Positions 1 to 64,000 of a DNA stretch of 64,000 nt are shown piece by piece (the first letter of the stretch is position 1; every line of letters begins with the position of its first letter). This DNA is from an uncultured Verrucomicrobiae bacterium (GTDB lineage: Bacteria > Verrucomicrobiota > Verrucomicrobiia > Chthoniobacterales > UBA10450), in NCBI GenBank assembly GCA_963726745.1, contig CAVSDR010000006.1, positions 576,001 through 640,000 on the forward strand, read 5' to 3'. Position numbers and translations under genes: made by a program. The notes under the pieces were generated by a model, which saw nothing but the letters and a program-made list of their open reading frames with translations, ran no database searches and was not told where the DNA came from.

Positions 1-349
1 GATTGTGCTTTGCCACGTGAGCGTAAAGCGGCCGCAGCTCGATCCCGGCGACGAACTGCGCCACCGCCGCCGTCGCGATCCCTTGGCCCCAATACTCCCG
101 GCCGAGCCAGTAACCGATGTTCGGCGCACCGGCCGCGTCCCAACTGGCAATGTTTCCCGCCACCGCCCCGTCCACTAGGATGGTGCGCAGCAGGCCGGTC
201 GTGTTCCCCATGATCTTCTCCCAGTGCGCCATGAAAGCTTCCCGGTCGCGGCTCGGAAACGCGGCCATCCGCGTGGCCTCCGGATCGAGTTGATGCTCAA
301 AAAAAAGCGGCAGATCTGCCGGGCTGACTTTGCGGAGCGTGACCGTCAT
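1..349 (-). CDS. GNAT (RimJ/RimL-like) N-acetyltransferase, 3' end runs off the window
   Basis: Manual translation from ATG 349: MTVTLRKVSPADLPLFFEHQLDPEATRMAAF...NIGYWLGREYWGQGIATAAV..., containing the GNAT acetyl-CoA motif (YWGQGIAT). Not in the ORF track because its stop lies outside the window. Confidence 0.85.
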   Translation of the reverse strand, partial: MTVTLRKVSPADLPLFFEHQLDPEATRMAAFPSRDREAFMAHWEKIMGNTTGLLRTILVDGAVAGNIASWDAAGAPNIGYWLGREYWGQGIATAAVAQFVAGIELRPLYAHVAKHN

Positions 350-489
350 CTGCCAGTAGTCATGAACATCGGATTCGGCGACGGCAAGCTCTCGCCGCTA
401 GGGAAAAGAATTCGATCGGCGGCCGAGGGTGGACGATCCCCTTCCCCCTTGCGCGTCCAACACTGCCTTGAAACCTTTGGAGCTTACAC

Positions 490-1365
490 CTACGACCGTT
501 TGAGTTCGGCGCGTGCTTTCTTCATCTCGGCTTTTTTCTCGGCGTCGAGTTCGGGCAGGTGGAGGTGCAGCGCCTGCAGCTGATCCACGATCACGGAGCT
601 AACGACCAGCCGGGCAAACCATTTGTTATCCGCCGGGATGACATGCCAGGGAGCGGCGGGCGTGGCCGTGGCCCGCACCATTTCTTCGAAGGCCTTTTGA
701 TAGCGTGGCCAAAGCTTGCGCTCCTCCACGTCGCTCTTCTCGAACTTCCAGTTTTTGGTGTCGTCGTTCAGGCGCTCGAGAATCCGCCGCTTTTGTTCTT
801 CTGGCGAAATCTGCAGGAGGAACTTGAGCACAACGGTGCCATTGCGGGTGAGATGACTTTCGAAGTCGTTGATGCTCCGGTAGCGCTCATCCCAGATTTT
901 TTTGGTGCGCCGCTCCTTTGGCAGATTTTGGTTGTCGAGATAATCGGGGTGCACCCGCACGACGATCACCTCCTCGTAATAACTGCGGTTAAAGATGCCG
1001 ATGCGGCCGCGCTCTGGAAGCGCGAGCGAAGCGCGCCAAAGAAAGTCGTGCTTTCGCTCCTTCTCGCTCGGGGCGCGAAAGCTGGTGACCTCGCAACCCT
1101 GCGGGTTCACCCCGGAAAGGACGTGCTTGATCGTGCCATCCTTCCCGCCGGCGTCCATTGCCTGAAAGACGAGCAGGAGCGACCACTCGGCCTGCGCGTA
1201 AAGTTTCTCCTGCAGCTTGCAAAGCTGATCGCAGCCTTTCCTCAGCTCACCCTCGGCTTCCTTCTCCGACTTGAACTTGCCGGTGTCGCCGGGATCGATC
1301 TGCTTGAGCCGAAAATCTTTTCCGTGAGTGACTTGATACTGCCGGGCGAGTTTGTTTTTGGCCAC
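490..1365 (-). CDS. ppk2: Polyphosphate kinase 2 family (polyphosphate:nucleotide phosphotransferase)
   Basis: QAMDAGGKDGTIK Walker A, FNRSYYE and PADNKWFARL motifs. Confidence 0.92.
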   Translation of the reverse strand: MAKNKLARQYQVTHGKDFRLKQIDPGDTGKFKSEKEAEGELRKGCDQLCKLQEKLYAQAEWSLLLVFQAMDAGGKDGTIKHVLSGVNPQGCEVTSFRAPSEKERKHDFLWRASLALPERGRIGIFNRSYYEEVIVVRVHPDYLDNQNLPKERRTKKIWDERYRSINDFESHLTRNGTVVLKFLLQISPEEQKRRILERLNDDTKNWKFEKSDVEERKLWPRYQKAFEEMVRATATPAAPWHVIPADNKWFARLVVSSVIVDQLQALHLHLPELDAEKKAEMKKARAELKRS

Positions 1366-1424
1366 GAGCCGGACTATCGCCAGTTTTGCAACCGGCGCAC
1401 GTAGTTAGCCTGCGACACTCCCCG

Positions 1425-2610
1425 TTAGGCAAAGAAGCGCGCCGGTGAGAGCATCGGCTGGGGCTGGCAAATGCGAGCCACGCAATGCTCCCAGCTCTCG
1501 TGGCCGCTCAAGATCTCGATCTCGACGCGCAGGAAGTAGATCGGCACCTCCGGGTTCATCAGGCGCGGGAAACGGACGGCGTCTTTCTCGGTGGTGACGA
1601 TCATTTCGAGGTCGCGACGCAGGCAGCGGTTGATGAAGCTTTGCAGCTCGGCCTCGGTGTAGCGGTGGTGATCGGTGTAATGCTTCGAGATCTCGATCTT
1701 GGCGCCAAGCTTTTGCAGGCCGCCTTCGAAGCTCTCGGGCGCGGCGATGCCGCAAAGCGCGCCAATGTAAGTCTCGCGCAGCCGCTCGAGCGGGAGTTGC
1801 TCGCCGGTGAAGACGTTTTGCAGGTGGAGCGGCTTGTGGGCGCACTCGATGATCTCGGCAGTGCGATTGTACTCGCGGATGCGCTGGATCAACTGGTCGT
1901 TAGGTTCGCCGGTGCTTTTGGTAATGAAGATGTAGCTCGCGCGGCGGAGATTTCGCGGTGGCTCACGCAAGGTGCCGCGCGGGAGCAAGTGTTCATTGCC
2001 GAACGGGGCCTGGCGATCGATCAGGACGATGTCGAGCCGATGCTTCAGGTGGAGGTATTGCAGGCCGTCATCGAGCAACAAAGTGTCGGCTTTTAATTCG
2101 CGGATCGCGAAGAGGCCGCTCTTCACGCGGTCTTTGTCCACCAGGACGATTACGTCCTTCAAGTTGTTCGCGAGCATGTAAGGCTCGTCGCCGGCGGTTT
2201 GGGAATCGAGCAGAAGTGACTTGCCATCGGAGACCACCCGCGGCGGCGCCGGCGACTTTCCGGCGGAAAAAGCCCTGCCGCGCCGCGGGCACCGGCACGC
2301 TTTTGTATCCGCGGCTCAGGATGGCCACGCGGCGCCCGCCGTTGTGCAGGGCGCGTGCGAATTTTTCCACGACCGGCGTTTTCCCGGTGCCGCCCACGGT
2401 TAAGTTGCCGATGCTGATCACGAGGCAGCCGAGCTGGCGCTCGCGGAAAATACGGTGCCGGTAAAGGAAGAGCCGGAGCTGGACGATGCGCTCGTAGACG
2501 ACCGAGAGGACATGGAGCAGCCCGCGGAGGAGCGAGGCGCGCACGCCATGGCGCCGATCGAGGATCACATCGATCGCGAACTGCTCGAGACTTTCAGCGC
2601 GCTGGCCCAT
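1425..2610 (-). CDS. lpxK: Tetraacyldisaccharide 4'-kinase, frameshift near 2255
   Basis: N-part has [12 protein letters not shown] and LSRGYK (ORF 2068-2610); C-part has [20 protein letters not shown] and TTEKDAV (ORF 1425-2237). Confidence 0.92.
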
Positions 2611-3453
2611 CTAGGGATTTCGAATTTGGCGGGCGCCTCCGTTGTCGGCGGTGGTGATGATCGTGCGCGCCCCCTCCCCGGCGGCGGCGGACATGGCGTC
2701 GGCTATTTTCTGCGCCTGGCCTAACGAGACCGCGGCGATGGTGGAGCCGGAGCCGCTGAGGAAGGCGCCGAGCGCACCAGCGTTTTCGGCGGCGGCGACG
2801 ACCTGGTCGAAGAACGGGACGAGCGGTTTCCGGAAGGGTTGATGGAGCCCATCGCGGAAGGCGCCGCGGAGGTTCGCATATTTCCCGGAGGCGAAGGCGG
2901 CAGTGATGGCGGCCGCGTGGCCGCAGCTCTCGACCGCATCTTGCCGGCTAATTTTCGCCGGAAGGAGCGCGCGCGCCTTGGCCGTGGAGACTTCGAAGTC
3001 GGGGATAAGGAGGATGAACTTCAGCGCCGCGGCGACGGGGAAGCGCTGCGGGTCCGCGCCGCTGACGACGTTGAACCCGCCAAAGGTCGCGGGCGCGGCG
3101 TTGTCGGGATGGCCCTCGAGCTCGGCACAAAGCGCGAAGATCTCCGCGCGCGCAAGCGGACCGCCAGCGAGTTGATTGAGCCCATGGATCGTCCCAAGGC
3201 GGACGGTCACGCTGCTGCCGAGACCGCGCGCCATCGGCACCTCGCCAGTGATGCGCACGCGAAAGGCGAAGGGGGCGACCGCGGCGCGGGCGAAGAATTT
3301 CTCGGCTGCCGCGGCCACCATCGGCGGCACAGTTTTCCCGCGGCCGCGGGTGACGGTGATGTCGTTGTAGAGCCGCAAGGCCACGCCCAGGCAATCGTAG
3401 CCGGGCCCGAGATTCGAGGTGCTGGCAGGAACGCGAATGGTAACGGCAGGCAT
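2611..3453 (-). CDS. thrB: Homoserine kinase
   Basis: VPASTSNLGPGYD, PMARGLGSS, EGHPDN and LSGSGST GHMP motifs; ATG at 3453. Confidence 0.93.
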   Translation of the reverse strand: MPAVTIRVPASTSNLGPGYDCLGVALRLYNDITVTRGRGKTVPPMVAAAAEKFFARAAVAPFAFRVRITGEVPMARGLGSSVTVRLGTIHGLNQLAGGPLARAEIFALCAELEGHPDNAAPATFGGFNVVSGADPQRFPVAAALKFILLIPDFEVSTAKARALLPAKISRQDAVESCGHAAAITAAFASGKYANLRGAFRDGLHQPFRKPLVPFFDQVVAAAENAGALGAFLSGSGSTIAAVSLGQAQKIADAMSAAAGEGARTIITTADNGGARQIRNP

Positions 3454-3560
3454 GGCGTAGCTCCTCCGTGCGTGCCTTGCATCCGCACGCGGGGCAAGCG
3501 GATTATGCAATCGCGGACGCGCAGGGCCGCGGCGCGGGGCGAATCTTCTGCGGTGCGCAG

Positions 3561-4478
3561 ATGAAGATGTCGGAATGGATCGGGCCGGAAGCGGTGGCCG
3601 CGTTTGCCGCGGAGGAGACGGACGCCTACCGCCTCTGCACCTTTCCCGATGGCTGGGTCGAGCGCTTCGGCGCGGACATGCTCATCTCCTACAAAACGGA
3701 GAGCGCGCGCGAGCGTCTGACGACCGAACTTTTTCTCTGGGGCGCCTCGGTGCAGTTCAAGTTTCGCCGCGTCTTCGCGCGCTTTTTGCCGAAGCAGAAT
3801 GCCGAGCGCGAGGCGCCGCGGATCGTTTTTGGCGACGAGCTGGCGGACATCGCCGCGACGGCACGGGAACGCGGGGTGCGCTACGGGATCGACTTCGAAG
3901 CTGGTTACTCCTGCGGGCTCTTCCTCGACCAGCGCGAGAACCGCTCGTTTGTCCGGCGGGCGCATCCGAAGAATTTGCTGAATTGTTTCGCCTACACCTG
4001 CTCGTTCTCGGTGGTGGCCGCGCTCGCCGGGGCGAAGACCGTGAGCGTGGACCTGTCGAAGAAGTCGCTCGCGCGGGGGAAGGAAAACTTCGCGCTCAAC
4101 GGACGGGAGACGACGCCGGACCACCGCTTCATCGCGGACGATGTGATGGAATATCTCCCGCGGCTGGCGCGCAAAGGGGAGCACTTCGACGTGGTCATCC
4201 TCGATCCGCCGACCTTCTCGCGCTCGCACCGGGGCAAGGCGTGGCAGGTGGAGCGGGATTTCGAGACGCTCCTCCTGGCCGCGCTCGAGCTGGTGGAGCG
4301 CGATGCGCACATCTTGCTGTCTACCAACTGCACTTCGCTGAACGAGCGCGCGCTCGACGTGATGGCGCGCTTCTGCCTCAAGGCCACCCGCCGTGCCGGC
4401 TCGATGCAACGGACGGCGCCGCTAGTGGATTTCCCGGCCGAAGTAGGCGCGCGCACCCTCTGGCTGACGCTGCGCTAA
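3561..4478 (+). CDS. Class I SAM-dependent methyltransferase, RlmI/RlmK-like
   Basis: GLFLDQRENR, LNCFAYTCSFS and VILDPPTFS motifs. Confidence 0.85.
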   Translation: MKMSEWIGPEAVAAFAAEETDAYRLCTFPDGWVERFGADMLISYKTESARERLTTELFLWGASVQFKFRRVFARFLPKQNAEREAPRIVFGDELADIAATARERGVRYGIDFEAGYSCGLFLDQRENRSFVRRAHPKNLLNCFAYTCSFSVVAALAGAKTVSVDLSKKSLARGKENFALNGRETTPDHRFIADDVMEYLPRLARKGEHFDVVILDPPTFSRSHRGKAWQVERDFETLLLAALELVERDAHILLSTNCTSLNERALDVMARFCLKATRRAGSMQRTAPLVDFPAEVGARTLWLTLR

Positions 4479-4536
4479 ATGGCGGGCGGCGCCATTGCGG
4501 ACGCGCAAAAAGCCCGCACGGTGCGATGAGTAAGTG

Positions 4537-4818
4537 ATGGAAGAACAAATTGCCGAAGCCGACTTTGCGGAGCGCAGCCTGCGTTACACGCGCGATCAAT
4601 GGGATCAACTCCTCGAGCAGACGGAGGAATTTGTGCGCGAAAACCCGACCCGCGCGGTCGGCTACGCGGTCCTCGCGGGCGTGGTCCTCGACCGGCTCCC
4701 GGTCTTTCGGATTTTCGGCGGGCTCGCGCGCCTTTCGCTCATGGCCCTGAAGCCGGCCATCCTGATCTACGGCGCGACCAAGCTCTACCAGGTGGCGCAG
4801 ACCCAGGACGAAGCGTAA
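4537..4818 (+). CDS. Small hypothetical membrane-associated protein (ElaB/YqjD-like C-terminal part)
   Basis: EEFVRENPTRAVGYAVLAGVVL resembles the DUF883 tail. Confidence 0.55.
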   Translation: MEEQIAEADFAERSLRYTRDQWDQLLEQTEEFVRENPTRAVGYAVLAGVVLDRLPVFRIFGGLARLSLMALKPAILIYGATKLYQVAQTQDEA

Positions 4819-4825
4819 CCGCTCG

Positions 4826-5035
4826 TTAGGCGTCGAGGGTAAAGCCGACGTCCACCGTCACCTGCCAGTGGGCCACCTGGCCATTCTCGATATGGCCGCG
4901 CGTTTCCGTGACTTCGAACCAGCGCATGTTGCGCACGGTTTTGCCGGCGCGGGCGATGGCATTGGTGACCGCTTCTTCGATGCTGTTCGGCGAAGAGCCG
5001 ACGAGCTCGATTTTCTTGTAAACGTGATCGCTCAT
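4826..5035 (-). CDS. Dodecin (flavin-binding protein)
   Basis: [23 protein letters not shown]...WFEV...[11 protein letters not shown], 69 aa. Confidence 0.93.
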
Positions 5036-5120
5036 CCCGGAGGTTGAACGCTCCCGGGCGTGCTGACAACCGCGATGCTTGCCCTCCCCAGCGCTTCTCT
5101 TTAAAGAGCAGGCTGTTGCC

Positions 5121-7065
5121 ATGGAAAAAAATATCGAGTCGCACCTGGTCGAGAAACGAGTCTTCAAGCCGGGCCGCGATTTCAACCGGCGGGCGCGCAT
5201 CAGCAGCCGCGAGCAATACGACCGGATGTATCGCGAATCGATCCACGCGCCGGATAAATTCTGGGCGCGCGAAGCGAAAGAGCTCACCTGGACGCGGCGC
5301 TGGAAGAAGGTGGTCGACTGGAAGCCGCCCTTCGCGAAATGGTTCGTCGGCGCCGAGCTGAACGTCTCCGAAAATTGCCTCGACCGGCATCTCGCCGGCC
5401 CGCGCCGGAACAAGGCGGCGATCATCTGGGAAGGTGAGCCGGGCGAGAAACGCACGCTCACTTACCAGCAACTTCATCGCGAGGTTTGCCGCTTCGCGAA
5501 TGTGCTCAAGCGCCAGCAAGTGCACGAAGGCGACCGCGTAATTATTTACCTCCCGACGATCCCGGAAGCCGCGATCGCGATGCTGGCCTGCGCGCGCATT
5601 GGCGCGGTCCACTCGGTCATCTTCGGCGGCTTCAGCGCCGATAGCATCCGCGACCGAATCGCGGATTGCGGCGCGACCGCGGTGATCACCGCCGACGGCA
5701 GCTACCGCCGCGGCGCGGTCTTGCCGCTGAAGAAACACGTCGACGATGCGCTCCGCGGCGAGACGACCGTGCGGCGGGTGATCGTCTTCCGCCGTGCGGG
5801 CAACGACGTGCACATCGAGGAAGGCCGCGACGTCTGGTGGCATCGCGAGATGGAATATGTGAACGCGGATTGCCCGCCCACGCCGGTCGACAGCGAGCAC
5901 CCGCTTTACATCCTCTACACCAGCGGCTCGACCGGGAAACCAAAGGGCATCCTGCACACCACTGGCGGGTATTTAGTCGGCACTTACGTGACCACGAAAT
6001 ACGTCTTCGACCTGCGCGAAGAGGACGTCTACTGGTGCACCGCGGACGTCGGCTGGGTCACCGGGCACAGCTACGTGGTCTACGGCCCGCTGGCTAATGG
6101 CGCGACCACCTTGATGTATGAAGGCGCGCCGAACTGGCCGGAGCCGGACCGCTTTTGGCGGATCATCGAGGAGTACGGAGTCAACATTCTCTACACCGCC
6201 CCCACCGCGATCCGCGCCTTCATTCGCTGGGGCGACGATTGGGTCAAGAAGCACGACCTCTCCTCGTTGCGTTTGTTAGGCAGCGTGGGCGAGCCGATCA
6301 ATCCCGAGGCCTGGATGTGGTACCACGAAAAGATCGGCGGCGGCCGTTGCCCGATCGTCGACACCTGGTGGCAGACGGAAACGGGCGCGATCATGATCAC
6401 GCCGTTGCCGGGCGCAATTCCCACGAAACCGGGGAGCGCGACACTCCCGTTCTTCGGGATCGACGCCGCGATCGTCGATGAGGAAGGGAAGGAAGTGGGC
6501 CCGAATCGTTGGCGGCAAATTGATCGTGCGAAAGCCGTGGCCCTCGATGCTGCGGACGATCTACGGCGACGACGCGCGCTACAAGGAACAATACTGGAAG
6601 GAATTCAAAGGCAGCTACCTCACGGGCGACGGCGCGCGCCGCGATAAGGACGGCTATTTCTGGATCGTCGGCCGGATCGACGACGTGCTCAACGTCGCCG
6701 GCCATCGCCTGGGCACCTCGGAAATCGAGAGCGCGCTCGTGAGCCACGCGGCGGTCGCCGAAGCGGCGGTGGTCGGCCGGCCCGATGAACTCAAGGGCCA
6801 GGGCGTGGTCGCGTTTGTGACTGTGAAAACGGGCGTCAACGCCACCCCGGCGCTCAAGGAAGAGCTGCGCCAGCACGTGGCCCAACACATTGGCGCCATC
6901 GCCCGGCCGGACGAAGTCCGCTTTGCCGAGGCGCTGCCAAAAACGCGCAGCGGCAAGATCATGCGCCGTTTACTCAAAGAGATCGCGAGCGGCAAAGCAG
7001 TCACGGGCGACACGACCACGCTGGAGGATCTCGGCGTGCTGGCAAAGCTGAGCGCGGACGACTGA
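5121..7065 (+). CDS. acs: Acetyl-CoA synthetase, frameshift near 6508
   Basis: [11 protein letters not shown] and DTWWQTETG motifs; C-part has [14 protein letters not shown] and [11 protein letters not shown]. Confidence 0.95.
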
Positions 7066-7124
7066 AGCGAGCGTCGCTGCTTGTTTTCGCTTTGGCAAAC
7101 GACGCGCGCGGCTAGCGTTCGCTT

Positions 7125-9002
7125 GTGAATTTCATTCGCACCGGATTTCGCGAGCTCGGCCTGAAAGTGCGCCGGCAGCGCACCGGCATGGCCTTGCGCC
7201 ACGAAAAGCGCGTCCTCCAGCGGGCCGAGGTCGCGCTCGGCCGCGAAGGCGTGAACCAGGCGGGCAACGTCCCCGAACTGCGCACCGAGATCGTGGCGCT
7301 GAAGAAGCTCGAGCAGGAGCAACGCGAAGTCGCGGTCCGCATCTCGCAGATCGAGGCCGCGCTCAAGCAGCTCGAAACCCAGCGGCAGGAGAACGCCCGC
7401 GCGCAGCAGGAAGCCGTCTCCGCGCTCGAGCAACGCAAGCAGCCGATCCTCCAGCGCCGCGATGAGGCACGCAAAGCTTCCGACCTGTGCGACCGCGAGC
7501 TTTCCGGCGTCGACCGCCGGTTGAGCGCGAACGATGCGACCGATCGCGACTTGCTGAAGAAGCTGACGGAGTTGCAGGCGCAAGTCCCGCCGCCGGCCGA
7601 CCTCGACACGCAGACTGCGACCCTGGGCGTGCGCCGTGGGCGCCTGCCCGAGGAGCGCGCGGAGATCGAACGTGCGCGCCTGGGCGCGGCCGAGGCTTGC
7701 CGCCAGGCGAAGACGAAATTAACCGCCTGCCAGGGCGAGCTCGACGTAATCGAAAAGGAAATCGCCGCGGTGCGCGGCGAGTTCGAGGCGAAGGATCGCG
7801 CGCTGAACGAGAACAGCCGCGCGCAGCAAGAGACGCTCAAGGAAGCGCGTGCGCAGCACCAGACCGTCGAGGAACGCAAGAACCCGGCCTACCTGAACAT
7901 CGGGCGCCATCTCGGCTCGCAGGGCATCGCGCCGCCGAACGCGCCGCATTTGCTCGAGGAAGTGCAGCGCCATCGCGCCGCGGTCGAACGCCACACGCAG
8001 CACAAGCGCGAGCTCGCCGTCCTCTCCGCCGAAATCGACAAGCAGGAGCTGCGGAAATTTTACTTCAGCATCTTCTCCGTCCTCGTGCTCCTGCCGATCA
8101 TTGTCTTCTTCGTGATGCAATCGCCGCGGCAGCGCGATTGGCTCCCGCAGGAGACGGAGGCGATCATGTCATTGAACCTGCAACAACTCCCGCAGGACGA
8201 CTTCGTGAAGCGCTGGGAAAAGGAACGCGCGCCTGAATGGCAATCGATCTGGGCCGGCCTTACCTCCAACGCCGGCCGCACTCCCGCGCTCAATCTCGTG
8301 CGCGACGCCACCCGCCTCACCCGCGCGCTCACTTCAGGCCACGCTGGCGCGGTGCGTGAGTTCCTCCTTGTGCAGACGAAGGGCGACGTCGCCCCAGTCC
8401 TCCGCGCGGTCGTGCCCGAGCAGGGCTTCGAGCGGCGCGCAGTCAGCGGGCTGCCGATTTGGGTGCGCTCGGATTTTGCGCTCGCGCGCGTCGGGCCGCG
8501 CACGCTCGCGGTCGGCACTTTCGAGAGCGTCGAGGAACTCGTGCGCGTGCGTCTCGGGATTCGTCCGGATTTGAAGATCACCGGCTCGCTCTTCGATCGG
8601 CTGGAGGCGCTGGACAAGGAGACGAGCGTGCGTTTGATCGCGCGCGATCCTGCCAGTCTCGCGCAGTTTTTCCCGGCGATCTTCAAACGCGAGCTGCTCG
8701 AGGTTTCGCAAACTCTCGCCTTCGGCCTGGCTCTCGGAAATCCGGTCAAAGGCCGGCTGATCCTGCGCACGAAATCGCCGAAAATAGCCAGCGACCTGGC
8801 GGAGCAGGTGCGGACCGATCCCGAGCGCTACCTCCGCCTGGAGAACTCCGATTACCTGCTCTACGCGCAGCCGCCGGAGGTGGTGGCGCAGGGCACCGGA
8901 GTGGAGATTCGCTTCGAGATTCCGGAGAATAGTGCTCGACTTCTCCTCCAGCGATTTGCGAGGAACAACGCCCCGCCTGCGGTCGCCGCGGCCGGGAATT
9001 AG
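7125..9002 (+). CDS. Hypothetical protein: long N-terminal coiled coil, one TM helix, C-terminal extracytoplasmic domain
   Basis: 625-aa ORF with E/Q/R/A-rich heptads to about aa 310, then FYFSIFSVLVLLPIIVFFVM. Confidence 0.7.
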   Translation: MNFIRTGFRELGLKVRRQRTGMALRHEKRVLQRAEVALGREGVNQAGNVPELRTEIVALKKLEQEQREVAVRISQIEAALKQLETQRQENARAQQEAVSALEQRKQPILQRRDEARKASDLCDRELSGVDRRLSANDATDRDLLKKLTELQAQVPPPADLDTQTATLGVRRGRLPEERAEIERARLGAAEACRQAKTKLTACQGELDVIEKEIAAVRGEFEAKDRALNENSRAQQETLKEARAQHQTVEERKNPAYLNIGRHLGSQGIAPPNAPHLLEEVQRHRAAVERHTQHKRELAVLSAEIDKQELRKFYFSIFSVLVLLPIIVFFVMQSPRQRDWLPQETEAIMSLNLQQLPQDDFVKRWEKERAPEWQSIWAGLTSNAGRTPALNLVRDATRLTRALTSGHAGAVREFLLVQTKGDVAPVLRAVVPEQGFERRAVSGLPIWVRSDFALARVGPRTLAVGTFESVEELVRVRLGIRPDLKITGSLFDRLEALDKETSVRLIARDPASLAQFFPAIFKRELLEVSQTLAFGLALGNPVKGRLILRTKSPKIASDLAEQVRTDPERYLRLENSDYLLYAQPPEVVAQGTGVEIRFEIPENSARLLLQRFARNNAPPAVAAAGN

Positions 9003-9019
9003 CCAGCGCTTTCTCTCCC

Positions 9020-9682
9020 TTGATCCGTCTGTCACTCCGCCTCAGCCTTATCCTCGGCGCGTTCGCCAGCGCCGCCGCCGCGGAGCCAGAATTGGTCGAC
9101 CTGCACACGGTCGACCCGACGATCGTGATCGAGCTGCGCTACGCGAGCGCAAACAACTTCACCGGCCGCCCGCTTTATCCGCCGAACATGCCCGCGCTCG
9201 TCCGGCCAAGCGTAGCCGCCAAGCTGGTCGCCGCGCAAAGCGAACTTCTCCCGCGCGGCTATCGCCTGAAAATTTGGGACGCCTACCGGCCGAAGTCGGT
9301 CCATGACCAGCTCTGGCAGGTCTACCCGAACAAGGATTACGTCGGAAACCCAAACGACGGCATCGGCTCGCTCCACACCTGGGGCGTGGCGGTCGATGCG
9401 ACCATGGTCGACAGCAAAGGCCGCGATGTCACCATGCCGACGGACTTCGACGATTTCACGCCCGCCGCCATGCTCAAATACACCGGCAAGGACCCGATCG
9501 TGAGCCTGCACCTGCACATCCTCCAGCGGGCTATGGCCCGGGCGCAATTCTTCGGGCTGCGCACCGAATGGTGGCACTTCATTTCGCGCGGCTGGACAAA
9601 ATTCCAGCCGATCAAGGAAACGCCGCCCGTGATCGAGCCCGCGCGGCGCGCGGAAGCAGTCGTTAGGCCACCGCAGCGTTGA
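9020..9682 (+). CDS. D-Ala-D-Ala dipeptidase (VanX/DdpX, M15D), with signal peptide
   Basis: ELRYASANNF, WDAYRP, SLHTWGVAVD and EWWHF motifs. Confidence 0.9.
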   Translation: MIRLSLRLSLILGAFASAAAAEPELVDLHTVDPTIVIELRYASANNFTGRPLYPPNMPALVRPSVAAKLVAAQSELLPRGYRLKIWDAYRPKSVHDQLWQVYPNKDYVGNPNDGIGSLHTWGVAVDATMVDSKGRDVTMPTDFDDFTPAAMLKYTGKDPIVSLHLHILQRAMARAQFFGLRTEWWHFISRGWTKFQPIKETPPVIEPARRAEAVVRPPQR

Positions 9683-9693
9683 ACACGTGATCG

Positions 9694-10794
9694 CTAGGCC
9701 GCGACGAGCGCGGCATGCCGGCAAATCCAGCCGCCGCCCAGGACCACATCGCCATCGTAAAAGACCGCCGCCTGTCCCGGCGTGACCGCCTTCTGCGGCT
9801 CGTGTAATTCGATCCGCGCGGTCCCATCTGGTAGCGGATGGAGCGTCGCGCGCGTGCCCGGATGCGCGTAACGGATCTTCACCGTGATCTCGATCGGCTC
9901 CTCGCTTTCCCCGCGGCTGACCCAATTCACCCGATCGATTTCGAACGCTTCCGTGACCAGGTCCTCGGCGCTGCCGACAATCACGCGATTGGTCTGCGGG
10001 TCGATGTCGATCACATAGCGCGGCTGCGCGGAGCCTCCGGGCAAACCTTTGCGCTGACCGATGGTGAACATCTCGATCCCGCCATGCTCGCCGAGAAAAT
10101 TGCCAGCAAGATCATAGATCCCGCCTTCGTGAAATTCTGCCTCGCCGAGATGCGAACGGAGGAACGCCTTGTAGTCATTTCCCGGGACAAAACAAATCTC
10201 CTGGCTGTCGACCTTGTCGGCCACTTTTAAGCCGAGCGTGCGCGCGATCTCACGAATCGCCGGCTTCGACATCGCGCCCAGCGGCGTGAGCGCCCGCCGG
10301 AGTTGTTGCTGGCGCAGGCTAAAAAGAAAATACGACTGGTCCTTTCGCGGATCGGCCCCTTTGCGCAGGACCGCGTGGTCGGCGTGGTGCTCGATGATCG
10401 CGTAATGCCCGGTGGCAATGAAGTCGCAGCCAAGCGCGGCCGCCTTGTCCCAGAGCTTGCCGAACTTCAGCTTCTCGTTGCACATGACGCACGGATTCGG
10501 CGTGCGCCCGGCCTGGTATTCGCTCGAAAAATAATCGATCACCAGCTTCTCGAATTGGTCGGCTTCATCGACCACGTAATGGGGGATGCCTAACGAGTGA
10601 GCGACATTGCGGGCATCGGCTACCGCCTGTGGCCCGCAGCATTTATCCTCCGCACGCGAGATGCAGTCCTGCGGCCAGACTTTCATGGTCACGCCGATGA
10701 CCTCGTAGCCCTGCTCGCGCAGGAGATAGCCGGCGACGCTGGAATCGACGCCGCCACTCATCCCAAGAAGGACGCGCTGTTGGTTGCCTGGCAT
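9694..10794 (-). CDS. mnmA: tRNA 2-thiouridine(34) synthase
   Basis: MSGGVDSS, TPNPCVMCN, ATGHYA, KDQSYFL, SQEICF and TPGQAAVFY motifs. Confidence 0.96.
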   Translation of the reverse strand: MPGNQQRVLLGMSGGVDSSVAGYLLREQGYEVIGVTMKVWPQDCISRAEDKCCGPQAVADARNVAHSLGIPHYVVDEADQFEKLVIDYFSSEYQAGRTPNPCVMCNEKLKFGKLWDKAAALGCDFIATGHYAIIEHHADHAVLRKGADPRKDQSYFLFSLRQQQLRRALTPLGAMSKPAIREIARTLGLKVADKVDSQEICFVPGNDYKAFLRSHLGEAEFHEGGIYDLAGNFLGEHGGIEMFTIGQRKGLPGGSAQPRYVIDIDPQTNRVIVGSAEDLVTEAFEIDRVNWVSRGESEEPIEITVKIRYAHPGTRATLHPLPDGTARIELHEPQKAVTPGQAAVFYDGDVVLGGGWICRHAALVAA

Positions 10795-10803
10795 TCGGCG
10801 ACC

Positions 10804-11397
10804 TTACAGCTTCGGGCGGCGGCTTACAAACGGGCTCCCGGCGAGCGTGAAACGCCAGGGCAACTCGGCCGCGCGCGAGATGCCGATGCGCCCGTCGGCC
10901 ACGACCTCAACTTGCTGTCTATTTTTACGCGGAGCGAAGCCATGCCGCGGGTCGGCGCAAAGGTCGCGCTCGTGATCCTGCTGGTTAATCGCGAGCGCCT
11001 GCGTGAGTTTCCCGGGGCCGGAGCAAAGCTTGCGCGGCTCCGCCGTGCCGCGGCGTGCGGCCATGAGTTCGAGGCCGGCGGTCGGCTCGATCGCACGCAC
11101 AAGAATCAAGCCGGTGCGCGGTGCGCCTTTAACCAGGACATTGAGCATCCAATGGACGCCGTAATTGAAATAAATGTAGGCTGTGCCCGGGCCGTTCCGC
11201 TCGACAAAGGCGCGCGCGCTCGGCCGGAAGAAAGTGTGACAAGCCTCGTCGTTCTCGGTCAGATAGGCCTCCGTTTCCACGATCACGCCGCGGCATTCCT
11301 CCCAGAGCAGCGTGGTGCCAATCAGCGCGCGGGCGCACTCCAGCGGATCCTGCTGGAAAAACTTTGCGGGCAGAATCCGCTCCCCGGCCTGGCCCAT
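10804..11397 (-). CDS. mpg: DNA-3-methyladenine glycosylase (AAG/MPG family)
   Basis: IVETEAY, YIYFNYGVH, GPGKLTQAL and RIGISRA motifs. Confidence 0.92.
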   Translation of the reverse strand: MGQAGERILPAKFFQQDPLECARALIGTTLLWEECRGVIVETEAYLTENDEACHTFFRPSARAFVERNGPGTAYIYFNYGVHWMLNVLVKGAPRTGLILVRAIEPTAGLELMAARRGTAEPRKLCSGPGKLTQALAINQQDHERDLCADPRHGFAPRKNRQQVEVVADGRIGISRAAELPWRFTLAGSPFVSRRPKL

Positions 11398-11405
11398 GCG
11401 CGCGC

Positions 11406-12248
11406 CTATTGCTCGGGCGGCGCGGCCGGCTCGGGCACGATCTTGTAGGCTAAGGGCAGGGTGGTCTCCGAGTCTGCCGGGTCGCCGTTGCGGAAGGCGG
11501 GGATGAACTTCGCGCCCGCGAGATCCTGACGCGCCGCTTCGGCAAACCCGAGCAGCGGCGGCTCTTCACTCACCAGGTCGAGTCCGGTCAGGTTGCCCTT
11601 TGCGTCTACTTTCAACCGCAGGTCGACGACCGCGGTCATGGCGATCGGATTCTCCAACGCCGGCATCTTGAGGCCATTGAATTTCGAGTCCGCCCCGACC
11701 ACGGGCTGCGGCCCGATGAAGTCGCTCGCCTGTTTGATCTCGTCGCCGTCCTGGTTCAGGAAAATGTGGACGTGCGGCGTCCCTTCGGCGGAAAACACGA
11801 CCGTGCCGTAGAGCATCACCTCGACCGGTTGATGCTCGTAAAGTGCCGGGGTGAATTTCGTCTCGTCGAGCTGACGGTTCAGCTCCGCCTCGAGCGCGGT
11901 CGAGCCGGGCATCGCCCGGTAAGTCCAGGTCGATTTCGGGACGCCATCCTTCCCCACCATGGCGGCAAACATGACCGCGCCATCTTTCTGCCCAGCTTTC
12001 AAGAGCGCCTCGCTATCGATTCGATTAACCAGCGAGCTCGGGCCCACGCCGAGGACCGAAGGGCGGAATTGCGGTCGTGCGGAAGGCGCGGTGGATTTCT
12101 CCGATGATGCGCTGGCGGCGGGCGTGGCGCTGGCGCGCGGCGTCGACTTCGGGGCAGGCGAAGCTTTGGCGCCTTTTTGGGCTTCCGCGACCGCCGCCAA
12201 CGAAGTGCAAAGAGTCAAAGTGAGGAGGGAGAAAACGAGACGGCGCAT
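11406..12248 (-). CDS. Secreted protein with two TonB C-terminal-like domains
   Basis: Signal peptide MRRLVFSLLTLTLCTSLAAVAEA, P/A/S linker, two repeats ending KFTPALYEHQPV and KFIPAFRNGDPA. Confidence 0.6.
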   Translation of the reverse strand: MRRLVFSLLTLTLCTSLAAVAEAQKGAKASPAPKSTPRASATPAASASSEKSTAPSARPQFRPSVLGVGPSSLVNRIDSEALLKAGQKDGAVMFAAMVGKDGVPKSTWTYRAMPGSTALEAELNRQLDETKFTPALYEHQPVEVMLYGTVVFSAEGTPHVHIFLNQDGDEIKQASDFIGPQPVVGADSKFNGLKMPALENPIAMTAVVDLRLKVDAKGNLTGLDLVSEEPPLLGFAEAARQDLAGAKFIPAFRNGDPADSETTLPLAYKIVPEPAAPPEQ

Positions 12249-12307
12249 AGGCGAAAGAAGCAACGCATCGCCCGGCCTTCCGCAACTGCATTCTCCTGCG
12301 CGGCGGC

Positions 12308-12958
12308 CTAGCGGCGGAAGAAACGGTCGAAGGGCGCGAATACCTGGCGCAGCCAGCGTGCACGCAATTCTGCCGCCACGTCTCCCTCGTGCACCGGCCA
12401 CGAAAGCACCGGCCCAGAGAGCGGCACCTGCCCGAGCTCCACGGGCGCAAACGGATCCTTCGCCAGCGTCCCCTGCCGCAGAGTGAAAAGGTCAAAGGCG
12501 TAGGCCTCTTCGGCGTTTGCTTCCGTCCCCGTCCAAAAAATGCAAGGAACGCGCCCGTGTCGTAATTGGACGATGCCGGGGTGCTCGCGAAAAACACCAA
12601 GATAGAGATGGCCGAGCTCGCTACTGGCAGCATCGCGCCCCGCCCGCGGCAGCCGCCATCCGCCCACACCGCGATAGACTAACGAATGCGTCCAGGCGAC
12701 TGCTTCCGGCCAGGTCAACTGCCCGTCCCGCGAGCGGCCGACGGTTTGCGCGTAATTCAAGTCTTGCAGCCAGGTAAGATCGAGCTCGGTGTCGTAGATC
12801 AGGCCCAGGCCGCGATCGACCAAAGGCGGAGGCGGCGGGCGCCAGGCGTCGCCGCGACGCAAAAGCTGCGCAACTCGGGACCAAAGCGTGTCTTTCGTTC
12901 GGCATACGGTCTGCGTCCGATCAGGATTGCCTGCGCAGCCCTGCGGGAGCAATTGCAA
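12308..12958 (-). CDS. DUF1566 (Lcl C-type lectin-like) domain protein, start uncertain
   Basis: LIYDTELDLTWLQD...LTWPEAVAW...GWRLP...ELGHLY...FWTGT pattern. Confidence 0.7.
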   Translation of the reverse strand: MQLLPQGCAGNPDRTQTVCRTKDTLWSRVAQLLRRGDAWRPPPPPLVDRGLGLIYDTELDLTWLQDLNYAQTVGRSRDGQLTWPEAVAWTHSLVYRGVGGWRLPRAGRDAASSELGHLYLGVFREHPGIVQLRHGRVPCIFWTGTEANAEEAYAFDLFTLRQGTLAKDPFAPVELGQVPLSGPVLSWPVHEGDVAAELRARWLRQVFAPFDRFFRR

Positions 12959-12990
12959 ACGCAGCTCGCCGCGCCGACCTTTTCCACTCG

Positions 12991-13347
12991 ATGCGCCTGG
13001 CCTTGCTCGCTTTCCTCTCGCTGGCTGCCGTCACTTCGGCCGCGGCGGCGGAGAAGGCCTGGTATGGTTTTCACATCAAGCCGCAGTTCGAGGGCTTCCC
13101 GCTCAACCCGATTGTGCGGTCGGTCACGATCGACCGGGTGCGCCCAAACTCGCCCGCCACCGCCCATCGCATTCGGGTAGGCGACGAGATCCTGGAGGCG
13201 GAAGGTCGGGTGGTGCCAGGTTCTCGCGCACTCGCCTGGATTTTTCTCCGCTACAAACAGCCAGGCGATTCTCTGCGCCTACGCTTGAAACGGCGGAACG
13301 GCGAGAGCTACACCGCGGTCGTGCAGGGAATCAAGGAGCCTGACTAA
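12991..13347 (+). CDS. Small secreted PDZ-domain protein
   Basis: Signal peptide; VTIDRVRPNSPA...IRVGDEILEAEG...PGDSLRLRLKR. Confidence 0.75.
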   Translation: MRLALLAFLSLAAVTSAAAAEKAWYGFHIKPQFEGFPLNPIVRSVTIDRVRPNSPATAHRIRVGDEILEAEGRVVPGSRALAWIFLRYKQPGDSLRLRLKRRNGESYTAVVQGIKEPD

Positions 13348-13383
13348 CGAGTGCGAGACCGAACGGGTAATTCCAACGAGACA

Positions 13384-16158
13384 CTAATCCAGTTCATAGA
13401 CTTCGACCAAGGCGTTGCCAGTCGTCTGCGCGTCTCCTCGAACAATCGCCGTGTACGCTCCCGGCAGAAGAGATAGGATGACGGCAGGTTCTCGTTCGTT
13501 CCCCGGGGCTAGTCCGGTCGCTGCAATTTCGCTTTCCTGAGTCGCTCGCCAGTCGTTATTCATCGCAATCACACCTTCGGAATCATGTAATTCCAAGGTG
13601 GGATTTGCCAACACGTTGGGAACACCGGCCTGGCTGAGACTGGGCCCTTGGGCGCGCACGAGGACCCGCTTCTCCCGGGTCCCATTGATGATGAACCCAG
13701 CGATCATCACACTGTCGCCCAAACCGACCGGGCCACGAGTCGAGATATTGACCAAGCCTGGGGTGTGATCGGTATCGACATTGTAAACTTCGAGCAAGCA
13801 GTTGCCGGTGCCGCCGTTTTTCCCTCGCACGATGGCCGTATAGCTTCCCTCGCCGAGGTTGATTAGGAGGCAGCTATCAAGGTCACGCCCGCTCCCGAAG
13901 TGCAGGGACAGCCGGTATACGCCCAGCTCGTTCTGCTCTGCGTAGGTAAGATCGCTGTAGTCGTCGTTATAGGCCACTCGCCGGCCAGCGGAGTCCACTA
14001 TTTCCAAAGTCGGGTCAACCATCCAGTCCGGGACCTGACCCTCTAAAGCAGGACCAAGCGCGCGAATGACCATCCTTCTTGTCCCACCGCGCACGATGAA
14101 GCCACCAATGGGCACGCTGTCACCGCTGCCGCCGGCGAGGCGGGTGGAAATGTTCCTGAACCGCGTTGGAACTCCAGTTGGAAGACCCGAGATCGGAGTG
14201 GCAATAAAAGGTTCGCTTTCCCAATTGTGCCGCCAGCCGATGCCGACGATCTGACCGGCGTTGTTAATTCCGACGGCAGACTGCAGCGCCCAACCATCCC
14301 CGCTGGCATCGAGTAAATCGTTCAGGTCCCGCATCCGGCCATCCAAATAAAGAAAGGCACGCTGCTGCCCACCGTCCTCGAGTTGAAACTGACCAACGAC
14401 TTCGCCCAAGTCATTTAGTCCGAAAGCCGCGCTCCTGGGCGAGTTCCAAGTATCAATGTCGAAGACCTGATTTTCGCTCAGGAAAAAGGCGTGTTCGGAG
14501 TAAAGGTAAACGGGTCTATATGGCATATTGGAATAGCCTGCCAATTGGCCGCTCGCGTTAATCCCAGCTACGCGACAAGCGAAATCGTCCAGCGGAACTC
14601 CTGCCAGATTCGGCAAAAAGGTCATTGCTCCCTCCGGCGACCGCCGAAAAGGCTTACCGTCGGCCACTCCTGCTATTTGCCCGGCATCATTGATTCCTCC
14701 GACCGAAATTGCCATCGTCCCGAGGGTGCCAAAGTCGGTCAGTTGCCCGGCCGTCGTGTCGAAAACATAAAGACCATGTTTCTCGGCCGTGCCCGGATAG
14801 TTCTGATATGCGCCGGCAATAATTCCGGCGGCATTGATCGATGGCGCCGTGGCAGAGATGTTCCCTAACGGGTAGAGAATTCGGCGCCCCGGAAGTTGGA
14901 GGCTCCACGTGATTCGTCTTACTCCGAAATATCCGACATTCACTTCGGCCGCGACCACTCCCGCTTGGTTAACCGCGTTTGCTACCGTCGCCGCGTAATC
15001 GGTCGTATCATAGTAGGTCGCAGTTCTATCCCGCACGGTCACCGCCATATTGCCTGCGGCCCCGGCGATCACTCCTTCGTTGTTGATCGAACGAACCTCG
15101 GTTAGAACTCCATTCGTTAGTTGCTTTAAACTGCGCACGGAATAGGTCCGGCCAGTTCTCGGGGGATCCTCCAGCGCGGTCGCGATCAGAGCTTGCCCGC
15201 CAGCTGGAGCTGAGCCCACGGTGACGAAACGCGAGATGCCGTCGAATGCCACTGCGGTGAGCATTTCGTCACTCCTCGCCAGCGAAGGTAACGGCAACCA
15301 ATAACCGCCTCTTTCCGAAATCCAAGGACGGGCCTGCGCATCCACCGCGACCACGGAGTTTTTGCCGTAGACGATTGCCTGAACATAGCCAGTCCGGCGC
15401 GGATCCTTATCAGCGTAACGATAGGCCAGTCCAGGGCCGGTTTGAACAGAGAAGCCCGCGTCGATCGAGAACCGGGACGGTCCAAGACTGAGCTTGGTTA
15501 CTCCATCAGTCGCCAGAATCGAAACCGGGTTTCCCCAGTGCACCGAATTCCATTCGCGCCCGTCGGTCGAGCTAGCCAGCGGCTGGCCGTAGTAGTTGCT
15601 CCCCACGTAAAATCGGCCGCGAAAGAACATGAATTGTGAGAGCTGATCGGTAAACCAAGGATGCGAGCCAACGACAGTGACTTTTGCGAAATTGATTCCG
15701 TCGTCCGAGGTGATGAACTCGGTCGCGGAGTTCCAATGACCGGTAATGAGGAAATGCCCGTCGCCGAAGGCGATCATGCCGAAAGCATGGGTCGTCTGCG
15801 GCGAACCAGCGGCATCGCGAACTGTCACGGGGCTCCAGGTAATCCCGTCGACGGAAGTAAGCGCTGGACTGTCAATGTTCGCGCGCAGAGCGACGAAGCG
15901 GCCATCTCCGAAAGCGATCGAGGTAAGATTTTCAATCGCTCCGCTCGCTCGTTGCGTCCAGGAAACGCCGTCCAATGAGGTCACAACACTGCCGCTGTCG
16001 CCCACCGCCACCCAAGTTCCGTTACCAAAGGCGACGGCACGCAGAGAGGACGCGAGCCCACTTTCTACTACCTGCCAATGCTCCTGTCCGAAGGCCGCCC
16101 GAGGAGAAAAGCACAGAAAGATGCAGGCGCACGAGATGACTCCGGCCCATCGACGCAT
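13384..16158 (-). CDS. Large secreted protein: beta-propeller (SxDGxxW repeats), HAF-type extracellular repeats, tandem C-terminal NISTR domains
   Basis: SLDGVSW, SVDGITW and STDGREW repeats; GINDAGQIAG and AFGLNDLGEVVG repeats; two domains starting NISTR and ending GxYTAIVRG...LxEVY; visibly lower GC than flanks. Confidence 0.8.
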   Translation of the reverse strand: MRRWAGVISCACIFLCFSPRAAFGQEHWQVVESGLASSLRAVAFGNGTWVAVGDSGSVVTSLDGVSWTQRASGAIENLTSIAFGDGRFVALRANIDSPALTSVDGITWSPVTVRDAAGSPQTTHAFGMIAFGDGHFLITGHWNSATEFITSDDGINFAKVTVVGSHPWFTDQLSQFMFFRGRFYVGSNYYGQPLASSTDGREWNSVHWGNPVSILATDGVTKLSLGPSRFSIDAGFSVQTGPGLAYRYADKDPRRTGYVQAIVYGKNSVVAVDAQARPWISERGGYWLPLPSLARSDEMLTAVAFDGISRFVTVGSAPAGGQALIATALEDPPRTGRTYSVRSLKQLTNGVLTEVRSINNEGVIAGAAGNMAVTVRDRTATYYDTTDYAATVANAVNQAGVVAAEVNVGYFGVRRITWSLQLPGRRILYPLGNISATAPSINAAGIIAGAYQNYPGTAEKHGLYVFDTTAGQLTDFGTLGTMAISVGGINDAGQIAGVADGKPFRRSPEGAMTFLPNLAGVPLDDFACRVAGINASGQLAGYSNMPYRPVYLYSEHAFFLSENQVFDIDTWNSPRSAAFGLNDLGEVVGQFQLEDGGQQRAFLYLDGRMRDLNDLLDASGDGWALQSAVGINNAGQIVGIGWRHNWESEPFIATPISGLPTGVPTRFRNISTRLAGGSGDSVPIGGFIVRGGTRRMVIRALGPALEGQVPDWMVDPTLEIVDSAGRRVAYNDDYSDLTYAEQNELGVYRLSLHFGSGRDLDSCLLINLGEGSYTAIVRGKNGGTGNCLLEVYNVDTDHTPGLVNISTRGPVGLGDSVMIAGFIINGTREKRVLVRAQGPSLSQAGVPNVLANPTLELHDSEGVIAMNNDWRATQESEIAATGLAPGNEREPAVILSLLPGAYTAIVRGDAQTTGNALVEVYELD

Positions 16159-16265
16159 GTGCAATCCGCCTTCGCCGAAACGCATTCCGGCAGTAAATCC
16201 TGATCGAGGGGAGGAAGCAAAGCTTATCCCGCTACGCCACTCGCCGACGTAGCCAACTCGACGAC

Positions 16266-19200
16266 CTAAGCCGTGCGCCCGCAGCAGGCCTTGAACTTTT
16301 TCCCGCTGCCGCACGGGCAAGGATCGTTCCGGCCGACCTTCGGCATCTCGCGGCGCAACGGCGCCAGCTCGAGCTTCACTTCGTTGTCGCTCTCGCCATT
16401 CTCCGCGCGGCCGCCGTTCTCGCCGAAAGGCTCGCGCCGCCCGGGCGCGGGACCATCGGCGGTCGGCGCGGTGGGTGCGTGTTCGCGCATGAGGAATTGC
16501 GGGAGCGTCGAGAGAAAGGTCTCGAAAGCCTGCAAGTTCGAGGTGCTGCGGAAGAGATTATGCAGCACTTCGTTCTTAATGTTCGCCATCAACTCGGTGA
16601 ACATGTCGAACGCCTCGGTCTTGTATTCGATCAGCGGATCCTTCTGCGCGTAGCTTCGGAGGTAAACACCCTCGCGCAGCGCATCCATCGCGTAGAGATG
16701 CTCCTGCCAGAGGCGGTCGATCGCGTTCAGGATGATGTAGCGCTCCAGGCCCTTGACCGCGGCCGGCTCTTCGTGGCTCGACTTGCGCTCGTAGCTGTCC
16801 TTTACCTTCTCGATCAGGAACTGCGCGTTCGCTTCCTCGGAGCGGCCTTCGAATTCCGCTTTCTCGCTCGTTAGGCCGAGCGGGAAGGTGGTGTTCACCC
16901 AATGCAGGAGGCCGGCGTAATTCGGCTCGTTGGTTTCGCCGGAAGCGAGCTGCTCCTTGACCTTCGCGGGAATGGCTTCGTCGATCACCTCGTAGATCAG
17001 GCGGCGCGGCTCATCCGTCTCGATCGCGTCGTTGCGCCAGGCGTAGACCACCTCGCGCTGGTTGTTCATCACGTCGTCAAAATCGAGCGTGCGTTTGCGC
17101 GCGAGATAGTTCCGCTGCTCGACCCGCTTTTGTGCGGTCTCGACCGATTTGTTGAGCCACGGATGCTCCAGCTCCTGGCCTTCCTCGAGGCCGAAACGCT
17201 CCATGATCTTGGTCATGCGATCGGCCGCGCCGAAGTTGCGCATCAGATCGTCCTCGAAGCTGACGTAAAAGCGCGAGCCGCCGGGGTCGCCCTGGCGGGC
17301 GCAACGTCCGCGCAGCTGCCGATCGATGCGGCGCGACTCGTGTCGCTCGGTGCCGATGACGAACAAGCCGCCGGCTTCCTGCACGCCCGGCCCGAGCTTA
17401 ATGTCGGTGCCGCGGCCGGCCATGTTCGTCGAGATGGTGACCGTGCCCGCCTGCCCGGCGCGCTGCACGATCTCGGCCTCCTGCCGATGGTATTTCGCAT
17501 TCAGCACATTGTGCGGAATCTTCTCGCGCTTGAGCATGCGCGAGAGCAATTCGCTCGCTTCCACGCTCACCGTGCCCACGAGCACCGGCTGCGACTTCGC
17601 GTGGCGCTCTTTGATTTCGTTGATGACCGCGTTGTATTTCTCGCGGCGCGTTTTGTAGATCCGGTCGTTCTCGTCCTTGCGCGCGATCGGGCGATTCGTC
17701 GGGATCGCGTTCACGTCCAGCTTGTAGATGTCGTGAAACTCCGAGGCCTCGGTCTCGGCGGTGCCGGTCATGCCGGCTAATTTTTGATAGAGCCGGAAGT
17801 AATTCTGGATCGTGATCGTCGCCAGCGTCTGCGTTTCGCGATCGATCTGCACGCCTTCCTTCGCCTCGACCGCCTGGTGCAGGCCATCGCTCCAGCGGCG
17901 GCCCGGCATTTTGCGGCCGGTGTATTCGTCCACGATCACGACCTTGTTTTCCTCGACCACGTACTGCACGTCCTTCTCGAAGAGGCAGTAGGCGCGGAGG
18001 AGCTGGGAGATGTTGTGAATCCGCTCGCCCTGCGCGTCACAAATCCGCTGGCGCTCGGCTTTCTCCTTTTCCTTCTCCTCGTCGGAGAGCGTGCGATTCA
18101 AATCGATCTCGGTGAACTCGCTGATTAAATCCGGGAGCACGAAGGCGTCCGGCTCGTCGGGATTGAGGAAGGCGCGGCCCTGCTCCGAGAGATCGGACTC
18201 GTTCGACTTCTCGTCGATCGTGAAAAAGAGCTCTTCCTTGAGCGCGAAGAGTTCTTCCTTGCGCGAGTCCTGGAAGAACTGGAGCTCGGCCTTGTCCATC
18301 GCCCGGCGTTTCTCCGGGTCTTCCATCATGCGCAGGAGCTGCTTGTTCCGCGGCTGCCCGAGCTTGACCTTGAACATCAGGAGCCCGCCATCTTCGGTTT
18401 TGCCCGCCTCGAAAGCCGCCTTCGCTTCGCTCGCAAAACGGTTCACCAGCATGTTTTGCTTCCGCACGAGCTGCTCGGTCAGCGGCTTCCACTTGTCGTA
18501 TTGGTGCGTCGAGACCGTCGCCGGGCCGCTGATGATCAAAGGCGTGCGCGCTTCGTCGATCAGGATGGAATCGACCTCATCGACGATCGCAAAGTGATAG
18601 CCGCGCTGGACCTGCTGCTCGCGAGTCGTGGCCATGCCGTTGTCGCGCAGGTAATCGAAACCGAACTCCGAGTTCGTCCCGTAGGTGATGTCCATCGCAT
18701 ACTGCTGCCGGCGGACATCGGGCGGCTGATCGTGCTGGATAATGCCTGTCGTTAGGCCGAGGAAACCGTAGAGCTGTCCCATCCACTCGGCGTCGCGCCG
18801 GGCGAGGTAATCATTCACCGTCACCAGGTGCGCGCCGCGGCCGGTGAGAGCATTCAGATAAAGCGGCAAGCGTCGCCACCAGCGTCTTGCCTTCGCCCGT
18901 GGCCATCTCCGCGATCCGCCCGCGATGGAGCACGATCCCGCCGACTAATTGCACGTCGAAATGCACCATCGCCCAGTTCATCGGCTGGTCGCAGACGGTG
19001 AATTCCGCCTGCCGTTCGGTCAGGCGGCGCGCGCCGTTTTTCACCACCGCAAAAGCTTCCGGCAAAATCTCGTCGAGCCGTTTCCAGCGATCGTCTGGGT
19101 CCTCTATGTCCCGCAGCTCGGCCTGCCACTGCGCCGTCTTGGCGCGGAGGTCATCGTCCGAGAGCGACTTGAATTGCTCATCCAATTCGTTGATGCGACG

Positions 19201-19275
19201 GACCACTGGCGCGAGGCGTTTGATCTCGCGCTGATTCTTTGATCCCAGGACTTTCTTTAAGACGAAGCCAACCAT
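16266..19275 (-). CDS. secA: Preprotein translocase SecA, frameshift near 18869
   Basis: [39 protein letters not shown] and [18 protein letters not shown] motifs. Confidence 0.97.
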
Positions 19276-19358
19276 GTGAACGCGGAATATCAGCGAGTTT
19301 CGCGCCTGTCGCAATGCTGGCGCGTTGCCCGCGCGCTTTTCCCGTTTAAGCTCGCGCG

Positions 19359-19772
19359 ATGAAGAAGATCGTCTCCACCACCGAAGCGCCGGCCGCCGTC
19401 GGCCCCTACTCCCAGGCCGTCCGCATCGGCTCCATGCTTTACACCGCCGGGCAGATCCCGCTCGACCCGAAGACCGGCGTGATCGTCAGCGAAGACATCG
19501 CCGAGCAGACCCGCCGGGTGATGGACAATCTCACCGCGATTCTTCACGCCGAAGGCATGACCTTCGACAACATCATCAAGACAACCGTCTTCATGACTGA
19601 CCTCGGCCAGTTCGCGACCATGAACGAGGTCTACGCGAGCTACTTCAAGAGCGAGCCGCCCGCCCGTTCCACTGTCCAGGTCACGGCCTTGCCGAAGGGC
19701 GCGCGCGTCGAGATCGAAGTAATCGCGGTCGCGAACAAGGTCGGCGACAAGACGGTCGATACTTGGGAGTAG
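19359..19772 (+). CDS. ridA: RidA/YjgF enamine deaminase
   Basis: APAAVGPYSQA and PPARSTVQVTALPKGARVEIE motifs. Confidence 0.92.
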   Translation: MKKIVSTTEAPAAVGPYSQAVRIGSMLYTAGQIPLDPKTGVIVSEDIAEQTRRVMDNLTAILHAEGMTFDNIIKTTVFMTDLGQFATMNEVYASYFKSEPPARSTVQVTALPKGARVEIEVIAVANKVGDKTVDTWE

Positions 19773-19783
19773 GAGACGAACTA

Positions 19784-19859
19784 GACAGGATCAACCGGAT
19801 GGACAGGATTTTGCAGGATTACAGAATGCTGAATCCTGTTTAATCCTGTAAATCGTGTC
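19784..19859. repeat. Intergenic palindromic element of ~9-nt units (ACAGGAT..ATCCTGT)
   Basis: GACAGGATC-AACCGGATG-GACAGGATT-TTGCAGGATT followed by AATCCTGTTT-AATCCTGTA-AATCGTGTC; the arms are complementary. Confidence 0.75.
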
Positions 19860-19870
19860 CAAAAAACCGC

Positions 19871-20440
19871 GTGAGCCAGGATCTCCTCGCCCTCTTCCGC
19901 CAAACCGGCGCGCTGCTTGACGGTCATTTCGTCCTGCGTTCCGGCTTGCATAGCCGGCAGTTTTTCCAGTGTGCCCTGCTCCTGCAGCACACCGGGATTG
20001 CCGCCGAGGTTTGCGGGCAATTAGCCGACAAGCTGCGCGACATCCCGGCTGATGCCGTCATCTCGCCGGCACTTGGCGGGATCGTCGTCGGCCAGGAAGT
20101 CGGCCGCTCGTTAGGCAAGCGTCACATTTTCGCGGAGAAAAACGATGCCGGCGGGCTGGTCCTGCGCCGCGGTTTCCAGATCGCGCCCGGCGAGCGCTTC
20201 ATCGTCGCGGAGGATGTGGTCACGCGCGGCGGACGCGTGCAGGAGACGGTCGACATCGTCCGCCAACACGGCGGCGTGGTCGCGGCCGTGGGGGTGATCG
20301 TGGACCGCAGCGGCGGGCAACATCCGGACTTTGGCTGCCCTTTCGTCAGCCTGGTGGAGATGAACGTCGAGACTTTCGAGGCCGACAAGTTGCCGCCTGA
20401 TTTAGCCGGCACTCCCGCGGTCAAGCCCGGGAGCAAGTAG
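19871..20440 (+). CDS. pyrE: Orotate phosphoribosyltransferase
   Basis: GHFVLRSGLHS and VAEDVVTRGG PRPP motif. Confidence 0.93.
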   Translation: MSQDLLALFRQTGALLDGHFVLRSGLHSRQFFQCALLLQHTGIAAEVCGQLADKLRDIPADAVISPALGGIVVGQEVGRSLGKRHIFAEKNDAGGLVLRRGFQIAPGERFIVAEDVVTRGGRVQETVDIVRQHGGVVAAVGVIVDRSGGQHPDFGCPFVSLVEMNVETFEADKLPPDLAGTPAVKPGSK

Positions 20441-22204
20441 CTCCTCGATTCGCGCCCGCATCCGTTCCCCCGCGGCTGCCGGCGCCAGGAGCACGCGCAT
20501 TTCCTCCGCCGCGCGTTCACCGATCGCGCGCGCGGCCGCGCGATTCTGGAAGACCCAGCGCATCAGCCGCGCGGCGTGATCCTCACTCGGCTCCGCCCAG
20601 CGGTAGCCCTGCCGGTAAATCCCGCCGTCCTCCGCGATCGGCACCAACTCGTAATCCACCAGCAGGCTGTTCTGCGCGTTCATGAACGCGGTGTTTCCGG
20701 AGTAATTCGTCGCGATCACCGGCTTTCCGAGCAGCATCGCTTCCGCCAGCACCAGGCCGAAACCTTCCGAGCGATGGAGCGAGACCAGGCAATCAGCCAG
20801 CGAGATGTAACCGCAGGCCCGGGGGCGCGTGGTCACTTCATCGACGAGGACGATCTTCGCCGCGCCCGCTTCCTCGCGCAGCCGCGCGAGATTGGCCGCA
20901 TCGTAGGACCCACGGCTGACCTTGATCACGAGCGTGGCCGCATCCTCCGGCCCGAAGACGCGCTGGAAGGCGCGCACCACCGCGAGCGGATTCTTTCGGC
21001 GAAAGTCGCTCGCCATGTCGAAGAGAAACAGGAAGACAAACTCGCCCGGATCGAGCCCGAGCTCGGCGCGCGAGATTTCTTCCACCTCCGGCAGGGCCAC
21101 GGGCGGCAGGAGTTCGCGCACCGGCACGGTCAGCTGCGTGCGCAAGGCCTCGGCCACGAAAGGCGTCGGCGCCCAGACCTCGTCCAGTTCCTCTGCGAGC
21201 GGTGCCCACTCCGCTGGGATCGCATCCAGTTCCCAGGCCCAATACGCGATCTGCACCCGGGCGCGCCGCGGCAAGCCGGCGCGTTGGTAGCGCACGGCAA
21301 AATGCGGCTCCGGCGCGACGTTCGTGATCGTGACCGGGAAGTCCTCGAAGCCGAGATACGCGGTCCGCGGCGCCAATTCCGTGCGCACCCCGGTGGGCAC
21401 ATCTCGCCGGCTAATTTCGAAGCCCGCCGTCTCGAGGGCCGCGGCCGCCTCCACTGCCGCCTGGCGAATGCCCGAGCTGTAGCAAAAGTGGCTCAGGAAA
21501 TTCACCCCCGCCCGGTTGGCCGACGACTCGTTAGGCGCGAGCGGCGGGAGCGTTTTCACCGCGCGCAGCGGCGCGTATTTCGGAAATTCCGCGTGCAGCC
21601 ACGCGAGCAAGCCAGAGGCGTCCGTGCGCGCCTCGGGGAAGCGCTCCTGCCAGTCCGGCAGGATCAAATAGGTGAGCGCGATGTGCCGTGGGAGGTCCTC
21701 TGCGGTCGCGTGGAGAAACCAGAGAATCTCCTCGTCCGAGCAGCCATGTTCCGCGCGGCCTTTGCCCACGAGCCATTTTGCGAAGCGCTTCTGCCCCACT
21801 GGCAGGAGGCCCAACGGGTAACGCCACTGCACCTCCGGCGTGTGCAGGAAAAACTCGCGCAAGGCCGCGCCCGGGTCGGCGGGGAAAGCGCTGCCTAAAT
21901 TCGCCGCGGTGGAAGAGGGCAGCTTCAACTCCCGCGCGCCCTCGCCTTTCAACCATTCGCGGTAGGCCGGGTCGCCCACGACCGCGCGCGGAAAGCGTTT
22001 CCGCAAATCCGGCCGAGAGCGTAACAATCCGAGGAGAAAACGCGGAGCGGTCGCGGCGCTTCCAGCATCCGAGGGCGACCAGCGGCCGAAAGCCAGTCCG
22101 CGCGTGTCGACCAGCGCAGTCATGGTGCGCTCATGATAGATGTCGAAGAGGTCGGAGGGCGCTTCCGGGACCTCGGTGCGGCGGAGAAATTTGGGTAATC
22201 GCAT
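20402..22204 (-). CDS. Glycosyltransferase family 4 with N-terminal extension
   Basis: YWAWEL, RKNPLAVVRAF and SLHRSEGFGLVLAEAMLLGKPVIATNYSG motifs. Confidence 0.88.
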   Translation of the reverse strand: MRLPKFLRRTEVPEAPSDLFDIYHERTMTALVDTRGLAFGRWSPSDAGSAATAPRFLLGLLRSRPDLRKRFPRAVVGDPAYREWLKGEGARELKLPSSTAANLGSAFPADPGAALREFFLHTPEVQWRYPLGLLPVGQKRFAKWLVGKGRAEHGCSDEEILWFLHATAEDLPRHIALTYLILPDWQERFPEARTDASGLLAWLHAEFPKYAPLRAVKTLPPLAPNESSANRAGVNFLSHFCYSSGIRQAAVEAAAALETAGFEISRRDVPTGVRTELAPRTAYLGFEDFPVTITNVAPEPHFAVRYQRAGLPRRARVQIAYWAWELDAIPAEWAPLAEELDEVWAPTPFVAEALRTQLTVPVRELLPPVALPEVEEISRAELGLDPGEFVFLFLFDMASDFRRKNPLAVVRAFQRVFGPEDAATLVIKVSRGSYDAANLARLREEAGAAKIVLVDEVTTRPRACGYISLADCLVSLHRSEGFGLVLAEAMLLGKPVIATNYSGNTAFMNAQNSLLVDYELVPIAEDGGIYRQGYRWAEPSEDHAARLMRWVFQNRAAARAIGERAAEEMRVLLAPAAAGERMRARIEELLAPGLDRGSAG

Positions 22205-22299
22205 AATCAGCCAGCGAGATTGCGCGCCGCTTCTTGACCGCATCGGGCGCGGCTTCTACTTTCGCTCATCCGCGGCCTAACGGCTGACGAACCATAATT

Positions 22300-22995
22300 G
22301 TGAATCGCATTTCCGCCTTCTCCAGTTCATCGATCGGGCGGAAATACATCGTCGCAGTGACCGGCCTCGTCCTGATCCTTTTCGTGGTCGGGCATCTTCT
22401 CGGCAATCTCCAGATTTTCCTTGGGCCGGATTGGATCAATAGCTATGCGGAGCACCTGCGCGCGCTCGGCCCGCTCCTTTGGGTCGTCCGCATCGGCCTG
22501 CTCGTGACCGTGGTCCTGCACATCTACTTTACCATCCGGCTGGCGATCGATAACCGGCGCGCCCGGCCGCAGCGTTACGTGCAAAAGGATTGCGTCAAAG
22601 CCACCTTCGCCTCGCGCTCGATGGCGCTCAGCGGGCTGGTGGTTTTAGCCTTCATTCTCTTCCACCTCGCGCATTTCACCGTGCGCGTGACCGATCCGCG
22701 CTTCGCCCTCCTGAAGAACGATCCGCTGAACCGCTACGACGTCTTTTCGATGATGGTTTACGGCTTCCAGAATTACTTCGTCTCCGGCTTTTACGTCCTC
22801 GGGCTCTTCCTGCTCACGCTCCACCTGACCCACGGCACCTCGAGTTTCTTCCAGTCGTTAGGCTTGAACGACAAGAAGCTGACCCCGCGGCTGGCCTGGG
22901 CCGGGCGCGTCGTCGCCTGGGCGATCTTTGTCGGCTACACCTCCATCCCGGTCGCGGTGCTGCTCGGGTTCATCAAGCCGGCGCAGCAATTATGA
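22300..22995 (+). CDS. sdhC: Succinate dehydrogenase/fumarate reductase cytochrome b subunit
   Basis: [13 protein letters not shown] and HLLGNL motifs, 5 TM helices, upstream of sdhA. Confidence 0.9.
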
Positions 22996-24921
22996 TCGGC
23001 ACGCTCGATTCGAAAGTTCCGCCCGGCCCGCTGGCGTCGAAATGGACCGATTACAAGGACCACGCGCGTCTCGTGAGCCCGGCGAATCGCCGCAAGCTCG
23101 AGGTGATCGTCGTGGGCAGCGGCCTGGCGGGCGGCGCGGCCGCGGCCACGCTCGGCGAGCAGGGCTACAAGGTGAAGTGCTTCTGCTTCCAGGATTCGCC
23201 CCGGCGCGCCCACAGCATCGCCGCGCAGGGCGGGATCAACGCCGCGAAAAACTATCAAAACGACGGCGACAGCGTCTTCCGCCTCTTCTACGACACCATC
23301 AAAGGCGGCGATTTTCGCTCGCGCGAGGCCAACGTCCATCGCCTCGCGGAAGTGAGCAATCTGATCATCGACCAATGCGTCGAGCAGGGCGTCCCTTTTG
23401 CCCGCGAATACGGCGGCCTGCTGGCGAATCGCTCCTTCGGCGGCGCCCAGGTTTCGCGCACCTTTTACGCGCGGGGCCAGACCGGGCAGCAGCTCTTGTT
23501 AGGCGCTTACCAGTCGCTTTGCCGGCAAATTGACGCCGGCACCGTGCTGATGTTCCCGCACACCGAGATGCTCGATCTCGTGCTCGTCGATGGCCACGCC
23601 AAGGGGATCATCACGCGCAATTTGATCACCGGGAAAATCGAGCGCCACGCGGCCGATGCGGTCGTGCTCGGGACCGGCGGCTACGGCAACGTCTTTTATC
23701 TCTCGACCAACGCGCGCGGCTCGAACGTGACCGCGACGTATCGCGCCCACAAGAAAGGCGCGCTCTTCGCGAATCCTTGCTTCACCCAGATTCACCCGAC
23801 CTGCATCCCGGTGAGCGGCGCTTACCAGTCGAAGCTCACCCTGATGTCGGAATCGCTCCGCAACGACGGCCGCGTCTGGGTGCCGAAGAAGCAGAGCGAC
23901 GACCGCAAGCCGGCCGACATCCCCGAGGCGGAGCGCGATTATTATCTCGAGCGGAAGTATCCCAGCTTCGGCAATCTCTCGCCGCGCGACATCGCTTCGC
24001 GCGCGGCCAAGGAAGCGTGCGACGACGGCCGCGGCGTGGGCCCGGGCGGTCGCGGAGTTTACCTCGACTTTGCCGACGCGATCGCGCGCCTGGGCGAGCC
24101 GTCTGATTCGCGAGCGTTACGGCAATCTCTTCGACATCTACGAGAAGATCACCGGCGAGAACGCCTACAAGCAGCCGATGCGGATTTACCCGGCGGTGCA
24201 CTACACCATGGGCGGCCTGTGGGTGGACTACAATTTGATGTCTAATCTTCCGGGCCTGCACGTCATCGGCGAAGCGAACTTCTCCGATCACGGCGCGAAT
24301 CGCCTCGGCGCAAGCGCGCTCATGCAGGGATTGGCGGATGGCTATTTTGTCCTGCCCTACACGCTCCCGATCTATCTCGCCGGCCAAATCGGGAAGCGCC
24401 CGAGCGTCGACCACGAAGCTTTCGTCACCGCGGAGAACGAAACCCGCGCGCGGATCGACCGCATGCTCAAGATCAATGGCACCCGCAGCGTCGATTCCTT
24501 CCATCGCGAGCTCGGCCTGCTGATGTGGGACAAGTGCGGCATGGCCCGGAACGCCGCCGGCTTGCGGGAGGCGATCGAGCGGATTCCGAAGCTGCGCGAG
24601 GAATTCTGGAGCAACGTCCGCGTGCTCGGCGAGAACGAGGAATACAACCAGTCGCTCGAGCGCGCCGGACGTGTTGCTGACTACTTGGAATTCGCCGAGC
24701 TGATGTGCCGCGACGCGCTCGCGCGCGACGAGTCCTGCGGCGGGCATTTCCGCGAGGAACACCAGACGGCCGACGGCGAAGCGCTGCGCAACGACGAGGA
24801 TTTCGCGGCCGTCTTTGCCTGGGAATACCAAGGCTCCAACGGCACCTTGCGCGAGCCGATTCTCCATCGCGAAGCATTGGATTTCGAAACCGTTGAGCTG
24901 ACGCAGAGGAGCTATAAATGA
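22992..24921 (+). CDS. sdhA: Succinate dehydrogenase/fumarate reductase flavoprotein, frameshift near 24103
   Basis: [38 protein letters not shown] and ESCGGHFR motifs. Confidence 0.95.
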
Positions 24922-25691
24922 ACTTCAAACTCCGCGTTTGGCGCCAGAAAGTCGGCGAGCCGCAGGGCCGCCTGGCCGAATACGAGGCGCGCGATATTCC
25001 GCCGCACGCCTCTTTCCTCGAGATGCTCGACATCATCAACGAGGACCTGGTCACGAAAGGCGAAGACCCGATCGCCTTCGAGTCGGATTGCCGCGAAGGC
25101 ATTTGCGGAACTTGCAGCCTAACGATCAATGGCGAGGCTCATGGCCCGGACCATCCGGGTGCGGCCTGCCAGCTTTACATGCGGCGTTTTCGCGACGGCG
25201 AGACGATCACGGTGGAGCCATTCCGCGCGCGCGCCTTCAAAACCGTGCGCGATCTGGTGGTCAATCGCAGCGCGCTCGACCGTATCGTCCAGGCCGGCGG
25301 CTACATCTCAGCGCGGGCTGGTTCCGCGCCGGAAGCGAACTCCATCCCGGTGCCGAAACACGATGCCGACCTGGCCATGGAAGCGGCTGCCTGCATCGGT
25401 TGCGGCGCTTGCGCCGCGGCCTGTCCGAACGCCTCCGCGATGCTCTTCACCTCGGCCAAGGTTTCGCATCTCTCGTTGCTTCCGCAGGGCAAGCCGGAAC
25501 GCGACAAGCGGGTGATCAAGATGGTCCAACAAATGGACGCCGAAGGCTTCGGGAACTGCACCAACACTTATGAGTGCGAAGCGGTTTGCCCGGCCGAAAT
25601 CAGCGCCAGCTTCATCGCCAAGCTCAACCGCGAGTATGCCCGGGCGATGCTGCGAAGCTCGGCCGGGAGACTAGCGGCTGCTGGCGAATGA
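24918..25691 (+). CDS. sdhB: Succinate dehydrogenase/fumarate reductase Fe-S subunit
   Basis: [20 protein letters not shown] and [12 protein letters not shown] motifs. Confidence 0.95.
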
Positions 25692-26507
25692 AGTCTCGCA
25701 CGGCGTGCGTCCAGAGTTCCGGGTCGAGCTCCGCACGGGCGCGCTCGGCTAACGAGTCGCTCTCGGCTCCGTCGCGCAACACCGCCATCATGGTCGCGCC
25801 GGAACCCGACATCATCGCCGACGCCCACTTCCGGTTGCGCCCGGAGCCAGCGCTTCATCTCCGCGAGGAAGACGTATTTCTCGAAGACCGGACGCTCGAG
25901 ATCATTCACGAAGGTGATTCCGCCAAACTCCTGCGGCGCGGTAATCGATTCCCGCTCAGTTCACGCGAATCGCGCCAGCGGCTGTAAGCCCAGGGCGTGG
26001 GCACGCCGAACTCCGGCTTAAGCAGGAGCAGCCGGAAATTAGCCGGCAACTTCACCGGCTCGACCTGCTCCCCGCGCCCGCGGCACCGCGCCGCCGAGCG
26101 AAAGAGGAAGAACGGCACATCGGAGCCCAGCTCCGCGGCCATCTCCGTCAATTTCTCGTTAGGCAGACCGGCTTCGCAAAAGCTCATTCAAGCCCAGCAG
26201 CGTGCTCGCGGCGTCGCTGCTCCCGCCGCCGAGCCCGGCGCCGTGCGGGATGCGTTTCTCCAGATGGATCTTCACCCCGCCGCGTGAGCGGAAAAAGCCG
26301 CGCCGCGCGGACGACAAGATTATCCTCGCCCGTGGAAAGCGAGGGGTCGTCGCAGGTGAATTCAAGGCCGCTCGCGGTCCGCTCAAGCGTGAGCCTGTCG
26401 AAAAGCGAGACCGGCGCCATCAGCGTCTCGATTTCGTGAAAGCCATCGTCGCGCCGCCGCAAAATGCGGAAGGAAAGATTGACCTTCGCCGGCGCCCGAA
26501 GCTGCAT
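25670..26507 (-). CDS. ispE: 4-diphosphocytidyl-2-C-methyl-D-erythritol kinase, at least 4 frameshifts, 3' end approximate
   Basis: [34 protein letters not shown] and MMSGSG motifs spread over five ORF fragments. Confidence 0.85.
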
Positions 26508-26527
26508 AAGTTCGCCTTCCATAACGA

Positions 26528-27232
26528 ATGAACTTCACCGAGACAACTGCGCGCGAACGTTTGATCATCGCGCTCGACCTGCCGAACGCCGCGGAGGCGA
26601 TCGCGCTGGCGGAGGAACTGGCGGGCGCGGTCACGCATTTCAAGATCGGCCTGCAGCTCTACACCGCCGCCGGGCCGGAGATTGTGCGCGCGATCGCCGC
26701 GACCGGCGCAGAAATTTTCCTCGACCTGAAATTGCACGACATCCCGAATACGGTTGCGAAGGCGGTGAGCGCGGCTGCGGAATTGCGGGTGAAAATGCTC
26801 ACGCTCCACTTGAGCGGCGGGCGGCGAATGCTCGAGGCGGCCGCAGCGGCCGCACCGGCTGATTTGCTCTTGTTAGGCGTGACCGTGCTCACGAGTTCGG
26901 ACGAAGCCACCCTGCGCGAGACGGGAGTCCATTCGACCGTCGAGGAACAGGCCATCCGGCTGGCTAATTTGGGCGCAGCGGCGGGCATCGGCGGCTTGAT
27001 CGCGAGCCCGCACGAAGTCGTGGCTTTGCGGAAACAGTTGGCCAAACCAATGACCATCATCACGCCCGGAGTCCGCCCGGCGTGGGCGGCGGCGGACGAC
27101 CAAAAGCGGTTCACCACCCCGCGCGAGGCGTTGGAAAACGGCGCCGACTTTCTCGTCATCGGACGGCCGGTAACCGCGCAGGCCGACCCGCGCGCGGCGG
27201 TGGAAAAGATCGCGCGCGAGATTGCCGGCTAA
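26528..27232 (+). CDS. pyrF: Orotidine-5'-phosphate decarboxylase
   Basis: IIALD, FLDLKLHDIPNT, TPGVRP and LVIGRP motifs. Confidence 0.96.
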   Translation: MNFTETTARERLIIALDLPNAAEAIALAEELAGAVTHFKIGLQLYTAAGPEIVRAIAATGAEIFLDLKLHDIPNTVAKAVSAAAELRVKMLTLHLSGGRRMLEAAAAAAPADLLLLGVTVLTSSDEATLRETGVHSTVEEQAIRLANLGAAAGIGGLIASPHEVVALRKQLAKPMTIITPGVRPAWAAADDQKRFTTPREALENGADFLVIGRPVTAQADPRAAVEKIAREIAG

Positions 27233-27237
27233 TTTCG

Positions 27238-27879
27238 ATGGAGCTCGCCGCGCTCGACGTTTATCCGGAGGAAACGCCTGGCTCGGCCGCGCGGCACATG
27301 GCGCTCGACGAAGCGCTGCTCCGGACCACCGACGTCCCGGCGTTGCGCTTCTACCGCTGGCGCGCCCCGGCGGCTTCGTTCGGTTACTTCAGCCGTTACG
27401 CGGAGGTCGAAGCGCTCGCGGCCGGGCGCGAGTTGGTGCGCCGCTGGACCGGCGGCGGGATCGTGCTGCATGGCGAAGACCTGACTTACGCCTTCGTGCT
27501 TCCGCGCAGTGCGCTGCGCTCGCGGGTGATCTACGAAGCGGTCCACCGGGCGATCTGTGCGGCGCTCGACGGACGAGCCGCGCTGGCCGCCGCCGCGGCG
27601 CCCCGAGTTTCCGACGCCTGTTTCGCCAACCCGGTCGCGGCGGACGTGCTCCTCGACGGCCGGAAGGTCGCAGGCGCGGCGCAGCGGCGGACGCGCACCG
27701 GCCTCCTGCAACAGGGCAGCATCCAGGGGGTGAAGTTGCCGGCTAATTTCCCGGAGGCTTTCGCACGCGCGCTCTGCCCGGAATTCAAAACCCGCAGCTT
27801 TTCCGAGGAGACGCAGGCGCTGGCGGAAAGCCTGGAGGCGGAAAAATATGCGAGTCTGGCGTGGCTGCGCGCACGTTAA
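27238..27879 (+). CDS. Lipoate-protein ligase A / LipM family protein
   Basis: MALDEALL, RRWTGGGIVLH, KVAGAAQRR and QQGSI motifs. Confidence 0.85.
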   Translation: MELAALDVYPEETPGSAARHMALDEALLRTTDVPALRFYRWRAPAASFGYFSRYAEVEALAAGRELVRRWTGGGIVLHGEDLTYAFVLPRSALRSRVIYEAVHRAICAALDGRAALAAAAAPRVSDACFANPVAADVLLDGRKVAGAAQRRTRTGLLQQGSIQGVKLPANFPEAFARALCPEFKTRSFSEETQALAESLEAEKYASLAWLRAR

Positions 27880-27962
27880 TTTCCTGGACCCCGGACGCGC
27901 CCAAAAGCCCGTCCTGCCACCGGAGCTTTGACTTGAGAAACGCACCCTCCTATCGTGAAACC

Positions 27963-28988
27963 GTGGAAGTTTCCCTAGGGGCGCCCGCGGCCAAATCGTC
28001 TTCGTTAGGCCCATTGGCGCAGGTGGCGCGGGGCGTGCAAACGCAACTCGACGAGGTCGAGCGGCGGATCGCGCACCAGGCGGCTTTGTTCGACCCGGCG
28101 GTGGAAGGTTATGTGGCCTACGCGATCGGCGGGCGCGGCAAACGGCTCCGTCCTTTGCTTGCGCTTCTGAGCGGCGGGGCGACCGGCGGCGTCTCTTCGG
28201 CACATGTCGATCTCGCGGTCATCCTCGAGTTAATCCACATCGCCACCCTGGTGCACGACGACATCATGGATGAGGCGGAACGCCGCCGCGGCTTGCCGAC
28301 GGTGAACGCGCGCTGGGGGAACGCGCTCAGCGTCCTGTTAGGCGACTGCCTTTTCGCGCACGCGCTAAGTTTGGCGACGCAATTCGAGAAGGCCGACGTG
28401 AGCCGCGCGATCGCGGATGCCGCGCGCGAAGTTTGCACGGGCGAAATCATCCAGACGCAACGCCGCTTCGACCTGCATCTCGCGATCGAGGAATACCGCC
28501 GGATCGTGGAGATGAAGACCGGTTCGCTCTTCATGGCTGCAGCGCAGCTCGGGGCGGTCTTGAACGACGCCGACGAAGCGACTGTGCAGGCGTTGAAAGA
28601 TTTTGGGATGAAGGTGGGCACGGCCTACCAGATCTACGATGACTGCCTCGACATCGCCGGCGACGAAGCGGTGATCGGCAAGACGCTCGGGACCGACCTG
28701 CGCAAAGGGAAATTGACGCTGCCGGTGCTCATCCTCCTGCGGACCGCGCCGGTAGTGGAGCGCGAGCGTTACGCGAAAATGATCGTGGACGGGAAGGTCG
28801 ACGAGGTCACCGCGGTTCTCACCGCCGGGCTCGCAGGCACGCCGATCGGCGAGTCGATCGACGCCGGGCTGGCCTTGATTCGCGAAGCGCAAGACGGGCT
28901 GGCCATCCTCCAGCCGGGCAGCCACGCGGAGGCGCTCGGGCAATTTTGCGAGACGCTGCGCGATCTCTTCGAGCAACTGCGGGGCTGA
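27963..28988 (+). CDS. Polyprenyl diphosphate synthase (IspB-like), start approximate
   Basis: GKRLRP, LVHDDIMD, RRG and QIYDDCLD motifs. Confidence 0.9.
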   Translation: MEVSLGAPAAKSSSLGPLAQVARGVQTQLDEVERRIAHQAALFDPAVEGYVAYAIGGRGKRLRPLLALLSGGATGGVSSAHVDLAVILELIHIATLVHDDIMDEAERRRGLPTVNARWGNALSVLLGDCLFAHALSLATQFEKADVSRAIADAAREVCTGEIIQTQRRFDLHLAIEEYRRIVEMKTGSLFMAAAQLGAVLNDADEATVQALKDFGMKVGTAYQIYDDCLDIAGDEAVIGKTLGTDLRKGKLTLPVLILLRTAPVVERERYAKMIVDGKVDEVTAVLTAGLAGTPIGESIDAGLALIREAQDGLAILQPGSHAEALGQFCETLRDLFEQLRG

Positions 28989-29683
28989 TGTCGCCGCTTA
29001 AAATCCGCGAGCTGCCGGAGGACGAACGTCCCCGGGAAAAAATGCTCGCGCTGGGCCCGGCGGCGCTCAATGAAGCGGAGTTGATCGCAATTCTTCTGCG
29101 CACCGGAGTGCCGGGCGCGAATGCGGTCGAGGTCGCGCGCCAACTGCTGGCCCGCTTTACTTCGCTGGCCACGCTGAGCCGCTGCGGGGTCGAGGAACTG
29201 GCGGTAATCAAGGGCATCGGCGCGGCCAAGGCAATGCATCTGGTCGCCGCTTTCCAGCTGGGCCAGCGCCTGGCGAAGGAAACGCTCAAAAACGAGAAGC
29301 TGGAAACACCGGAGCAAATCTACCATCTCCTCGGAAACGAAATGCGCAGCCTGCACAAGGAATCGCTCCGCGTCCTCTTGCTCGATACCCGTTACCGGCT
29401 TCTACGCATGGAGGAGGTCTCGTTAGGCAGCATCAACGAAAGCATCGCGCACCCGCGCGACGTCTTCCGCCCGGCAGTCATCTTCTCGGCTTTTGCCGTC
29501 ATCGTGGTGCACAATCATCCCTCCGGCGATCCTTCGCCCAGCCAGGCCGACCACAGCCTCACCCGGCGCCTGGCGGAGGCCGCACAGCTTTTGCAGATCC
29601 GGCTGCTCGATCACCTGATCATTGGCGCACCATCTGAAGGGCGGCTGCCCTATTTCAGCTTCAAGGAGGCGGGCGTGCTTTGA
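28988..29683 (+). CDS. radC: RadC/JAB domain protein
   Basis: ERPREK, HPRDVF, HNHPSGDPSPSQAD and LLDHLII motifs. Confidence 0.93.
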   Translation: MSPLKIRELPEDERPREKMLALGPAALNEAELIAILLRTGVPGANAVEVARQLLARFTSLATLSRCGVEELAVIKGIGAAKAMHLVAAFQLGQRLAKETLKNEKLETPEQIYHLLGNEMRSLHKESLRVLLLDTRYRLLRMEEVSLGSINESIAHPRDVFRPAVIFSAFAVIVVHNHPSGDPSPSQADHSLTRRLAEAAQLLQIRLLDHLIIGAPSEGRLPYFSFKEAGVL

Positions 29684-30482
29684 AAATTCATCCGACGGCG
29701 GTGGTTGATCCCGGTGCGAAATTAGACAGCGAGATCGAGATCGGCCCGTATTGCGTGCTCGGGGCCGGCGCGGTTGTCGGCGCGGGCTGCGTCCTGCAGT
29801 CGCATGTCGTCCTCGAGGGATGGTGCACCTGGGGGAGAACAACCGATTCGGACCCGGGACGGTCATTGGCGGCTGGCCGCAGGACTTGAGCTTTCAGCCA
29901 TCCACGCACAGCCGGGTGGAGATCGGGCGGAACAATGTTTTCCGCGAGCATTGCACAATTCATCGCGGGACCGCGGAGGGGAGCGCGACGACCATCGGCA
30001 ACGACAATTTCCTCATGGCCGGGGCGCACGTGGGCCACAATTGCCGGATCGGCGATGGCGTGATTATCGCGAACAATTGCCTGCTTGCCGGCTACGTGCA
30101 GATCGATGACCGCGCTTTCCTCGGCGGGGGTTCGACCTTCCATCAATTCATGCGCGTGGGCCGATTGGTGATGGTGCAGGGCAGCTCGGCGTTCGGGAAA
30201 GACATCCCGCCGTTCCTGCTCGCGGCGGAACGGAATTACGTCTTCGGCTTGAACGTGCTCGGGCTGCGGCGTGCGGGTTTCAAGGCGGAGGAGCGCGAGG
30301 AAATCAAGCGTGCCTTTAAGCTGCTTTACCGCAGCGGGCTGAATCTCCAGCAGGCGCTGGCGCAGGCCGCGGCGACGGAGTTCGGGCCAGTCGGCCGGGA
30401 GTTTTTTGAGTTCGTGGCGCAGGCGAAAAAGCGCGGGATTGTCCCCTACCGGCACGCGGACGAAGCGCGGCCTAACGAGTAA
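29680..30482 (+). CDS. lpxA: UDP-N-acetylglucosamine acyltransferase, frameshift near 29821
   Basis: MKIHPTAVVDPGA, PQDL, TIHRGT, HVGHNC, HQF and GLNVLGLRR motifs. Confidence 0.88.
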
Positions 30483-31140
30483 GCGCGAGGAGCGCGAGCA
30501 TCCGGCCCGTGCGGCCTTTTTCGGCCCGGTAGGAATAATAGCCGGCAAGATCACAGGCGGTGCAGACGCCGTCGTCGTGCACTTTTCCCACGCCGCACGC
30601 GCGGAGGCTGCGGACGATCTCAGCCGCGAAATCGATCTCGTAATGCGGTGGCCGAATGCACGGGCTGAGCTGCGCCACCAGATCGGCCGGCCGCGCGCCG
30701 AAGCGGGCGCACATCAGCTCAACCGCGCGCGGCGCGATCCCAAGCTCTGTCCCTTTTTTGCCGGAATGCACCAGCCCGATGGCGTGCTGGACCGGATCGA
30801 CCAGGTAAACTGCGCAGCAATCGGCCACGTAAATCCCAAGACAAACGTCTGGCTGATTCGTGACCAGCCCGTCGCAATCTTCAAAGCAGAAGTCGTCGGC
30901 TAACGACTGATCGACCACCGCAACTTCGGCCCCATGCACCTGGCGCGCGGTGATGAAAGGCCGGCCCGCCATGCCAATGGCCCCGCGGATTTCGCGATGG
31001 ACCGCATCCAGCCGCCGCAGCGCCTCGTCCTTGTCCGCGCGCACGTCGATCTCCGGAACGCGCCGAGTAAAGGCGTGCGCAATTCCTGGCAGGGCGCGGA
31101 GCGCGGGGAATTGTTCCGCTGGAAGCGCGGCCAGGCTCAC
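30472..31140 (-). CDS. pgeF: YfiH/PgeF (laccase-domain, purine nucleoside phosphorylase-like) protein
   Basis: QVHG, DGLVT, ADCCAV, HSG, CTAC and YSYR motifs. Confidence 0.85.
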   Translation of the reverse strand: MSLAALPAEQFPALRALPGIAHAFTRRVPEIDVRADKDEALRRLDAVHREIRGAIGMAGRPFITARQVHGAEVAVVDQSLADDFCFEDCDGLVTNQPDVCLGIYVADCCAVYLVDPVQHAIGLVHSGKKGTELGIAPRAVELMCARFGARPADLVAQLSPCIRPPHYEIDFAAEIVRSLRACGVGKVHDDGVCTACDLAGYYSYRAEKGRTGRMLALLALTR

Positions 31141-32628
31141 CGGGCCGGCTGGCGCGTGCCCGCGTGGTTCAACGGCAGCGGCGTGGGCTTCGGCTTCGGC
31201 GTGGGCGCGGCGTCGGTGCGCAGGCGTTTGCGGCTGGCGGGCTCGTCGAGCTGATTAGCGAAGAAGATTTCCGTGCCGGTCACGCGGGCGTATTCCGCAA
31301 GGGCGGCGTTGTAAGTGTAGAGCGCCTGCAGGGTGGTCGATTGCGCCCGCGTGACTTCGACGCGCGCATTCAAGACCTCGAGCTGCGTGCCCGCACCGGC
31401 GCCGAGGCGCGCGCCCGCAAGGCGGAGCGCTTCCTGCGCCTGCCCGACGTTCTGCTGCTGGCTACGGATCAATTCCTCGGCCTGGGTGAGGTTCGAATAG
31501 GCCTGCTGCACTTCCAATTCCACCTGCCGGACGGCGTCGTCGTAGGTCACCTTCGATTGCTCCAGCTGCGCGCGCGCCTGCTTGAGGCGGCCGTAATTCG
31601 AGCCCCAATCCCAGATGCTCCAGCTGCCGGTCGCGCCCACGGTGTAGCCGGTGCGCGCGTCGCGAATGTTCTCGCTGATCGCGTTGCTGCGGGCGTCGGT
31701 GCTGGCGACGGCATTGATCTGCGGCAGGAAAGCGGAGCGGGCCACGTTCACCTGCTGGTTTGTGCTCAGGACAGTCGCCTTCTCGCGTTTTAAGAGCGGG
31801 CGCCGCACCTTCGCGAGTTCGATCGCCTGCAGCACCGGGATCGGGTTGCCGGCGGGGGCGAGTTCGCCCACGGCTTCCAAGCGGTGGCTCATCGCCGCGC
31901 GCGGGATCGTAATCGAGTCCCATGGTCTTCGCGAGCTGGAGCATGGCGATGCGGTAGTTGTTCTTCGCGCTGATCAACTCCGGATACTGGTTTGAGAGCG
32001 CGACCTGCGCCTGGAGCACGTTGAAACGCGGGACCGTGCCGGCGTCGAAGCGGTTCTGCTGGTCGCCCAGCTGGCTGCGGAGAAGCGAAACCGATTCCTC
32101 CTGCACGCCGATGAGCGCGCGGTTCAAGAGCACGAGGTAAAACTGCTGGCGCACGGTCGCGATGACGGTATCGATCGTGTCGCGGAAAGCGAAATAGGCA
32201 GCATCACGCTGGAAGTCGGCCCCGCGAATCTGCGAAAGAACGCGCCCACCGGCAAAAATCACCTGCGATGCTTGCAAGCGGATCGCATAGGAGGTGTCCA
32301 CAGAAGCAAAGTCGGTGCTCGCGCCGCCGCTGCCCCGACCAATCGTGCGCAGGTGCGGATCGGTGTTTGTCAGCGAAGCGGTGGCGTTGAACTGCGGGAG
32401 CGCTTCGCCACGGACCTCGAGGTAAACGCCTTTCGCACGCTCGATCTCGAGCCGTGCCCGCTGGATGTCGGGGTTGCGCTGGAGCGCGGTCAGGACGGCC
32501 TCCGGCAAGGTGTAACGCGGAGTCGCGGAGGAGCTTTGGATCAGACCATCGGAGCCGGCCAGGGAGGCCTCCGCAGAGGCGAAGAGAAGGGAAAGGACGA
32601 CGAGCAGGGACGAGAAAATCTTACGCAT
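31137..32628 (-). CDS. TolC-family outer membrane protein, frameshift near 31885
   Basis: Signal peptide and two OEP repeats (ALQRNPDI, RFDAGTV, GAGTQLEVL). Confidence 0.85.
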
Positions 32629-32861
32629 GGAAACGAACGGGGAATGAAGTGGGAAGATTAACTGGTCACCCGGCATAGTCCAACCAGTTTCCCCGGGGAC
32701 ATTGCAGGCGATGTGCCGCGGAGGGCGAATAGTCCTAAGCGCCTGAGGGAGGACTCGTTAGGGAAATCCTCGGCCGCCCTTTGAGCTAGCCAGCGTCCCG
32801 TGGCCGGGATTCGGCGGTTCCAGATGTGGAACATGCGAGCGCGCAGACCAGAACCGGCTGG

Positions 32862-33344
32862 CTATTTCTTCGCGCAATAGGCGTGGATCTTGGTGTAGAT
32901 CCGCAACCAGGCCTTCTGCTCTTCCGGGCTCAGGTGGTTCATCATCGTCATCAGGTTCTCCACCATCTCCAGCCGGATGCGCCGGACGAGCGCGCTCCCT
33001 TTTTCGGTGATGCAAACCATGACCTTGCGCCGGTCTTCGCGCGCGCTCGTGCGGACGACGTAGCCGAGATTTTCCAGGCGCGCGACCAATCCGCTGGCCG
33101 CTGCGGTGGTGTGCTCCATCTTGCGCGCGATCGCCGACATCGTCAGCACTTCGCTTTCATCGAGCGCCGTCAGGAGGAAGAACTGCGGAAAGGAGACATT
33201 CCCATCGGCGAGCTCGCGGCAGAGCCGCAGGATGAGGCAGCGTTGCAGCGCGAGAATGATATGCGCCAGGCGCTCCGCGTCGGCGCGATTACTCGCAGGC
33301 CGCTCGGTTAAAAGCGGGCGCGTTGGAAGAAGTGCCGAGTTCAA
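32862..33344 (-). CDS. MarR family transcriptional regulator
   Basis: SFPQFFLL and LVARLENLGYVVR...DRRKVMVCITEKG motifs. Confidence 0.88.
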   Translation of the reverse strand: MNSALLPTRPLLTERPASNRADAERLAHIILALQRCLILRLCRELADGNVSFPQFFLLTALDESEVLTMSAIARKMEHTTAAASGLVARLENLGYVVRTSAREDRRKVMVCITEKGSALVRRIRLEMVENLMTMMNHLSPEEQKAWLRIYTKIHAYCAKK

Positions 33345-33406
33345 CGGAGAAAGTTAGGGGCGCACTTCCGGGAGGTCAACCGAGCCGACACGCCGGCGCG
33401 CCCCAT

Positions 33407-34589
33407 TTACCGCCAGGTGAAAACGCGGCCCGCCGCACCGGCGGCGATGCACTCGCCCGGCGCCAGCCGCAGGAGCGCCGTGGCGCGGCTCAGGCCAAAG
33501 AGCGCATGCGATTCCTGCCGCCCCACGGTCTCAAATTTCCCGTCGCGCAGCGCGCCGCGGAGATAATGCGGACGGTCGCCCGGATTAGCCAGCGCCTCGG
33601 CCACTGGCGCGGAGAGACTCGCGAGACCGAGCGCCTCCTCGGCGGCGCCCATCAGCCGACGCAACGCCGGGCGCACAAAAAGCAGAAAGGTGACGAAGGC
33701 CGAGACCGGATTCCCTGGCAATCCAAAGACGAGGCAACCGTCCAGCCGTCCGAAGAGAAACGGCTTCCCCGGCTTTACCGCCACACGCCAAAGATCAAGG
33801 CTGCGCGCCCAGCTCCGTGAGCGCGGACTTCACCAGGTCGTGCGCTCCCACGGAGACGCCGCCGCTCACGATCACCACGTCAGCGGCGACCGCCGCGCGC
33901 AGGCTTTCGCCGATCGCGCCGCGCTCGTCGCGCGCGTGCACCCGCGACGCCACTTCCGCGCCCGCCTGTTGCACCAAGGCCGCGAGCATGAGCGAATTCG
34001 ACTCGTAGATTTGCCCCGGCGCCAAAGCAGCGCCCGCCGGCGCAAGCTCGTCGCCGGTCGAGAGCAGCGCGACCCGCGGCCGCCCGCCCACCGCCACCGT
34101 GTCCCAGCCCTGCGAGGCCAGCAGGCCCACAAGTGGCGCACTGATTTCCGTCCCCGGCGCGAAGAGCCTCTGCCCTTCCGCGAGATCGCCGCCCTGCCGC
34201 CGGACAAACTCGCCCGCCTCCGCGGTGGTCTGCAAAACGACCACGTCGCCTTCCGTGGTTGTCTCCTCCTGCATCACCACCGCATCCGCGCCCGCCGGCA
34301 GCGGCGCGCCGGTGAAAATCCGCGCCGCCTCGCCCGCGCACACGGTCAATTTCCGGTCCCGGCCAGCCGGTTGCTCGCCGATCACCCGCAGCCGCGCGCC
34401 CGGCGCCGTGTCCGCCGCGCGCACCGCGTAACCATCCATCGCCGAGTTGTCGAAACCCGGCAGCGCCACCTGCGCCCGCCGTTCCTCCGCCGCAAAATAG
34501 CCGACCGCTTCCAGCAACGGCACCCGGCGCGGCGGCAAGGGCCGCACCCGCGCGAGAATCTGCGCCCGCGCTTCCTCTTCGCCGATCAT
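33407..34589 (-). CDS. moeA: Molybdopterin molybdotransferase, frameshift near 33800
   Basis: FDNSAMDGYA, IFTGAPLP, STGDEL, SGGVSVG and KPGKP...GLPGNPVS motifs. Confidence 0.92.
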
Positions 34590-34942
34590 CGGTAAACGCG
34601 CTGCCCGCGCGCCGGCTCGCCGCTTAGGATGTCGGCGCTCACAAAAGGCCGCTTCCGTTCCGCGGTCACTTTCAGGCGCACGCTCTCGCCCGCCTCGGTG
34701 ATCGCAGTCAGCGGCGTCCCCGCCTCCGGTGGCGCGCCGGTGGCGCGCAGCTCGATCAAAACAAATTTGCCGACCAGATTCACCACCGCGATCTCGCCCA
34801 CGTAAGTCGGCGCGGTCACCGCCGGCGTCTTCGCCGTGACCGGAGTCTTGGGATGACAGGCCGCGAGCGCTAGCAGCAGCAGGAGCAAGCCGAGCGGCCG
34901 CAGGATTCCGCGCAGGCGTGGATTCGTTAGGCGGGGACGCAT
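34586..34942 (-). CDS. Hypothetical lipoprotein
   Basis: LLLLLALAAC lipobox; overlaps the moeA start (ATGA). Confidence 0.65.
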   Translation of the reverse strand: MRPRLTNPRLRGILRPLGLLLLLLALAACHPKTPVTAKTPAVTAPTYVGEIAVVNLVGKFVLIELRATGAPPEAGTPLTAITEAGESVRLKVTAERKRPFVSADILSGEPARGQRVYR

Positions 34943-35001
34943 TTATCGAGGGGCTCGGTTGACGACCATCCGCTCACCGCCATAGTCTCGCAACCCAAGT
35001 T

Positions 35002-35089
35002 GGTGAGGTGGCTGAGTGGTCGAAAGCAACGCTTTGCTAAAGCGTCGTACTCCAAAAGGGTACCGAGGGTTCGAATCCCTCCCTCACCG
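35002..35089 (+). tRNA. tRNA-Ser(GCT)
   Basis: Acceptor stem GGTGAGG/CCTCACC, anticodon arm ACGCT-TTGCTAA-AGCGT, long variable arm, GGTTCGAATCC T-loop; CCA not encoded. Confidence 0.95.
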
Positions 35090-35099
35090 GGCCTCTATC

Positions 35100-37688
35100 G
35101 TGTCGCATCTCCCCACTTTTGGCGCGCGTCTGGCCCTTGGCGTAGCCCTGTTTTTAGCCGGCAACTTCAGCAGCCGCGCGGCTTCGTTTCTTTTCGATGC
35201 GGCGCATGCGCAGACGGCGGGGAATGCCGACTGGGTGATCGACCAGGACGCGGGCGGGCCGCAGCGTTTTCCCACGCCGGATCAGGCGACGGTGACGGCG
35301 ACCACGCCGGAGAATTACTGGAAAGGTGGCATCTCCGCGTGGGGGATCGAGCTGGTGAAGCGCGGCCACCAAGTGGAGACGCTCCCGGCGAGCGGCGTGT
35401 TGACGTATCAAAATGCCGGCAACGCCCAGGACCTTTCGCGTTACCAGGTGCTGGTGATCGACGAGCCGAACAAGGCTTTCACCGCGGCGGAGCGGACGGC
35501 GATCGTGAATTGGGTAAAGGCGGGCGGGAGTCTCTTCCTGATCGCGGATCACACCGGCTCGGACCGGAACGGTGACGGCAAGGATTCGGTCATGATCTGG
35601 AACGAGCTCTTCGCGAGCAACGGCGTGCAGGCCGCGCCGTTTGGCCTGGTGATCAATAGCGACAGCCTCTCGCCGCGGAATGAATCGGTCGACGGCACCG
35701 CGGGGAATCCGATCACGCGCGGAATAGCCGGCACGATCACGCAATTCAACTACGCCGACGGGGCCTCGCTCACGATCGACCCGACGAAGAACGCGAGCGT
35801 GAAAGGCGCGGTCTGGGCCAGCTCCACGCGCACGAACAGCAACGTGCTCGTGGCTTACGGGACCTTCGGCGCGGGCAAGTTCGTCGCCATCGGCGACAGC
35901 TCGCCGATGGACGACGGCACCGGTGCCGCCGGCGATGTGCTCTACGACGGCTGGACCGATGCCGGGGGGAACAACGGGCAACTGGTGATCAATGCCTCGC
36001 TCTGGCTGGCTACGCCGCTGGCCAACGCGCCCCCGCCTAACGACACCTTCCTGAGCGCCGCGGCGCTCGCCGGCCCCACGCCCAGCGCCACGGGGACAAA
36101 CGTGAACGCGACCAAGGAAACCGGCGAGCCGAACCACGGCGGCAACGCCGGGGGAAAATCGGTTTGGTGGAAATGGACCGCGCCCTCTTCGGGCACGGTC
36201 ACGCTCACGACCAGCGGGAGCAATTTCGACACGCTTCTCGGCGTCTACACCGGGGGCGCGGTCAACGCCCTCACCCTGGTCGCGGGGAATGACAACAGCG
36301 GCCCCGGCCTAACGAGCAGTGTCACTTTCAGCGCGACCGCGGGGCTGGTCTACGCGCTTGCGGTCGATGGGAACGGAGGCGCTGCGGGCAGCATTGCGCT
36401 CGCGCTCACTTTGACCGCGCCGCCCACCGGGGGCACGCCGGTGGCCTTCGCTTCCTGGAATTTTGACAGCACGCCGTATGCGAATCCGCTGCCGGCAAAT
36501 AGCGGCAGCGCTACGCTCGACTTCAGCGGCTGGGGCGGCACGGTAACGAACTTCGGCGGCGTGACCGGACAGGCGCTCGCGCTCCAGGGGACCGCGGGCA
36601 ATGGCACTTACATCGAGCTGGCTTTTTCCATGAGCGGCTATCGCGGCTTGAAGGTGGATTTCGCCACTCGCGGGACGGCCACCGGTTTCAGCAGCGGGAT
36701 TTGGTCGTGGAGCGTGAATGGCGGCGCCTTCACCACTTTGCCGGGCGTGAATACCGGCACCACCACAACCAGTTTCGTCGACAAGACGGTCGATTTCTCC
36801 GGTCAAACTGCGCTCGACCACGCCGCGTCCGTGCGCCTGCGCTACACCCTCAGCGGGAGCAGCGGCTCCTCGCCGAATGTGCGGATCGACGATCTCGTCC
36901 TGAGCGCAACCCAGGTTCCAGTAGTCAGCGTGGTCGTGACCAACGCCGACGCCTTCGAGGCCGGGATGCAGCCGGCCACGGTGGTGGTGAGCTCGTCGCT
37001 GGCCGCGGGCAGCGGCGGCCTGCCGGTTTCCTTCCAGCTCGGCGGGAGCGCGAGCGCGAGCGATTACTCGTTAGCCGGCAATTCGAGCGCGAACACGGTT
37101 ACGATCCCCGCGGGCGCGACCAGCGCGATGCTCACTTTCACTCCGATCGCCGACGGTAACCTGACGGAGTTCGACGAAAGCATAACCCTCGCGCTGGTCC
37201 AAAGTGCTGGCTATTTCCTCGGGACGCCGGCAGCCGCCAGCCTCACGATCCACGACGACACGCCCTACAATGCCACCTGGGCCGCGGCGCATCCGGGCTT
37301 CCAGGGCGCGCTCGCCGATCCGATGGCGGACCCGGACGCGGACGGAATTTCGAACCTCGAGGAGTTTGCCTACAACGGCGATCCTTTCCGCTCGGATCGC
37401 TCGATCCTGCCGGCGATCGCCGTCATGGAGTTCCCCGATCCGGCAGACGGCAATTTGAGCAAGCCGTATCCCACGATCTCGTTCCTGCGCCGGACGGACG
37501 CGCCCGACTTGGTCTACGCGGTGGAAATTTCCGACGACCTCCGCAATTGGACCAACGAGCTCGAGCAAATCTCGGCCACGCCCGACGCGGCGCCGAACAT
37601 GGAACGGGTGGTCTATCGCGGGCTCACCCCGCTGCGCGGAAACGGCGCCAAGCCCCGCGTTTTCCTGCGTGTGCGGGTGTCCTTTTGA
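35100..37688 (+). CDS. Secreted multidomain protein: GATase-like/DUF4350-like N-domain, PPC-like, Calx-beta-like and verrucomicrobial C-terminal domain
   Basis: GTG 35100 with signal peptide; FDAAHAQTAGNADWVID, PNDTF...GSNFDTLLGVY, EFDESITL, DPDADGISNLEEFA and FLRVRVSF. Confidence 0.7.
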   Translation: MSHLPTFGARLALGVALFLAGNFSSRAASFLFDAAHAQTAGNADWVIDQDAGGPQRFPTPDQATVTATTPENYWKGGISAWGIELVKRGHQVETLPASGVLTYQNAGNAQDLSRYQVLVIDEPNKAFTAAERTAIVNWVKAGGSLFLIADHTGSDRNGDGKDSVMIWNELFASNGVQAAPFGLVINSDSLSPRNESVDGTAGNPITRGIAGTITQFNYADGASLTIDPTKNASVKGAVWASSTRTNSNVLVAYGTFGAGKFVAIGDSSPMDDGTGAAGDVLYDGWTDAGGNNGQLVINASLWLATPLANAPPPNDTFLSAAALAGPTPSATGTNVNATKETGEPNHGGNAGGKSVWWKWTAPSSGTVTLTTSGSNFDTLLGVYTGGAVNALTLVAGNDNSGPGLTSSVTFSATAGLVYALAVDGNGGAAGSIALALTLTAPPTGGTPVAFASWNFDSTPYANPLPANSGSATLDFSGWGGTVTNFGGVTGQALALQGTAGNGTYIELAFSMSGYRGLKVDFATRGTATGFSSGIWSWSVNGGAFTTLPGVNTGTTTTSFVDKTVDFSGQTALDHAASVRLRYTLSGSSGSSPNVRIDDLVLSATQVPVVSVVVTNADAFEAGMQPATVVVSSSLAAGSGGLPVSFQLGGSASASDYSLAGNSSANTVTIPAGATSAMLTFTPIADGNLTEFDESITLALVQSAGYFLGTPAAASLTIHDDTPYNATWAAAHPGFQGALADPMADPDADGISNLEEFAYNGDPFRSDRSILPAIAVMEFPDPADGNLSKPYPTISFLRRTDAPDLVYAVEISDDLRNWTNELEQISATPDAAPNMERVVYRGLTPLRGNGAKPRVFLRVRVSF

Positions 37689-37766
37689 ACGGGTGCAAAA
37701 ACTCCCGGCGCTGGCCTGACAATTGCATTGTCACCGGCGATGCCTGCGCCCATGCTCCGCCACTTC

Positions 37767-38357
37767 ATGACTCCCCGACTCCTCGTTAGGCTGTTCCTCG
37801 CCGCGGCTGCGACCTTGCTCTGTGTGAGCTGCGCGGAGATGAACCAGCCGGTGGCTGGCGCCCGCAGCGAGCAGATGAAAACGGCCATGGCCGCGCCTGC
37901 GCCGAAACCGGCCTACTGGGACGATGTGGCCGGCAAAGGCCGGGCGAAAATTGTCGTCAAGCTGGAGGAACAGCGCGCGTATTTCTATCGCGGGAAAGTG
38001 ATCGTGGGCGAGTCGAACATCTCCACCGGGCGCAAGGGCTTCGAGACGCCGCCAGGGAAATACGCCGTGATTCAGAAGGACGAGCACCACGCCTCGAATC
38101 TCTACGGCGACTACGTCGATCCCGCGGGCAACGTGGTGAAGGCAAACGTCGACACCTCGAAAGAGAGCGCGCCGGAAGGGGCGACTTTCCGCGGCGCGCC
38201 GATGAAATATTTCCTGCGCTTCACCGGCGGCTACGGGATGCACGCCGGCTTCGTCCCGCGCTACCGCGCCTCGCACGGTTGCATCCGCATGCCGAGCGAG
38301 ATGGCGCAGCACTTCTTCACCGCGGCCGACAACGGCACGCCGGTGATCGTGGAATAA
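37767..38357 (+). CDS. L,D-transpeptidase (YkuD family) lipoprotein
   Basis: ISTGRKGFETPPG and GMHAG...ASHGCIRM motifs; lipobox-like LLCVSC. Confidence 0.9.
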   Translation: MTPRLLVRLFLAAAATLLCVSCAEMNQPVAGARSEQMKTAMAAPAPKPAYWDDVAGKGRAKIVVKLEEQRAYFYRGKVIVGESNISTGRKGFETPPGKYAVIQKDEHHASNLYGDYVDPAGNVVKANVDTSKESAPEGATFRGAPMKYFLRFTGGYGMHAGFVPRYRASHGCIRMPSEMAQHFFTAADNGTPVIVE

Positions 38358-38377
38358 CGAGCGGCTGCGACTGCTCG

Positions 38378-38716
38378 TTAGCCGGGCGGCCAAACCAGCG
38401 GCCGCTTCCCGAGCACGTGCACATGCAGGTGCGGCACGCTTTCGCCCGCATCCGGGCCACTGTTGATCACCACCCGGTAGCCGCTCGCGAGCAAGTCGAG
38501 CTTTTCCGCGACCACGCGCGTGGCCAGGAGGAGCTTCCCGAGCAGGGCCTCGTCTTCTTCGGTGGCCGCAGAGAGCCGCGGGATCACGCGCTTTGGCACG
38601 ATCAACACATGCACCGGCGCTTTCGGATCGACGTCGTGAAAGGCGAGCAGGTCGTCGGTTTCATGCACGATCTGCGCGGGGATTTCGCGCGCGATGATCT
38701 TTTCGAAAATCGTCAT
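38378..38716 (-). CDS. HIT family nucleotide-binding protein (HinT-like)
   Basis: MTIFEKIIAREIPA and HLHVHVL motifs. Confidence 0.92.
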   Translation of the reverse strand: MTIFEKIIAREIPAQIVHETDDLLAFHDVDPKAPVHVLIVPKRVIPRLSAATEEDEALLGKLLLATRVVAEKLDLLASGYRVVINSGPDAGESVPHLHVHVLGKRPLVWPPG

Positions 38717-38736
38717 CTTGCCGGCTAATTCTTCGC

Positions 38737-39297
38737 CTAACGAAGGGAGCAGCGCAGGTGCTGCAGGGCGGGATCGGCGGAGAGTTTTTCGCGCACGAAA
38801 CAGACGATCTCTTCGCGCAGGGTATCGCAAGCGCGGGTCCACATTTTCGCGCCGCGCAGGTGTTTCACGCAGGCCGCCAGGCCGACAAGTTGCAGGCTAT
38901 CCGTCCCGGTGCCGACGAGAGCGTGGATGCGTTTCTCCAGCCCGTCGAAAAAGGCCAGCTCGTACCCGGTGCCCGCGGCTTCCGCGACCTCCACCAGCGA
39001 GACCGAAATCGGCGGCGGCGCCGGCTCGAAGAAGGGAATGATTTCCTTGTAGCCAATGACCTTGAGGACGTAGCGGACCGTCTGCGAAAGCTGGCTGAAC
39101 GGCACCACCGGCTCGTCGTTTCGCAGCCGCAGGTAGAAAGTAATGCTCTCGGTAATGTGATCGGTGAGCCACCAACTCGGATAGCCCGCCTGGTCGGCCG
39201 CGCGGGTAATCGCGGCATGGAGCCATTGCTGATTGAACTCAAACAGCTGCCCGGAATCGCAGCGGAGATAGGGGAATTCTTCTTTAAACGCTACCAT
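38737..39297 (-). CDS. Hypothetical protein, overlapping and directly downstream of nrdR
   Basis: 186-aa ORF overlapping the nrdR end, with typical codon usage. Confidence 0.65.
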   Translation of the reverse strand: MVAFKEEFPYLRCDSGQLFEFNQQWLHAAITRAADQAGYPSWWLTDHITESITFYLRLRNDEPVVPFSQLSQTVRYVLKVIGYKEIIPFFEPAPPPISVSLVEVAEAAGTGYELAFFDGLEKRIHALVGTGTDSLQLVGLAACVKHLRGAKMWTRACDTLREEIVCFVREKLSADPALQHLRCSLR

Positions 39298-39799
39298 GCC
39301 TGATCGCCTCCGGGGGAAAGAGTTCGCGCTGGGCCGCACTCGTCTTTACGCGGCGACCGAGGGCCTGGATGGCATCGACAAATTCCGTCACCTCCGCGAA
39401 GTGCTGGTGCACGGAGGCGTAGCGCAGGTAGGCCACCTCATCGATGTCCTTCAACTTCTCGAGCACCTTTCCTCCGATAATTTCCGAGGAAACTTCGCGC
39501 GTCCCGGCGGTCTCGAGTTCGTGGATGATCTCATCGACCATTTGCTCCAGGGTGACGAGGCTGACGGAACGCTTCTCGAAAGCGCGCGCCAGACTGTTGA
39601 CCAATTTCCGCCGCTCGAAGGTCTCGTGCGTGCGGTCCTTCTTGACCACGCGCAAGTCGGAGCGGTCGATTTGCTCGTAAGTGGTGTAGCGGTAAGAGCA
39701 CTGCAGGCAAACCCGACGGCGCCGAATAGTGGTTCCGTCCCGCGACTGGCGCGAGTCGATGACTTTGTCGTCATGAAACCCGCACTTTGGACAACGCAT
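39284..39799 (-). CDS. nrdR: Transcriptional repressor NrdR
   Basis: MRCPKC...DKVIDSR...IRRRRVC..C..RYTTYE zinc ribbon, ATP cone, VAYLRYASV. Confidence 0.96.
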   Translation of the reverse strand: MRCPKCGFHDDKVIDSRQSRDGTTIRRRRVCLQCSYRYTTYEQIDRSDLRVVKKDRTHETFERRKLVNSLARAFEKRSVSLVTLEQMVDEIIHELETAGTREVSSEIIGGKVLEKLKDIDEVAYLRYASVHQHFAEVTEFVDAIQALGRRVKTSAAQRELFPPEAIRHGSV

Positions 39800-39820
39800 A
39801 GTGTCGGGTGAGTAGATACC

Positions 39821-39836
39821 ACACCGTATCTTGTGG
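39821..39836. promoter_or_regulatory. Candidate NrdR box upstream of nrdR
   Basis: ACACCGTATCTTGTGG versus consensus acaCwAtATaTwGtgt, 22 bp upstream of the nrdR start. Confidence 0.5.
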
Positions 39837-39897
39837 CGTCAAAGGTTTGCGCAGGATCTGCAAAAAAAACGCGCAGCCGCCGATGCCCCGATTACTC

Positions 39898-41253
39898 TTA
39901 GGGACAGCACGCCAACGCTGGCAAACCGCCCTGTCGCACCACGAGGCGTCCGCCGAGGATCACCGCGCGAATCCGGCGCGTGTGGCGGATTTGCTGGAGT
40001 GGGTTCGCGTCCAGCAGGACGAGGTCGGCCCGTTTCCCGACCGCAATTGATCCGCTCTCGGCATCTGCGCCGAGGAAACGCGCGGCCTCGAGAGTGGCCG
40101 CGCGGAGCGCTTCCGCAGGCGAAAGCCCCGCCGCGACCAAAAGCTCTAGCTCGAGATGAAGCGAACTGCCAGGGTAAACCAGCGGCATGGAGGCGTCGGT
40201 GCCCGCGAGGATCCGCGCGCCGGCCCGGTGCAAGGTGTGCACGAGCGCGCGGGCACGCTGCCAGCGCAGTTCCGCGATGCGATCGGGAGTCACATCTCGC
40301 TGTCTAAGGTGACGCGTCCAACGTGCTTGCTCATCGGCGCGCAGGAGCGGCCAGCGCGGATCGCGCCGGAAGGCATTCGCATTGCCCCGCGCTTCCAAGA
40401 ACGGCAGCACAAGTGTGGGCACCTGCGCCTGGCCGGCGCGCGCCAGGAGTCGCGCAACTTTCAGGGCCCGTTTCGCATCGAAGCCTTCCAGCGCCGCTTG
40501 CTCCTGCCCAGCGGCTGTGGCCACACCGCGCCGACGGGCCTCGAGGAAATTCACCTCGTTAGGCGCGGCGGCTTCGAGGAGCTGGGTAAGATGCTCGTTC
40601 GAACGCTGACCCGCGGCTGCGGCGGCGAGAATACTGACGGTTTCCGGGATGTGCCCGCAGACCGGCAGGTGCGAGGCGCGCGCTTCCGCCAAGGTTGCGT
40701 TCCAGGCCGGCTCCGGCAGCTCCGAAAAGACTTTCACGAAATCGGCGCCCGCGCGGCGGGCTGCCCGCACTTGCCGCCGCGCCTCGGCTGCAGAGGGACC
40801 GCGAATGAACACGCCAGCCGCGACAATCCGCGGAGCGAGGCGCTCTCCGCGACTTGTCTCCGCGCGCCAGCGTCGGATCGTGCGCAGGTCTTCCGGCCGG
40901 GCGGCCATCTCGCGCAGGCCAGTAACCCCGGCGGCCAGGAAAAGCGGGAACATCCAGTCGTTAGGCGGACGCCGGGTTGCGTTGTTGAAAAGATGGACGT
41001 GCAAGTCCACTAAGCCAGGAAGGAGAAAGTGCCCGCGGCCGTCCACACGCTCGGTCCCAGGCGGAAGCCGCACTGCTTCCGGCGCCACAATCGCCGCGAT
41101 CCGATCGCCTCGCACGACGACCGTGCGCGGCGGGAGCACCTTCCCCGCGGCCACGTCGACGATGGCAACACCCTCGATCGCCAGCAGCGGCTCCGCCCGC
41201 GTTGTCGCGGTCAACGCGATCACAAAGGCGAACGCGATTCCCCACAAGCGCAT
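39898..41253 (-). CDS. Secreted amidohydrolase family protein
   Basis: PGLVDLHVH, AGTDA and GSIAVGKRADLVLLDANP motifs. Confidence 0.88.
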   Translation of the reverse strand: MRLWGIAFAFVIALTATTRAEPLLAIEGVAIVDVAAGKVLPPRTVVVRGDRIAAIVAPEAVRLPPGTERVDGRGHFLLPGLVDLHVHLFNNATRRPPNDWMFPLFLAAGVTGLREMAARPEDLRTIRRWRAETSRGERLAPRIVAAGVFIRGPSAAEARRQVRAARRAGADFVKVFSELPEPAWNATLAEARASHLPVCGHIPETVSILAAAAAGQRSNEHLTQLLEAAAPNEVNFLEARRRGVATAAGQEQAALEGFDAKRALKVARLLARAGQAQVPTLVLPFLEARGNANAFRRDPRWPLLRADEQARWTRHLRQRDVTPDRIAELRWQRARALVHTLHRAGARILAGTDASMPLVYPGSSLHLELELLVAAGLSPAEALRAATLEAARFLGADAESGSIAVGKRADLVLLDANPLQQIRHTRRIRAVILGGRLVVRQGGLPALACCP

Positions 41254-41261
41254 GGGAAACG

Positions 41262-44039
41262 CTACCGCGGCGCGAACTCGAACTCTGCCTTGTCCTTCTT
41301 CTGCGAAAGGATGAGGTGGGCGGCGAATTTATTGCCGCGCTTGGACACGAAGTCCTCGATCAAGGGCGACTTGCCATCTTTTAACAGCGCTTTCACTTCC
41401 TCGGGTGTGATCTCGTGCTCGCAGAGTTTCTTGGTCAGCTTGAAGACCTCGCGGTTGTCCTGGTCCGGCTTACGCACGTAGTAGTTTTCGTCCAGCTCCA
41501 CCAGCTCGCCGCCGTGGACCTTGCTCTCGCCGATCACTTTCGCCTTCGAGAGATCGGCCTTGGCGCGCGCCTTCCGCTCGACCGGCTTCCCGTCTTTCCC
41601 GGTCTTCGCGGCGCGCGGCGGGAATTCCCAACGAATCTTCTCGTCCGCCTTGACCAGGAAGGCGTCAAAAGGCCGGTTCTTTTTCGAAGTGAAACCTTGG
41701 AGCAAATCGGTCTTTCCCTGCTCCACCAGCTTGATCGCCTGCTCGCGCGGGATCTCCTTCTTGCACATCAACCGCGGCAGCCGGAAGGCCTGCTTCCACT
41801 CACCGTTTTCCTGCTCGCGCAGGACGTAGTTTGAGCCGACTTCGCAGAGCTCCGCGCCGGTCGCCGGATCGGTCCAGAAGGATTCCACCGAGCCGAGGTC
41901 GACCTTGTCGCCGAAATCGTATTCCGCTTTCCACTTCGCGGTCTTTTCGTCCTTCACCAGGCGAAGGGTGGCGGCAAAACTATTGCGCGTTTTCGCCGAG
42001 ATGAAGCCGTCGAGCGGCCCGACGCTTCCCTTTTCCACCAGCTCGCGGATTTCGCTCTCCTCCATTTTCCGGCCGCCGATCACCTTGTAGAGCATGAACT
42101 CGCCGTCCTGCGACTTGTAGCCGCGCAGGGTTTCGCGCAGCGGTTTGCCATCGGTCGGCGAAAGGATGTCCGTCTCGCGCGCGACCGAGTCGTCTTCCTC
42201 GAAACCCTTCACCCGCGCCACGATTCCTTTCGTCTCCTCGACGATCTCGGCCATGAATTTTGCGCGTGGGAATTTCCCCTGCTCCATCAGGCGCAATTGA
42301 TGTTCCCATTCGCCCGTCATCGCCGGGCTGGTGATATCGGTCGCCTTCACCGCGGTGAGGAACTCGATCAACTGCTCGGCCTTTGCCGTGGGCACGAGCT
42401 CGCGCTGCTGGCGGTCCATATACTTCTGGTAGATCAGGCCGTCGATCGTGTCGGCGCGCGTGGCCGGAGTGCCGAGGCCGCGCTCTTTCATCGCCTCCGC
42501 CAGCTCCTCGTCCTCGACCAATTTGCCGGCTGTTTCCATCGCGGAAAGCAGCGTCGCTTCGGTGTAACGCGGCGGCGGCTTGGTCGCTTCGCTGTGGAGC
42601 GTGGCTTCGAGTGTCTTTGCCTGCGCGTTGTCTTCCTTGGACAACGCAGGAAGCGCCTTGTCGTCATCGACCGTGCCTTTGCCGTAAACTTCCAGCCAGC
42701 CAGCACTCGTTAGGACTTTGCCTTCGGTCTTGAACTTGTGGCCCGCGACCACGCTCAGGCGCGTGGTCACATCGAACTCGGCCGCCGGATAGAAAACCGC
42801 GATGAAACGGCGCGCGACCATGTCGTAGATCTTCGCCTCGGATTCATCGAGGTTCTTCGCCTCGGAAGCGGTCGGGATGATCGCAAAGTGATCGCTGATC
42901 TGCGCGTTGTTGAAGATGCGCTTGTTCGGCCGGACGTAATCCTTCGCCAGCGCCTTCTGCGCGTGCGTCCCAAGATTGCCGGCTAAATTAGCCAGCGTTT
43001 CCTTGACCGTGGGGATGTAATCCTCCGGCAGCGCGCGCGAATCGGTGCGCGGGTAGGTGAGCATCTTGTGCTTCTCGTAAAGTGCCTGCGCGATCTGCAG
43101 GGTGCGCTTGGCCGAGAAACCAAAACGGCCATTGGCCTCGCGTTGCAACGTCGTCAAGTCATAGAGCCGCGGCGCGATCTGCGAACTCCCTTTCTTCTCT
43201 TCCGAGACCTGCGCCAGCGGCTGGCCGGCGCATGCCCTAACGACTGCTTCTGCTTCCGCCTGCTCCCAGACGCGATCGATCCGGTCGTGCTCGTCGTTCT
43301 CCGCGCGCTTGAAATTGGCCCGCTGGAAAACGCCTTCGTAAGTCCCCTGCGCGATCTCGAATTTTGCAGTCACGCGCCAGTAATCCCGCGGCCGGAAATT
43401 CCGGATTTCGAGCTCCCGCGCGTAGACCATCGCCAGCGTAGGCGTCTGCACGCGGCCGACGGAAGCGACGTTGCCGGCGCGCGAGCCGAACATCCGCTTG
43501 GTGATCGCGCGGGTGCCGTTGATCCCGATGAGCCAGTCGCTCTCGCTGCGGGAGCGGGCGGCATCGGCCAGGCCCTGCATCTCCGCGCCATCGCGCAGGC
43601 GGGTGAAGCCATCGCGGATCGCCTGCGGGGTCATCGATTGCAGCCAAAGCCGCTTCACCGGGTGCTTGTTCTTCGCCAGCTGCGTGAGGTAGGCGAAAAT
43701 CAGTTCGCCCTCGCGGCCGGCGTCGCAGGCGTTGATCACTTCGGTCACGTCCTTGCGGGCGATGAGTTTTTTGAGCGTGTTGAATTTATCCTTCGAACTT
43801 TCGCTCGGCTTGAGCTCGAATTTCTCCGGGATGATCGGGAGCGTCTCGAGCCGCCAGAAGCCGTATTTCTTCTTGTCGATGTCCTCCGGCATGAGGAGTT
43901 CGGCCACGTGGCCAACGGCGGAGGCGACGATGTATTGCTCGTTCTCGAAGAAGTCGCCCTTCTTCGGAATCTTGCCCAAAACGCGCGCAATATCCGCGGC
44001 GACGGAAGGCTTCTCAGCAATGATCAATGACTTAGACAT
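41262..44039 (-). CDS. topB: Type IA DNA topoisomerase (topoisomerase III-like) with C-terminal repeats
   Basis: IAEKPSVA, ACDAGREGE, GRVQTPTL, TYPRTDS and GLGTPATRA motifs; repeated GFxSKxxxxFxAxL. Confidence 0.88.
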   Translation of the reverse strand: MSKSLIIAEKPSVAADIARVLGKIPKKGDFFENEQYIVASAVGHVAELLMPEDIDKKKYGFWRLETLPIIPEKFELKPSESSKDKFNTLKKLIARKDVTEVINACDAGREGELIFAYLTQLAKNKHPVKRLWLQSMTPQAIRDGFTRLRDGAEMQGLADAARSRSESDWLIGINGTRAITKRMFGSRAGNVASVGRVQTPTLAMVYARELEIRNFRPRDYWRVTAKFEIAQGTYEGVFQRANFKRAENDEHDRIDRVWEQAEAEAVVRACAGQPLAQVSEEKKGSSQIAPRLYDLTTLQREANGRFGFSAKRTLQIAQALYEKHKMLTYPRTDSRALPEDYIPTVKETLANLAGNLGTHAQKALAKDYVRPNKRIFNNAQISDHFAIIPTASEAKNLDESEAKIYDMVARRFIAVFYPAAEFDVTTRLSVVAGHKFKTEGKVLTSAGWLEVYGKGTVDDDKALPALSKEDNAQAKTLEATLHSEATKPPPRYTEATLLSAMETAGKLVEDEELAEAMKERGLGTPATRADTIDGLIYQKYMDRQQRELVPTAKAEQLIEFLTAVKATDITSPAMTGEWEHQLRLMEQGKFPRAKFMAEIVEETKGIVARVKGFEEDDSVARETDILSPTDGKPLRETLRGYKSQDGEFMLYKVIGGRKMEESEIRELVEKGSVGPLDGFISAKTRNSFAATLRLVKDEKTAKWKAEYDFGDKVDLGSVESFWTDPATGAELCEVGSNYVLREQENGEWKQAFRLPRLMCKKEIPREQAIKLVEQGKTDLLQGFTSKKNRPFDAFLVKADEKIRWEFPPRAAKTGKDGKPVERKARAKADLSKAKVIGESKVHGGELVELDENYYVRKPDQDNREVFKLTKKLCEHEITPEEVKALLKDGKSPLIEDFVSKRGNKFAAHLILSQKKDKAEFEFAPR

Positions 44040-44087
44040 TCGCGTGCGCACCCCGAGAGGTGAGGCAAACAACTGACGCCGGCGGCC

Positions 44088-45192
44088 CTAGCCGAGTTTG
44101 ACGAAATATTTTCCCGGCAGCTGTTTGACGAGCCGTTTTAGCTCAAGGCGCAGGAGGGTAGAAGAGACGCTCCCGCTTGGCAAATTGGATTTTGCCGCGA
44201 TGTCGTCGATGGAAGTTTCGGTTTCGCGGATGGCTTCGAAAACGCGGCGTTCGTCTTCCGTCAGCTCAGGCAAGGGGCGCGCGGCCGCTTCCGGCGCGGG
44301 CTTGGTGTCGGGGAGGAGGAGATTCAGATCGTCGAGAATGTCGCCCGCTTCCGCGACCAGTTTGGCGCCCTGCTGGATCAAACGATTCGAACCCTGCGCG
44401 CTCGGGACATTGATGTGGCCAGGCACAGCGTAGACCGCGCGTCCCTGGTCCAGCGCCTGGGTCGCGGTGATGAGCGCGCCGCTGTTCAGCCCGGCTTCGA
44501 CGACGAGGATGCCGTGGCTCCAACCGCTGATGATGCGATTCCGCATCGGGAAGGTTTGGCGGTCCGGCTCCACCGTCATGGAAAACTCCGAGACGACCGC
44601 GCCGCCGCCGCTCGCAATTTTCTCGGCGAGGCCGGCGTTCTCCGGCGGGTAAAGCTTCATTAAACCGGAACCGATCACGGCAATGGTGCGGCCTTTCGCG
44701 GCGAGCGCGCCCTGATGCGCGGCGGTGTCGATTCCGCGCGCGAGACCGCTGACAATCGTCAGTCCCGCATAGGCCAACTGGTAGGCTAATTTCTTCGCGC
44801 TCTCGCTGCCGTAATGCGTCGTGCGACGGGAGCCAATCACGCCGATGGCGTGGCGGTCGCGCTCGAGGAGTTCGCCCCAGACGTAGAGCACGATCGGCGG
44901 CGCATGGATCTCGCGCAGTTGCCGCGAATACATCGGCGATTCCGCGGTGATGACCGTCGCGCCGAAATCGCGGATGCGCTGCCAGTTCCGCCGGCAAGAT
45001 CGACCGCGAGCTTTCCCAGTCGACGATCTGCGCCGCGACTTCCGCACCGATCCCTTCGACTGCGCGCAGCGCCGCGCCTTTTGCCTGGAGGACGCGCTCG
45101 GGCGTTTCGAAAACCTCGAGGAGCTTCCGCAGGCGCACCGGCCCCATCTTCGGGAGCATGTTCAGCGCGATGCAGGCCTCGGTGGAGTTCAT
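44088..45192 (-). CDS. dprA: DNA-processing protein DprA, frameshifted near 44985-45010
   Basis: IGSR, SGLARGIDTAAH, FPMRNRIISG, VVEAGLNSGALITA and GSNRLI motifs. Confidence 0.93.
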
Positions 45193-45270
45193 CTGCGAGC
45201 GCCGGTCGAGGACCGCGAGAAATTAGCCGGCAAGTTCATGGGGGAACCACCGATCGAGGAAACCCGGAGG

Positions 45271-45756
45271 CTAGAACGGAATCTCGTCGTCGTCCGGCTC
45301 GCCTTGCGGCGGGCGGGAAGGCGGAGCGCTGCTGGAGCGGTTGCTCGAGCGTTGCGGAGCCTGGCCGCTGCCGCGGCTTTCGCCGCCGCTGCCCGGACCT
45401 TCGTCGTCTCCGCCAGCGCCGGGCCGGCCACCGAGGAGCTGCATGGCTTCGCCGATGACCTTGAGCTTGGTGCGCTTTTGGCCGGACTGCTTGTCGTCCC
45501 AGGAATCCATCTGCAGGCGGCCTTCGATCAAGACCGGGCGGCCTTTCTTCAAATATTCTCCAGCGATTTCCGCGGTGCGCCCCCAGAGGGTGACGTCCAC
45601 AAAAGTGACTTCCTCGCGTTTCTCGCCGGCGTCGGTCGAGTAAACGCGGTTCACCGCGAGACCGATATCGGTGACCGCGCTGCCCTTGGGCGTGTAACGC
45701 ACCTCGGGGTCGCGGGTGAGATTCCCCATGAGGATGACTCGATTAAAGCTGGCCAT
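45271..45756 (-). CDS. ssb: Single-stranded DNA-binding protein
   Basis: NRVILMGNLTRDPE and C-terminal DDEIPF. Confidence 0.96.
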   Translation of the reverse strand: MASFNRVILMGNLTRDPEVRYTPKGSAVTDIGLAVNRVYSTDAGEKREEVTFVDVTLWGRTAEIAGEYLKKGRPVLIEGRLQMDSWDDKQSGQKRTKLKVIGEAMQLLGGRPGAGGDDEGPGSGGESRGSGQAPQRSSNRSSSAPPSRPPQGEPDDDEIPF

Positions 45757-45774
45757 CCGGCAGTTCTACTGAGG

Positions 45775-46107
45775 TTACTTCTCGGCCGCGACTTTTTTCG
45801 ACGAACCCTCGGAAGCCTTCGGCTTCAGGCGCTGGTAGTGCTGGCGATAGACTTCCGGGTCGAGCTTGAACTTCGAGCGCAGCTTGGTGATGAGCTGCGA
45901 ATCGGCGTGGAAGATGAAGTTCACGTAGTAGCCGCTATCGAGTTCGCCGGCCTGGTAGGAGAACTGCCGCTTGTCCATCTTCTGGACCTGCTCGACGTCG
46001 GCGCCTTCCTTGTGAAATTCGCCCTCGAGACGGTCGACGATGTCTTTAACGGTGTCCTCTTTGCCCTGAGCGTTCAGGACCAGCAATGCTTCGTAACGAT
46101 TCTTCAT
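45775..46107 (-). CDS. rpsF: 30S ribosomal protein S6
   Basis: RYEALLVL, RQFSY and GYYV motifs; located between pth and ssb. Confidence 0.88.
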   Translation of the reverse strand: MKNRYEALLVLNAQGKEDTVKDIVDRLEGEFHKEGADVEQVQKMDKRQFSYQAGELDSGYYVNFIFHADSQLITKLRSKFKLDPEVYRQHYQRLKPKASEGSSKKVAAEK

Positions 46108-46685
46108 GATTCCGGAAATTTGTTGAAGGTGTTCATCGCGGAAAGCAGCCCATTGTCAATGACGCACTTCACCGCCTCGGCCGCGCGCGCGACCGTTTTC
46201 TCGACCAAAGGCTGCTCTTCCGGGAAGAAGCGGCCGAGGACGAAATCGACCGCGCCATGCTCCGGCGCGGCGCCGATGCCAACGCGCAGCCGCGGGATCT
46301 GGTCGCTCCCGAACGAGACAATGATCGAGTCGATTCCATTATGCCCGCCGGTGCCGCCGGCGAGGCGCAGGCGCAGGCGGCCGAGCGGCAGCGCCATGTC
46401 ATCAAAAACAGCCAGCACTTCCTCCGGCTCGATCTTGTAGAATTGCGCCACCGCCGCGAGCGGAACGCCGCTGCGGTTCATGTAGCTCATCGGTTTAACC
46501 AGCAGGATGTCGCCGGTCTTGGCCCAGTGCGCGCCCCATTTCGCGGAGCGCTCCCACGGAACCCGCGCGTCCGCCGCCAGGCGGTCGAGGACCATGAAGC
46601 CGATGTTGTGACGCGTGCGCTCGTATTCGGCCCCGGGATTGCCCAGGCCCACGACCAGCCGCACTCGTTTCGGTTCGCCCGGCAC
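46104..46685 (-). CDS. pth: Peptidyl-tRNA hydrolase
   Basis: VGLGNPG, TRHNIGF, KPMSYMNRSG, GGHNG and RLRVGIG motifs. Confidence 0.96.
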   Translation of the reverse strand: MPGEPKRVRLVVGLGNPGAEYERTRHNIGFMVLDRLAADARVPWERSAKWGAHWAKTGDILLVKPMSYMNRSGVPLAAVAQFYKIEPEEVLAVFDDMALPLGRLRLRLAGGTGGHNGIDSIIVSFGSDQIPRLRVGIGAAPEHGAVDFVLGRFFPEEQPLVEKTVARAAEAVKCVIDNGLLSAMNTFNKFPES

Positions 46686-46725
46686 TTCTCGTTAGGCGAG
46701 AAAAACGCGCGTCGCAGCCGGCCGG

Positions 46726-47389
46726 CTACTTCTTGGCGTCCTTGCCGGCAGCGTCGGCGTCTTCCTTCTTCTCCTTGATCACTTCCGGCGCGGCAGGCGC
46801 GGCCGCGGTAACCGCCGGCGTCTCCTCGACCGTCGGAGCCAGGACAGAGAAAGCCGTCAAATCGGCCGGCACGCGGGTGCTCACACCTTCCGGCAGCGGC
46901 AGCTCGCGCACGTGAATGGCGTCGCCGACGTTCAAGGCGGAGACGTCCACCTGGATGCGTATCCGGCAGGTCTTTCGGGAGACATTCAATCGCGAGCGTG
47001 CGCAGGTTCTGCTCGAGCAGACCGCCGAAATTCTTCACGCCATTGGAGGTGCCGACCGGCTCCAGCGGCACGTCCGCCTGGATCTTCTCGTCCATCGAAA
47101 CCGCGTGGAAATCGACATGCAAGACGTCGCCGCCGATCGGGGCGTGCTGCACTTCCTGGATGAGCGCGAGGCGGTTGGCCCCATCAATCTCCAGCTCCAC
47201 GAGAATGTTCTCGCCGGAGGCATGGCTCAACATCGTGGCGATCTCGCGTCGCGAGACCTGCAAGGCTTCCGGCTGGGACTTTGCCCCGTAAATGACGGCC
47301 GGGACGGAGCCTTCTGCCTTGAGTTTCCGCACCGCGGAGCGGCCGAGGGCCGTCCGGCGTTGCGCCGCGAGTTTCACTTGTTTTGCCAT
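46726..47389 (-). CDS. rplY: 50S ribosomal protein L25/Ctc, frameshift near 46958
   Basis: VPAVIYG, LHVDF, ECLPKDLP and DVSALNVGDAIHV motifs. Confidence 0.93.
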
Positions 47390-47534
47390 GATGCTGTCTA
47401 GTTCGGGGACGTTTTTTCGAGCTGGTATGTATTGCCGGGAATCGCCGTTTTGCAAAGGGAATCGGCAGCAATCTCCCGGCGACCTTTCTCGCACCGGTGC
47501 AGGGGAAACCCCAGGCCGCTCTAAGTCCGGCCAA

Positions 47535-47550
47535 TGGCACCCGGTCTGCT
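47535..47550 (+). promoter_or_regulatory. Candidate sigma54 (-24/-12) promoter of the pilin-like cassette
   Basis: TGGCACCCGGTCTGCT matches TGGCAC-N7-GC(A/T), 28 bp before ATG 47578. Confidence 0.6.
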
Positions 47551-47577
47551 TATCAAGAACGGGATTTCCGCACCGTA

Positions 47578-48090
47578 ATGATCCTCTCGAACGCCCAACG
47601 CCGCCAGACTTCCGGTTTCTCGATCGTGGAGATCTGTATCGCCGTGCTCATCAGCACGCTCTTCGGAGCGGCCGCCTTCATGGTGAACACGCAAATCCTC
47701 AACAGCCTGCGCTCCCAGAAGGAGACCGCCGCCGCCACGCTGGTGCTGCAACAGCGGATGGAAACCTTTCGCGCCACAGCTTTCTCCAACATCGCCGACC
47801 GCGATTACGTGAAAAGGAACATCCTCGTCATCCCGACCGGGTCCGAGGATGCGCTGCAGAACCTCACGGAAACCATGACCGTGGGCGTTTACCCACCGGA
47901 CGGTTCCATCAACACCGTCGTCAGCCGGGACCCCAATCACCCGAATGGGCAGAACGTGACGCAAAACAACAACCTCGCGCTGGCCAAGCTCCTGCGGGTC
48001 GACATCACGGAACAGTGGACGAGCACCAACGGGCGGTCCCGCACCCGGCAGCTAACGTCCATTTTCGGAATCGGAAACATCGCCCCATGA
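47578..48090 (+). CDS. Type IV pilin/pseudopilin-like protein (PilV-like)
   Basis: Class III signal RRQTSG|FSIVEICIAVLI followed by a hydrophobic helix. Confidence 0.8.
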   Translation: MILSNAQRRQTSGFSIVEICIAVLISTLFGAAAFMVNTQILNSLRSQKETAAATLVLQQRMETFRATAFSNIADRDYVKRNILVIPTGSEDALQNLTETMTVGVYPPDGSINTVVSRDPNHPNGQNVTQNNNLALAKLLRVDITEQWTSTNGRSRTRQLTSIFGIGNIAP

Positions 48091-48650
48091 AGAGAAATTT
48101 TCGTCCCACTGCGGGTATGACCCTGGTGGAAATCATGATCACCGTGGGTTGCGCCTCCATCCTCATGGCGGCGGTCTTGATCTCCGGAGTGGCCCTGCAA
48201 CGCAGTGCGATGGCCGCGCAGCAATACGCCATCGCCGAGGCCGACCAAATGCGAGTGGAAGACTATATCGCGATGGATTCCCGGCGTTGCGTCTCCGCGA
48301 CTGTGCTCAACAACACCGTCACCTTCAGCATTCCGACATACTACGACAATACGGGCGCCCCGTTGAACCCGACCTACGATGCGTTCGGCGGCATCGGCTA
48401 CGGCACCGGGACGGTTCCCATTTCTTATTACAAAAGCGGCGACACCTTCGTGCGGAACGTCAATGGCACCGAGAGCGTGGTTGCGAGTGACGTCGCCTCC
48501 TTCAACGTCACCCCGATCGATCTCACCTCGAGCCTGAGCTGCTCGATCACTTTCCTCCCGCGCTTCACCAATGTGGCGCCGCCCGCGCCCATCGCCGGGA
48601 CCACGGTTTACATCAACACCTTCCTCCGCAACGCCTCGGCCCGCCAATAG
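48087..48650 (+). CDS. Type IV pilin/pseudopilin-like protein (PilW-like)
   Basis: MKRNFRPTAG|MTLVEIMITV; ATGA overlap with the upstream gene. Confidence 0.82.
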   Translation: MKRNFRPTAGMTLVEIMITVGCASILMAAVLISGVALQRSAMAAQQYAIAEADQMRVEDYIAMDSRRCVSATVLNNTVTFSIPTYYDNTGAPLNPTYDAFGGIGYGTGTVPISYYKSGDTFVRNVNGTESVVASDVASFNVTPIDLTSSLSCSITFLPRFTNVAPPAPIAGTTVYINTFLRNASARQ

Positions 48651-48654
48651 CCCT

Positions 48655-50133
48655 ATGAAACTCGCAACCCCCAAACACCCCGCCGGCAGCGTCCTCGTTA
48701 CCACCATCCTCACGGTCACTTTGATGGCCTTGATCTGCTCGGCCGCCTTGGTCGTTACCAGCCAAACGGCGACTACTTCCATGCAGACAGCCAGCTGGCA
48801 TCAAGCCCTTACCGGGGCGGAAGCCGCTGCCGACCAGGCGATGAATGCCCTCAATACCGACAACTGGGCTGGCTGGTACACGGTCACTGGCGCCCCCTCG
48901 AAAAGTCAACCCTCCGGCGGAGTCGCCGCTACTGCCAAGCCGACCGCCGGCAAATACAACTATTACATCCCGCCGGCACTAACCGTCCCCGGCGAAGGCG
49001 GAACCAACCTGACGATGTGGACTACGGTCGACAATGGCGGGCTGCCATTGGATCAAAACGGCAACCAGGCGTTTCGAATCCGTGCCGCCGGAACGGCCGC
49101 AATCGCCGGCCCAGCCCGGGCCTCGATGAACAAGCTGGATAACCAGCTCCGAAAAATCAGCCTGATCCGCGATAACCAGGCCGGGACCACGGTGGCCAAT
49201 CCGCAGGCGACCCGGCGGATTGAAATCATTGCTCTCCCGGTGGCGCAAAGCATCTGGGTGCGGGCGATGTTGCTGCGCAATCAGATCACCATGAGCGGTG
49301 GTGGGATAATCGACAGCTTCGACTCCACCAACCCATTCAAATCCACCAATGGTCTCTATGATATAACCAAGCGCCAAAACCACGGCGACGTCGCCACGAT
49401 CAATACCAACGGCGCCTCAGACCTAAAGAACACCTACGTCTACGGATCGCTGGCCTACAGCGGAGCTGCGGTCAAGAACACGACCAATGTCCAGGGCACC
49501 ATCTCTACGCCTTTCACAGCGACCGTTCCCGACACGGTCAAACCGACCTGGCCCAACGGCACCTACACCTCTCTGAGCAACGGCAACCCTGGAACTCTGA
49601 CCGCAGGCACGAAGCTGAGTCCTGCGAAATACAAAATCGGAACTCTCACCGTTCCCGGCGGAAATGTGCTGACGATCAATCCTTCGAACTCTGGGGTTGA
49701 TAACAACTACATCGAGGTTTGGGTGACCGGAAAATTCACCACCTCCGGCTCGGGCTACATCACCCAGGACCCTAACGTGCACGTAAAGTATATCGTTGAA
49801 GGCGACATCACGGTGAGCGGAAGCTCGTTTAGTAATCAAAGCGGACTGGCGAAGAATTTGGAAATTGTGGGGATCGGCGCTGGTAAATGCACCATCTCGG
49901 GCGGCGGTAATTTTATCGGCACGATCAACGCCCCAGGCTACGACCTGACCGTGTCGGGCTCCTCCAATCTCAGCGGCGCCTTCATTGCCAACTCGATGAA
50001 CATCAGCGGCGGCGCGAGCGTGCACTACGACGAATCGCTCGCGAAGAACGGCACGAGCACCACGCTGGGCAACTACGCATACGGCAGCTGGTTCGAGGAC
50101 AACTCGGCTGCGAAACGCGGCCTGCTCTTCTAG
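48655..50133 (+). CDS. PilX/GspK-like protein with C-terminal G/S/T/N-rich beta-solenoid domain
   Basis: KHPAG|SVLVTTIL (no E5, as in PilX/GspK), ALTGAEAAADQAM, and C-terminal GTINAPG...GAFIANSMNISGGASVHYDESL. Confidence 0.75.
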   Translation: MKLATPKHPAGSVLVTTILTVTLMALICSAALVVTSQTATTSMQTASWHQALTGAEAAADQAMNALNTDNWAGWYTVTGAPSKSQPSGGVAATAKPTAGKYNYYIPPALTVPGEGGTNLTMWTTVDNGGLPLDQNGNQAFRIRAAGTAAIAGPARASMNKLDNQLRKISLIRDNQAGTTVANPQATRRIEIIALPVAQSIWVRAMLLRNQITMSGGGIIDSFDSTNPFKSTNGLYDITKRQNHGDVATINTNGASDLKNTYVYGSLAYSGAAVKNTTNVQGTISTPFTATVPDTVKPTWPNGTYTSLSNGNPGTLTAGTKLSPAKYKIGTLTVPGGNVLTINPSNSGVDNNYIEVWVTGKFTTSGSGYITQDPNVHVKYIVEGDITVSGSSFSNQSGLAKNLEIVGIGAGKCTISGGGNFIGTINAPGYDLTVSGSSNLSGAFIANSMNISGGASVHYDESLAKNGTSTTLGNYAYGSWFEDNSAAKRGLLF

Positions 50134-51110
50134 CCGCCGCCTGCGGAATCGCGGCTACTCGCCTTGATTTCGAAAAGCGACGAGACGGATTCGTCGTTGT
50201 GAATCCGGACAATCCCCTGGCCCAAAAGCTCGGAGATGCAGAGCACGGTGGTGGTGAAATTCTCCACCTTGCGCACCGGGGTGCTGTTGGTGGTGATCAG
50301 TTCCTTGATCTGCGAATTTTGCAGGCGCTCGGTAGCGAGATCGACCAGGACCGCATGGGCGACACCAGCGTAGATATCGAGCGCGCCGTGCGCCTTCAAG
50401 ATGGTCGCAGCCGAAGTGAGTGTGCCGGCTGTTTCGGTGATGTCGTCGACTAAAAGGACGTCGCAGCCTTCGACTTCGCCAATGACATAAAGCGCCTTGG
50501 TCTCGGTCGCGCTTTTCCGCTGCTTCGCCACGATCGCCAGATTGCAGCCCAGCGCCTGGGAGTAGGCCGAGGCCATCTTCAAGCCGCCTACGTCGGGCGA
50601 AACCACCACGGTTTTGCGGGTCAACTTCGTCCGGAGGTAATCAATCAAAACCGGCATGGAATAAAGATGGTCCACCGGGATATCGAAAAATCCCTGCACC
50701 TGCTGCGCGTGCAGATCCATCGTCAGCACGCGGCTCACGCCGGCGGCCGTGAGTAAATTTGCCACCAACTTGGCGGTGATCGGGACGCGCGGCTTATCCT
50801 TGCGATCCTGGCGCGCGTAGCCAAAAAACGGGATCACGGCCGTGATGCGGGCCGCGCTGGCCCGGCGGGCGGCATCGACCATGATCAACAGCTCCATGAT
50901 GTGCTGGTTGGTCGGCGGCGATGTCGGCTGAATGATGAAAACGTCGCGCCCGCGGATGTTTTCCTCGAACTTTACGTAGGTCTCGCCATCAGGAAATGAG
51001 CTGATCGTGGCCGCGCCCAGAGGCGCGCCGATCGAGGCGCAGATGCGCTGCGCAAGTTCCTGGTTCGCGGAGCCGGTGAAGATTTTTAGTTCGGGCTGAA
51101 GGGCGTACAT
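50130..51110 (-). CDS. prs: Ribose-phosphate pyrophosphokinase
   Basis: FPDGE, GYARQDRK, DLHA, VSPDVGG and VDDITETAGT motifs. Confidence 0.96.
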   Translation of the reverse strand: MYALQPELKIFTGSANQELAQRICASIGAPLGAATISSFPDGETYVKFEENIRGRDVFIIQPTSPPTNQHIMELLIMVDAARRASAARITAVIPFFGYARQDRKDKPRVPITAKLVANLLTAAGVSRVLTMDLHAQQVQGFFDIPVDHLYSMPVLIDYLRTKLTRKTVVVSPDVGGLKMASAYSQALGCNLAIVAKQRKSATETKALYVIGEVEGCDVLLVDDITETAGTLTSAATILKAHGALDIYAGVAHAVLVDLATERLQNSQIKELITTNSTPVRKVENFTTTVLCISELLGQGIVRIHNDESVSSLFEIKASSRDSAGGG

Positions 51111-51217
51111 GCGTCGAAAAAGCGGACGAGGAGCGCTAAGGTGGCGCGCCGAAAACGCGTTGGCAATCGATGAATCCTCTTGCGGAGGACGGTCGCGGCA
51201 CCGTTTAAAGTCGGACC

Positions 51218-52927
51218 ATGTCCCAGCCGGCTACCGCTATTCAGGATCGAATTCTGCGCATCATCGTCGTCGCCGGCAGCATCTGCGTTGCGCTCGGTCT
51301 CCTCTTTTACTTCGGGCACAAGCTGCTCCTGCGCTGGCAGGGGCCGCGGCTGGCAAAGCAAGCGCAGCTCGCGGTCTATCAGGACCGTCTCAAGGAAGCC
51401 TCATTGCTCGCCCGGCGCGCGCTCCAGATCAATCCGGACGACCCGGACGCCGCGCGCGCCGCTGCGGAAATCGCAGAAAAGCAAGGCCTGCCCGAGGCGA
51501 TCGAGTGGCGGCAACGCGTCTTGAAAGCGTTGCCAAATTCCGCCTCGGACCGGATCGCACTCGCATGGGCCGCATTGCGCTTCAAGAATCTGGAACTCGC
51601 TCGCACCACCCTGGCGGCCCTGCCGGAAGCCGACCGGCAAAGTGCAGCGTATCATGCAGCAGCGGCGGAATTAGCCGGCGCCTTGAATCAGCTTGAGGAA
51701 GCGGATGGGCATTACGCCGAGGCGCTCCGTCTCGAGCCAACAAACAATCAATATCGGTTTTCACGCGCCGTCCTGGGCCTTCGCCTCCTGGATCGTCGCT
51801 CGGCCGCAGAGGAAACTCTGCGCGGCCTGGCCGCCGACCCGGCGTTCGCTCCGAAAGCCCGTGGAGCGCTTCTCGCGGACGCCCTTTCGACTTTCGACTG
51901 GAGAAAGGCGCTGCCGATAGCAGAGGAAATCGCGCATCTCCCGGAGGCGACCTTCAACGATCAGATCGTTTATCTCGATTTACTGCGACGCACCGGGAGC
52001 GAGCTCCTGGGGAATTATCTACAGCAGTTGCAAGAGAAAGCCGCCGCCACGCCCGAGCACCTGGCCACATTACTCCTTTGGATGCGGGACAACGGCAAGG
52101 CGGAAGCAGCCTTGGCGTGGTCTGAAACTCTGCCCGCGGAAAGCAAGCAAGGCGGCAACGTCCAGGCGGCAATTGCCCTCTGCAATCTCACGCTGCAGAA
52201 ATGGGATGCATTGGAAGCGGCCGTGCGTGCTGGGCACTGGGAGAAATGGGAATATCTGCGCCTGGCCCTCCAGGCTCGGACGCTGAAGGAGCGGGCCAAC
52301 CGCGACCTGTTCGAAGAAACTTGGGAGAATGCTGTCTCCACCGCGACCGGACAGCCCAACGGGATCCCGCAACTGCTTCGCCTCGCAACGGAATGGGGCT
52401 GGACCCGGGAGCAACGCACTCTCTACTGGGCGCTCGCCGAGAATCCCGCAACGGCAAACACGGCGCTGCTTTGGCTCTACCAAAGTTACCGCGACGAAAA
52501 GAATACGCCTGGATTGCAGCGAGTAAGCGCGAAGCTTGCGCAAATTCATCCGGAGGACGACGCGGCGAAGAACAACTTGGTCATGTTTGCCCTTCTATTA
52601 GGCCGGGCAACGGACCGCGATTTCGAGACCGCTCACGCGCTTTTCGAGCGCCACCCCGGCGAGGCGACCTTCGTTTCGACCTATGCCTACTCTCTCTTGC
52701 TCCAGGGCAAAAAGCAGGAGGCGCGACAGGTCATGGAAGCGTTGCGGCCCGATCAATTGGAGGAGGAAAGCACCGCGGCCTATTATGGTCTCATCCTGGC
52801 TGCGAACGGTGCTGGCACGGCCGCCCAACGCTACCTGGCGCTGGCAAAAACCGGACCACTCCTTCCGGAAGAACAAAAATTGATCGCCGAAGCCGAGAAA
52901 AAGATGCGAGACTCCGATTCGAGGTGA
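51218..52927 (+). CDS. Membrane-anchored TPR protein (paralog of 59556-61256)
   Basis: N-terminal TM helix, TPR helices, C-terminal STYAYSL...YYGLILAA...LLPEE. Confidence 0.8.
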   Translation: MSQPATAIQDRILRIIVVAGSICVALGLLFYFGHKLLLRWQGPRLAKQAQLAVYQDRLKEASLLARRALQINPDDPDAARAAAEIAEKQGLPEAIEWRQRVLKALPNSASDRIALAWAALRFKNLELARTTLAALPEADRQSAAYHAAAAELAGALNQLEEADGHYAEALRLEPTNNQYRFSRAVLGLRLLDRRSAAEETLRGLAADPAFAPKARGALLADALSTFDWRKALPIAEEIAHLPEATFNDQIVYLDLLRRTGSELLGNYLQQLQEKAAATPEHLATLLLWMRDNGKAEAALAWSETLPAESKQGGNVQAAIALCNLTLQKWDALEAAVRAGHWEKWEYLRLALQARTLKERANRDLFEETWENAVSTATGQPNGIPQLLRLATEWGWTREQRTLYWALAENPATANTALLWLYQSYRDEKNTPGLQRVSAKLAQIHPEDDAAKNNLVMFALLLGRATDRDFETAHALFERHPGEATFVSTYAYSLLLQGKKQEARQVMEALRPDQLEEESTAAYYGLILAANGAGTAAQRYLALAKTGPLLPEEQKLIAEAEKKMRDSDSR

Positions 52928-53101
52928 GATTTGCGGCGAAATTCGCAGGGCTGACTCTCAAGAATGACCAAGCAAAAATAGTGCTTGCAGTCATTATGAT
53001 TTTTATAATACGGTTTCGAATGTCGCTTGAATCTCCAATTAAGCGCTTGCAGATCGCCAACCGAAATCGCTAAACCAAACCTAGAGATCACCGAATACAT
53101 C

Positions 53102-54040
53102 ATGACAAAACGCTTCTACTCCTCCTTGAACGGTCTCACCCCCACTGCCCTTTGCGCCTTCGCATTGCTTTTCGGGAATCCGTTGTCCGCCAATGCCTCC
53201 TTCTCGAATATGCTGGCTCCGGCTGAGTATTATGCGGTTCTCGCCCTGAACGGGAATATCCAGCAATCCGGTCCTCTTCCTCCGTCGGGCGACAATCAGA
53301 ACAACATCCAAGGGAATATTGGTGTGGCCTCCAGTGGCTATAAATATCAAGGCAGCGGGAGCGTGAATACGCCTGGCTCCTTCGATATCCACACGGGCTC
53401 GAACTTCCAAACCTCCTCCCATGGCATCCAAGGGCCGGTAAACCAAAATTCCGCGGCAGACGCCCGTTTGGAAGCGGCAAAAGCCGCCGCGTTCGACACC
53501 TCCGCTTTTTTTGCCAGCCAGACGCCAACCGCGACCTACGGGTCGCTCGGTGGAGACTTTACGATCTCGCAGTCCAGCGTGGGCAACTACGTCTTCAACA
53601 TTAGTTCGATTAGCCTATCCGGGAACGACCGCATCACCCTGAGCGCCCCTGCAGGCAGCTGCTTCGTCCTAAACATTACCGGTAACATGTCCTTCTCGGG
53701 CTCGACCCACATCTCGTTGGCTGGCGGGCTGACCCCGGCGAACGTCCTCTACAACGTTCTCGGAACCGGCTCGGCGGTTTCTTTCAGCGGAGGCGGTAAT
53801 TCGTCTGGCGTTGATGGAATTATTCTCGCTGTGAATCGGAGCATTCAAATCTCACCCGGCTTGATCAACGGTGCGGTGATTGGGCGCGATATTAATATGT
53901 CTTCCGGCGCGAGCGTTATCGGGGTGGTGCCGGAAGTGAATGCGAGCCTCGTTATTCCTGGGTTCCTCGGCCTGATCATTCTCGCTTCGTCCGGCCGCTT
54001 TCTTCGCCGGAAAAGCGATTCGACTGATCTCTCCGTATAA
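53102..54040 (+). CDS. PEP-CTERM-like sorted protein with ice-binding-like/choice-of-anchor beta-solenoid
   Basis: Signal peptide; C-terminal VPEVNASLVIPGFLGLIILASSGRFLRRK (VPE + TM + basic tail). Confidence 0.78.
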   Translation: MTKRFYSSLNGLTPTALCAFALLFGNPLSANASFSNMLAPAEYYAVLALNGNIQQSGPLPPSGDNQNNIQGNIGVASSGYKYQGSGSVNTPGSFDIHTGSNFQTSSHGIQGPVNQNSAADARLEAAKAAAFDTSAFFASQTPTATYGSLGGDFTISQSSVGNYVFNISSISLSGNDRITLSAPAGSCFVLNITGNMSFSGSTHISLAGGLTPANVLYNVLGTGSAVSFSGGGNSSGVDGIILAVNRSIQISPGLINGAVIGRDINMSSGASVIGVVPEVNASLVIPGFLGLIILASSGRFLRRKSDSTDLSV

Positions 54041-54064
54041 TTTCGGTTTGGTTCTGCTCTGGTT

Positions 54065-54096
54065 AGCGGCCGCCCGAGTGGGCGGCCGCTTTTTTT
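54065..54096 (+). terminator. Rho-independent terminator
   Basis: AGCGGCCGCCC-GAGT-GGGCGGCCGCT followed by a T-run. Confidence 0.88.
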
Positions 54097-54270
54097 ATCC
54101 GAACTCGCGGAAGAACCCTTAAGGATTTCCGGCAACTTCAAACTTAAAGGATTCAGTCGGCAGCCTTTACATTTTTCTCGTATCTTAAAACTCATCGCCA
54201 ACATTGAACCGTTTGTAAATCCCTGTTCGCCAATTGGTTAAGTCCACGTTCACATGATCAGAATAGAGTC

Positions 54271-54286
54271 TGGCACGCAATCGGCT
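54271..54286 (+). promoter_or_regulatory. Candidate sigma54 promoter
   Basis: TGGCACGCAATCGGCT (GG-N10-GC), ~50 bp before GTG 54335. Confidence 0.5.
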
Positions 54287-54334
54287 AAGATTAAACACCC
54301 ACCTGTTCCAAAAGCGCTGAACCCCCAAACGCCC

Positions 54335-55288
54335 GTGAATTATTTACCCCGCATCGCATCATTAGGAGTCGTGGCTTTCCTCACTGCCGCCTCGAGCGTT
54401 TCCGCTCTCCCAGTGAATCTGGGCTCAGCAGGTCCGCAAAACTGGGGAGTTCTGCAGGTCGGCGACGGCACGATCACGCAGCAACAAACCAGTCTCTCCA
54501 ACCCGCAGGGCGGCATCATTGGGACAGTGGGTATCCAACAAAACGGCAAACTGCAGGGAAGCGGACCGCAAATCGTCGGCGATCTCTATTTAGGGGATAA
54601 CGCCAGCGCGCAGTTTAGCGGCAGTTACACGAACAATCAGCCGGTCACGGGAATCACGCATCTCGGTTCTGGGGCAACCGTTGGACCGGGGAGCTATTCT
54701 TTTAATCGCGTCAGTGACAATCCTCAGGCTCTGCTCAATCAGGCCCGTCTGGATGCGATCGCTGCATCCAGCGCAGCCTCGGCGCTCACCCCCACGTCCG
54801 CTTTACAGTCAATCAACCTGAAGACTGAGCTGACCTTGACCCCGGGGATCTACAATTTGAGCACCTTTCAACTGGATCACACTACGCTCACGCTGTCGGG
54901 TAGCGGGTCCTTTGTTTTCAACATTTCCAGCACGTTCAAGCTAAACAGCGGAAAGATCCTGCTCGCTAACGGGGCGATCGAGTCCGAAGTGCTCTTTAAT
55001 TATACTGGCACCAAGGATGTCGCGTTCTCCGGGGGCGGAAATGACTCCGAGCTTCACGGCATCATCCTGGCTTTGAATGCCAAGGTCAGCCTCGCGCCCG
55101 GCTTGGTCGTCGGCGAGATCATCAGCGGGAAAGATATCTCGATCGTTTCCGGCGCGATCGTAAAGCAAATGACGCCACCGATGAGCGTGCCTGATGCCTC
55201 CTCGACACTCTTCCTCCTCAGTCTGGCGACCGCGGGTTTGCTTGCGGCCAGGCATCGCGTGCTGTCTCTCCGCGGGACTCTTCGCTAG
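54335..55288 (+). CDS. VPDSG-CTERM-like sorted protein with ice-binding-like (DUF3494-like) beta-solenoid
   Basis: Signal peptide then PVNLGSAG..WGVL; C-terminal VPDASSTLFLLSLATAGLLAARHR. Confidence 0.8.
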   Translation: MNYLPRIASLGVVAFLTAASSVSALPVNLGSAGPQNWGVLQVGDGTITQQQTSLSNPQGGIIGTVGIQQNGKLQGSGPQIVGDLYLGDNASAQFSGSYTNNQPVTGITHLGSGATVGPGSYSFNRVSDNPQALLNQARLDAIAASSAASALTPTSALQSINLKTELTLTPGIYNLSTFQLDHTTLTLSGSGSFVFNISSTFKLNSGKILLANGAIESEVLFNYTGTKDVAFSGGGNDSELHGIILALNAKVSLAPGLVVGEIISGKDISIVSGAIVKQMTPPMSVPDASSTLFLLSLATAGLLAARHRVLSLRGTLR

Positions 55289-55419
55289 CCCATGCCGGCG
55301 CCGAGGCCTCGGCGTTCGTTTCCGGTCTTAGACCATCCGCGCGGTTGCCCTTAACCCCATCCGCGATTTCTTGGTGCGCGAAGTCTCGAGCTTCGCCATC
55401 ATTCGGTTTCCGCTCCGCC

Positions 55420-58400
55420 ATGCGCTTGCTCTCGGGATACGCTGCTCGCCTTTCTGTCTTGATGCTTCTCGCGGGCTGCCTTTGCAGCTGTTCGGGAGAA
55501 GCGCGCAAGCAGAGCCATTTGCGGCGTGGCGATCAGTTTTTCGCCGCGGAGAAGTTTCCGGAAGCACAGCTGGAATATCTCAGCGCCCTCCAGTTCACTC
55601 CTCCGGACGTCGGTGCGCTGCGCCGCCTCGGGCACATTTCGCTGGCTAATGGCGCTCTCCCACGCGCCTATGCCTACTACTCGAAAGCGTTTGCGCTCCA
55701 GCCGGCGAACCCGGAGCCGCTTGCCAAGATCGCCCGGGTCGTCCTGCTCCTGGGCGAGAAGCAAGAGGCGCAAAAGCAGGCTGCGGAAGCGCTCGTCCGC
55801 ATGCCGGGTAATGGCGAAGCACTGCTCGTTTTGGCAGACGCCATCGGCAATGACGACGATGCGCACGTTGCCGAACAAGCGCTCTGGGAAACGCGGGCTC
55901 ATCCGACCGCGGCTTCCCATCTCGCCTGGTCACGCATCGCCCTCTATCGCGGGGACTCGCTTTGGGCAGAAAGCGAGCTGCGCCAAGCGTTGCAAGCGGA
56001 CCCGCGCTTTGCCGAAGCGCAACTCGCCCTCGCGAAACTGGAGGCCGCGCAAGGTCACCCCGACGCTTCCCGCTTGGAGTTCAGCCGCGCACTTGAGCTT
56101 GCTCCCCTCCGTTCCGAGGCCCCGATCGCGTATGCTCGCTTTTTGCTGGATGTCGACGGGTCGGGCGCTGCGCAGGCCTACCTTGAAAAAATCAACGAGC
56201 GGGCTCCCGATTTCCTTTTCGGCTGGCAACTCCAAGCCGAGCTCGCGTTTGCAGAGAAACAATGGGAGCGCGCGACCCACGCCTTGGAGAAAGTCTTCGC
56301 GTACGATGGCGATTCCATTCCCGCCCGCCTCCTGGAAAGTGAAATCTCCCTTACAGTCGGCGAGCCGACCAAAGCCGTAGGCACGCTCGAGCGACTCGTC
56401 GCTGCTTTCCCTGATGTGCCTCTTCTAAACTACCGCCTGGCACGTGCCTACCTGGCAAATAACCAAGCCGACGAGGCCGAATCCGTCTTGCAAAAGGCTC
56501 TCGCCCGCACGCCCGACTTCGGCAGTGCCATCCTCCTGCTCGCGCAAGTGAAAGTGGAGAAGGGCGACCCTGCGTTCGCCGCCCCCCTGCTCCAGCGTTT
56601 GCTCGAGAAACAGCCGGCACTTTCCACCGCTCGCCTCTTGTTGGCGCAAGCTTATCAAGCCTCTGGCCGAGGCGACGAAGCCATCGCCGTCTTGCGCGAA
56701 GAGACCGAGCGCAACCCGCAATCAGCCGACGCCTTCGTTGCGCTCGGCGAAATCCTGCATCGGAACGACCACGTTGCAGAGGCGCGCGCCGCCTTCCAGC
56801 GAGCCTCGGAACTCGATCCCGCCGCGCTCCAGCCTTGGGCGGCCTTGGTCGAACTCGACCTGGCCACCGGCGACTTCGCCGCCGCGACGGCGCGGGTCGA
56901 GAGCCGCTTGCGGGAAGCACCCCGGCTAGCACCCGCACATTTTCTCCTCGGGAAAATCGCTTACGCGCAGAAGAATTGGGCCGCTGCCGAGCAGGCGCTA
57001 TCGGCCACGCTTGCGCTGGATCCACATCTTGCAGGTGCCGCGGAGTTGCTCGTCTCGACCCACCTCGCAGCCGAGAACGTCCCCTTGGCGGTCGAACGCC
57101 TTCAGCGGGAACTCCAACGCGATCCCGCCAATGAGCAGAATTTAACCACGCTCGCGCTGCTCTACCACTCCACGGGCCAGTTCGAGCCGGCGCGCGACGT
57201 CTACGAAAAACTCCTCGCGCTCAATCCCGCTTCGCGGGCCGCCTTGAACAATCTCGCCTTTCTCTATGCCGATCATTTCCGGCAATTCGACCGCGCCTAC
57301 GAGCTCGCCCGCCGCGCCCGCCTGCTCCAACCCGGCGATCCTGCGGTGGCGGACACGCTCGGGTGGGTTTTGTTCCGCCAGGCGCGTTACCCGGAGGCGT
57401 TCACGCTCCTGCGCGAGGCCGCGCTGCGTCTGCCGGATAATCCCGAGGCGCAGGCACACTTTGGGACCGTGAGTTACATGATGGACAAGCTGGACCTCGC
57501 CCGCACCGCCTTCGCCAAAGCGGCCGCCGCGCCCGGCGATTCTGCCGGCAAAACGGAGGCCGCCCGCTGGCTGGCCTTCCTCGATACCAATTCCGGCGAG
57601 GCGCGCGATTTTTCCGTGCAACAACTCGAGGCCCTGGTGCAGGAGCGGCCGGAGGATGTGATCGCGCGCACCCGGCTGGGTGAGGCCTACGAGCGCGAAG
57701 GACTGGTGGTCCAGGCCGCGGCTGCTTTCGAAAAAGCGCTCAATGCCAATCCAAATTTAGTCAGCGCGATGGTCCGCCTGGCGAAGTTATACGCCGGACC
57801 AATCGCGAAACCGGCGCAGGCCTTGGCGCTGGCCAAGCGCGCCCGCGAGCTGGCTCCCACGGACCCGAAGATAACCGCCGTGCTGGGGCGGATCGCCTCC
57901 CAGCTGGGCCAGTTTGCCTGGGCCTACAATCTCCTGCAAATGAGCACCCGCGACCGCCCGGAGGATGTCGCCCTGCTCTTCGATTTTGCCTGCGCCACCT
58001 ACGGCGTCGGCAAAACCCAGGAAGCCCGCGCGCTCCTGCAGCGCGTCGTCGCGGCCGCGCCACCGCCGCCGATCGCCTCCGAGGCGGACGTTTACCTCCG
58101 CCTTCTGACGCTCGCGGAACGGCCGGAGGAACTCGGCGCGCACGAGGAGGAAATCTCTCGTCTCCGGCAAGCTCATCCCGATTCCCTGCCTGCGGCGATG
58201 GTCTTCGCCGCCTGGCAAAAAGTTAAAGGCCAGCCGCAGGCCGCTGCCGCCACTTACGGCGAGCTGCTCCGGCGTTTCCCTGATTTCGCACCCGCCCAGC
58301 ACTCGTTAGCCAGCATCCTGGCGGAGGACGAGAGCCAGCTCGATCGCGCCTATGAGCTGGCGACAAAGGCACGGCAGGCGATGCCGGCCGATCCCGCGGT

Positions 58401-58647
58401 GGCGCGGCTCCTGGGCGAACTTTGCGTGCGTAGAAAGCAATACCCCTACGGCGCGCAGCTCCTGCAGGAGAGTGCGAAGGCTGCCCCGCTCGATCCGCGC
58501 GGGCTCTACTTCCTCGCCGTCGCCTGGCTAAACACCGACCAAACCAGCGAAGCGCAAAGTGCTTTCGAGCGTGCGCTGCAGGCGGGCTTGGCGGAGCCTC
58601 TGGCCACGCTCGCGAAAAAAGCCGTGGGCAATCTTAAGCCAGATTGA
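55420..58647 (+). CDS. Large TPR lipoprotein, PrsT-like (PEP-CTERM system-associated)
   Basis: LLAGCLCSC lipobox, ~1075 aa of TPRs, ALNNLAFLY...DTLGWVL motif. Confidence 0.8.
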   Translation: MRLLSGYAARLSVLMLLAGCLCSCSGEARKQSHLRRGDQFFAAEKFPEAQLEYLSALQFTPPDVGALRRLGHISLANGALPRAYAYYSKAFALQPANPEPLAKIARVVLLLGEKQEAQKQAAEALVRMPGNGEALLVLADAIGNDDDAHVAEQALWETRAHPTAASHLAWSRIALYRGDSLWAESELRQALQADPRFAEAQLALAKLEAAQGHPDASRLEFSRALELAPLRSEAPIAYARFLLDVDGSGAAQAYLEKINERAPDFLFGWQLQAELAFAEKQWERATHALEKVFAYDGDSIPARLLESEISLTVGEPTKAVGTLERLVAAFPDVPLLNYRLARAYLANNQADEAESVLQKALARTPDFGSAILLLAQVKVEKGDPAFAAPLLQRLLEKQPALSTARLLLAQAYQASGRGDEAIAVLREETERNPQSADAFVALGEILHRNDHVAEARAAFQRASELDPAALQPWAALVELDLATGDFAAATARVESRLREAPRLAPAHFLLGKIAYAQKNWAAAEQALSATLALDPHLAGAAELLVSTHLAAENVPLAVERLQRELQRDPANEQNLTTLALLYHSTGQFEPARDVYEKLLALNPASRAALNNLAFLYADHFRQFDRAYELARRARLLQPGDPAVADTLGWVLFRQARYPEAFTLLREAALRLPDNPEAQAHFGTVSYMMDKLDLARTAFAKAAAAPGDSAGKTEAARWLAFLDTNSGEARDFSVQQLEALVQERPEDVIARTRLGEAYEREGLVVQAAAAFEKALNANPNLVSAMVRLAKLYAGPIAKPAQALALAKRARELAPTDPKITAVLGRIASQLGQFAWAYNLLQMSTRDRPEDVALLFDFACATYGVGKTQEARALLQRVVAAAPPPPIASEADVYLRLLTLAERPEELGAHEEEISRLRQAHPDSLPAAMVFAAWQKVKGQPQAAAATYGELLRRFPDFAPAQHSLASILAEDESQLDRAYELATKARQAMPADPAVARLLGELCVRRKQYPYGAQLLQESAKAAPLDPRGLYFLAVAWLNTDQTSEAQSAFERALQAGLAEPLATLAKKAVGNLKPD

Positions 58648-58780
58648 AGCCAACTCCGGAGCTTTTCTCGGTTTCTCGCGAAGATTCTCTTTACATTGCG
58701 CCGTTTTTTTCTACAAAGTCCACGGTCAGAGCGGCTGCAGGCAAAGGGTGCCGCAGACCGCACCGGGAATCAAAAACATC

Positions 58781-59473
58781 ATGACCTCACATCGCTTCTT
58801 CGCCAAAACGTCATTGCTCGCCTTGGCTTTGCTCTGCGCCGCCTCCACCTCTTGGGCGGCCTTGGTTACCTGGGTCCTTAACCCCTCAAATCTTAATGCC
58901 GATGTCGGCTCGCCCACCCGCAGCTACACCGTCTCCGGCTTCAACATTGTCGCCTCCGGTTACGATCACCTCGCGGGCGGCGATCGTCTCCACCAGCTCC
59001 ACTACAAGTCGGAGCCGCCTGAGGGTGGCGCCATGGAGATCGGCCTCGGCCTTCAGAACACGAACGCAAACGAGCTCAATCTCATGCCGGATGGCACTCC
59101 GGAGCACTACATCCAGCTCGATTTGCGCTCGATCCTCGCCTTGGGCTTCGTGAACGGAAAAATCCAGGTCGCAAGCATGCAGGTGGGCGAAGGTTTCCGC
59201 CTCTTCGGTTCGAATAGCGCTGGCGTCCTCGGCTTGCAGCTTCCTGGCACCTGGACCGGCCTCGCCTTCGACAATCAATTTGTCTCCGTGCCGAACTTCG
59301 GCGCCTTCCAGTTTATCTCCGTCGCGGCCAACAGCGGACGCGTCCTGCCGGTGGCGTTTCAGGCCGAGATCAACCCGATCCCGGAGATGAGCGCGTTTTA
59401 CCCGATCATCGGGCTGGTGGCCGCGGTTTCGGTGGCGCAGGTCATTCGCCGCCGGCGCGCGGCTCTGCTCTAG
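58781..59473 (+). CDS. PEP-CTERM-like sorted protein
   Basis: Signal peptide; C-terminal PIPEMSAFYPIIGLVAAVSVAQVIRRRRA. Confidence 0.8.
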   Translation: MTSHRFFAKTSLLALALLCAASTSWAALVTWVLNPSNLNADVGSPTRSYTVSGFNIVASGYDHLAGGDRLHQLHYKSEPPEGGAMEIGLGLQNTNANELNLMPDGTPEHYIQLDLRSILALGFVNGKIQVASMQVGEGFRLFGSNSAGVLGLQLPGTWTGLAFDNQFVSVPNFGAFQFISVAANSGRVLPVAFQAEINPIPEMSAFYPIIGLVAAVSVAQVIRRRRAALL

Positions 59474-59499
59474 ACTTTCTGGATTCCTGTTTGGTTAAG

Positions 59500-59533
59500 G
59501 ACGGCCGCTCGCAAGGGCGGCCGTTTTCTTTTT
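59500..59533 (+). terminator. Rho-independent terminator between convergent genes
   Basis: GACGGCCGCTC-GCAA-GGGCGGCCGTT followed by a T-rich tail. Confidence 0.82.
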
Positions 59534-59555
59534 CTCCGCATCTCCATCTTGCCGG

Positions 59556-61256
59556 CTAGTCCAGACCAGCCTGCGCCTTTCGCACGAGGGCTCGTTCTTC
59601 CGGGAGGAGCGCTGCTGCATCGCTCCGGCGCAGGAACGCGCGCGCCTTTTCCTTCTCGCCCGCCGCGGCCAGGATGAGCCCGTAATAGGTCGCCACCGCC
59701 GGTTCTTGCAGCTGCGCGTCGCTCAACCGGTTCATCGCCGCCAGAGCTGCCTTGAGATCGCCCCGCGTGAGCAGGCCAAAGGCGTAGGTCGAGACGAAGC
59801 CGCCATTGCCCGGCTCCTTCGCCACCAAGTCGGCAGCGACTTTGCGCGCCCGCTCCAGGTCCACGCCCAGCAGCATCGAGATTTGGGCCAGGTTGTTGGC
59901 CAGAGCGCGATCCTCCGGCCGGAGCTCGGCAAATTTCGTCAGCGTGCGATAAAGCCCGGGTGTGTCCTCCCGTTTCGCATAGTGCTGGTAGAGCGTCTGC
60001 AAAGCCTGGAACTGCATCTCTGGCGCGCGACTGAGTGTCCAGAGCATCTCGATCGCCTCCTCCTGCCAGCCCCAATCGGCCACCGTTTGCGCGAGCAGCG
60101 CCAGCGCCTGCGGGTTTGCCGCCGCTTTCTGCGCGGCAGCCAGTTCCTGCTCGGCCGCGAGTTCTTTCTCTGTGCCGCGGAGCGCGCGCGCGAGAAAGGC
60201 ATGCCGCAAGAAGTCAAAGCCGCCCCAGCTCCCGGCACTCGTTAGGCGTTCGAGCTGGGCCCAATTTTTCTCCTGGGCGTGCGCCTCTGCCACCGCCATC
60301 GGCACCGGCCATTTCCCCAGCGTTTCGGCCGAGATGTTGCCGGCAAATTGAATCGCCTCGGCCGCCAAGCCGTTGCGCACCATCCAGAGCAGGAGGGCCG
60401 AGAGATCCGCCGGCTGCGCCCTCGCTTCATCTTTCAATCGGGTGAAATAGCCGGCAAATTCCGCCGCCTGCATCTGCCGCAAAATCTCCAGGTAAAGCAG
60501 CCGATCGCTGAAGATCGCCTCCGGCAGCGCCTGCAATTCCTCCGCGAGCACGCGCGCCTCCTCCGCCGGTTCGCCGCGGGCCACGCGGTCGATCACGAGC
60601 GTGCGCAGGGCCGCCGCGCGCTGCTTCGGGTCGGTGCGCAATTCTTCCAGCGCCCGCCGCGCCTCCGCCCGGTTCCCCGGCTCCGGGGAACTCAATCGCA
60701 CCAGCGCGAGCTGGAATTTGTAACCCTGATTCTGCGGGTCGAGCGCAACCGCCTTCGCCCAATGCGCCTCGGCGTTCGCCGCATCCTGCCGCAACTCGGC
60801 GAGCTTGCCCGAGGCGGCGTGGAACGGCGCCCAATCGCCTGCGCTGCCCGCAAGTGCGTCGAGCGTCTTCGCCGCAGTTATCAGGTCGCTTGCTCGCAGC
60901 GCGCTCCGGGTCAGCGCGAGGGCATCGTCGCGCGAGCCCGGCTGCGCCAGGAGGACTTTCCGCCGCCACTCCACTGCCGAGGGATCGCCCGCCTGCTCGG
61001 TGATTTCCGCAATGGTGCGCATGGCCTCGACGTTGTCCGGATTCAACTGCAGCGCGCGCCGCGCGATCAGGCTCGCGCTTTTCAGGTCGCCGCCGCTTAG
61101 GACAGCGGCTGCCTGGCGAACGAGGTGCCCTTCCTGCCAGTGTCGGTAACTCCGAAAGCTTCCCCAGAGCAGCGCGACCAGCAGAGCGAACCCGCCCACG
61201 CCCGCGAAGAGCAGCGTGAGGAACGTGCGTTCTGTCCGATTAAACGAAAGGTCCAA
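59556..61256 (-). CDS. Membrane-anchored TPR protein (paralog of 51218-52927), start approximate
   Basis: N-terminal TM; SLIARRALQLNP..., STYAFGL...YYGLILAA...LLPEE. Confidence 0.8.
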   Translation of the reverse strand: MDLSFNRTERTFLTLLFAGVGGFALLVALLWGSFRSYRHWQEGHLVRQAAAVLSGGDLKSASLIARRALQLNPDNVEAMRTIAEITEQAGDPSAVEWRRKVLLAQPGSRDDALALTRSALRASDLITAAKTLDALAGSAGDWAPFHAASGKLAELRQDAANAEAHWAKAVALDPQNQGYKFQLALVRLSSPEPGNRAEARRALEELRTDPKQRAAALRTLVIDRVARGEPAEEARVLAEELQALPEAIFSDRLLYLEILRQMQAAEFAGYFTRLKDEARAQPADLSALLLWMVRNGLAAEAIQFAGNISAETLGKWPVPMAVAEAHAQEKNWAQLERLTSAGSWGGFDFLRHAFLARALRGTEKELAAEQELAAAQKAAANPQALALLAQTVADWGWQEEAIEMLWTLSRAPEMQFQALQTLYQHYAKREDTPGLYRTLTKFAELRPEDRALANNLAQISMLLGVDLERARKVAADLVAKEPGNGGFVSTYAFGLLTRGDLKAALAAMNRLSDAQLQEPAVATYYGLILAAAGEKEKARAFLRRSDAAALLPEERALVRKAQAGLD

Positions 61257-61368
61257 GAGGCTCAGGGTAATTTGCGCCTCGGGCGAGTCAACGCGCGCGC
61301 GCCCGCCGCACCCGGCGCTTGCCGCCACCGGGCTCCGCGGGCATTTTACCAGCGCTTTCTCCGCTGCC

Positions 61369-62307
61369 ATGAACCCCGATCCGATCCGCGTCGACCGCGT
61401 CACCACCAGCTCGAAAATTTTCGCGCACACCCGTTGGGATGCGCTCCCCGCGCTCGCGGGCCTGTTCCATCTGGCCTTCTTTTTCGCGCTCTTCTTCCTC
61501 TACCCGCGCCTGCCGCTCTGGGTCATGCTCGTGCTCGGGTTTACCTACGCGCTCATGGTCAACGCGAACATCAACGGCGTGGGCCACAACTTCATCCACA
61601 ACCCTTTCTTCCGCGCGCCCCTGCTCAATCGCCTCTTCGGCATCACCCAGTCGATGGCCTGCTGCTTTTCGCAGACCTACTACGACGTGGTCCACATGCA
61701 GCATCATAAAGGGAACAGCGACCGCAAAGGCGAGGACGGCGAGACGATCGATTGGCTCTCGATCTACCGGCATGGGCACGACGACGAGCCGGAAAATCCC
61801 TGGAGCTACGTCTTCCTGAGCTTCTTCCGCGACAACCCCGCGGCGATCGCACGCGAGTTAAAAAAACGCGGCCGCAGCGAGTTGATCTGGGGCAATCTCG
61901 AGCTCGCTGCTTTCGCGACCACGCTCTTCGTGATGTTCCTTTTCAACTGGCGCTACGTGATCTTTTTCTTCCTCCCGTTCTTCTATCTCGGGCACTGCTT
62001 CAGTTACTTAAACGGCTACTTCCGCCACTACGGGGCCGATCCCGACAAGCCGATCGCCTGGGGCGTGAGCAGCTACGGTCGGCTCTACAACTGGCTCTTT
62101 TTCTACAACGGCTACCACGCCGAGCATCACTTCCGCCCAAAGGTGCACTGGACGCAGATGGAGCGTTTCCATTCCCAGATCGCCGATCTCCAGGAAGCCG
62201 AAGGCGTGCGCGTCATCCAGCACGCGCACATGCTTGGCTTCCTCGACCCCAACCTGCCGAAGCGCGGCGATCGCGACGCGAAGCCGGAGTTCCAGCCCAG
62301 CGCCTAA
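61369..62307 (+). CDS. Membrane fatty acid desaturase family protein
   Basis: His boxes HNFIH, HMQHH and HAEHH; TM helices. Confidence 0.88.
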   Translation: MNPDPIRVDRVTTSSKIFAHTRWDALPALAGLFHLAFFFALFFLYPRLPLWVMLVLGFTYALMVNANINGVGHNFIHNPFFRAPLLNRLFGITQSMACCFSQTYYDVVHMQHHKGNSDRKGEDGETIDWLSIYRHGHDDEPENPWSYVFLSFFRDNPAAIARELKKRGRSELIWGNLELAAFATTLFVMFLFNWRYVIFFFLPFFYLGHCFSYLNGYFRHYGADPDKPIAWGVSSYGRLYNWLFFYNGYHAEHHFRPKVHWTQMERFHSQIADLQEAEGVRVIQHAHMLGFLDPNLPKRGDRDAKPEFQPSA

Positions 62308-62331
62308 CGAGCGGTCTGTCGCCGCGTGGGC

Positions 62332-63580
62332 TTAGCGCGGATCAGTTACCCGGCCCAGGAAAAGACAAACGCCGCTGGGCACGTGCTGGATCGCGTAGAG
62401 AAACGGGCGATCCACCTTCACTTCCACCGGCTCATCCTGGCCCGGCGCGGCGGTGGTTGCCATCATCACCGCCGCAGTGGCCGCGGCGGCTTCGGTCCCC
62501 TGCTCGTCGACTGCGACGAAGGTTTTGTGGAAGACATCGGAGATGTAAAGATACTCGTCCGGCTTGCGTTCCGCCATTCGGCTAAAGTCCGCGCTCCCCT
62601 GTGGCAGGTCGAACATGGCCTGCAGACCCATCGCCTGTAAGTGCCGCGAAAGCTCCAGCGTTTCCGGGCTAAACTTGAAGCGCGGCAGATGCAAATCCAC
62701 CCGCACCCCCGGCAGCTTCGCGCCCGCGGCGAAGATCCCAGGCTCGAGCTTTTTCTCGAGCGCGCCGAGCCCGTTCTTCTCGTTAGGCAGCAAGATCAGG
62801 AGCTGAAATTCCTCGCCCGCATACGGCAGGGCCACGCTCGTGTAGCCGTCGCCCTGGGCATATCCCAGAGACAGCACCTTCCGCATCATCGGCACTTTCG
62901 CGGGCGTCTCGCCGTTGATCTGGAAGAGCTCCGGTTCAGTCGCGCTTTTGCTAAACTCATGCGCCCAGGGCGCCTTGAAATAGAGCGCGTTCACCAGCAC
63001 CAAGCGCGTCTGCTCGTCCAGCGGCGAAGGAATCAGGTTCTCGATCCGCTCTCGCGTTTGCTCCGCGACCCATTGGTTGATCCGTCGGGTTGCAGACGCG
63101 GCGTTGGCCTTGAAATCGAGCGGCTCCGGCGGGGCGCCGAAGTTTGCCTGCACCTCGGCGAGAAATTCCGGCCGAAGCACGAAGCCCTTTTGCGGGAAGA
63201 GGCGATTGGCCACCGCGAGCACGATCGGTTCACTGGGACCGCCATACTTCTTCGCGTTTTGCGCCTCCGTCGCCCTGCGGGCCACGCTCTCGCCGAGCGC
63301 CTTTTGCAGCGCGTGGAAAGCAGCCGACGATTCGTTAGGCGGCAACTTCAGCGCGCGGAGCATTTCCGCGCGGGTCGCGGCCTTCCGCGCCCGCCAGGGT
63401 CATCGCGAGGGCCTGGCTGATCGAGTAGGGCGAAAGGCAGAGATTCCCCGGGCTGCCCGCCACTTGCTGGTAAAGCGCCACGCCGAAGGCATTGGTCGAT
63501 TGCACCGCCGGGGCGAAGTCGCTGCCTAAAACCGGCCCGGCGAGCGCGCAAGCCATCAGGCTACGGACGAAAAGTCGCAC
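62332..63580 (-). CDS. Serpin (secreted serine protease inhibitor), frameshift near 63375
   Basis: NLCLSPYSI, LVLVNALYFKAPW, hinge EQGTEAAAATA and VDRPFLYAI...LFLGRVTDP. Confidence 0.92.
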
Positions 63581-63845
63581 GCAGCTTTTCCTTTTTCTCC
63601 TCGCAATCCTGCTGCAGCCGGCGCGTTTCGATCGCGAGTTGTTTCTCCAGCGTTTCCGCCTCCTCGTAGCTGCCGCCGCCACGGGCGGTGCGGATTTGCT
63701 CCTTCAGGAAAAGCTCTTTCTCCGCGATTTTTGCGCGATAGCTGGAGTCGATCTCCGCGAGCTGCGCTTTTTGCTCATCGCTCAATTCCACCGTGGGCGC
63801 GCTTTGCTGCAAGCGCTCCATCGCCAACTCATAGGCCGATTTCAT
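63561..63845 (-). CDS. Small conserved hypothetical coiled-coil protein
   Basis: MKSAYELAMERL...; 94 aa, helical. Confidence 0.7.
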   Translation of the reverse strand: MKSAYELAMERLQQSAPTVELSDEQKAQLAEIDSSYRAKIAEKELFLKEQIRTARGGGSYEEAETLEKQLAIETRRLQQDCEEKKEKLRATFRP

Positions 63846-63928
63846 CTTCCCTGAGACTCCGGCGCGCGCCGGGAAACGCAACTGCCGCGCTTTGGCAAGC
63901 GTTCCCTCCGCGGGTAGGTTGCGCGCGC

Positions 63929-64000
63929 ATGGCAAAAATTCGGCTCCTGAGCACAGACTTTGACGGCACCCTGGTGGCGCACCAGTCCGACCCGGTGCTG
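63929..64000 (+). CDS. HAD-superfamily hydrolase (IIB-like), 5' fragment
   Basis: MAKIRLLSTDFDGTLV, HAD motif I (DxDGT). Confidence 0.75.
   Translation, partial: MAKIRLLSTDFDGTLVAHQSDPVL

What the first reader, a model, noticed from the sequence alone, without database searches (positions are those of the whole stretch)
1897..63340. Highly iterated, frame-independent motif TCGTTAGGC: candidate new DNA-uptake/HIP1/Chi-like genome signature
Seen: manual scan finds TCGTTAGG on + at 1897, 4823, 9660, 16868, 18749, 20108, 21528, 22855, 26156, 28002, 29420, 32755, 34924, 37783, 40556, 40958, 42707, 46689, 60239, 62780 and 63332. The reverse complement CCTAACGA is at 2720, 10589, 25118, 30471, 36036, 36308, 38736, 43236 and 62303. 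That is 30 copies, 26 of which extend to TCGTTAGGC. One-mismatch variants occur at 598, 1422, 6273, 23496, 25747, 26870, 28335, 30898 and 38375. Assuming ~65% GC, only about 1-2 copies of the 8-mer are expected. The motif lies inside conserved genes in different frames: S-L-G (TCG TTA GGC; pyrE, sdhC, radC, mnmA, thrB), P-N-D/E (CCT AAC GA; lpxK, ispE, serpin), L-T (CTA ACG; secA twice, sdhB, topoisomerase) and V-R (GTT AGG). It also supplies stop codons (dodecin, pgeF, desaturase). It therefore forces rare TTA/CTA/CCT/AGG codons and is not explained by protein sequence. Established: this behaviour is typical of Neisseria DUS, Pasteurellaceae USS, cyanobacterial HIP1 and Chi/KOPS sites. Inference: a DNA-level signal that I do not know to be described for Verrucomicrobia. 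dprA, radC and pilin-like genes in the window make a competence/uptake role plausible but unproven.
Basis: partly seen in the sequence, partly recalled or inferred. Interest (0 to 1): 0.85.

Follow-up and report, generated by a model that had tools for sequence, protein, structure and literature searches.

The report
Self-spacing integron-core genome word
A family of abundant soil bacteria writes a nine-letter DNA word, spelled like the crossover point of integrons, into its genes up to thousands of times and keeps the copies apart, much like the 'self' tags that a few other bacteria use to take up their own DNA, but the protein that reads it is unknown.

Summary
Real. All 30 sites check out. 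The genome holds 1,312 TCGTTAGGC (3.5 expected when masked), about 75-fold over a synonymous-codon null, in all four open frames, with no strand polarity and no terminator pairs. It marks the Ca. Udaeobacter family (249 of 250 genomes above the 1-19 copies of 16 outgroup genomes) and is not enriched in 118 other Verrucomicrobiae. Copies avoid each other below ~300 bp (silent chances filled 24% vs 54%). Two unrelated words, M2 (3 of 34 genomes of this genus) and M3 (28 of 75 family genomes), also self-avoid but ignore M1, so several readers stack. M1 equals the attC/attI crossover sequence, also in families without the spread, yet only 18 of 1,959 sites are attC-like and M1 load does not follow intI (p=0.38). 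Best reading: a DUS-like bias in DNA uptake or recombination drives the word (0.45); no ComP-type receptor was found. Chi/KOPS and artefact are rejected. This scan noted the same word before on other DNA (Gemmatimonadota, soil Verrucomicrobia); ten literature searches found no description.

The parts
1897..63339 (+). M1 word TCGTTAGG(C), 21 copies on +: 1897, 4823, 9660, 16868, 18749, 20108, 21528, 22855, 26156, 28002, 29420, 32755, 34924, 37783, 40556, 40958, 42707, 46689, 60239, 62780, 63332
   Evidence: frames
2720..62310 (-). M1 word, 9 copies on -: 2720, 10589, 25118, 30471, 36036, 36308, 38736, 43236, 62303
598..38385 (.). Soft-position variants of M1 at 598, 1422, 6273, 23496, 25747, 26870, 28335, 30898, 38375
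   Evidence: genome-wide variant spectrum
2078..63974 (.). Second word M2 (RAAWTAG-N-CRRC-RMNWT, about 19 bp): 27 strict copies in the window, e.g. 26036+, 29719+, 42985+, 45220+, 2936-, 27217-, 27731-, 38713-
   Evidence: PWM list; strict count
46697..60238 (.). 13.5-kb stretch with no exact M1 8-mer (1 soft variant, 4 strict M2): pilin-like trio, prs, TPR proteins, ice-binding/VPDSG-CTERM proteins
44088..44933 (-). dprA; used as query to place the genome in the Ca. Udaeobacter family
   Evidence: Pfam PF02481 E 1e-72
28988..29683 (+). radC, carries M1 at 29420 as S-L-G; not evidence for competence
47578..50133 (+). Three pilin-like genes (prepilin-like N-terminus in the first; no Pfam pilin hit; third has DUF7305); untested candidates for a receptor pilus
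41262..44027 (-). topA with two M1 sites (42707, 43236) not shared by any of 60 family orthologs, which carry 16 other site positions

Best explanation
M1 is a DNA tag read by an unidentified sequence-specific protein that gives tagged DNA fragments an advantage in being taken up or recombined into relatives (a DUS/USS-like bias). Point mutations that complete the word spread by this bias even against codon preference and sometimes change amino acids; a second copy within about 300 bp adds little, which spaces the copies. Lineages have added further readers with unrelated words (M2, M3) that act independently and stack. Shown: abundance, non-polarity, self-avoidance, independence of words, proteome imprint, lineage range, integron match.
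For: Codon null 972 observed vs 13.0 expected over four frames. Tripeptides doubled as reported for DUS/USS (PMC2817400, passages): PNE+PND 392/193, SLG 762/465, reversed controls 0.93 and 1.04; same in G278 and G062, and VDL 2.6x, KID 3.6x in M3-rich G062. Invariant inner core GTTAG with graded flanks, as for USS (PMC7811141, passages). Saturating benefit: silent chances filled 61 of 254 when another M1 is under 200 bp away, 652 of 1,204 at 400-2,000 bp, p=8e-19, and unaffected by M2 distance; repeated in G278 and G062. Thin in acquired or variable DNA: 0.32/kb in the lowest-GC3 decile vs 0.51-0.63; the largest gaps examined hold polysaccharide clusters and large surface proteins. Rapid site turnover in orthologs. 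Intact ComEC, DprA, PilT/PilB-type ATPases, secretin and many pilins. All 9 of 9 relatives with over 300 M1/Mb have a full SNase-HhH ComEA, against 11 of 24 others (kin are not independent).
Against: No ComP-type receptor (best hit E 8.8e-4, under cut-off). No inverted pairs in terminators (7 close inverted pairs among 2,025 cores), whereas about half of DUES lie in terminators (10.1101/2025.10.24.684340, passages). This genome's ComEA homolog lacks its HhH domain, and the SNase part was not found in M3-rich G047, G053, G068, G069 or in G055 (852 M1). ComEC does not track load. Intergenic density is only slightly above coding (0.38 vs 0.34/kb). One provirus carries host-like density (16 in 42.7 kb vs 3 control; host not determined). 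A word shared with another phylum is a poor self tag. Unrelated words coexisting in one genome are unlike DUS dialects.
Confidence: 0.45

Rival explanations
1. M1 (and M2, M3) are binding sites of cytoplasmic chromosome proteins (nucleoid organisation, protection, self mark against a defence nuclease); selection keeps roughly one site per few hundred bases to kilobases.
For: Self-avoidance fits a footprint or protected zone as well as a fragment size. M2 is a long, pseudo-palindromic, graded logo like a dimeric protein site. A provirus carries M1 at host-like density. A structural role was proposed for HIP1 (PMC5861425, passages).
Against: Load varies over 300-fold inside one family (13 to 4,633) and G059 shows no iterated word in 140 kb; gaps of 10-35 kb are tolerated; no periodicity to 3 kb; words are gained clade by clade.
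Confidence: 0.2
2. One reading: M1 is an IntI arm, and integrase-started strand exchange with incoming DNA converts near-matches into the full word.
For: attC ends read (A/T)CTCGTTAGRY and attI cores TTCTCGTTAGRY in family and outgroup genomes. attC-type ends in 35 of 35 family genomes; intI in 51 of 75; a decayed intI in this genome. M2's W-T-n-n-n-C-R-R-C fits the WT and CRGM positions of IntI1 genomic hotspots (10.1101/2022.09.11.507474, section 33). Transformation feeds integrons (PMC12614218, abstract).
Against: M1 load does not differ with intI (medians 128 vs 103/Mb, p=0.38; 5 of 19 high-load genomes lack it). G059, G028 and G282 have integron sites but no spread. Genome-wide endings are GGC 1312, GCC 240, GGG 134, GTC 123, GAC 80, GGT 52, while GAT, common in this genome's attC sites, is not among the 30 commonest. 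Only 18 of 1,959 sites are attC-like. M2 has G before the arm in only 235 of 1,465 sites. M3 fits neither pattern. Conversion would not by itself explain self-avoidance.
Confidence: 0.15
3. HIP1-like: a methyltransferase marks part of the word and methyl-directed repair or methylation-dependent uptake creates and keeps it.
For: An orphan beta-class methyltransferase (TSPPY motif, contig C3 981251-982042) is in 33 of 33 family genomes plus G278 and G281, and only partly in 1 of 15 others. Alternative HIPs follow their methyltransferases (PMC4390886, passages); methylated HIP1 raises transformation (10.1101/2024.09.10.611283, abstract).
Against: The enzyme is also in G059 (no M1) and in low-load genomes; one enzyme cannot explain three words; its target is unknown; M1 is asymmetric with graded flanks also in intergenic DNA; any family-specific core gene shows this distribution.
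Confidence: 0.12
4. Chi- or KOPS-like polar signal.
For: Short non-palindromic word at about 0.4/kb; 21:9 in this window.
Against: Neighbouring sites share orientation 656 vs 649 times; 518 vs 466 by local GC-skew sign; no flip across 20 pieces of a 3.58-Mb contig of G278 (148 with the G-rich strand, 128 against).
Confidence: 0.03
5. Sequencing artefact or by-product of protein sequence.
For: The assembly has frameshifted genes; reads of the same strain were not available.
Against: Codon null exceeded about 75-fold; same word in hundreds of independent assemblies, many of them short-read type by their contig names.
Confidence: 0.01

Closest known systems
DNA uptake sequences: DUS of Neisseriaceae (read by ComP) and USS of Pasteurellaceae (PMC7811141, PMC2397512, PMC2817400, 10.1101/2025.10.24.684340; passages read)
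   Same: Asymmetric 9-10-mer at 0.4-1.4/kb, both strands, several frames, doubled tripeptides, invariant inner core with soft flanks, thin in acquired DNA, family-wide range.
   Different: Different phylum and word; no terminator pairs, instead close pairs are depleted; no ComP; unrelated words coexist and stack rather than forming dialects around one core; word equals an integron site and recurs in another phylum.
HIP1 and alternative HIPs of cyanobacteria (PMC4390886, PMC5861425 passages; PMC13756078, 10.1101/2024.09.10.611283 abstracts)
   Same: Hyper-abundant, non-polar, in genes; lineage-specific alternative words; a conserved orphan methyltransferase in the clade; possible link to transformation.
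   Different: M1 and M3 are not palindromes; no methyltransferase is tied to the word; long-range periodicity untested.
Integron attC/attI crossover (R box) and attG secondary sites (PMC4889954 passages; 10.1101/2022.09.11.507474 passages and section 33)
   Same: M1 matches 9-11 letters across the crossover of attC and attI sites of this order.
   Different: Scattered single arms inside core genes, no hairpin partner, no cassettes, different 3' spectrum, load independent of intI.
Chi and KOPS/AIMS (strand-biased octamers; PMC5861425 passage)
   Same: Short asymmetric over-represented word.
   Different: No strand bias.

Membership tests
DUS/USS | Hundreds to thousands of copies of an asymmetric 9-10-mer | tested here: met
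   1,312 9-mers in 3.41 Mb, 3.5-19.7 expected
DUS/USS | Both strands, no replication polarity | tested here: met
DUS/USS | In coding DNA in several frames, encoded tripeptides enriched | tested here: met
   four frames; PNE+PND 2.0x, SLG 1.6x, reversed controls 0.9-1.0
DUS/USS | Under-represented in newly acquired DNA and strongly constrained genes | tested here: met
   0.32/kb in lowest-GC3 decile vs 0.51-0.63; 0.42/kb in genes at least 80% identical to relatives vs 0.51-0.57; rRNA 0 in 4.4 kb is too little to count; acquisition judged by composition and gene type only
DUS/USS | Frequent inverted pairs in intrinsic terminators | tested here: not met
   1 inverted 9-mer pair at 15 bp; 7 close inverted core pairs genome-wide
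DUS/USS | ComP-type minor pilin receptor | tested here: not met
   PF16732 best E 8.8e-4, below cut-off, N-terminal helix only
DUS/USS | Complete competence machinery | tested here: inconclusive
   ComEC, DprA, PilT/PilB-type ATPases, secretin present; ComEA homolog lacks HhH here and is patchy in the family
DUS/USS | Word raises DNA uptake | not testable with these tools
   needs an uptake assay
DUS/USS | Dialects are variants of one core | tested here: not met
   M1, M2, M3 are unrelated, coexist and do not avoid each other
HIP1/HIP | Palindromic word | tested here: not met
   M1 and M3 asymmetric; M2 only pseudo-palindromic
HIP1/HIP | Cognate orphan methyltransferase acting inside the word | tested here: inconclusive
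   family-wide orphan enzyme found, also in G059 without M1; target unknown
HIP1/HIP | 10-90 kb periodicity | not tested
   only spacings to 3 kb examined finely, no period
Chi/KOPS | Strand bias with replication direction | tested here: not met
   52.6% and 53.6% co-oriented
Integron att sites | Sequence of the R box at the crossover | tested here: met
   attC and attI of this order read CTCGTTAGRY
Integron att sites | Partner box and foldable attC hairpin, or two-arm attI core | tested here: not met
   18 of 1,959 CGTTAGNY sites attC-like; opposite-orientation pairs depleted below 200 bp
Integron att sites | Purine-purine-pyrimidine ending tolerated freely (GTTRRRY; label recalled) | tested here: not met
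   GCC, GGG, GTC outnumber GAC and GGT; GAT almost confined to attC
Integron att sites | Dependence on intI | tested here: not met
   p=0.38 over 75 genomes; only a decayed intI here; absence in MAGs is not proof

The most novel reading that the evidence does not exclude
Soil bacteria of at least two phyla have evolved a DNA receptor tuned to the integron crossover sequence, so that they preferentially take up gene cassettes from environmental DNA; the same bias then drove the word through their whole chromosomes. In the Ca. Udaeobacter family further readers with unrelated words were added and act multiplicatively, giving a combinatorial, clade-specific DNA passport. This would be a third origin of sequence-specific uptake and a direct link between competence and integrons.
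Probability: 0.2. Interest if true: 0.92.

Novelty: new variant of a known kind. Interest (0 to 1): 0.75.

Why it matters
Sequence-specific uptake tags are documented for two proteobacterial families, with HIP1 as a debated third case. A comparable signal in the Ca. Udaeobacter family (among the most abundant soil bacteria; recalled) shows that whatever drives such words is at work outside them, strongly enough to rewrite codons, stop codons and amino acids. The words may also be needed to transform these uncultured bacteria and can serve as binning and phage-host markers.

Tried and rejected
Reads: only one run held a small share (0.13) of the stretch; its contigs were sparse relatives and gave no test of the window's bases. 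ComEC as a discriminator: 68 of 70. M2 as a copy of the repeats upstream of attI: best PWM scores -2.4 to 9.3 in 6 attI regions, shuffle fractions 0.03-0.69, below the 5th percentile (11.7) of real sites. An M1 right-flank RRC extension: present here (22% vs 9%) but not in 363 sites of genomes without M2 (8% vs 9%), so it comes from M1/M2 composite sites. A fixed M1-M2 spacing or orientation: none. dif-like sites as source of the words: no convincing dif found. Relic tripeptides in low-load genomes as sign of decay from a high-load ancestor: none in about 139,000 residues (1.04, 0.98), small sample. Viral scans: 20 contigs, 19 without extra copies; this says little about phages of this family. 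Type I HsdM and C5 methyltransferase hits sit in variable islands and were not followed. Rfam: one tRNA only. Look-up of earlier notes by place and by the methyltransferase gave nothing relevant. No reader for M2 was identified: whole proteomes of congeners could not be compared. k-mer surveys of four further genomes were not done, so extra words there remain open.
Full report
Observation. The 30 sites are exactly as listed, against 0.77 expected from shuffles. Gene boundaries throughout come from my own codon-model gene caller (3,116 genes), not from a curated annotation.

Organism. DprA relatives at 79-88% identity come from records titled Chthoniobacterales, Verrucomicrobia or Ca. Udaeobacter; records titled Chthoniobacteraceae or Terrimicrobiaceae lie at 66-71%. 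The genome thus belongs to the family-level group holding Ca. Udaeobacter (GTDB name UBA10450, recalled).

Genome-wide. 1,514 8-mers and 1,312 9-mers in 3.41 Mb; 19.7 expected by an order-3 model, 3.5 with the motifs masked. The logo is W-S-S-W-C-T-C-G-T-T-A-G-G-C and is the same in intergenic DNA. Changes in the inner GTTAG are at or near background; the outer positions are graded. Given the amino-acid sequence, the four open frames show 446/4.2, 74/0.2, 232/1.1 and 220/7.5 observed/expected; two control words reach 1 to 10 per frame against 1 to 10 expected, with ratios up to 5.6. 972 of 2,079 silent chances are filled, and 1,402 of 2,894 TTA codons lie in M1 or M2. M1 supplies 189 of 928 TAA and 129 of 1,099 TAG stops. 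PNE+PND and SLG are 2.0 and 1.6 times expectation, their reversals 0.93 and 1.04. Density is 0.34/kb in genes and 0.38/kb between them.

No polarity. Neighbours share orientation 656 vs 649 times; 518 vs 466 follow the local GC skew. Twenty 20-kb pieces of a 3.58-Mb contig of G278 show no flip.

Self-avoidance. M1-M1 pairs at 12-200 bp number 81 against 180 expected and recover by 300-500 bp; five control words show no such trough. A silent chance is filled 24% of the time when another M1 is under 200 bp away and 54% at 400-2,000 bp (p=8e-19); distance to M2 has no such effect. The trough recurs in G278 and G062. Inverted close pairs are rare, unlike DUS/USS.

Range. 24 of 24 congeners have 138-2,412 copies; 16 genomes of other families in the order have 1-19. 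Among 250 family genomes of 30 genera the range is 13-4,633, and 249 exceed 19; in the lowest genomes some copies are attC sites. None of 118 other Verrucomicrobiae is enriched for CGTTAGGC (0-42 copies). Sites turn over: 60 family topA orthologs carry 16 positions, none equal to this genome's two.

More words. M2 (RAAWTAG-N-CRRC-RMNWT) has 1,465 strict copies against 42 for the reversed pattern and is high in only 3 of 34 genomes of the genus (968, 392, 261). M3 (WTGTCGATCTT) is very sharp and exceeds 100/Mb in 28 of 75 family genomes, up to 4,941 copies; 3 genomes are rich in both M1 and M3. M2-M2 pairs at 12-300 bp are 129 vs 182 expected, M1-M2 pairs 525 vs 449. In 200 kb of G062, M3-M3 pairs at 50-300 bp are 101 vs 158 (not depleted at 12-50 bp) and M1-M3 pairs at 12-300 bp 238 vs 217; in 120 kb of G044 the M3 trough is not clear. 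Each word therefore saturates on its own, which points to separate readers. G059 shows no iterated word in 140 kb.

Integron link. The lead came from earlier notes of this scan and was tested. attC sites of G028 and G304, which lack the spread, end in ACTCGTTAGGC, TCTCGTTAGGC or GGTCGTTAGGC. attI cores next to intI in G278, G059, G062 and G192 read TTCTCGTTAGRY in 5 of 6 integrase loci shown. This genome has a 15-site cassette array with an attI-like core on contig C6 (736.6-744.8 kb) and only a decayed intI on C2. attC-type ends occur in 35 of 35 family genomes, G281, and 8 of 20 others. But only 18 of 1,959 sites are attC-like, the 3' spectrum differs, and load does not follow intI. The word matches the integron site; the integrase alone does not explain the spread. 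The hotspot logo in the supplement of 10.1101/2022.09.11.507474 could not be seen and bears on the M2 resemblance.

Other taxa. A metagenome scan for two non-TCG copies stopped at 122 stretches. Of the 37 loci of 3 kb or more, 16 look like cassette arrays and 14 are GC-rich DNA with 4-12 copies and at most one attC-like pattern; matches to this genome's proteins there are mostly 29-51% identical (two copies per locus are given by the query). One, L326, encodes a protein whose nearest Atlas clusters are Gemmatimonadota. This supports, from one contig, the earlier notes that the word recurs in that phylum. One provirus of unknown host has 16 copies in 42.7 kb.

Candidate readers. ComEC is intact and near-universal. 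No ComP. The family's ComEA is an SNase-HhH fusion, also found in 10 of 14 outgroup genomes, present in 10 of 10 further M1-rich genomes, truncated here and not found in several M3-rich ones. An orphan beta-class methyltransferase is family-wide but also in G059. None is shown to read M1.

Mechanism. A bias that favours tagged fragments and saturates within a fragment explains abundance against codon bias, the tripeptide imprint, the hard core, thinning in acquired DNA, turnover and self-avoidance. That is the DUS/USS model (PMC7811141, PMC2397512, PMC2817400; passages). It works like a DUS in these respects but fails three membership features (terminator pairs, ComP, dialect structure), so I do not file it as one. 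I give uptake/recombination drive 0.45, a chromosome-binding or self-mark role 0.2, an integrase-family reader 0.15, a methylation route 0.12.

Literature. Ten searches found no paper on this word or on uptake sequences in Verrucomicrobiota or Gemmatimonadota; one search listed 30 of 250 string matches, none on bacterial genome motifs by title. The library lacks most subscription papers. Seen: passages of PMC7811141, PMC2397512, PMC2817400, PMC4390886, PMC4889954, PMC5861425, 10.1101/2025.10.24.684340; passages and section 33 of 10.1101/2022.09.11.507474; abstracts of PMC13756078, PMC12614218, 10.1101/2024.09.10.611283.

Verdict. A real, unpublished-as-far-as-searched, family-wide DNA signal with an unexplained integron match and stackable sister words; new variant of a known kind; interest 0.75.

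Noticed in passing
G000 contig C3 981251-982042 (L161:16251-17039): Orphan beta-class DNA methyltransferase (TSPPY) among housekeeping genes, about 70% identical across 33 of 33 family genomes and nearly absent from other families of the order; a CcrM/Dam-like lineage marker with unknown target.
   Followed up: partly
G000 contig C4 17230-17874; L199-L222: The family's ComEA is fused to a staphylococcal-nuclease-like domain behind a signal peptide; here the HhH part is missing, and a lone HhH fragment lies on C2 near 230180.
   Followed up: partly
G000 contig C6 736.6-745.3 kb; C2 58.4-58.9 kb; C3 632.4 kb; C4 149-151 kb: A 15-site cassette array with an attI-like core but no integrase, a frameshifted intI remnant elsewhere, and further isolated attI/attC-like sites.
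   Followed up: partly
L111-L120 (G282, outside the family): TGTTWAAC-type word enriched (TTAAACA 36 vs 8.4 in 200 kb); possible iterated word of another lineage.
   Followed up: no
L267-L271 (G002, same genus): CACAGAT 35 vs 4.9 and CATCTGT 28 vs 5.1 in 100 kb; possible fourth word in a low-M1 congener.
   Followed up: no
G000 contig C6 near 177 kb and 826 kb: 16S and 23S rRNA genes lie about 650 kb apart (unlinked), by primer-like pattern matches only.
   Followed up: no
L131-L132, L135-L136, L257-L266: A GTCATCCCGAGC-type repeat recurs in G192, G059, G091 and G052; looks like a REP-like element.
   Followed up: no
window 47578-58647: Pilin-like trio, TPR proteins and ice-binding/VPDSG-CTERM surface proteins form the M1-free block; a paralogous pilin-like trio lies on C3 near 584-587 kb.
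   Followed up: partly
window 62332-63556: Serpin gene appears split into two overlapping frames at 63335, with M1 at the junction.
   Followed up: no
L240 (viral record G395): Provirus with portal, repressor and transposase genes carrying CGTTAGGC at 0.37/kb; host not determined.
   Followed up: partly
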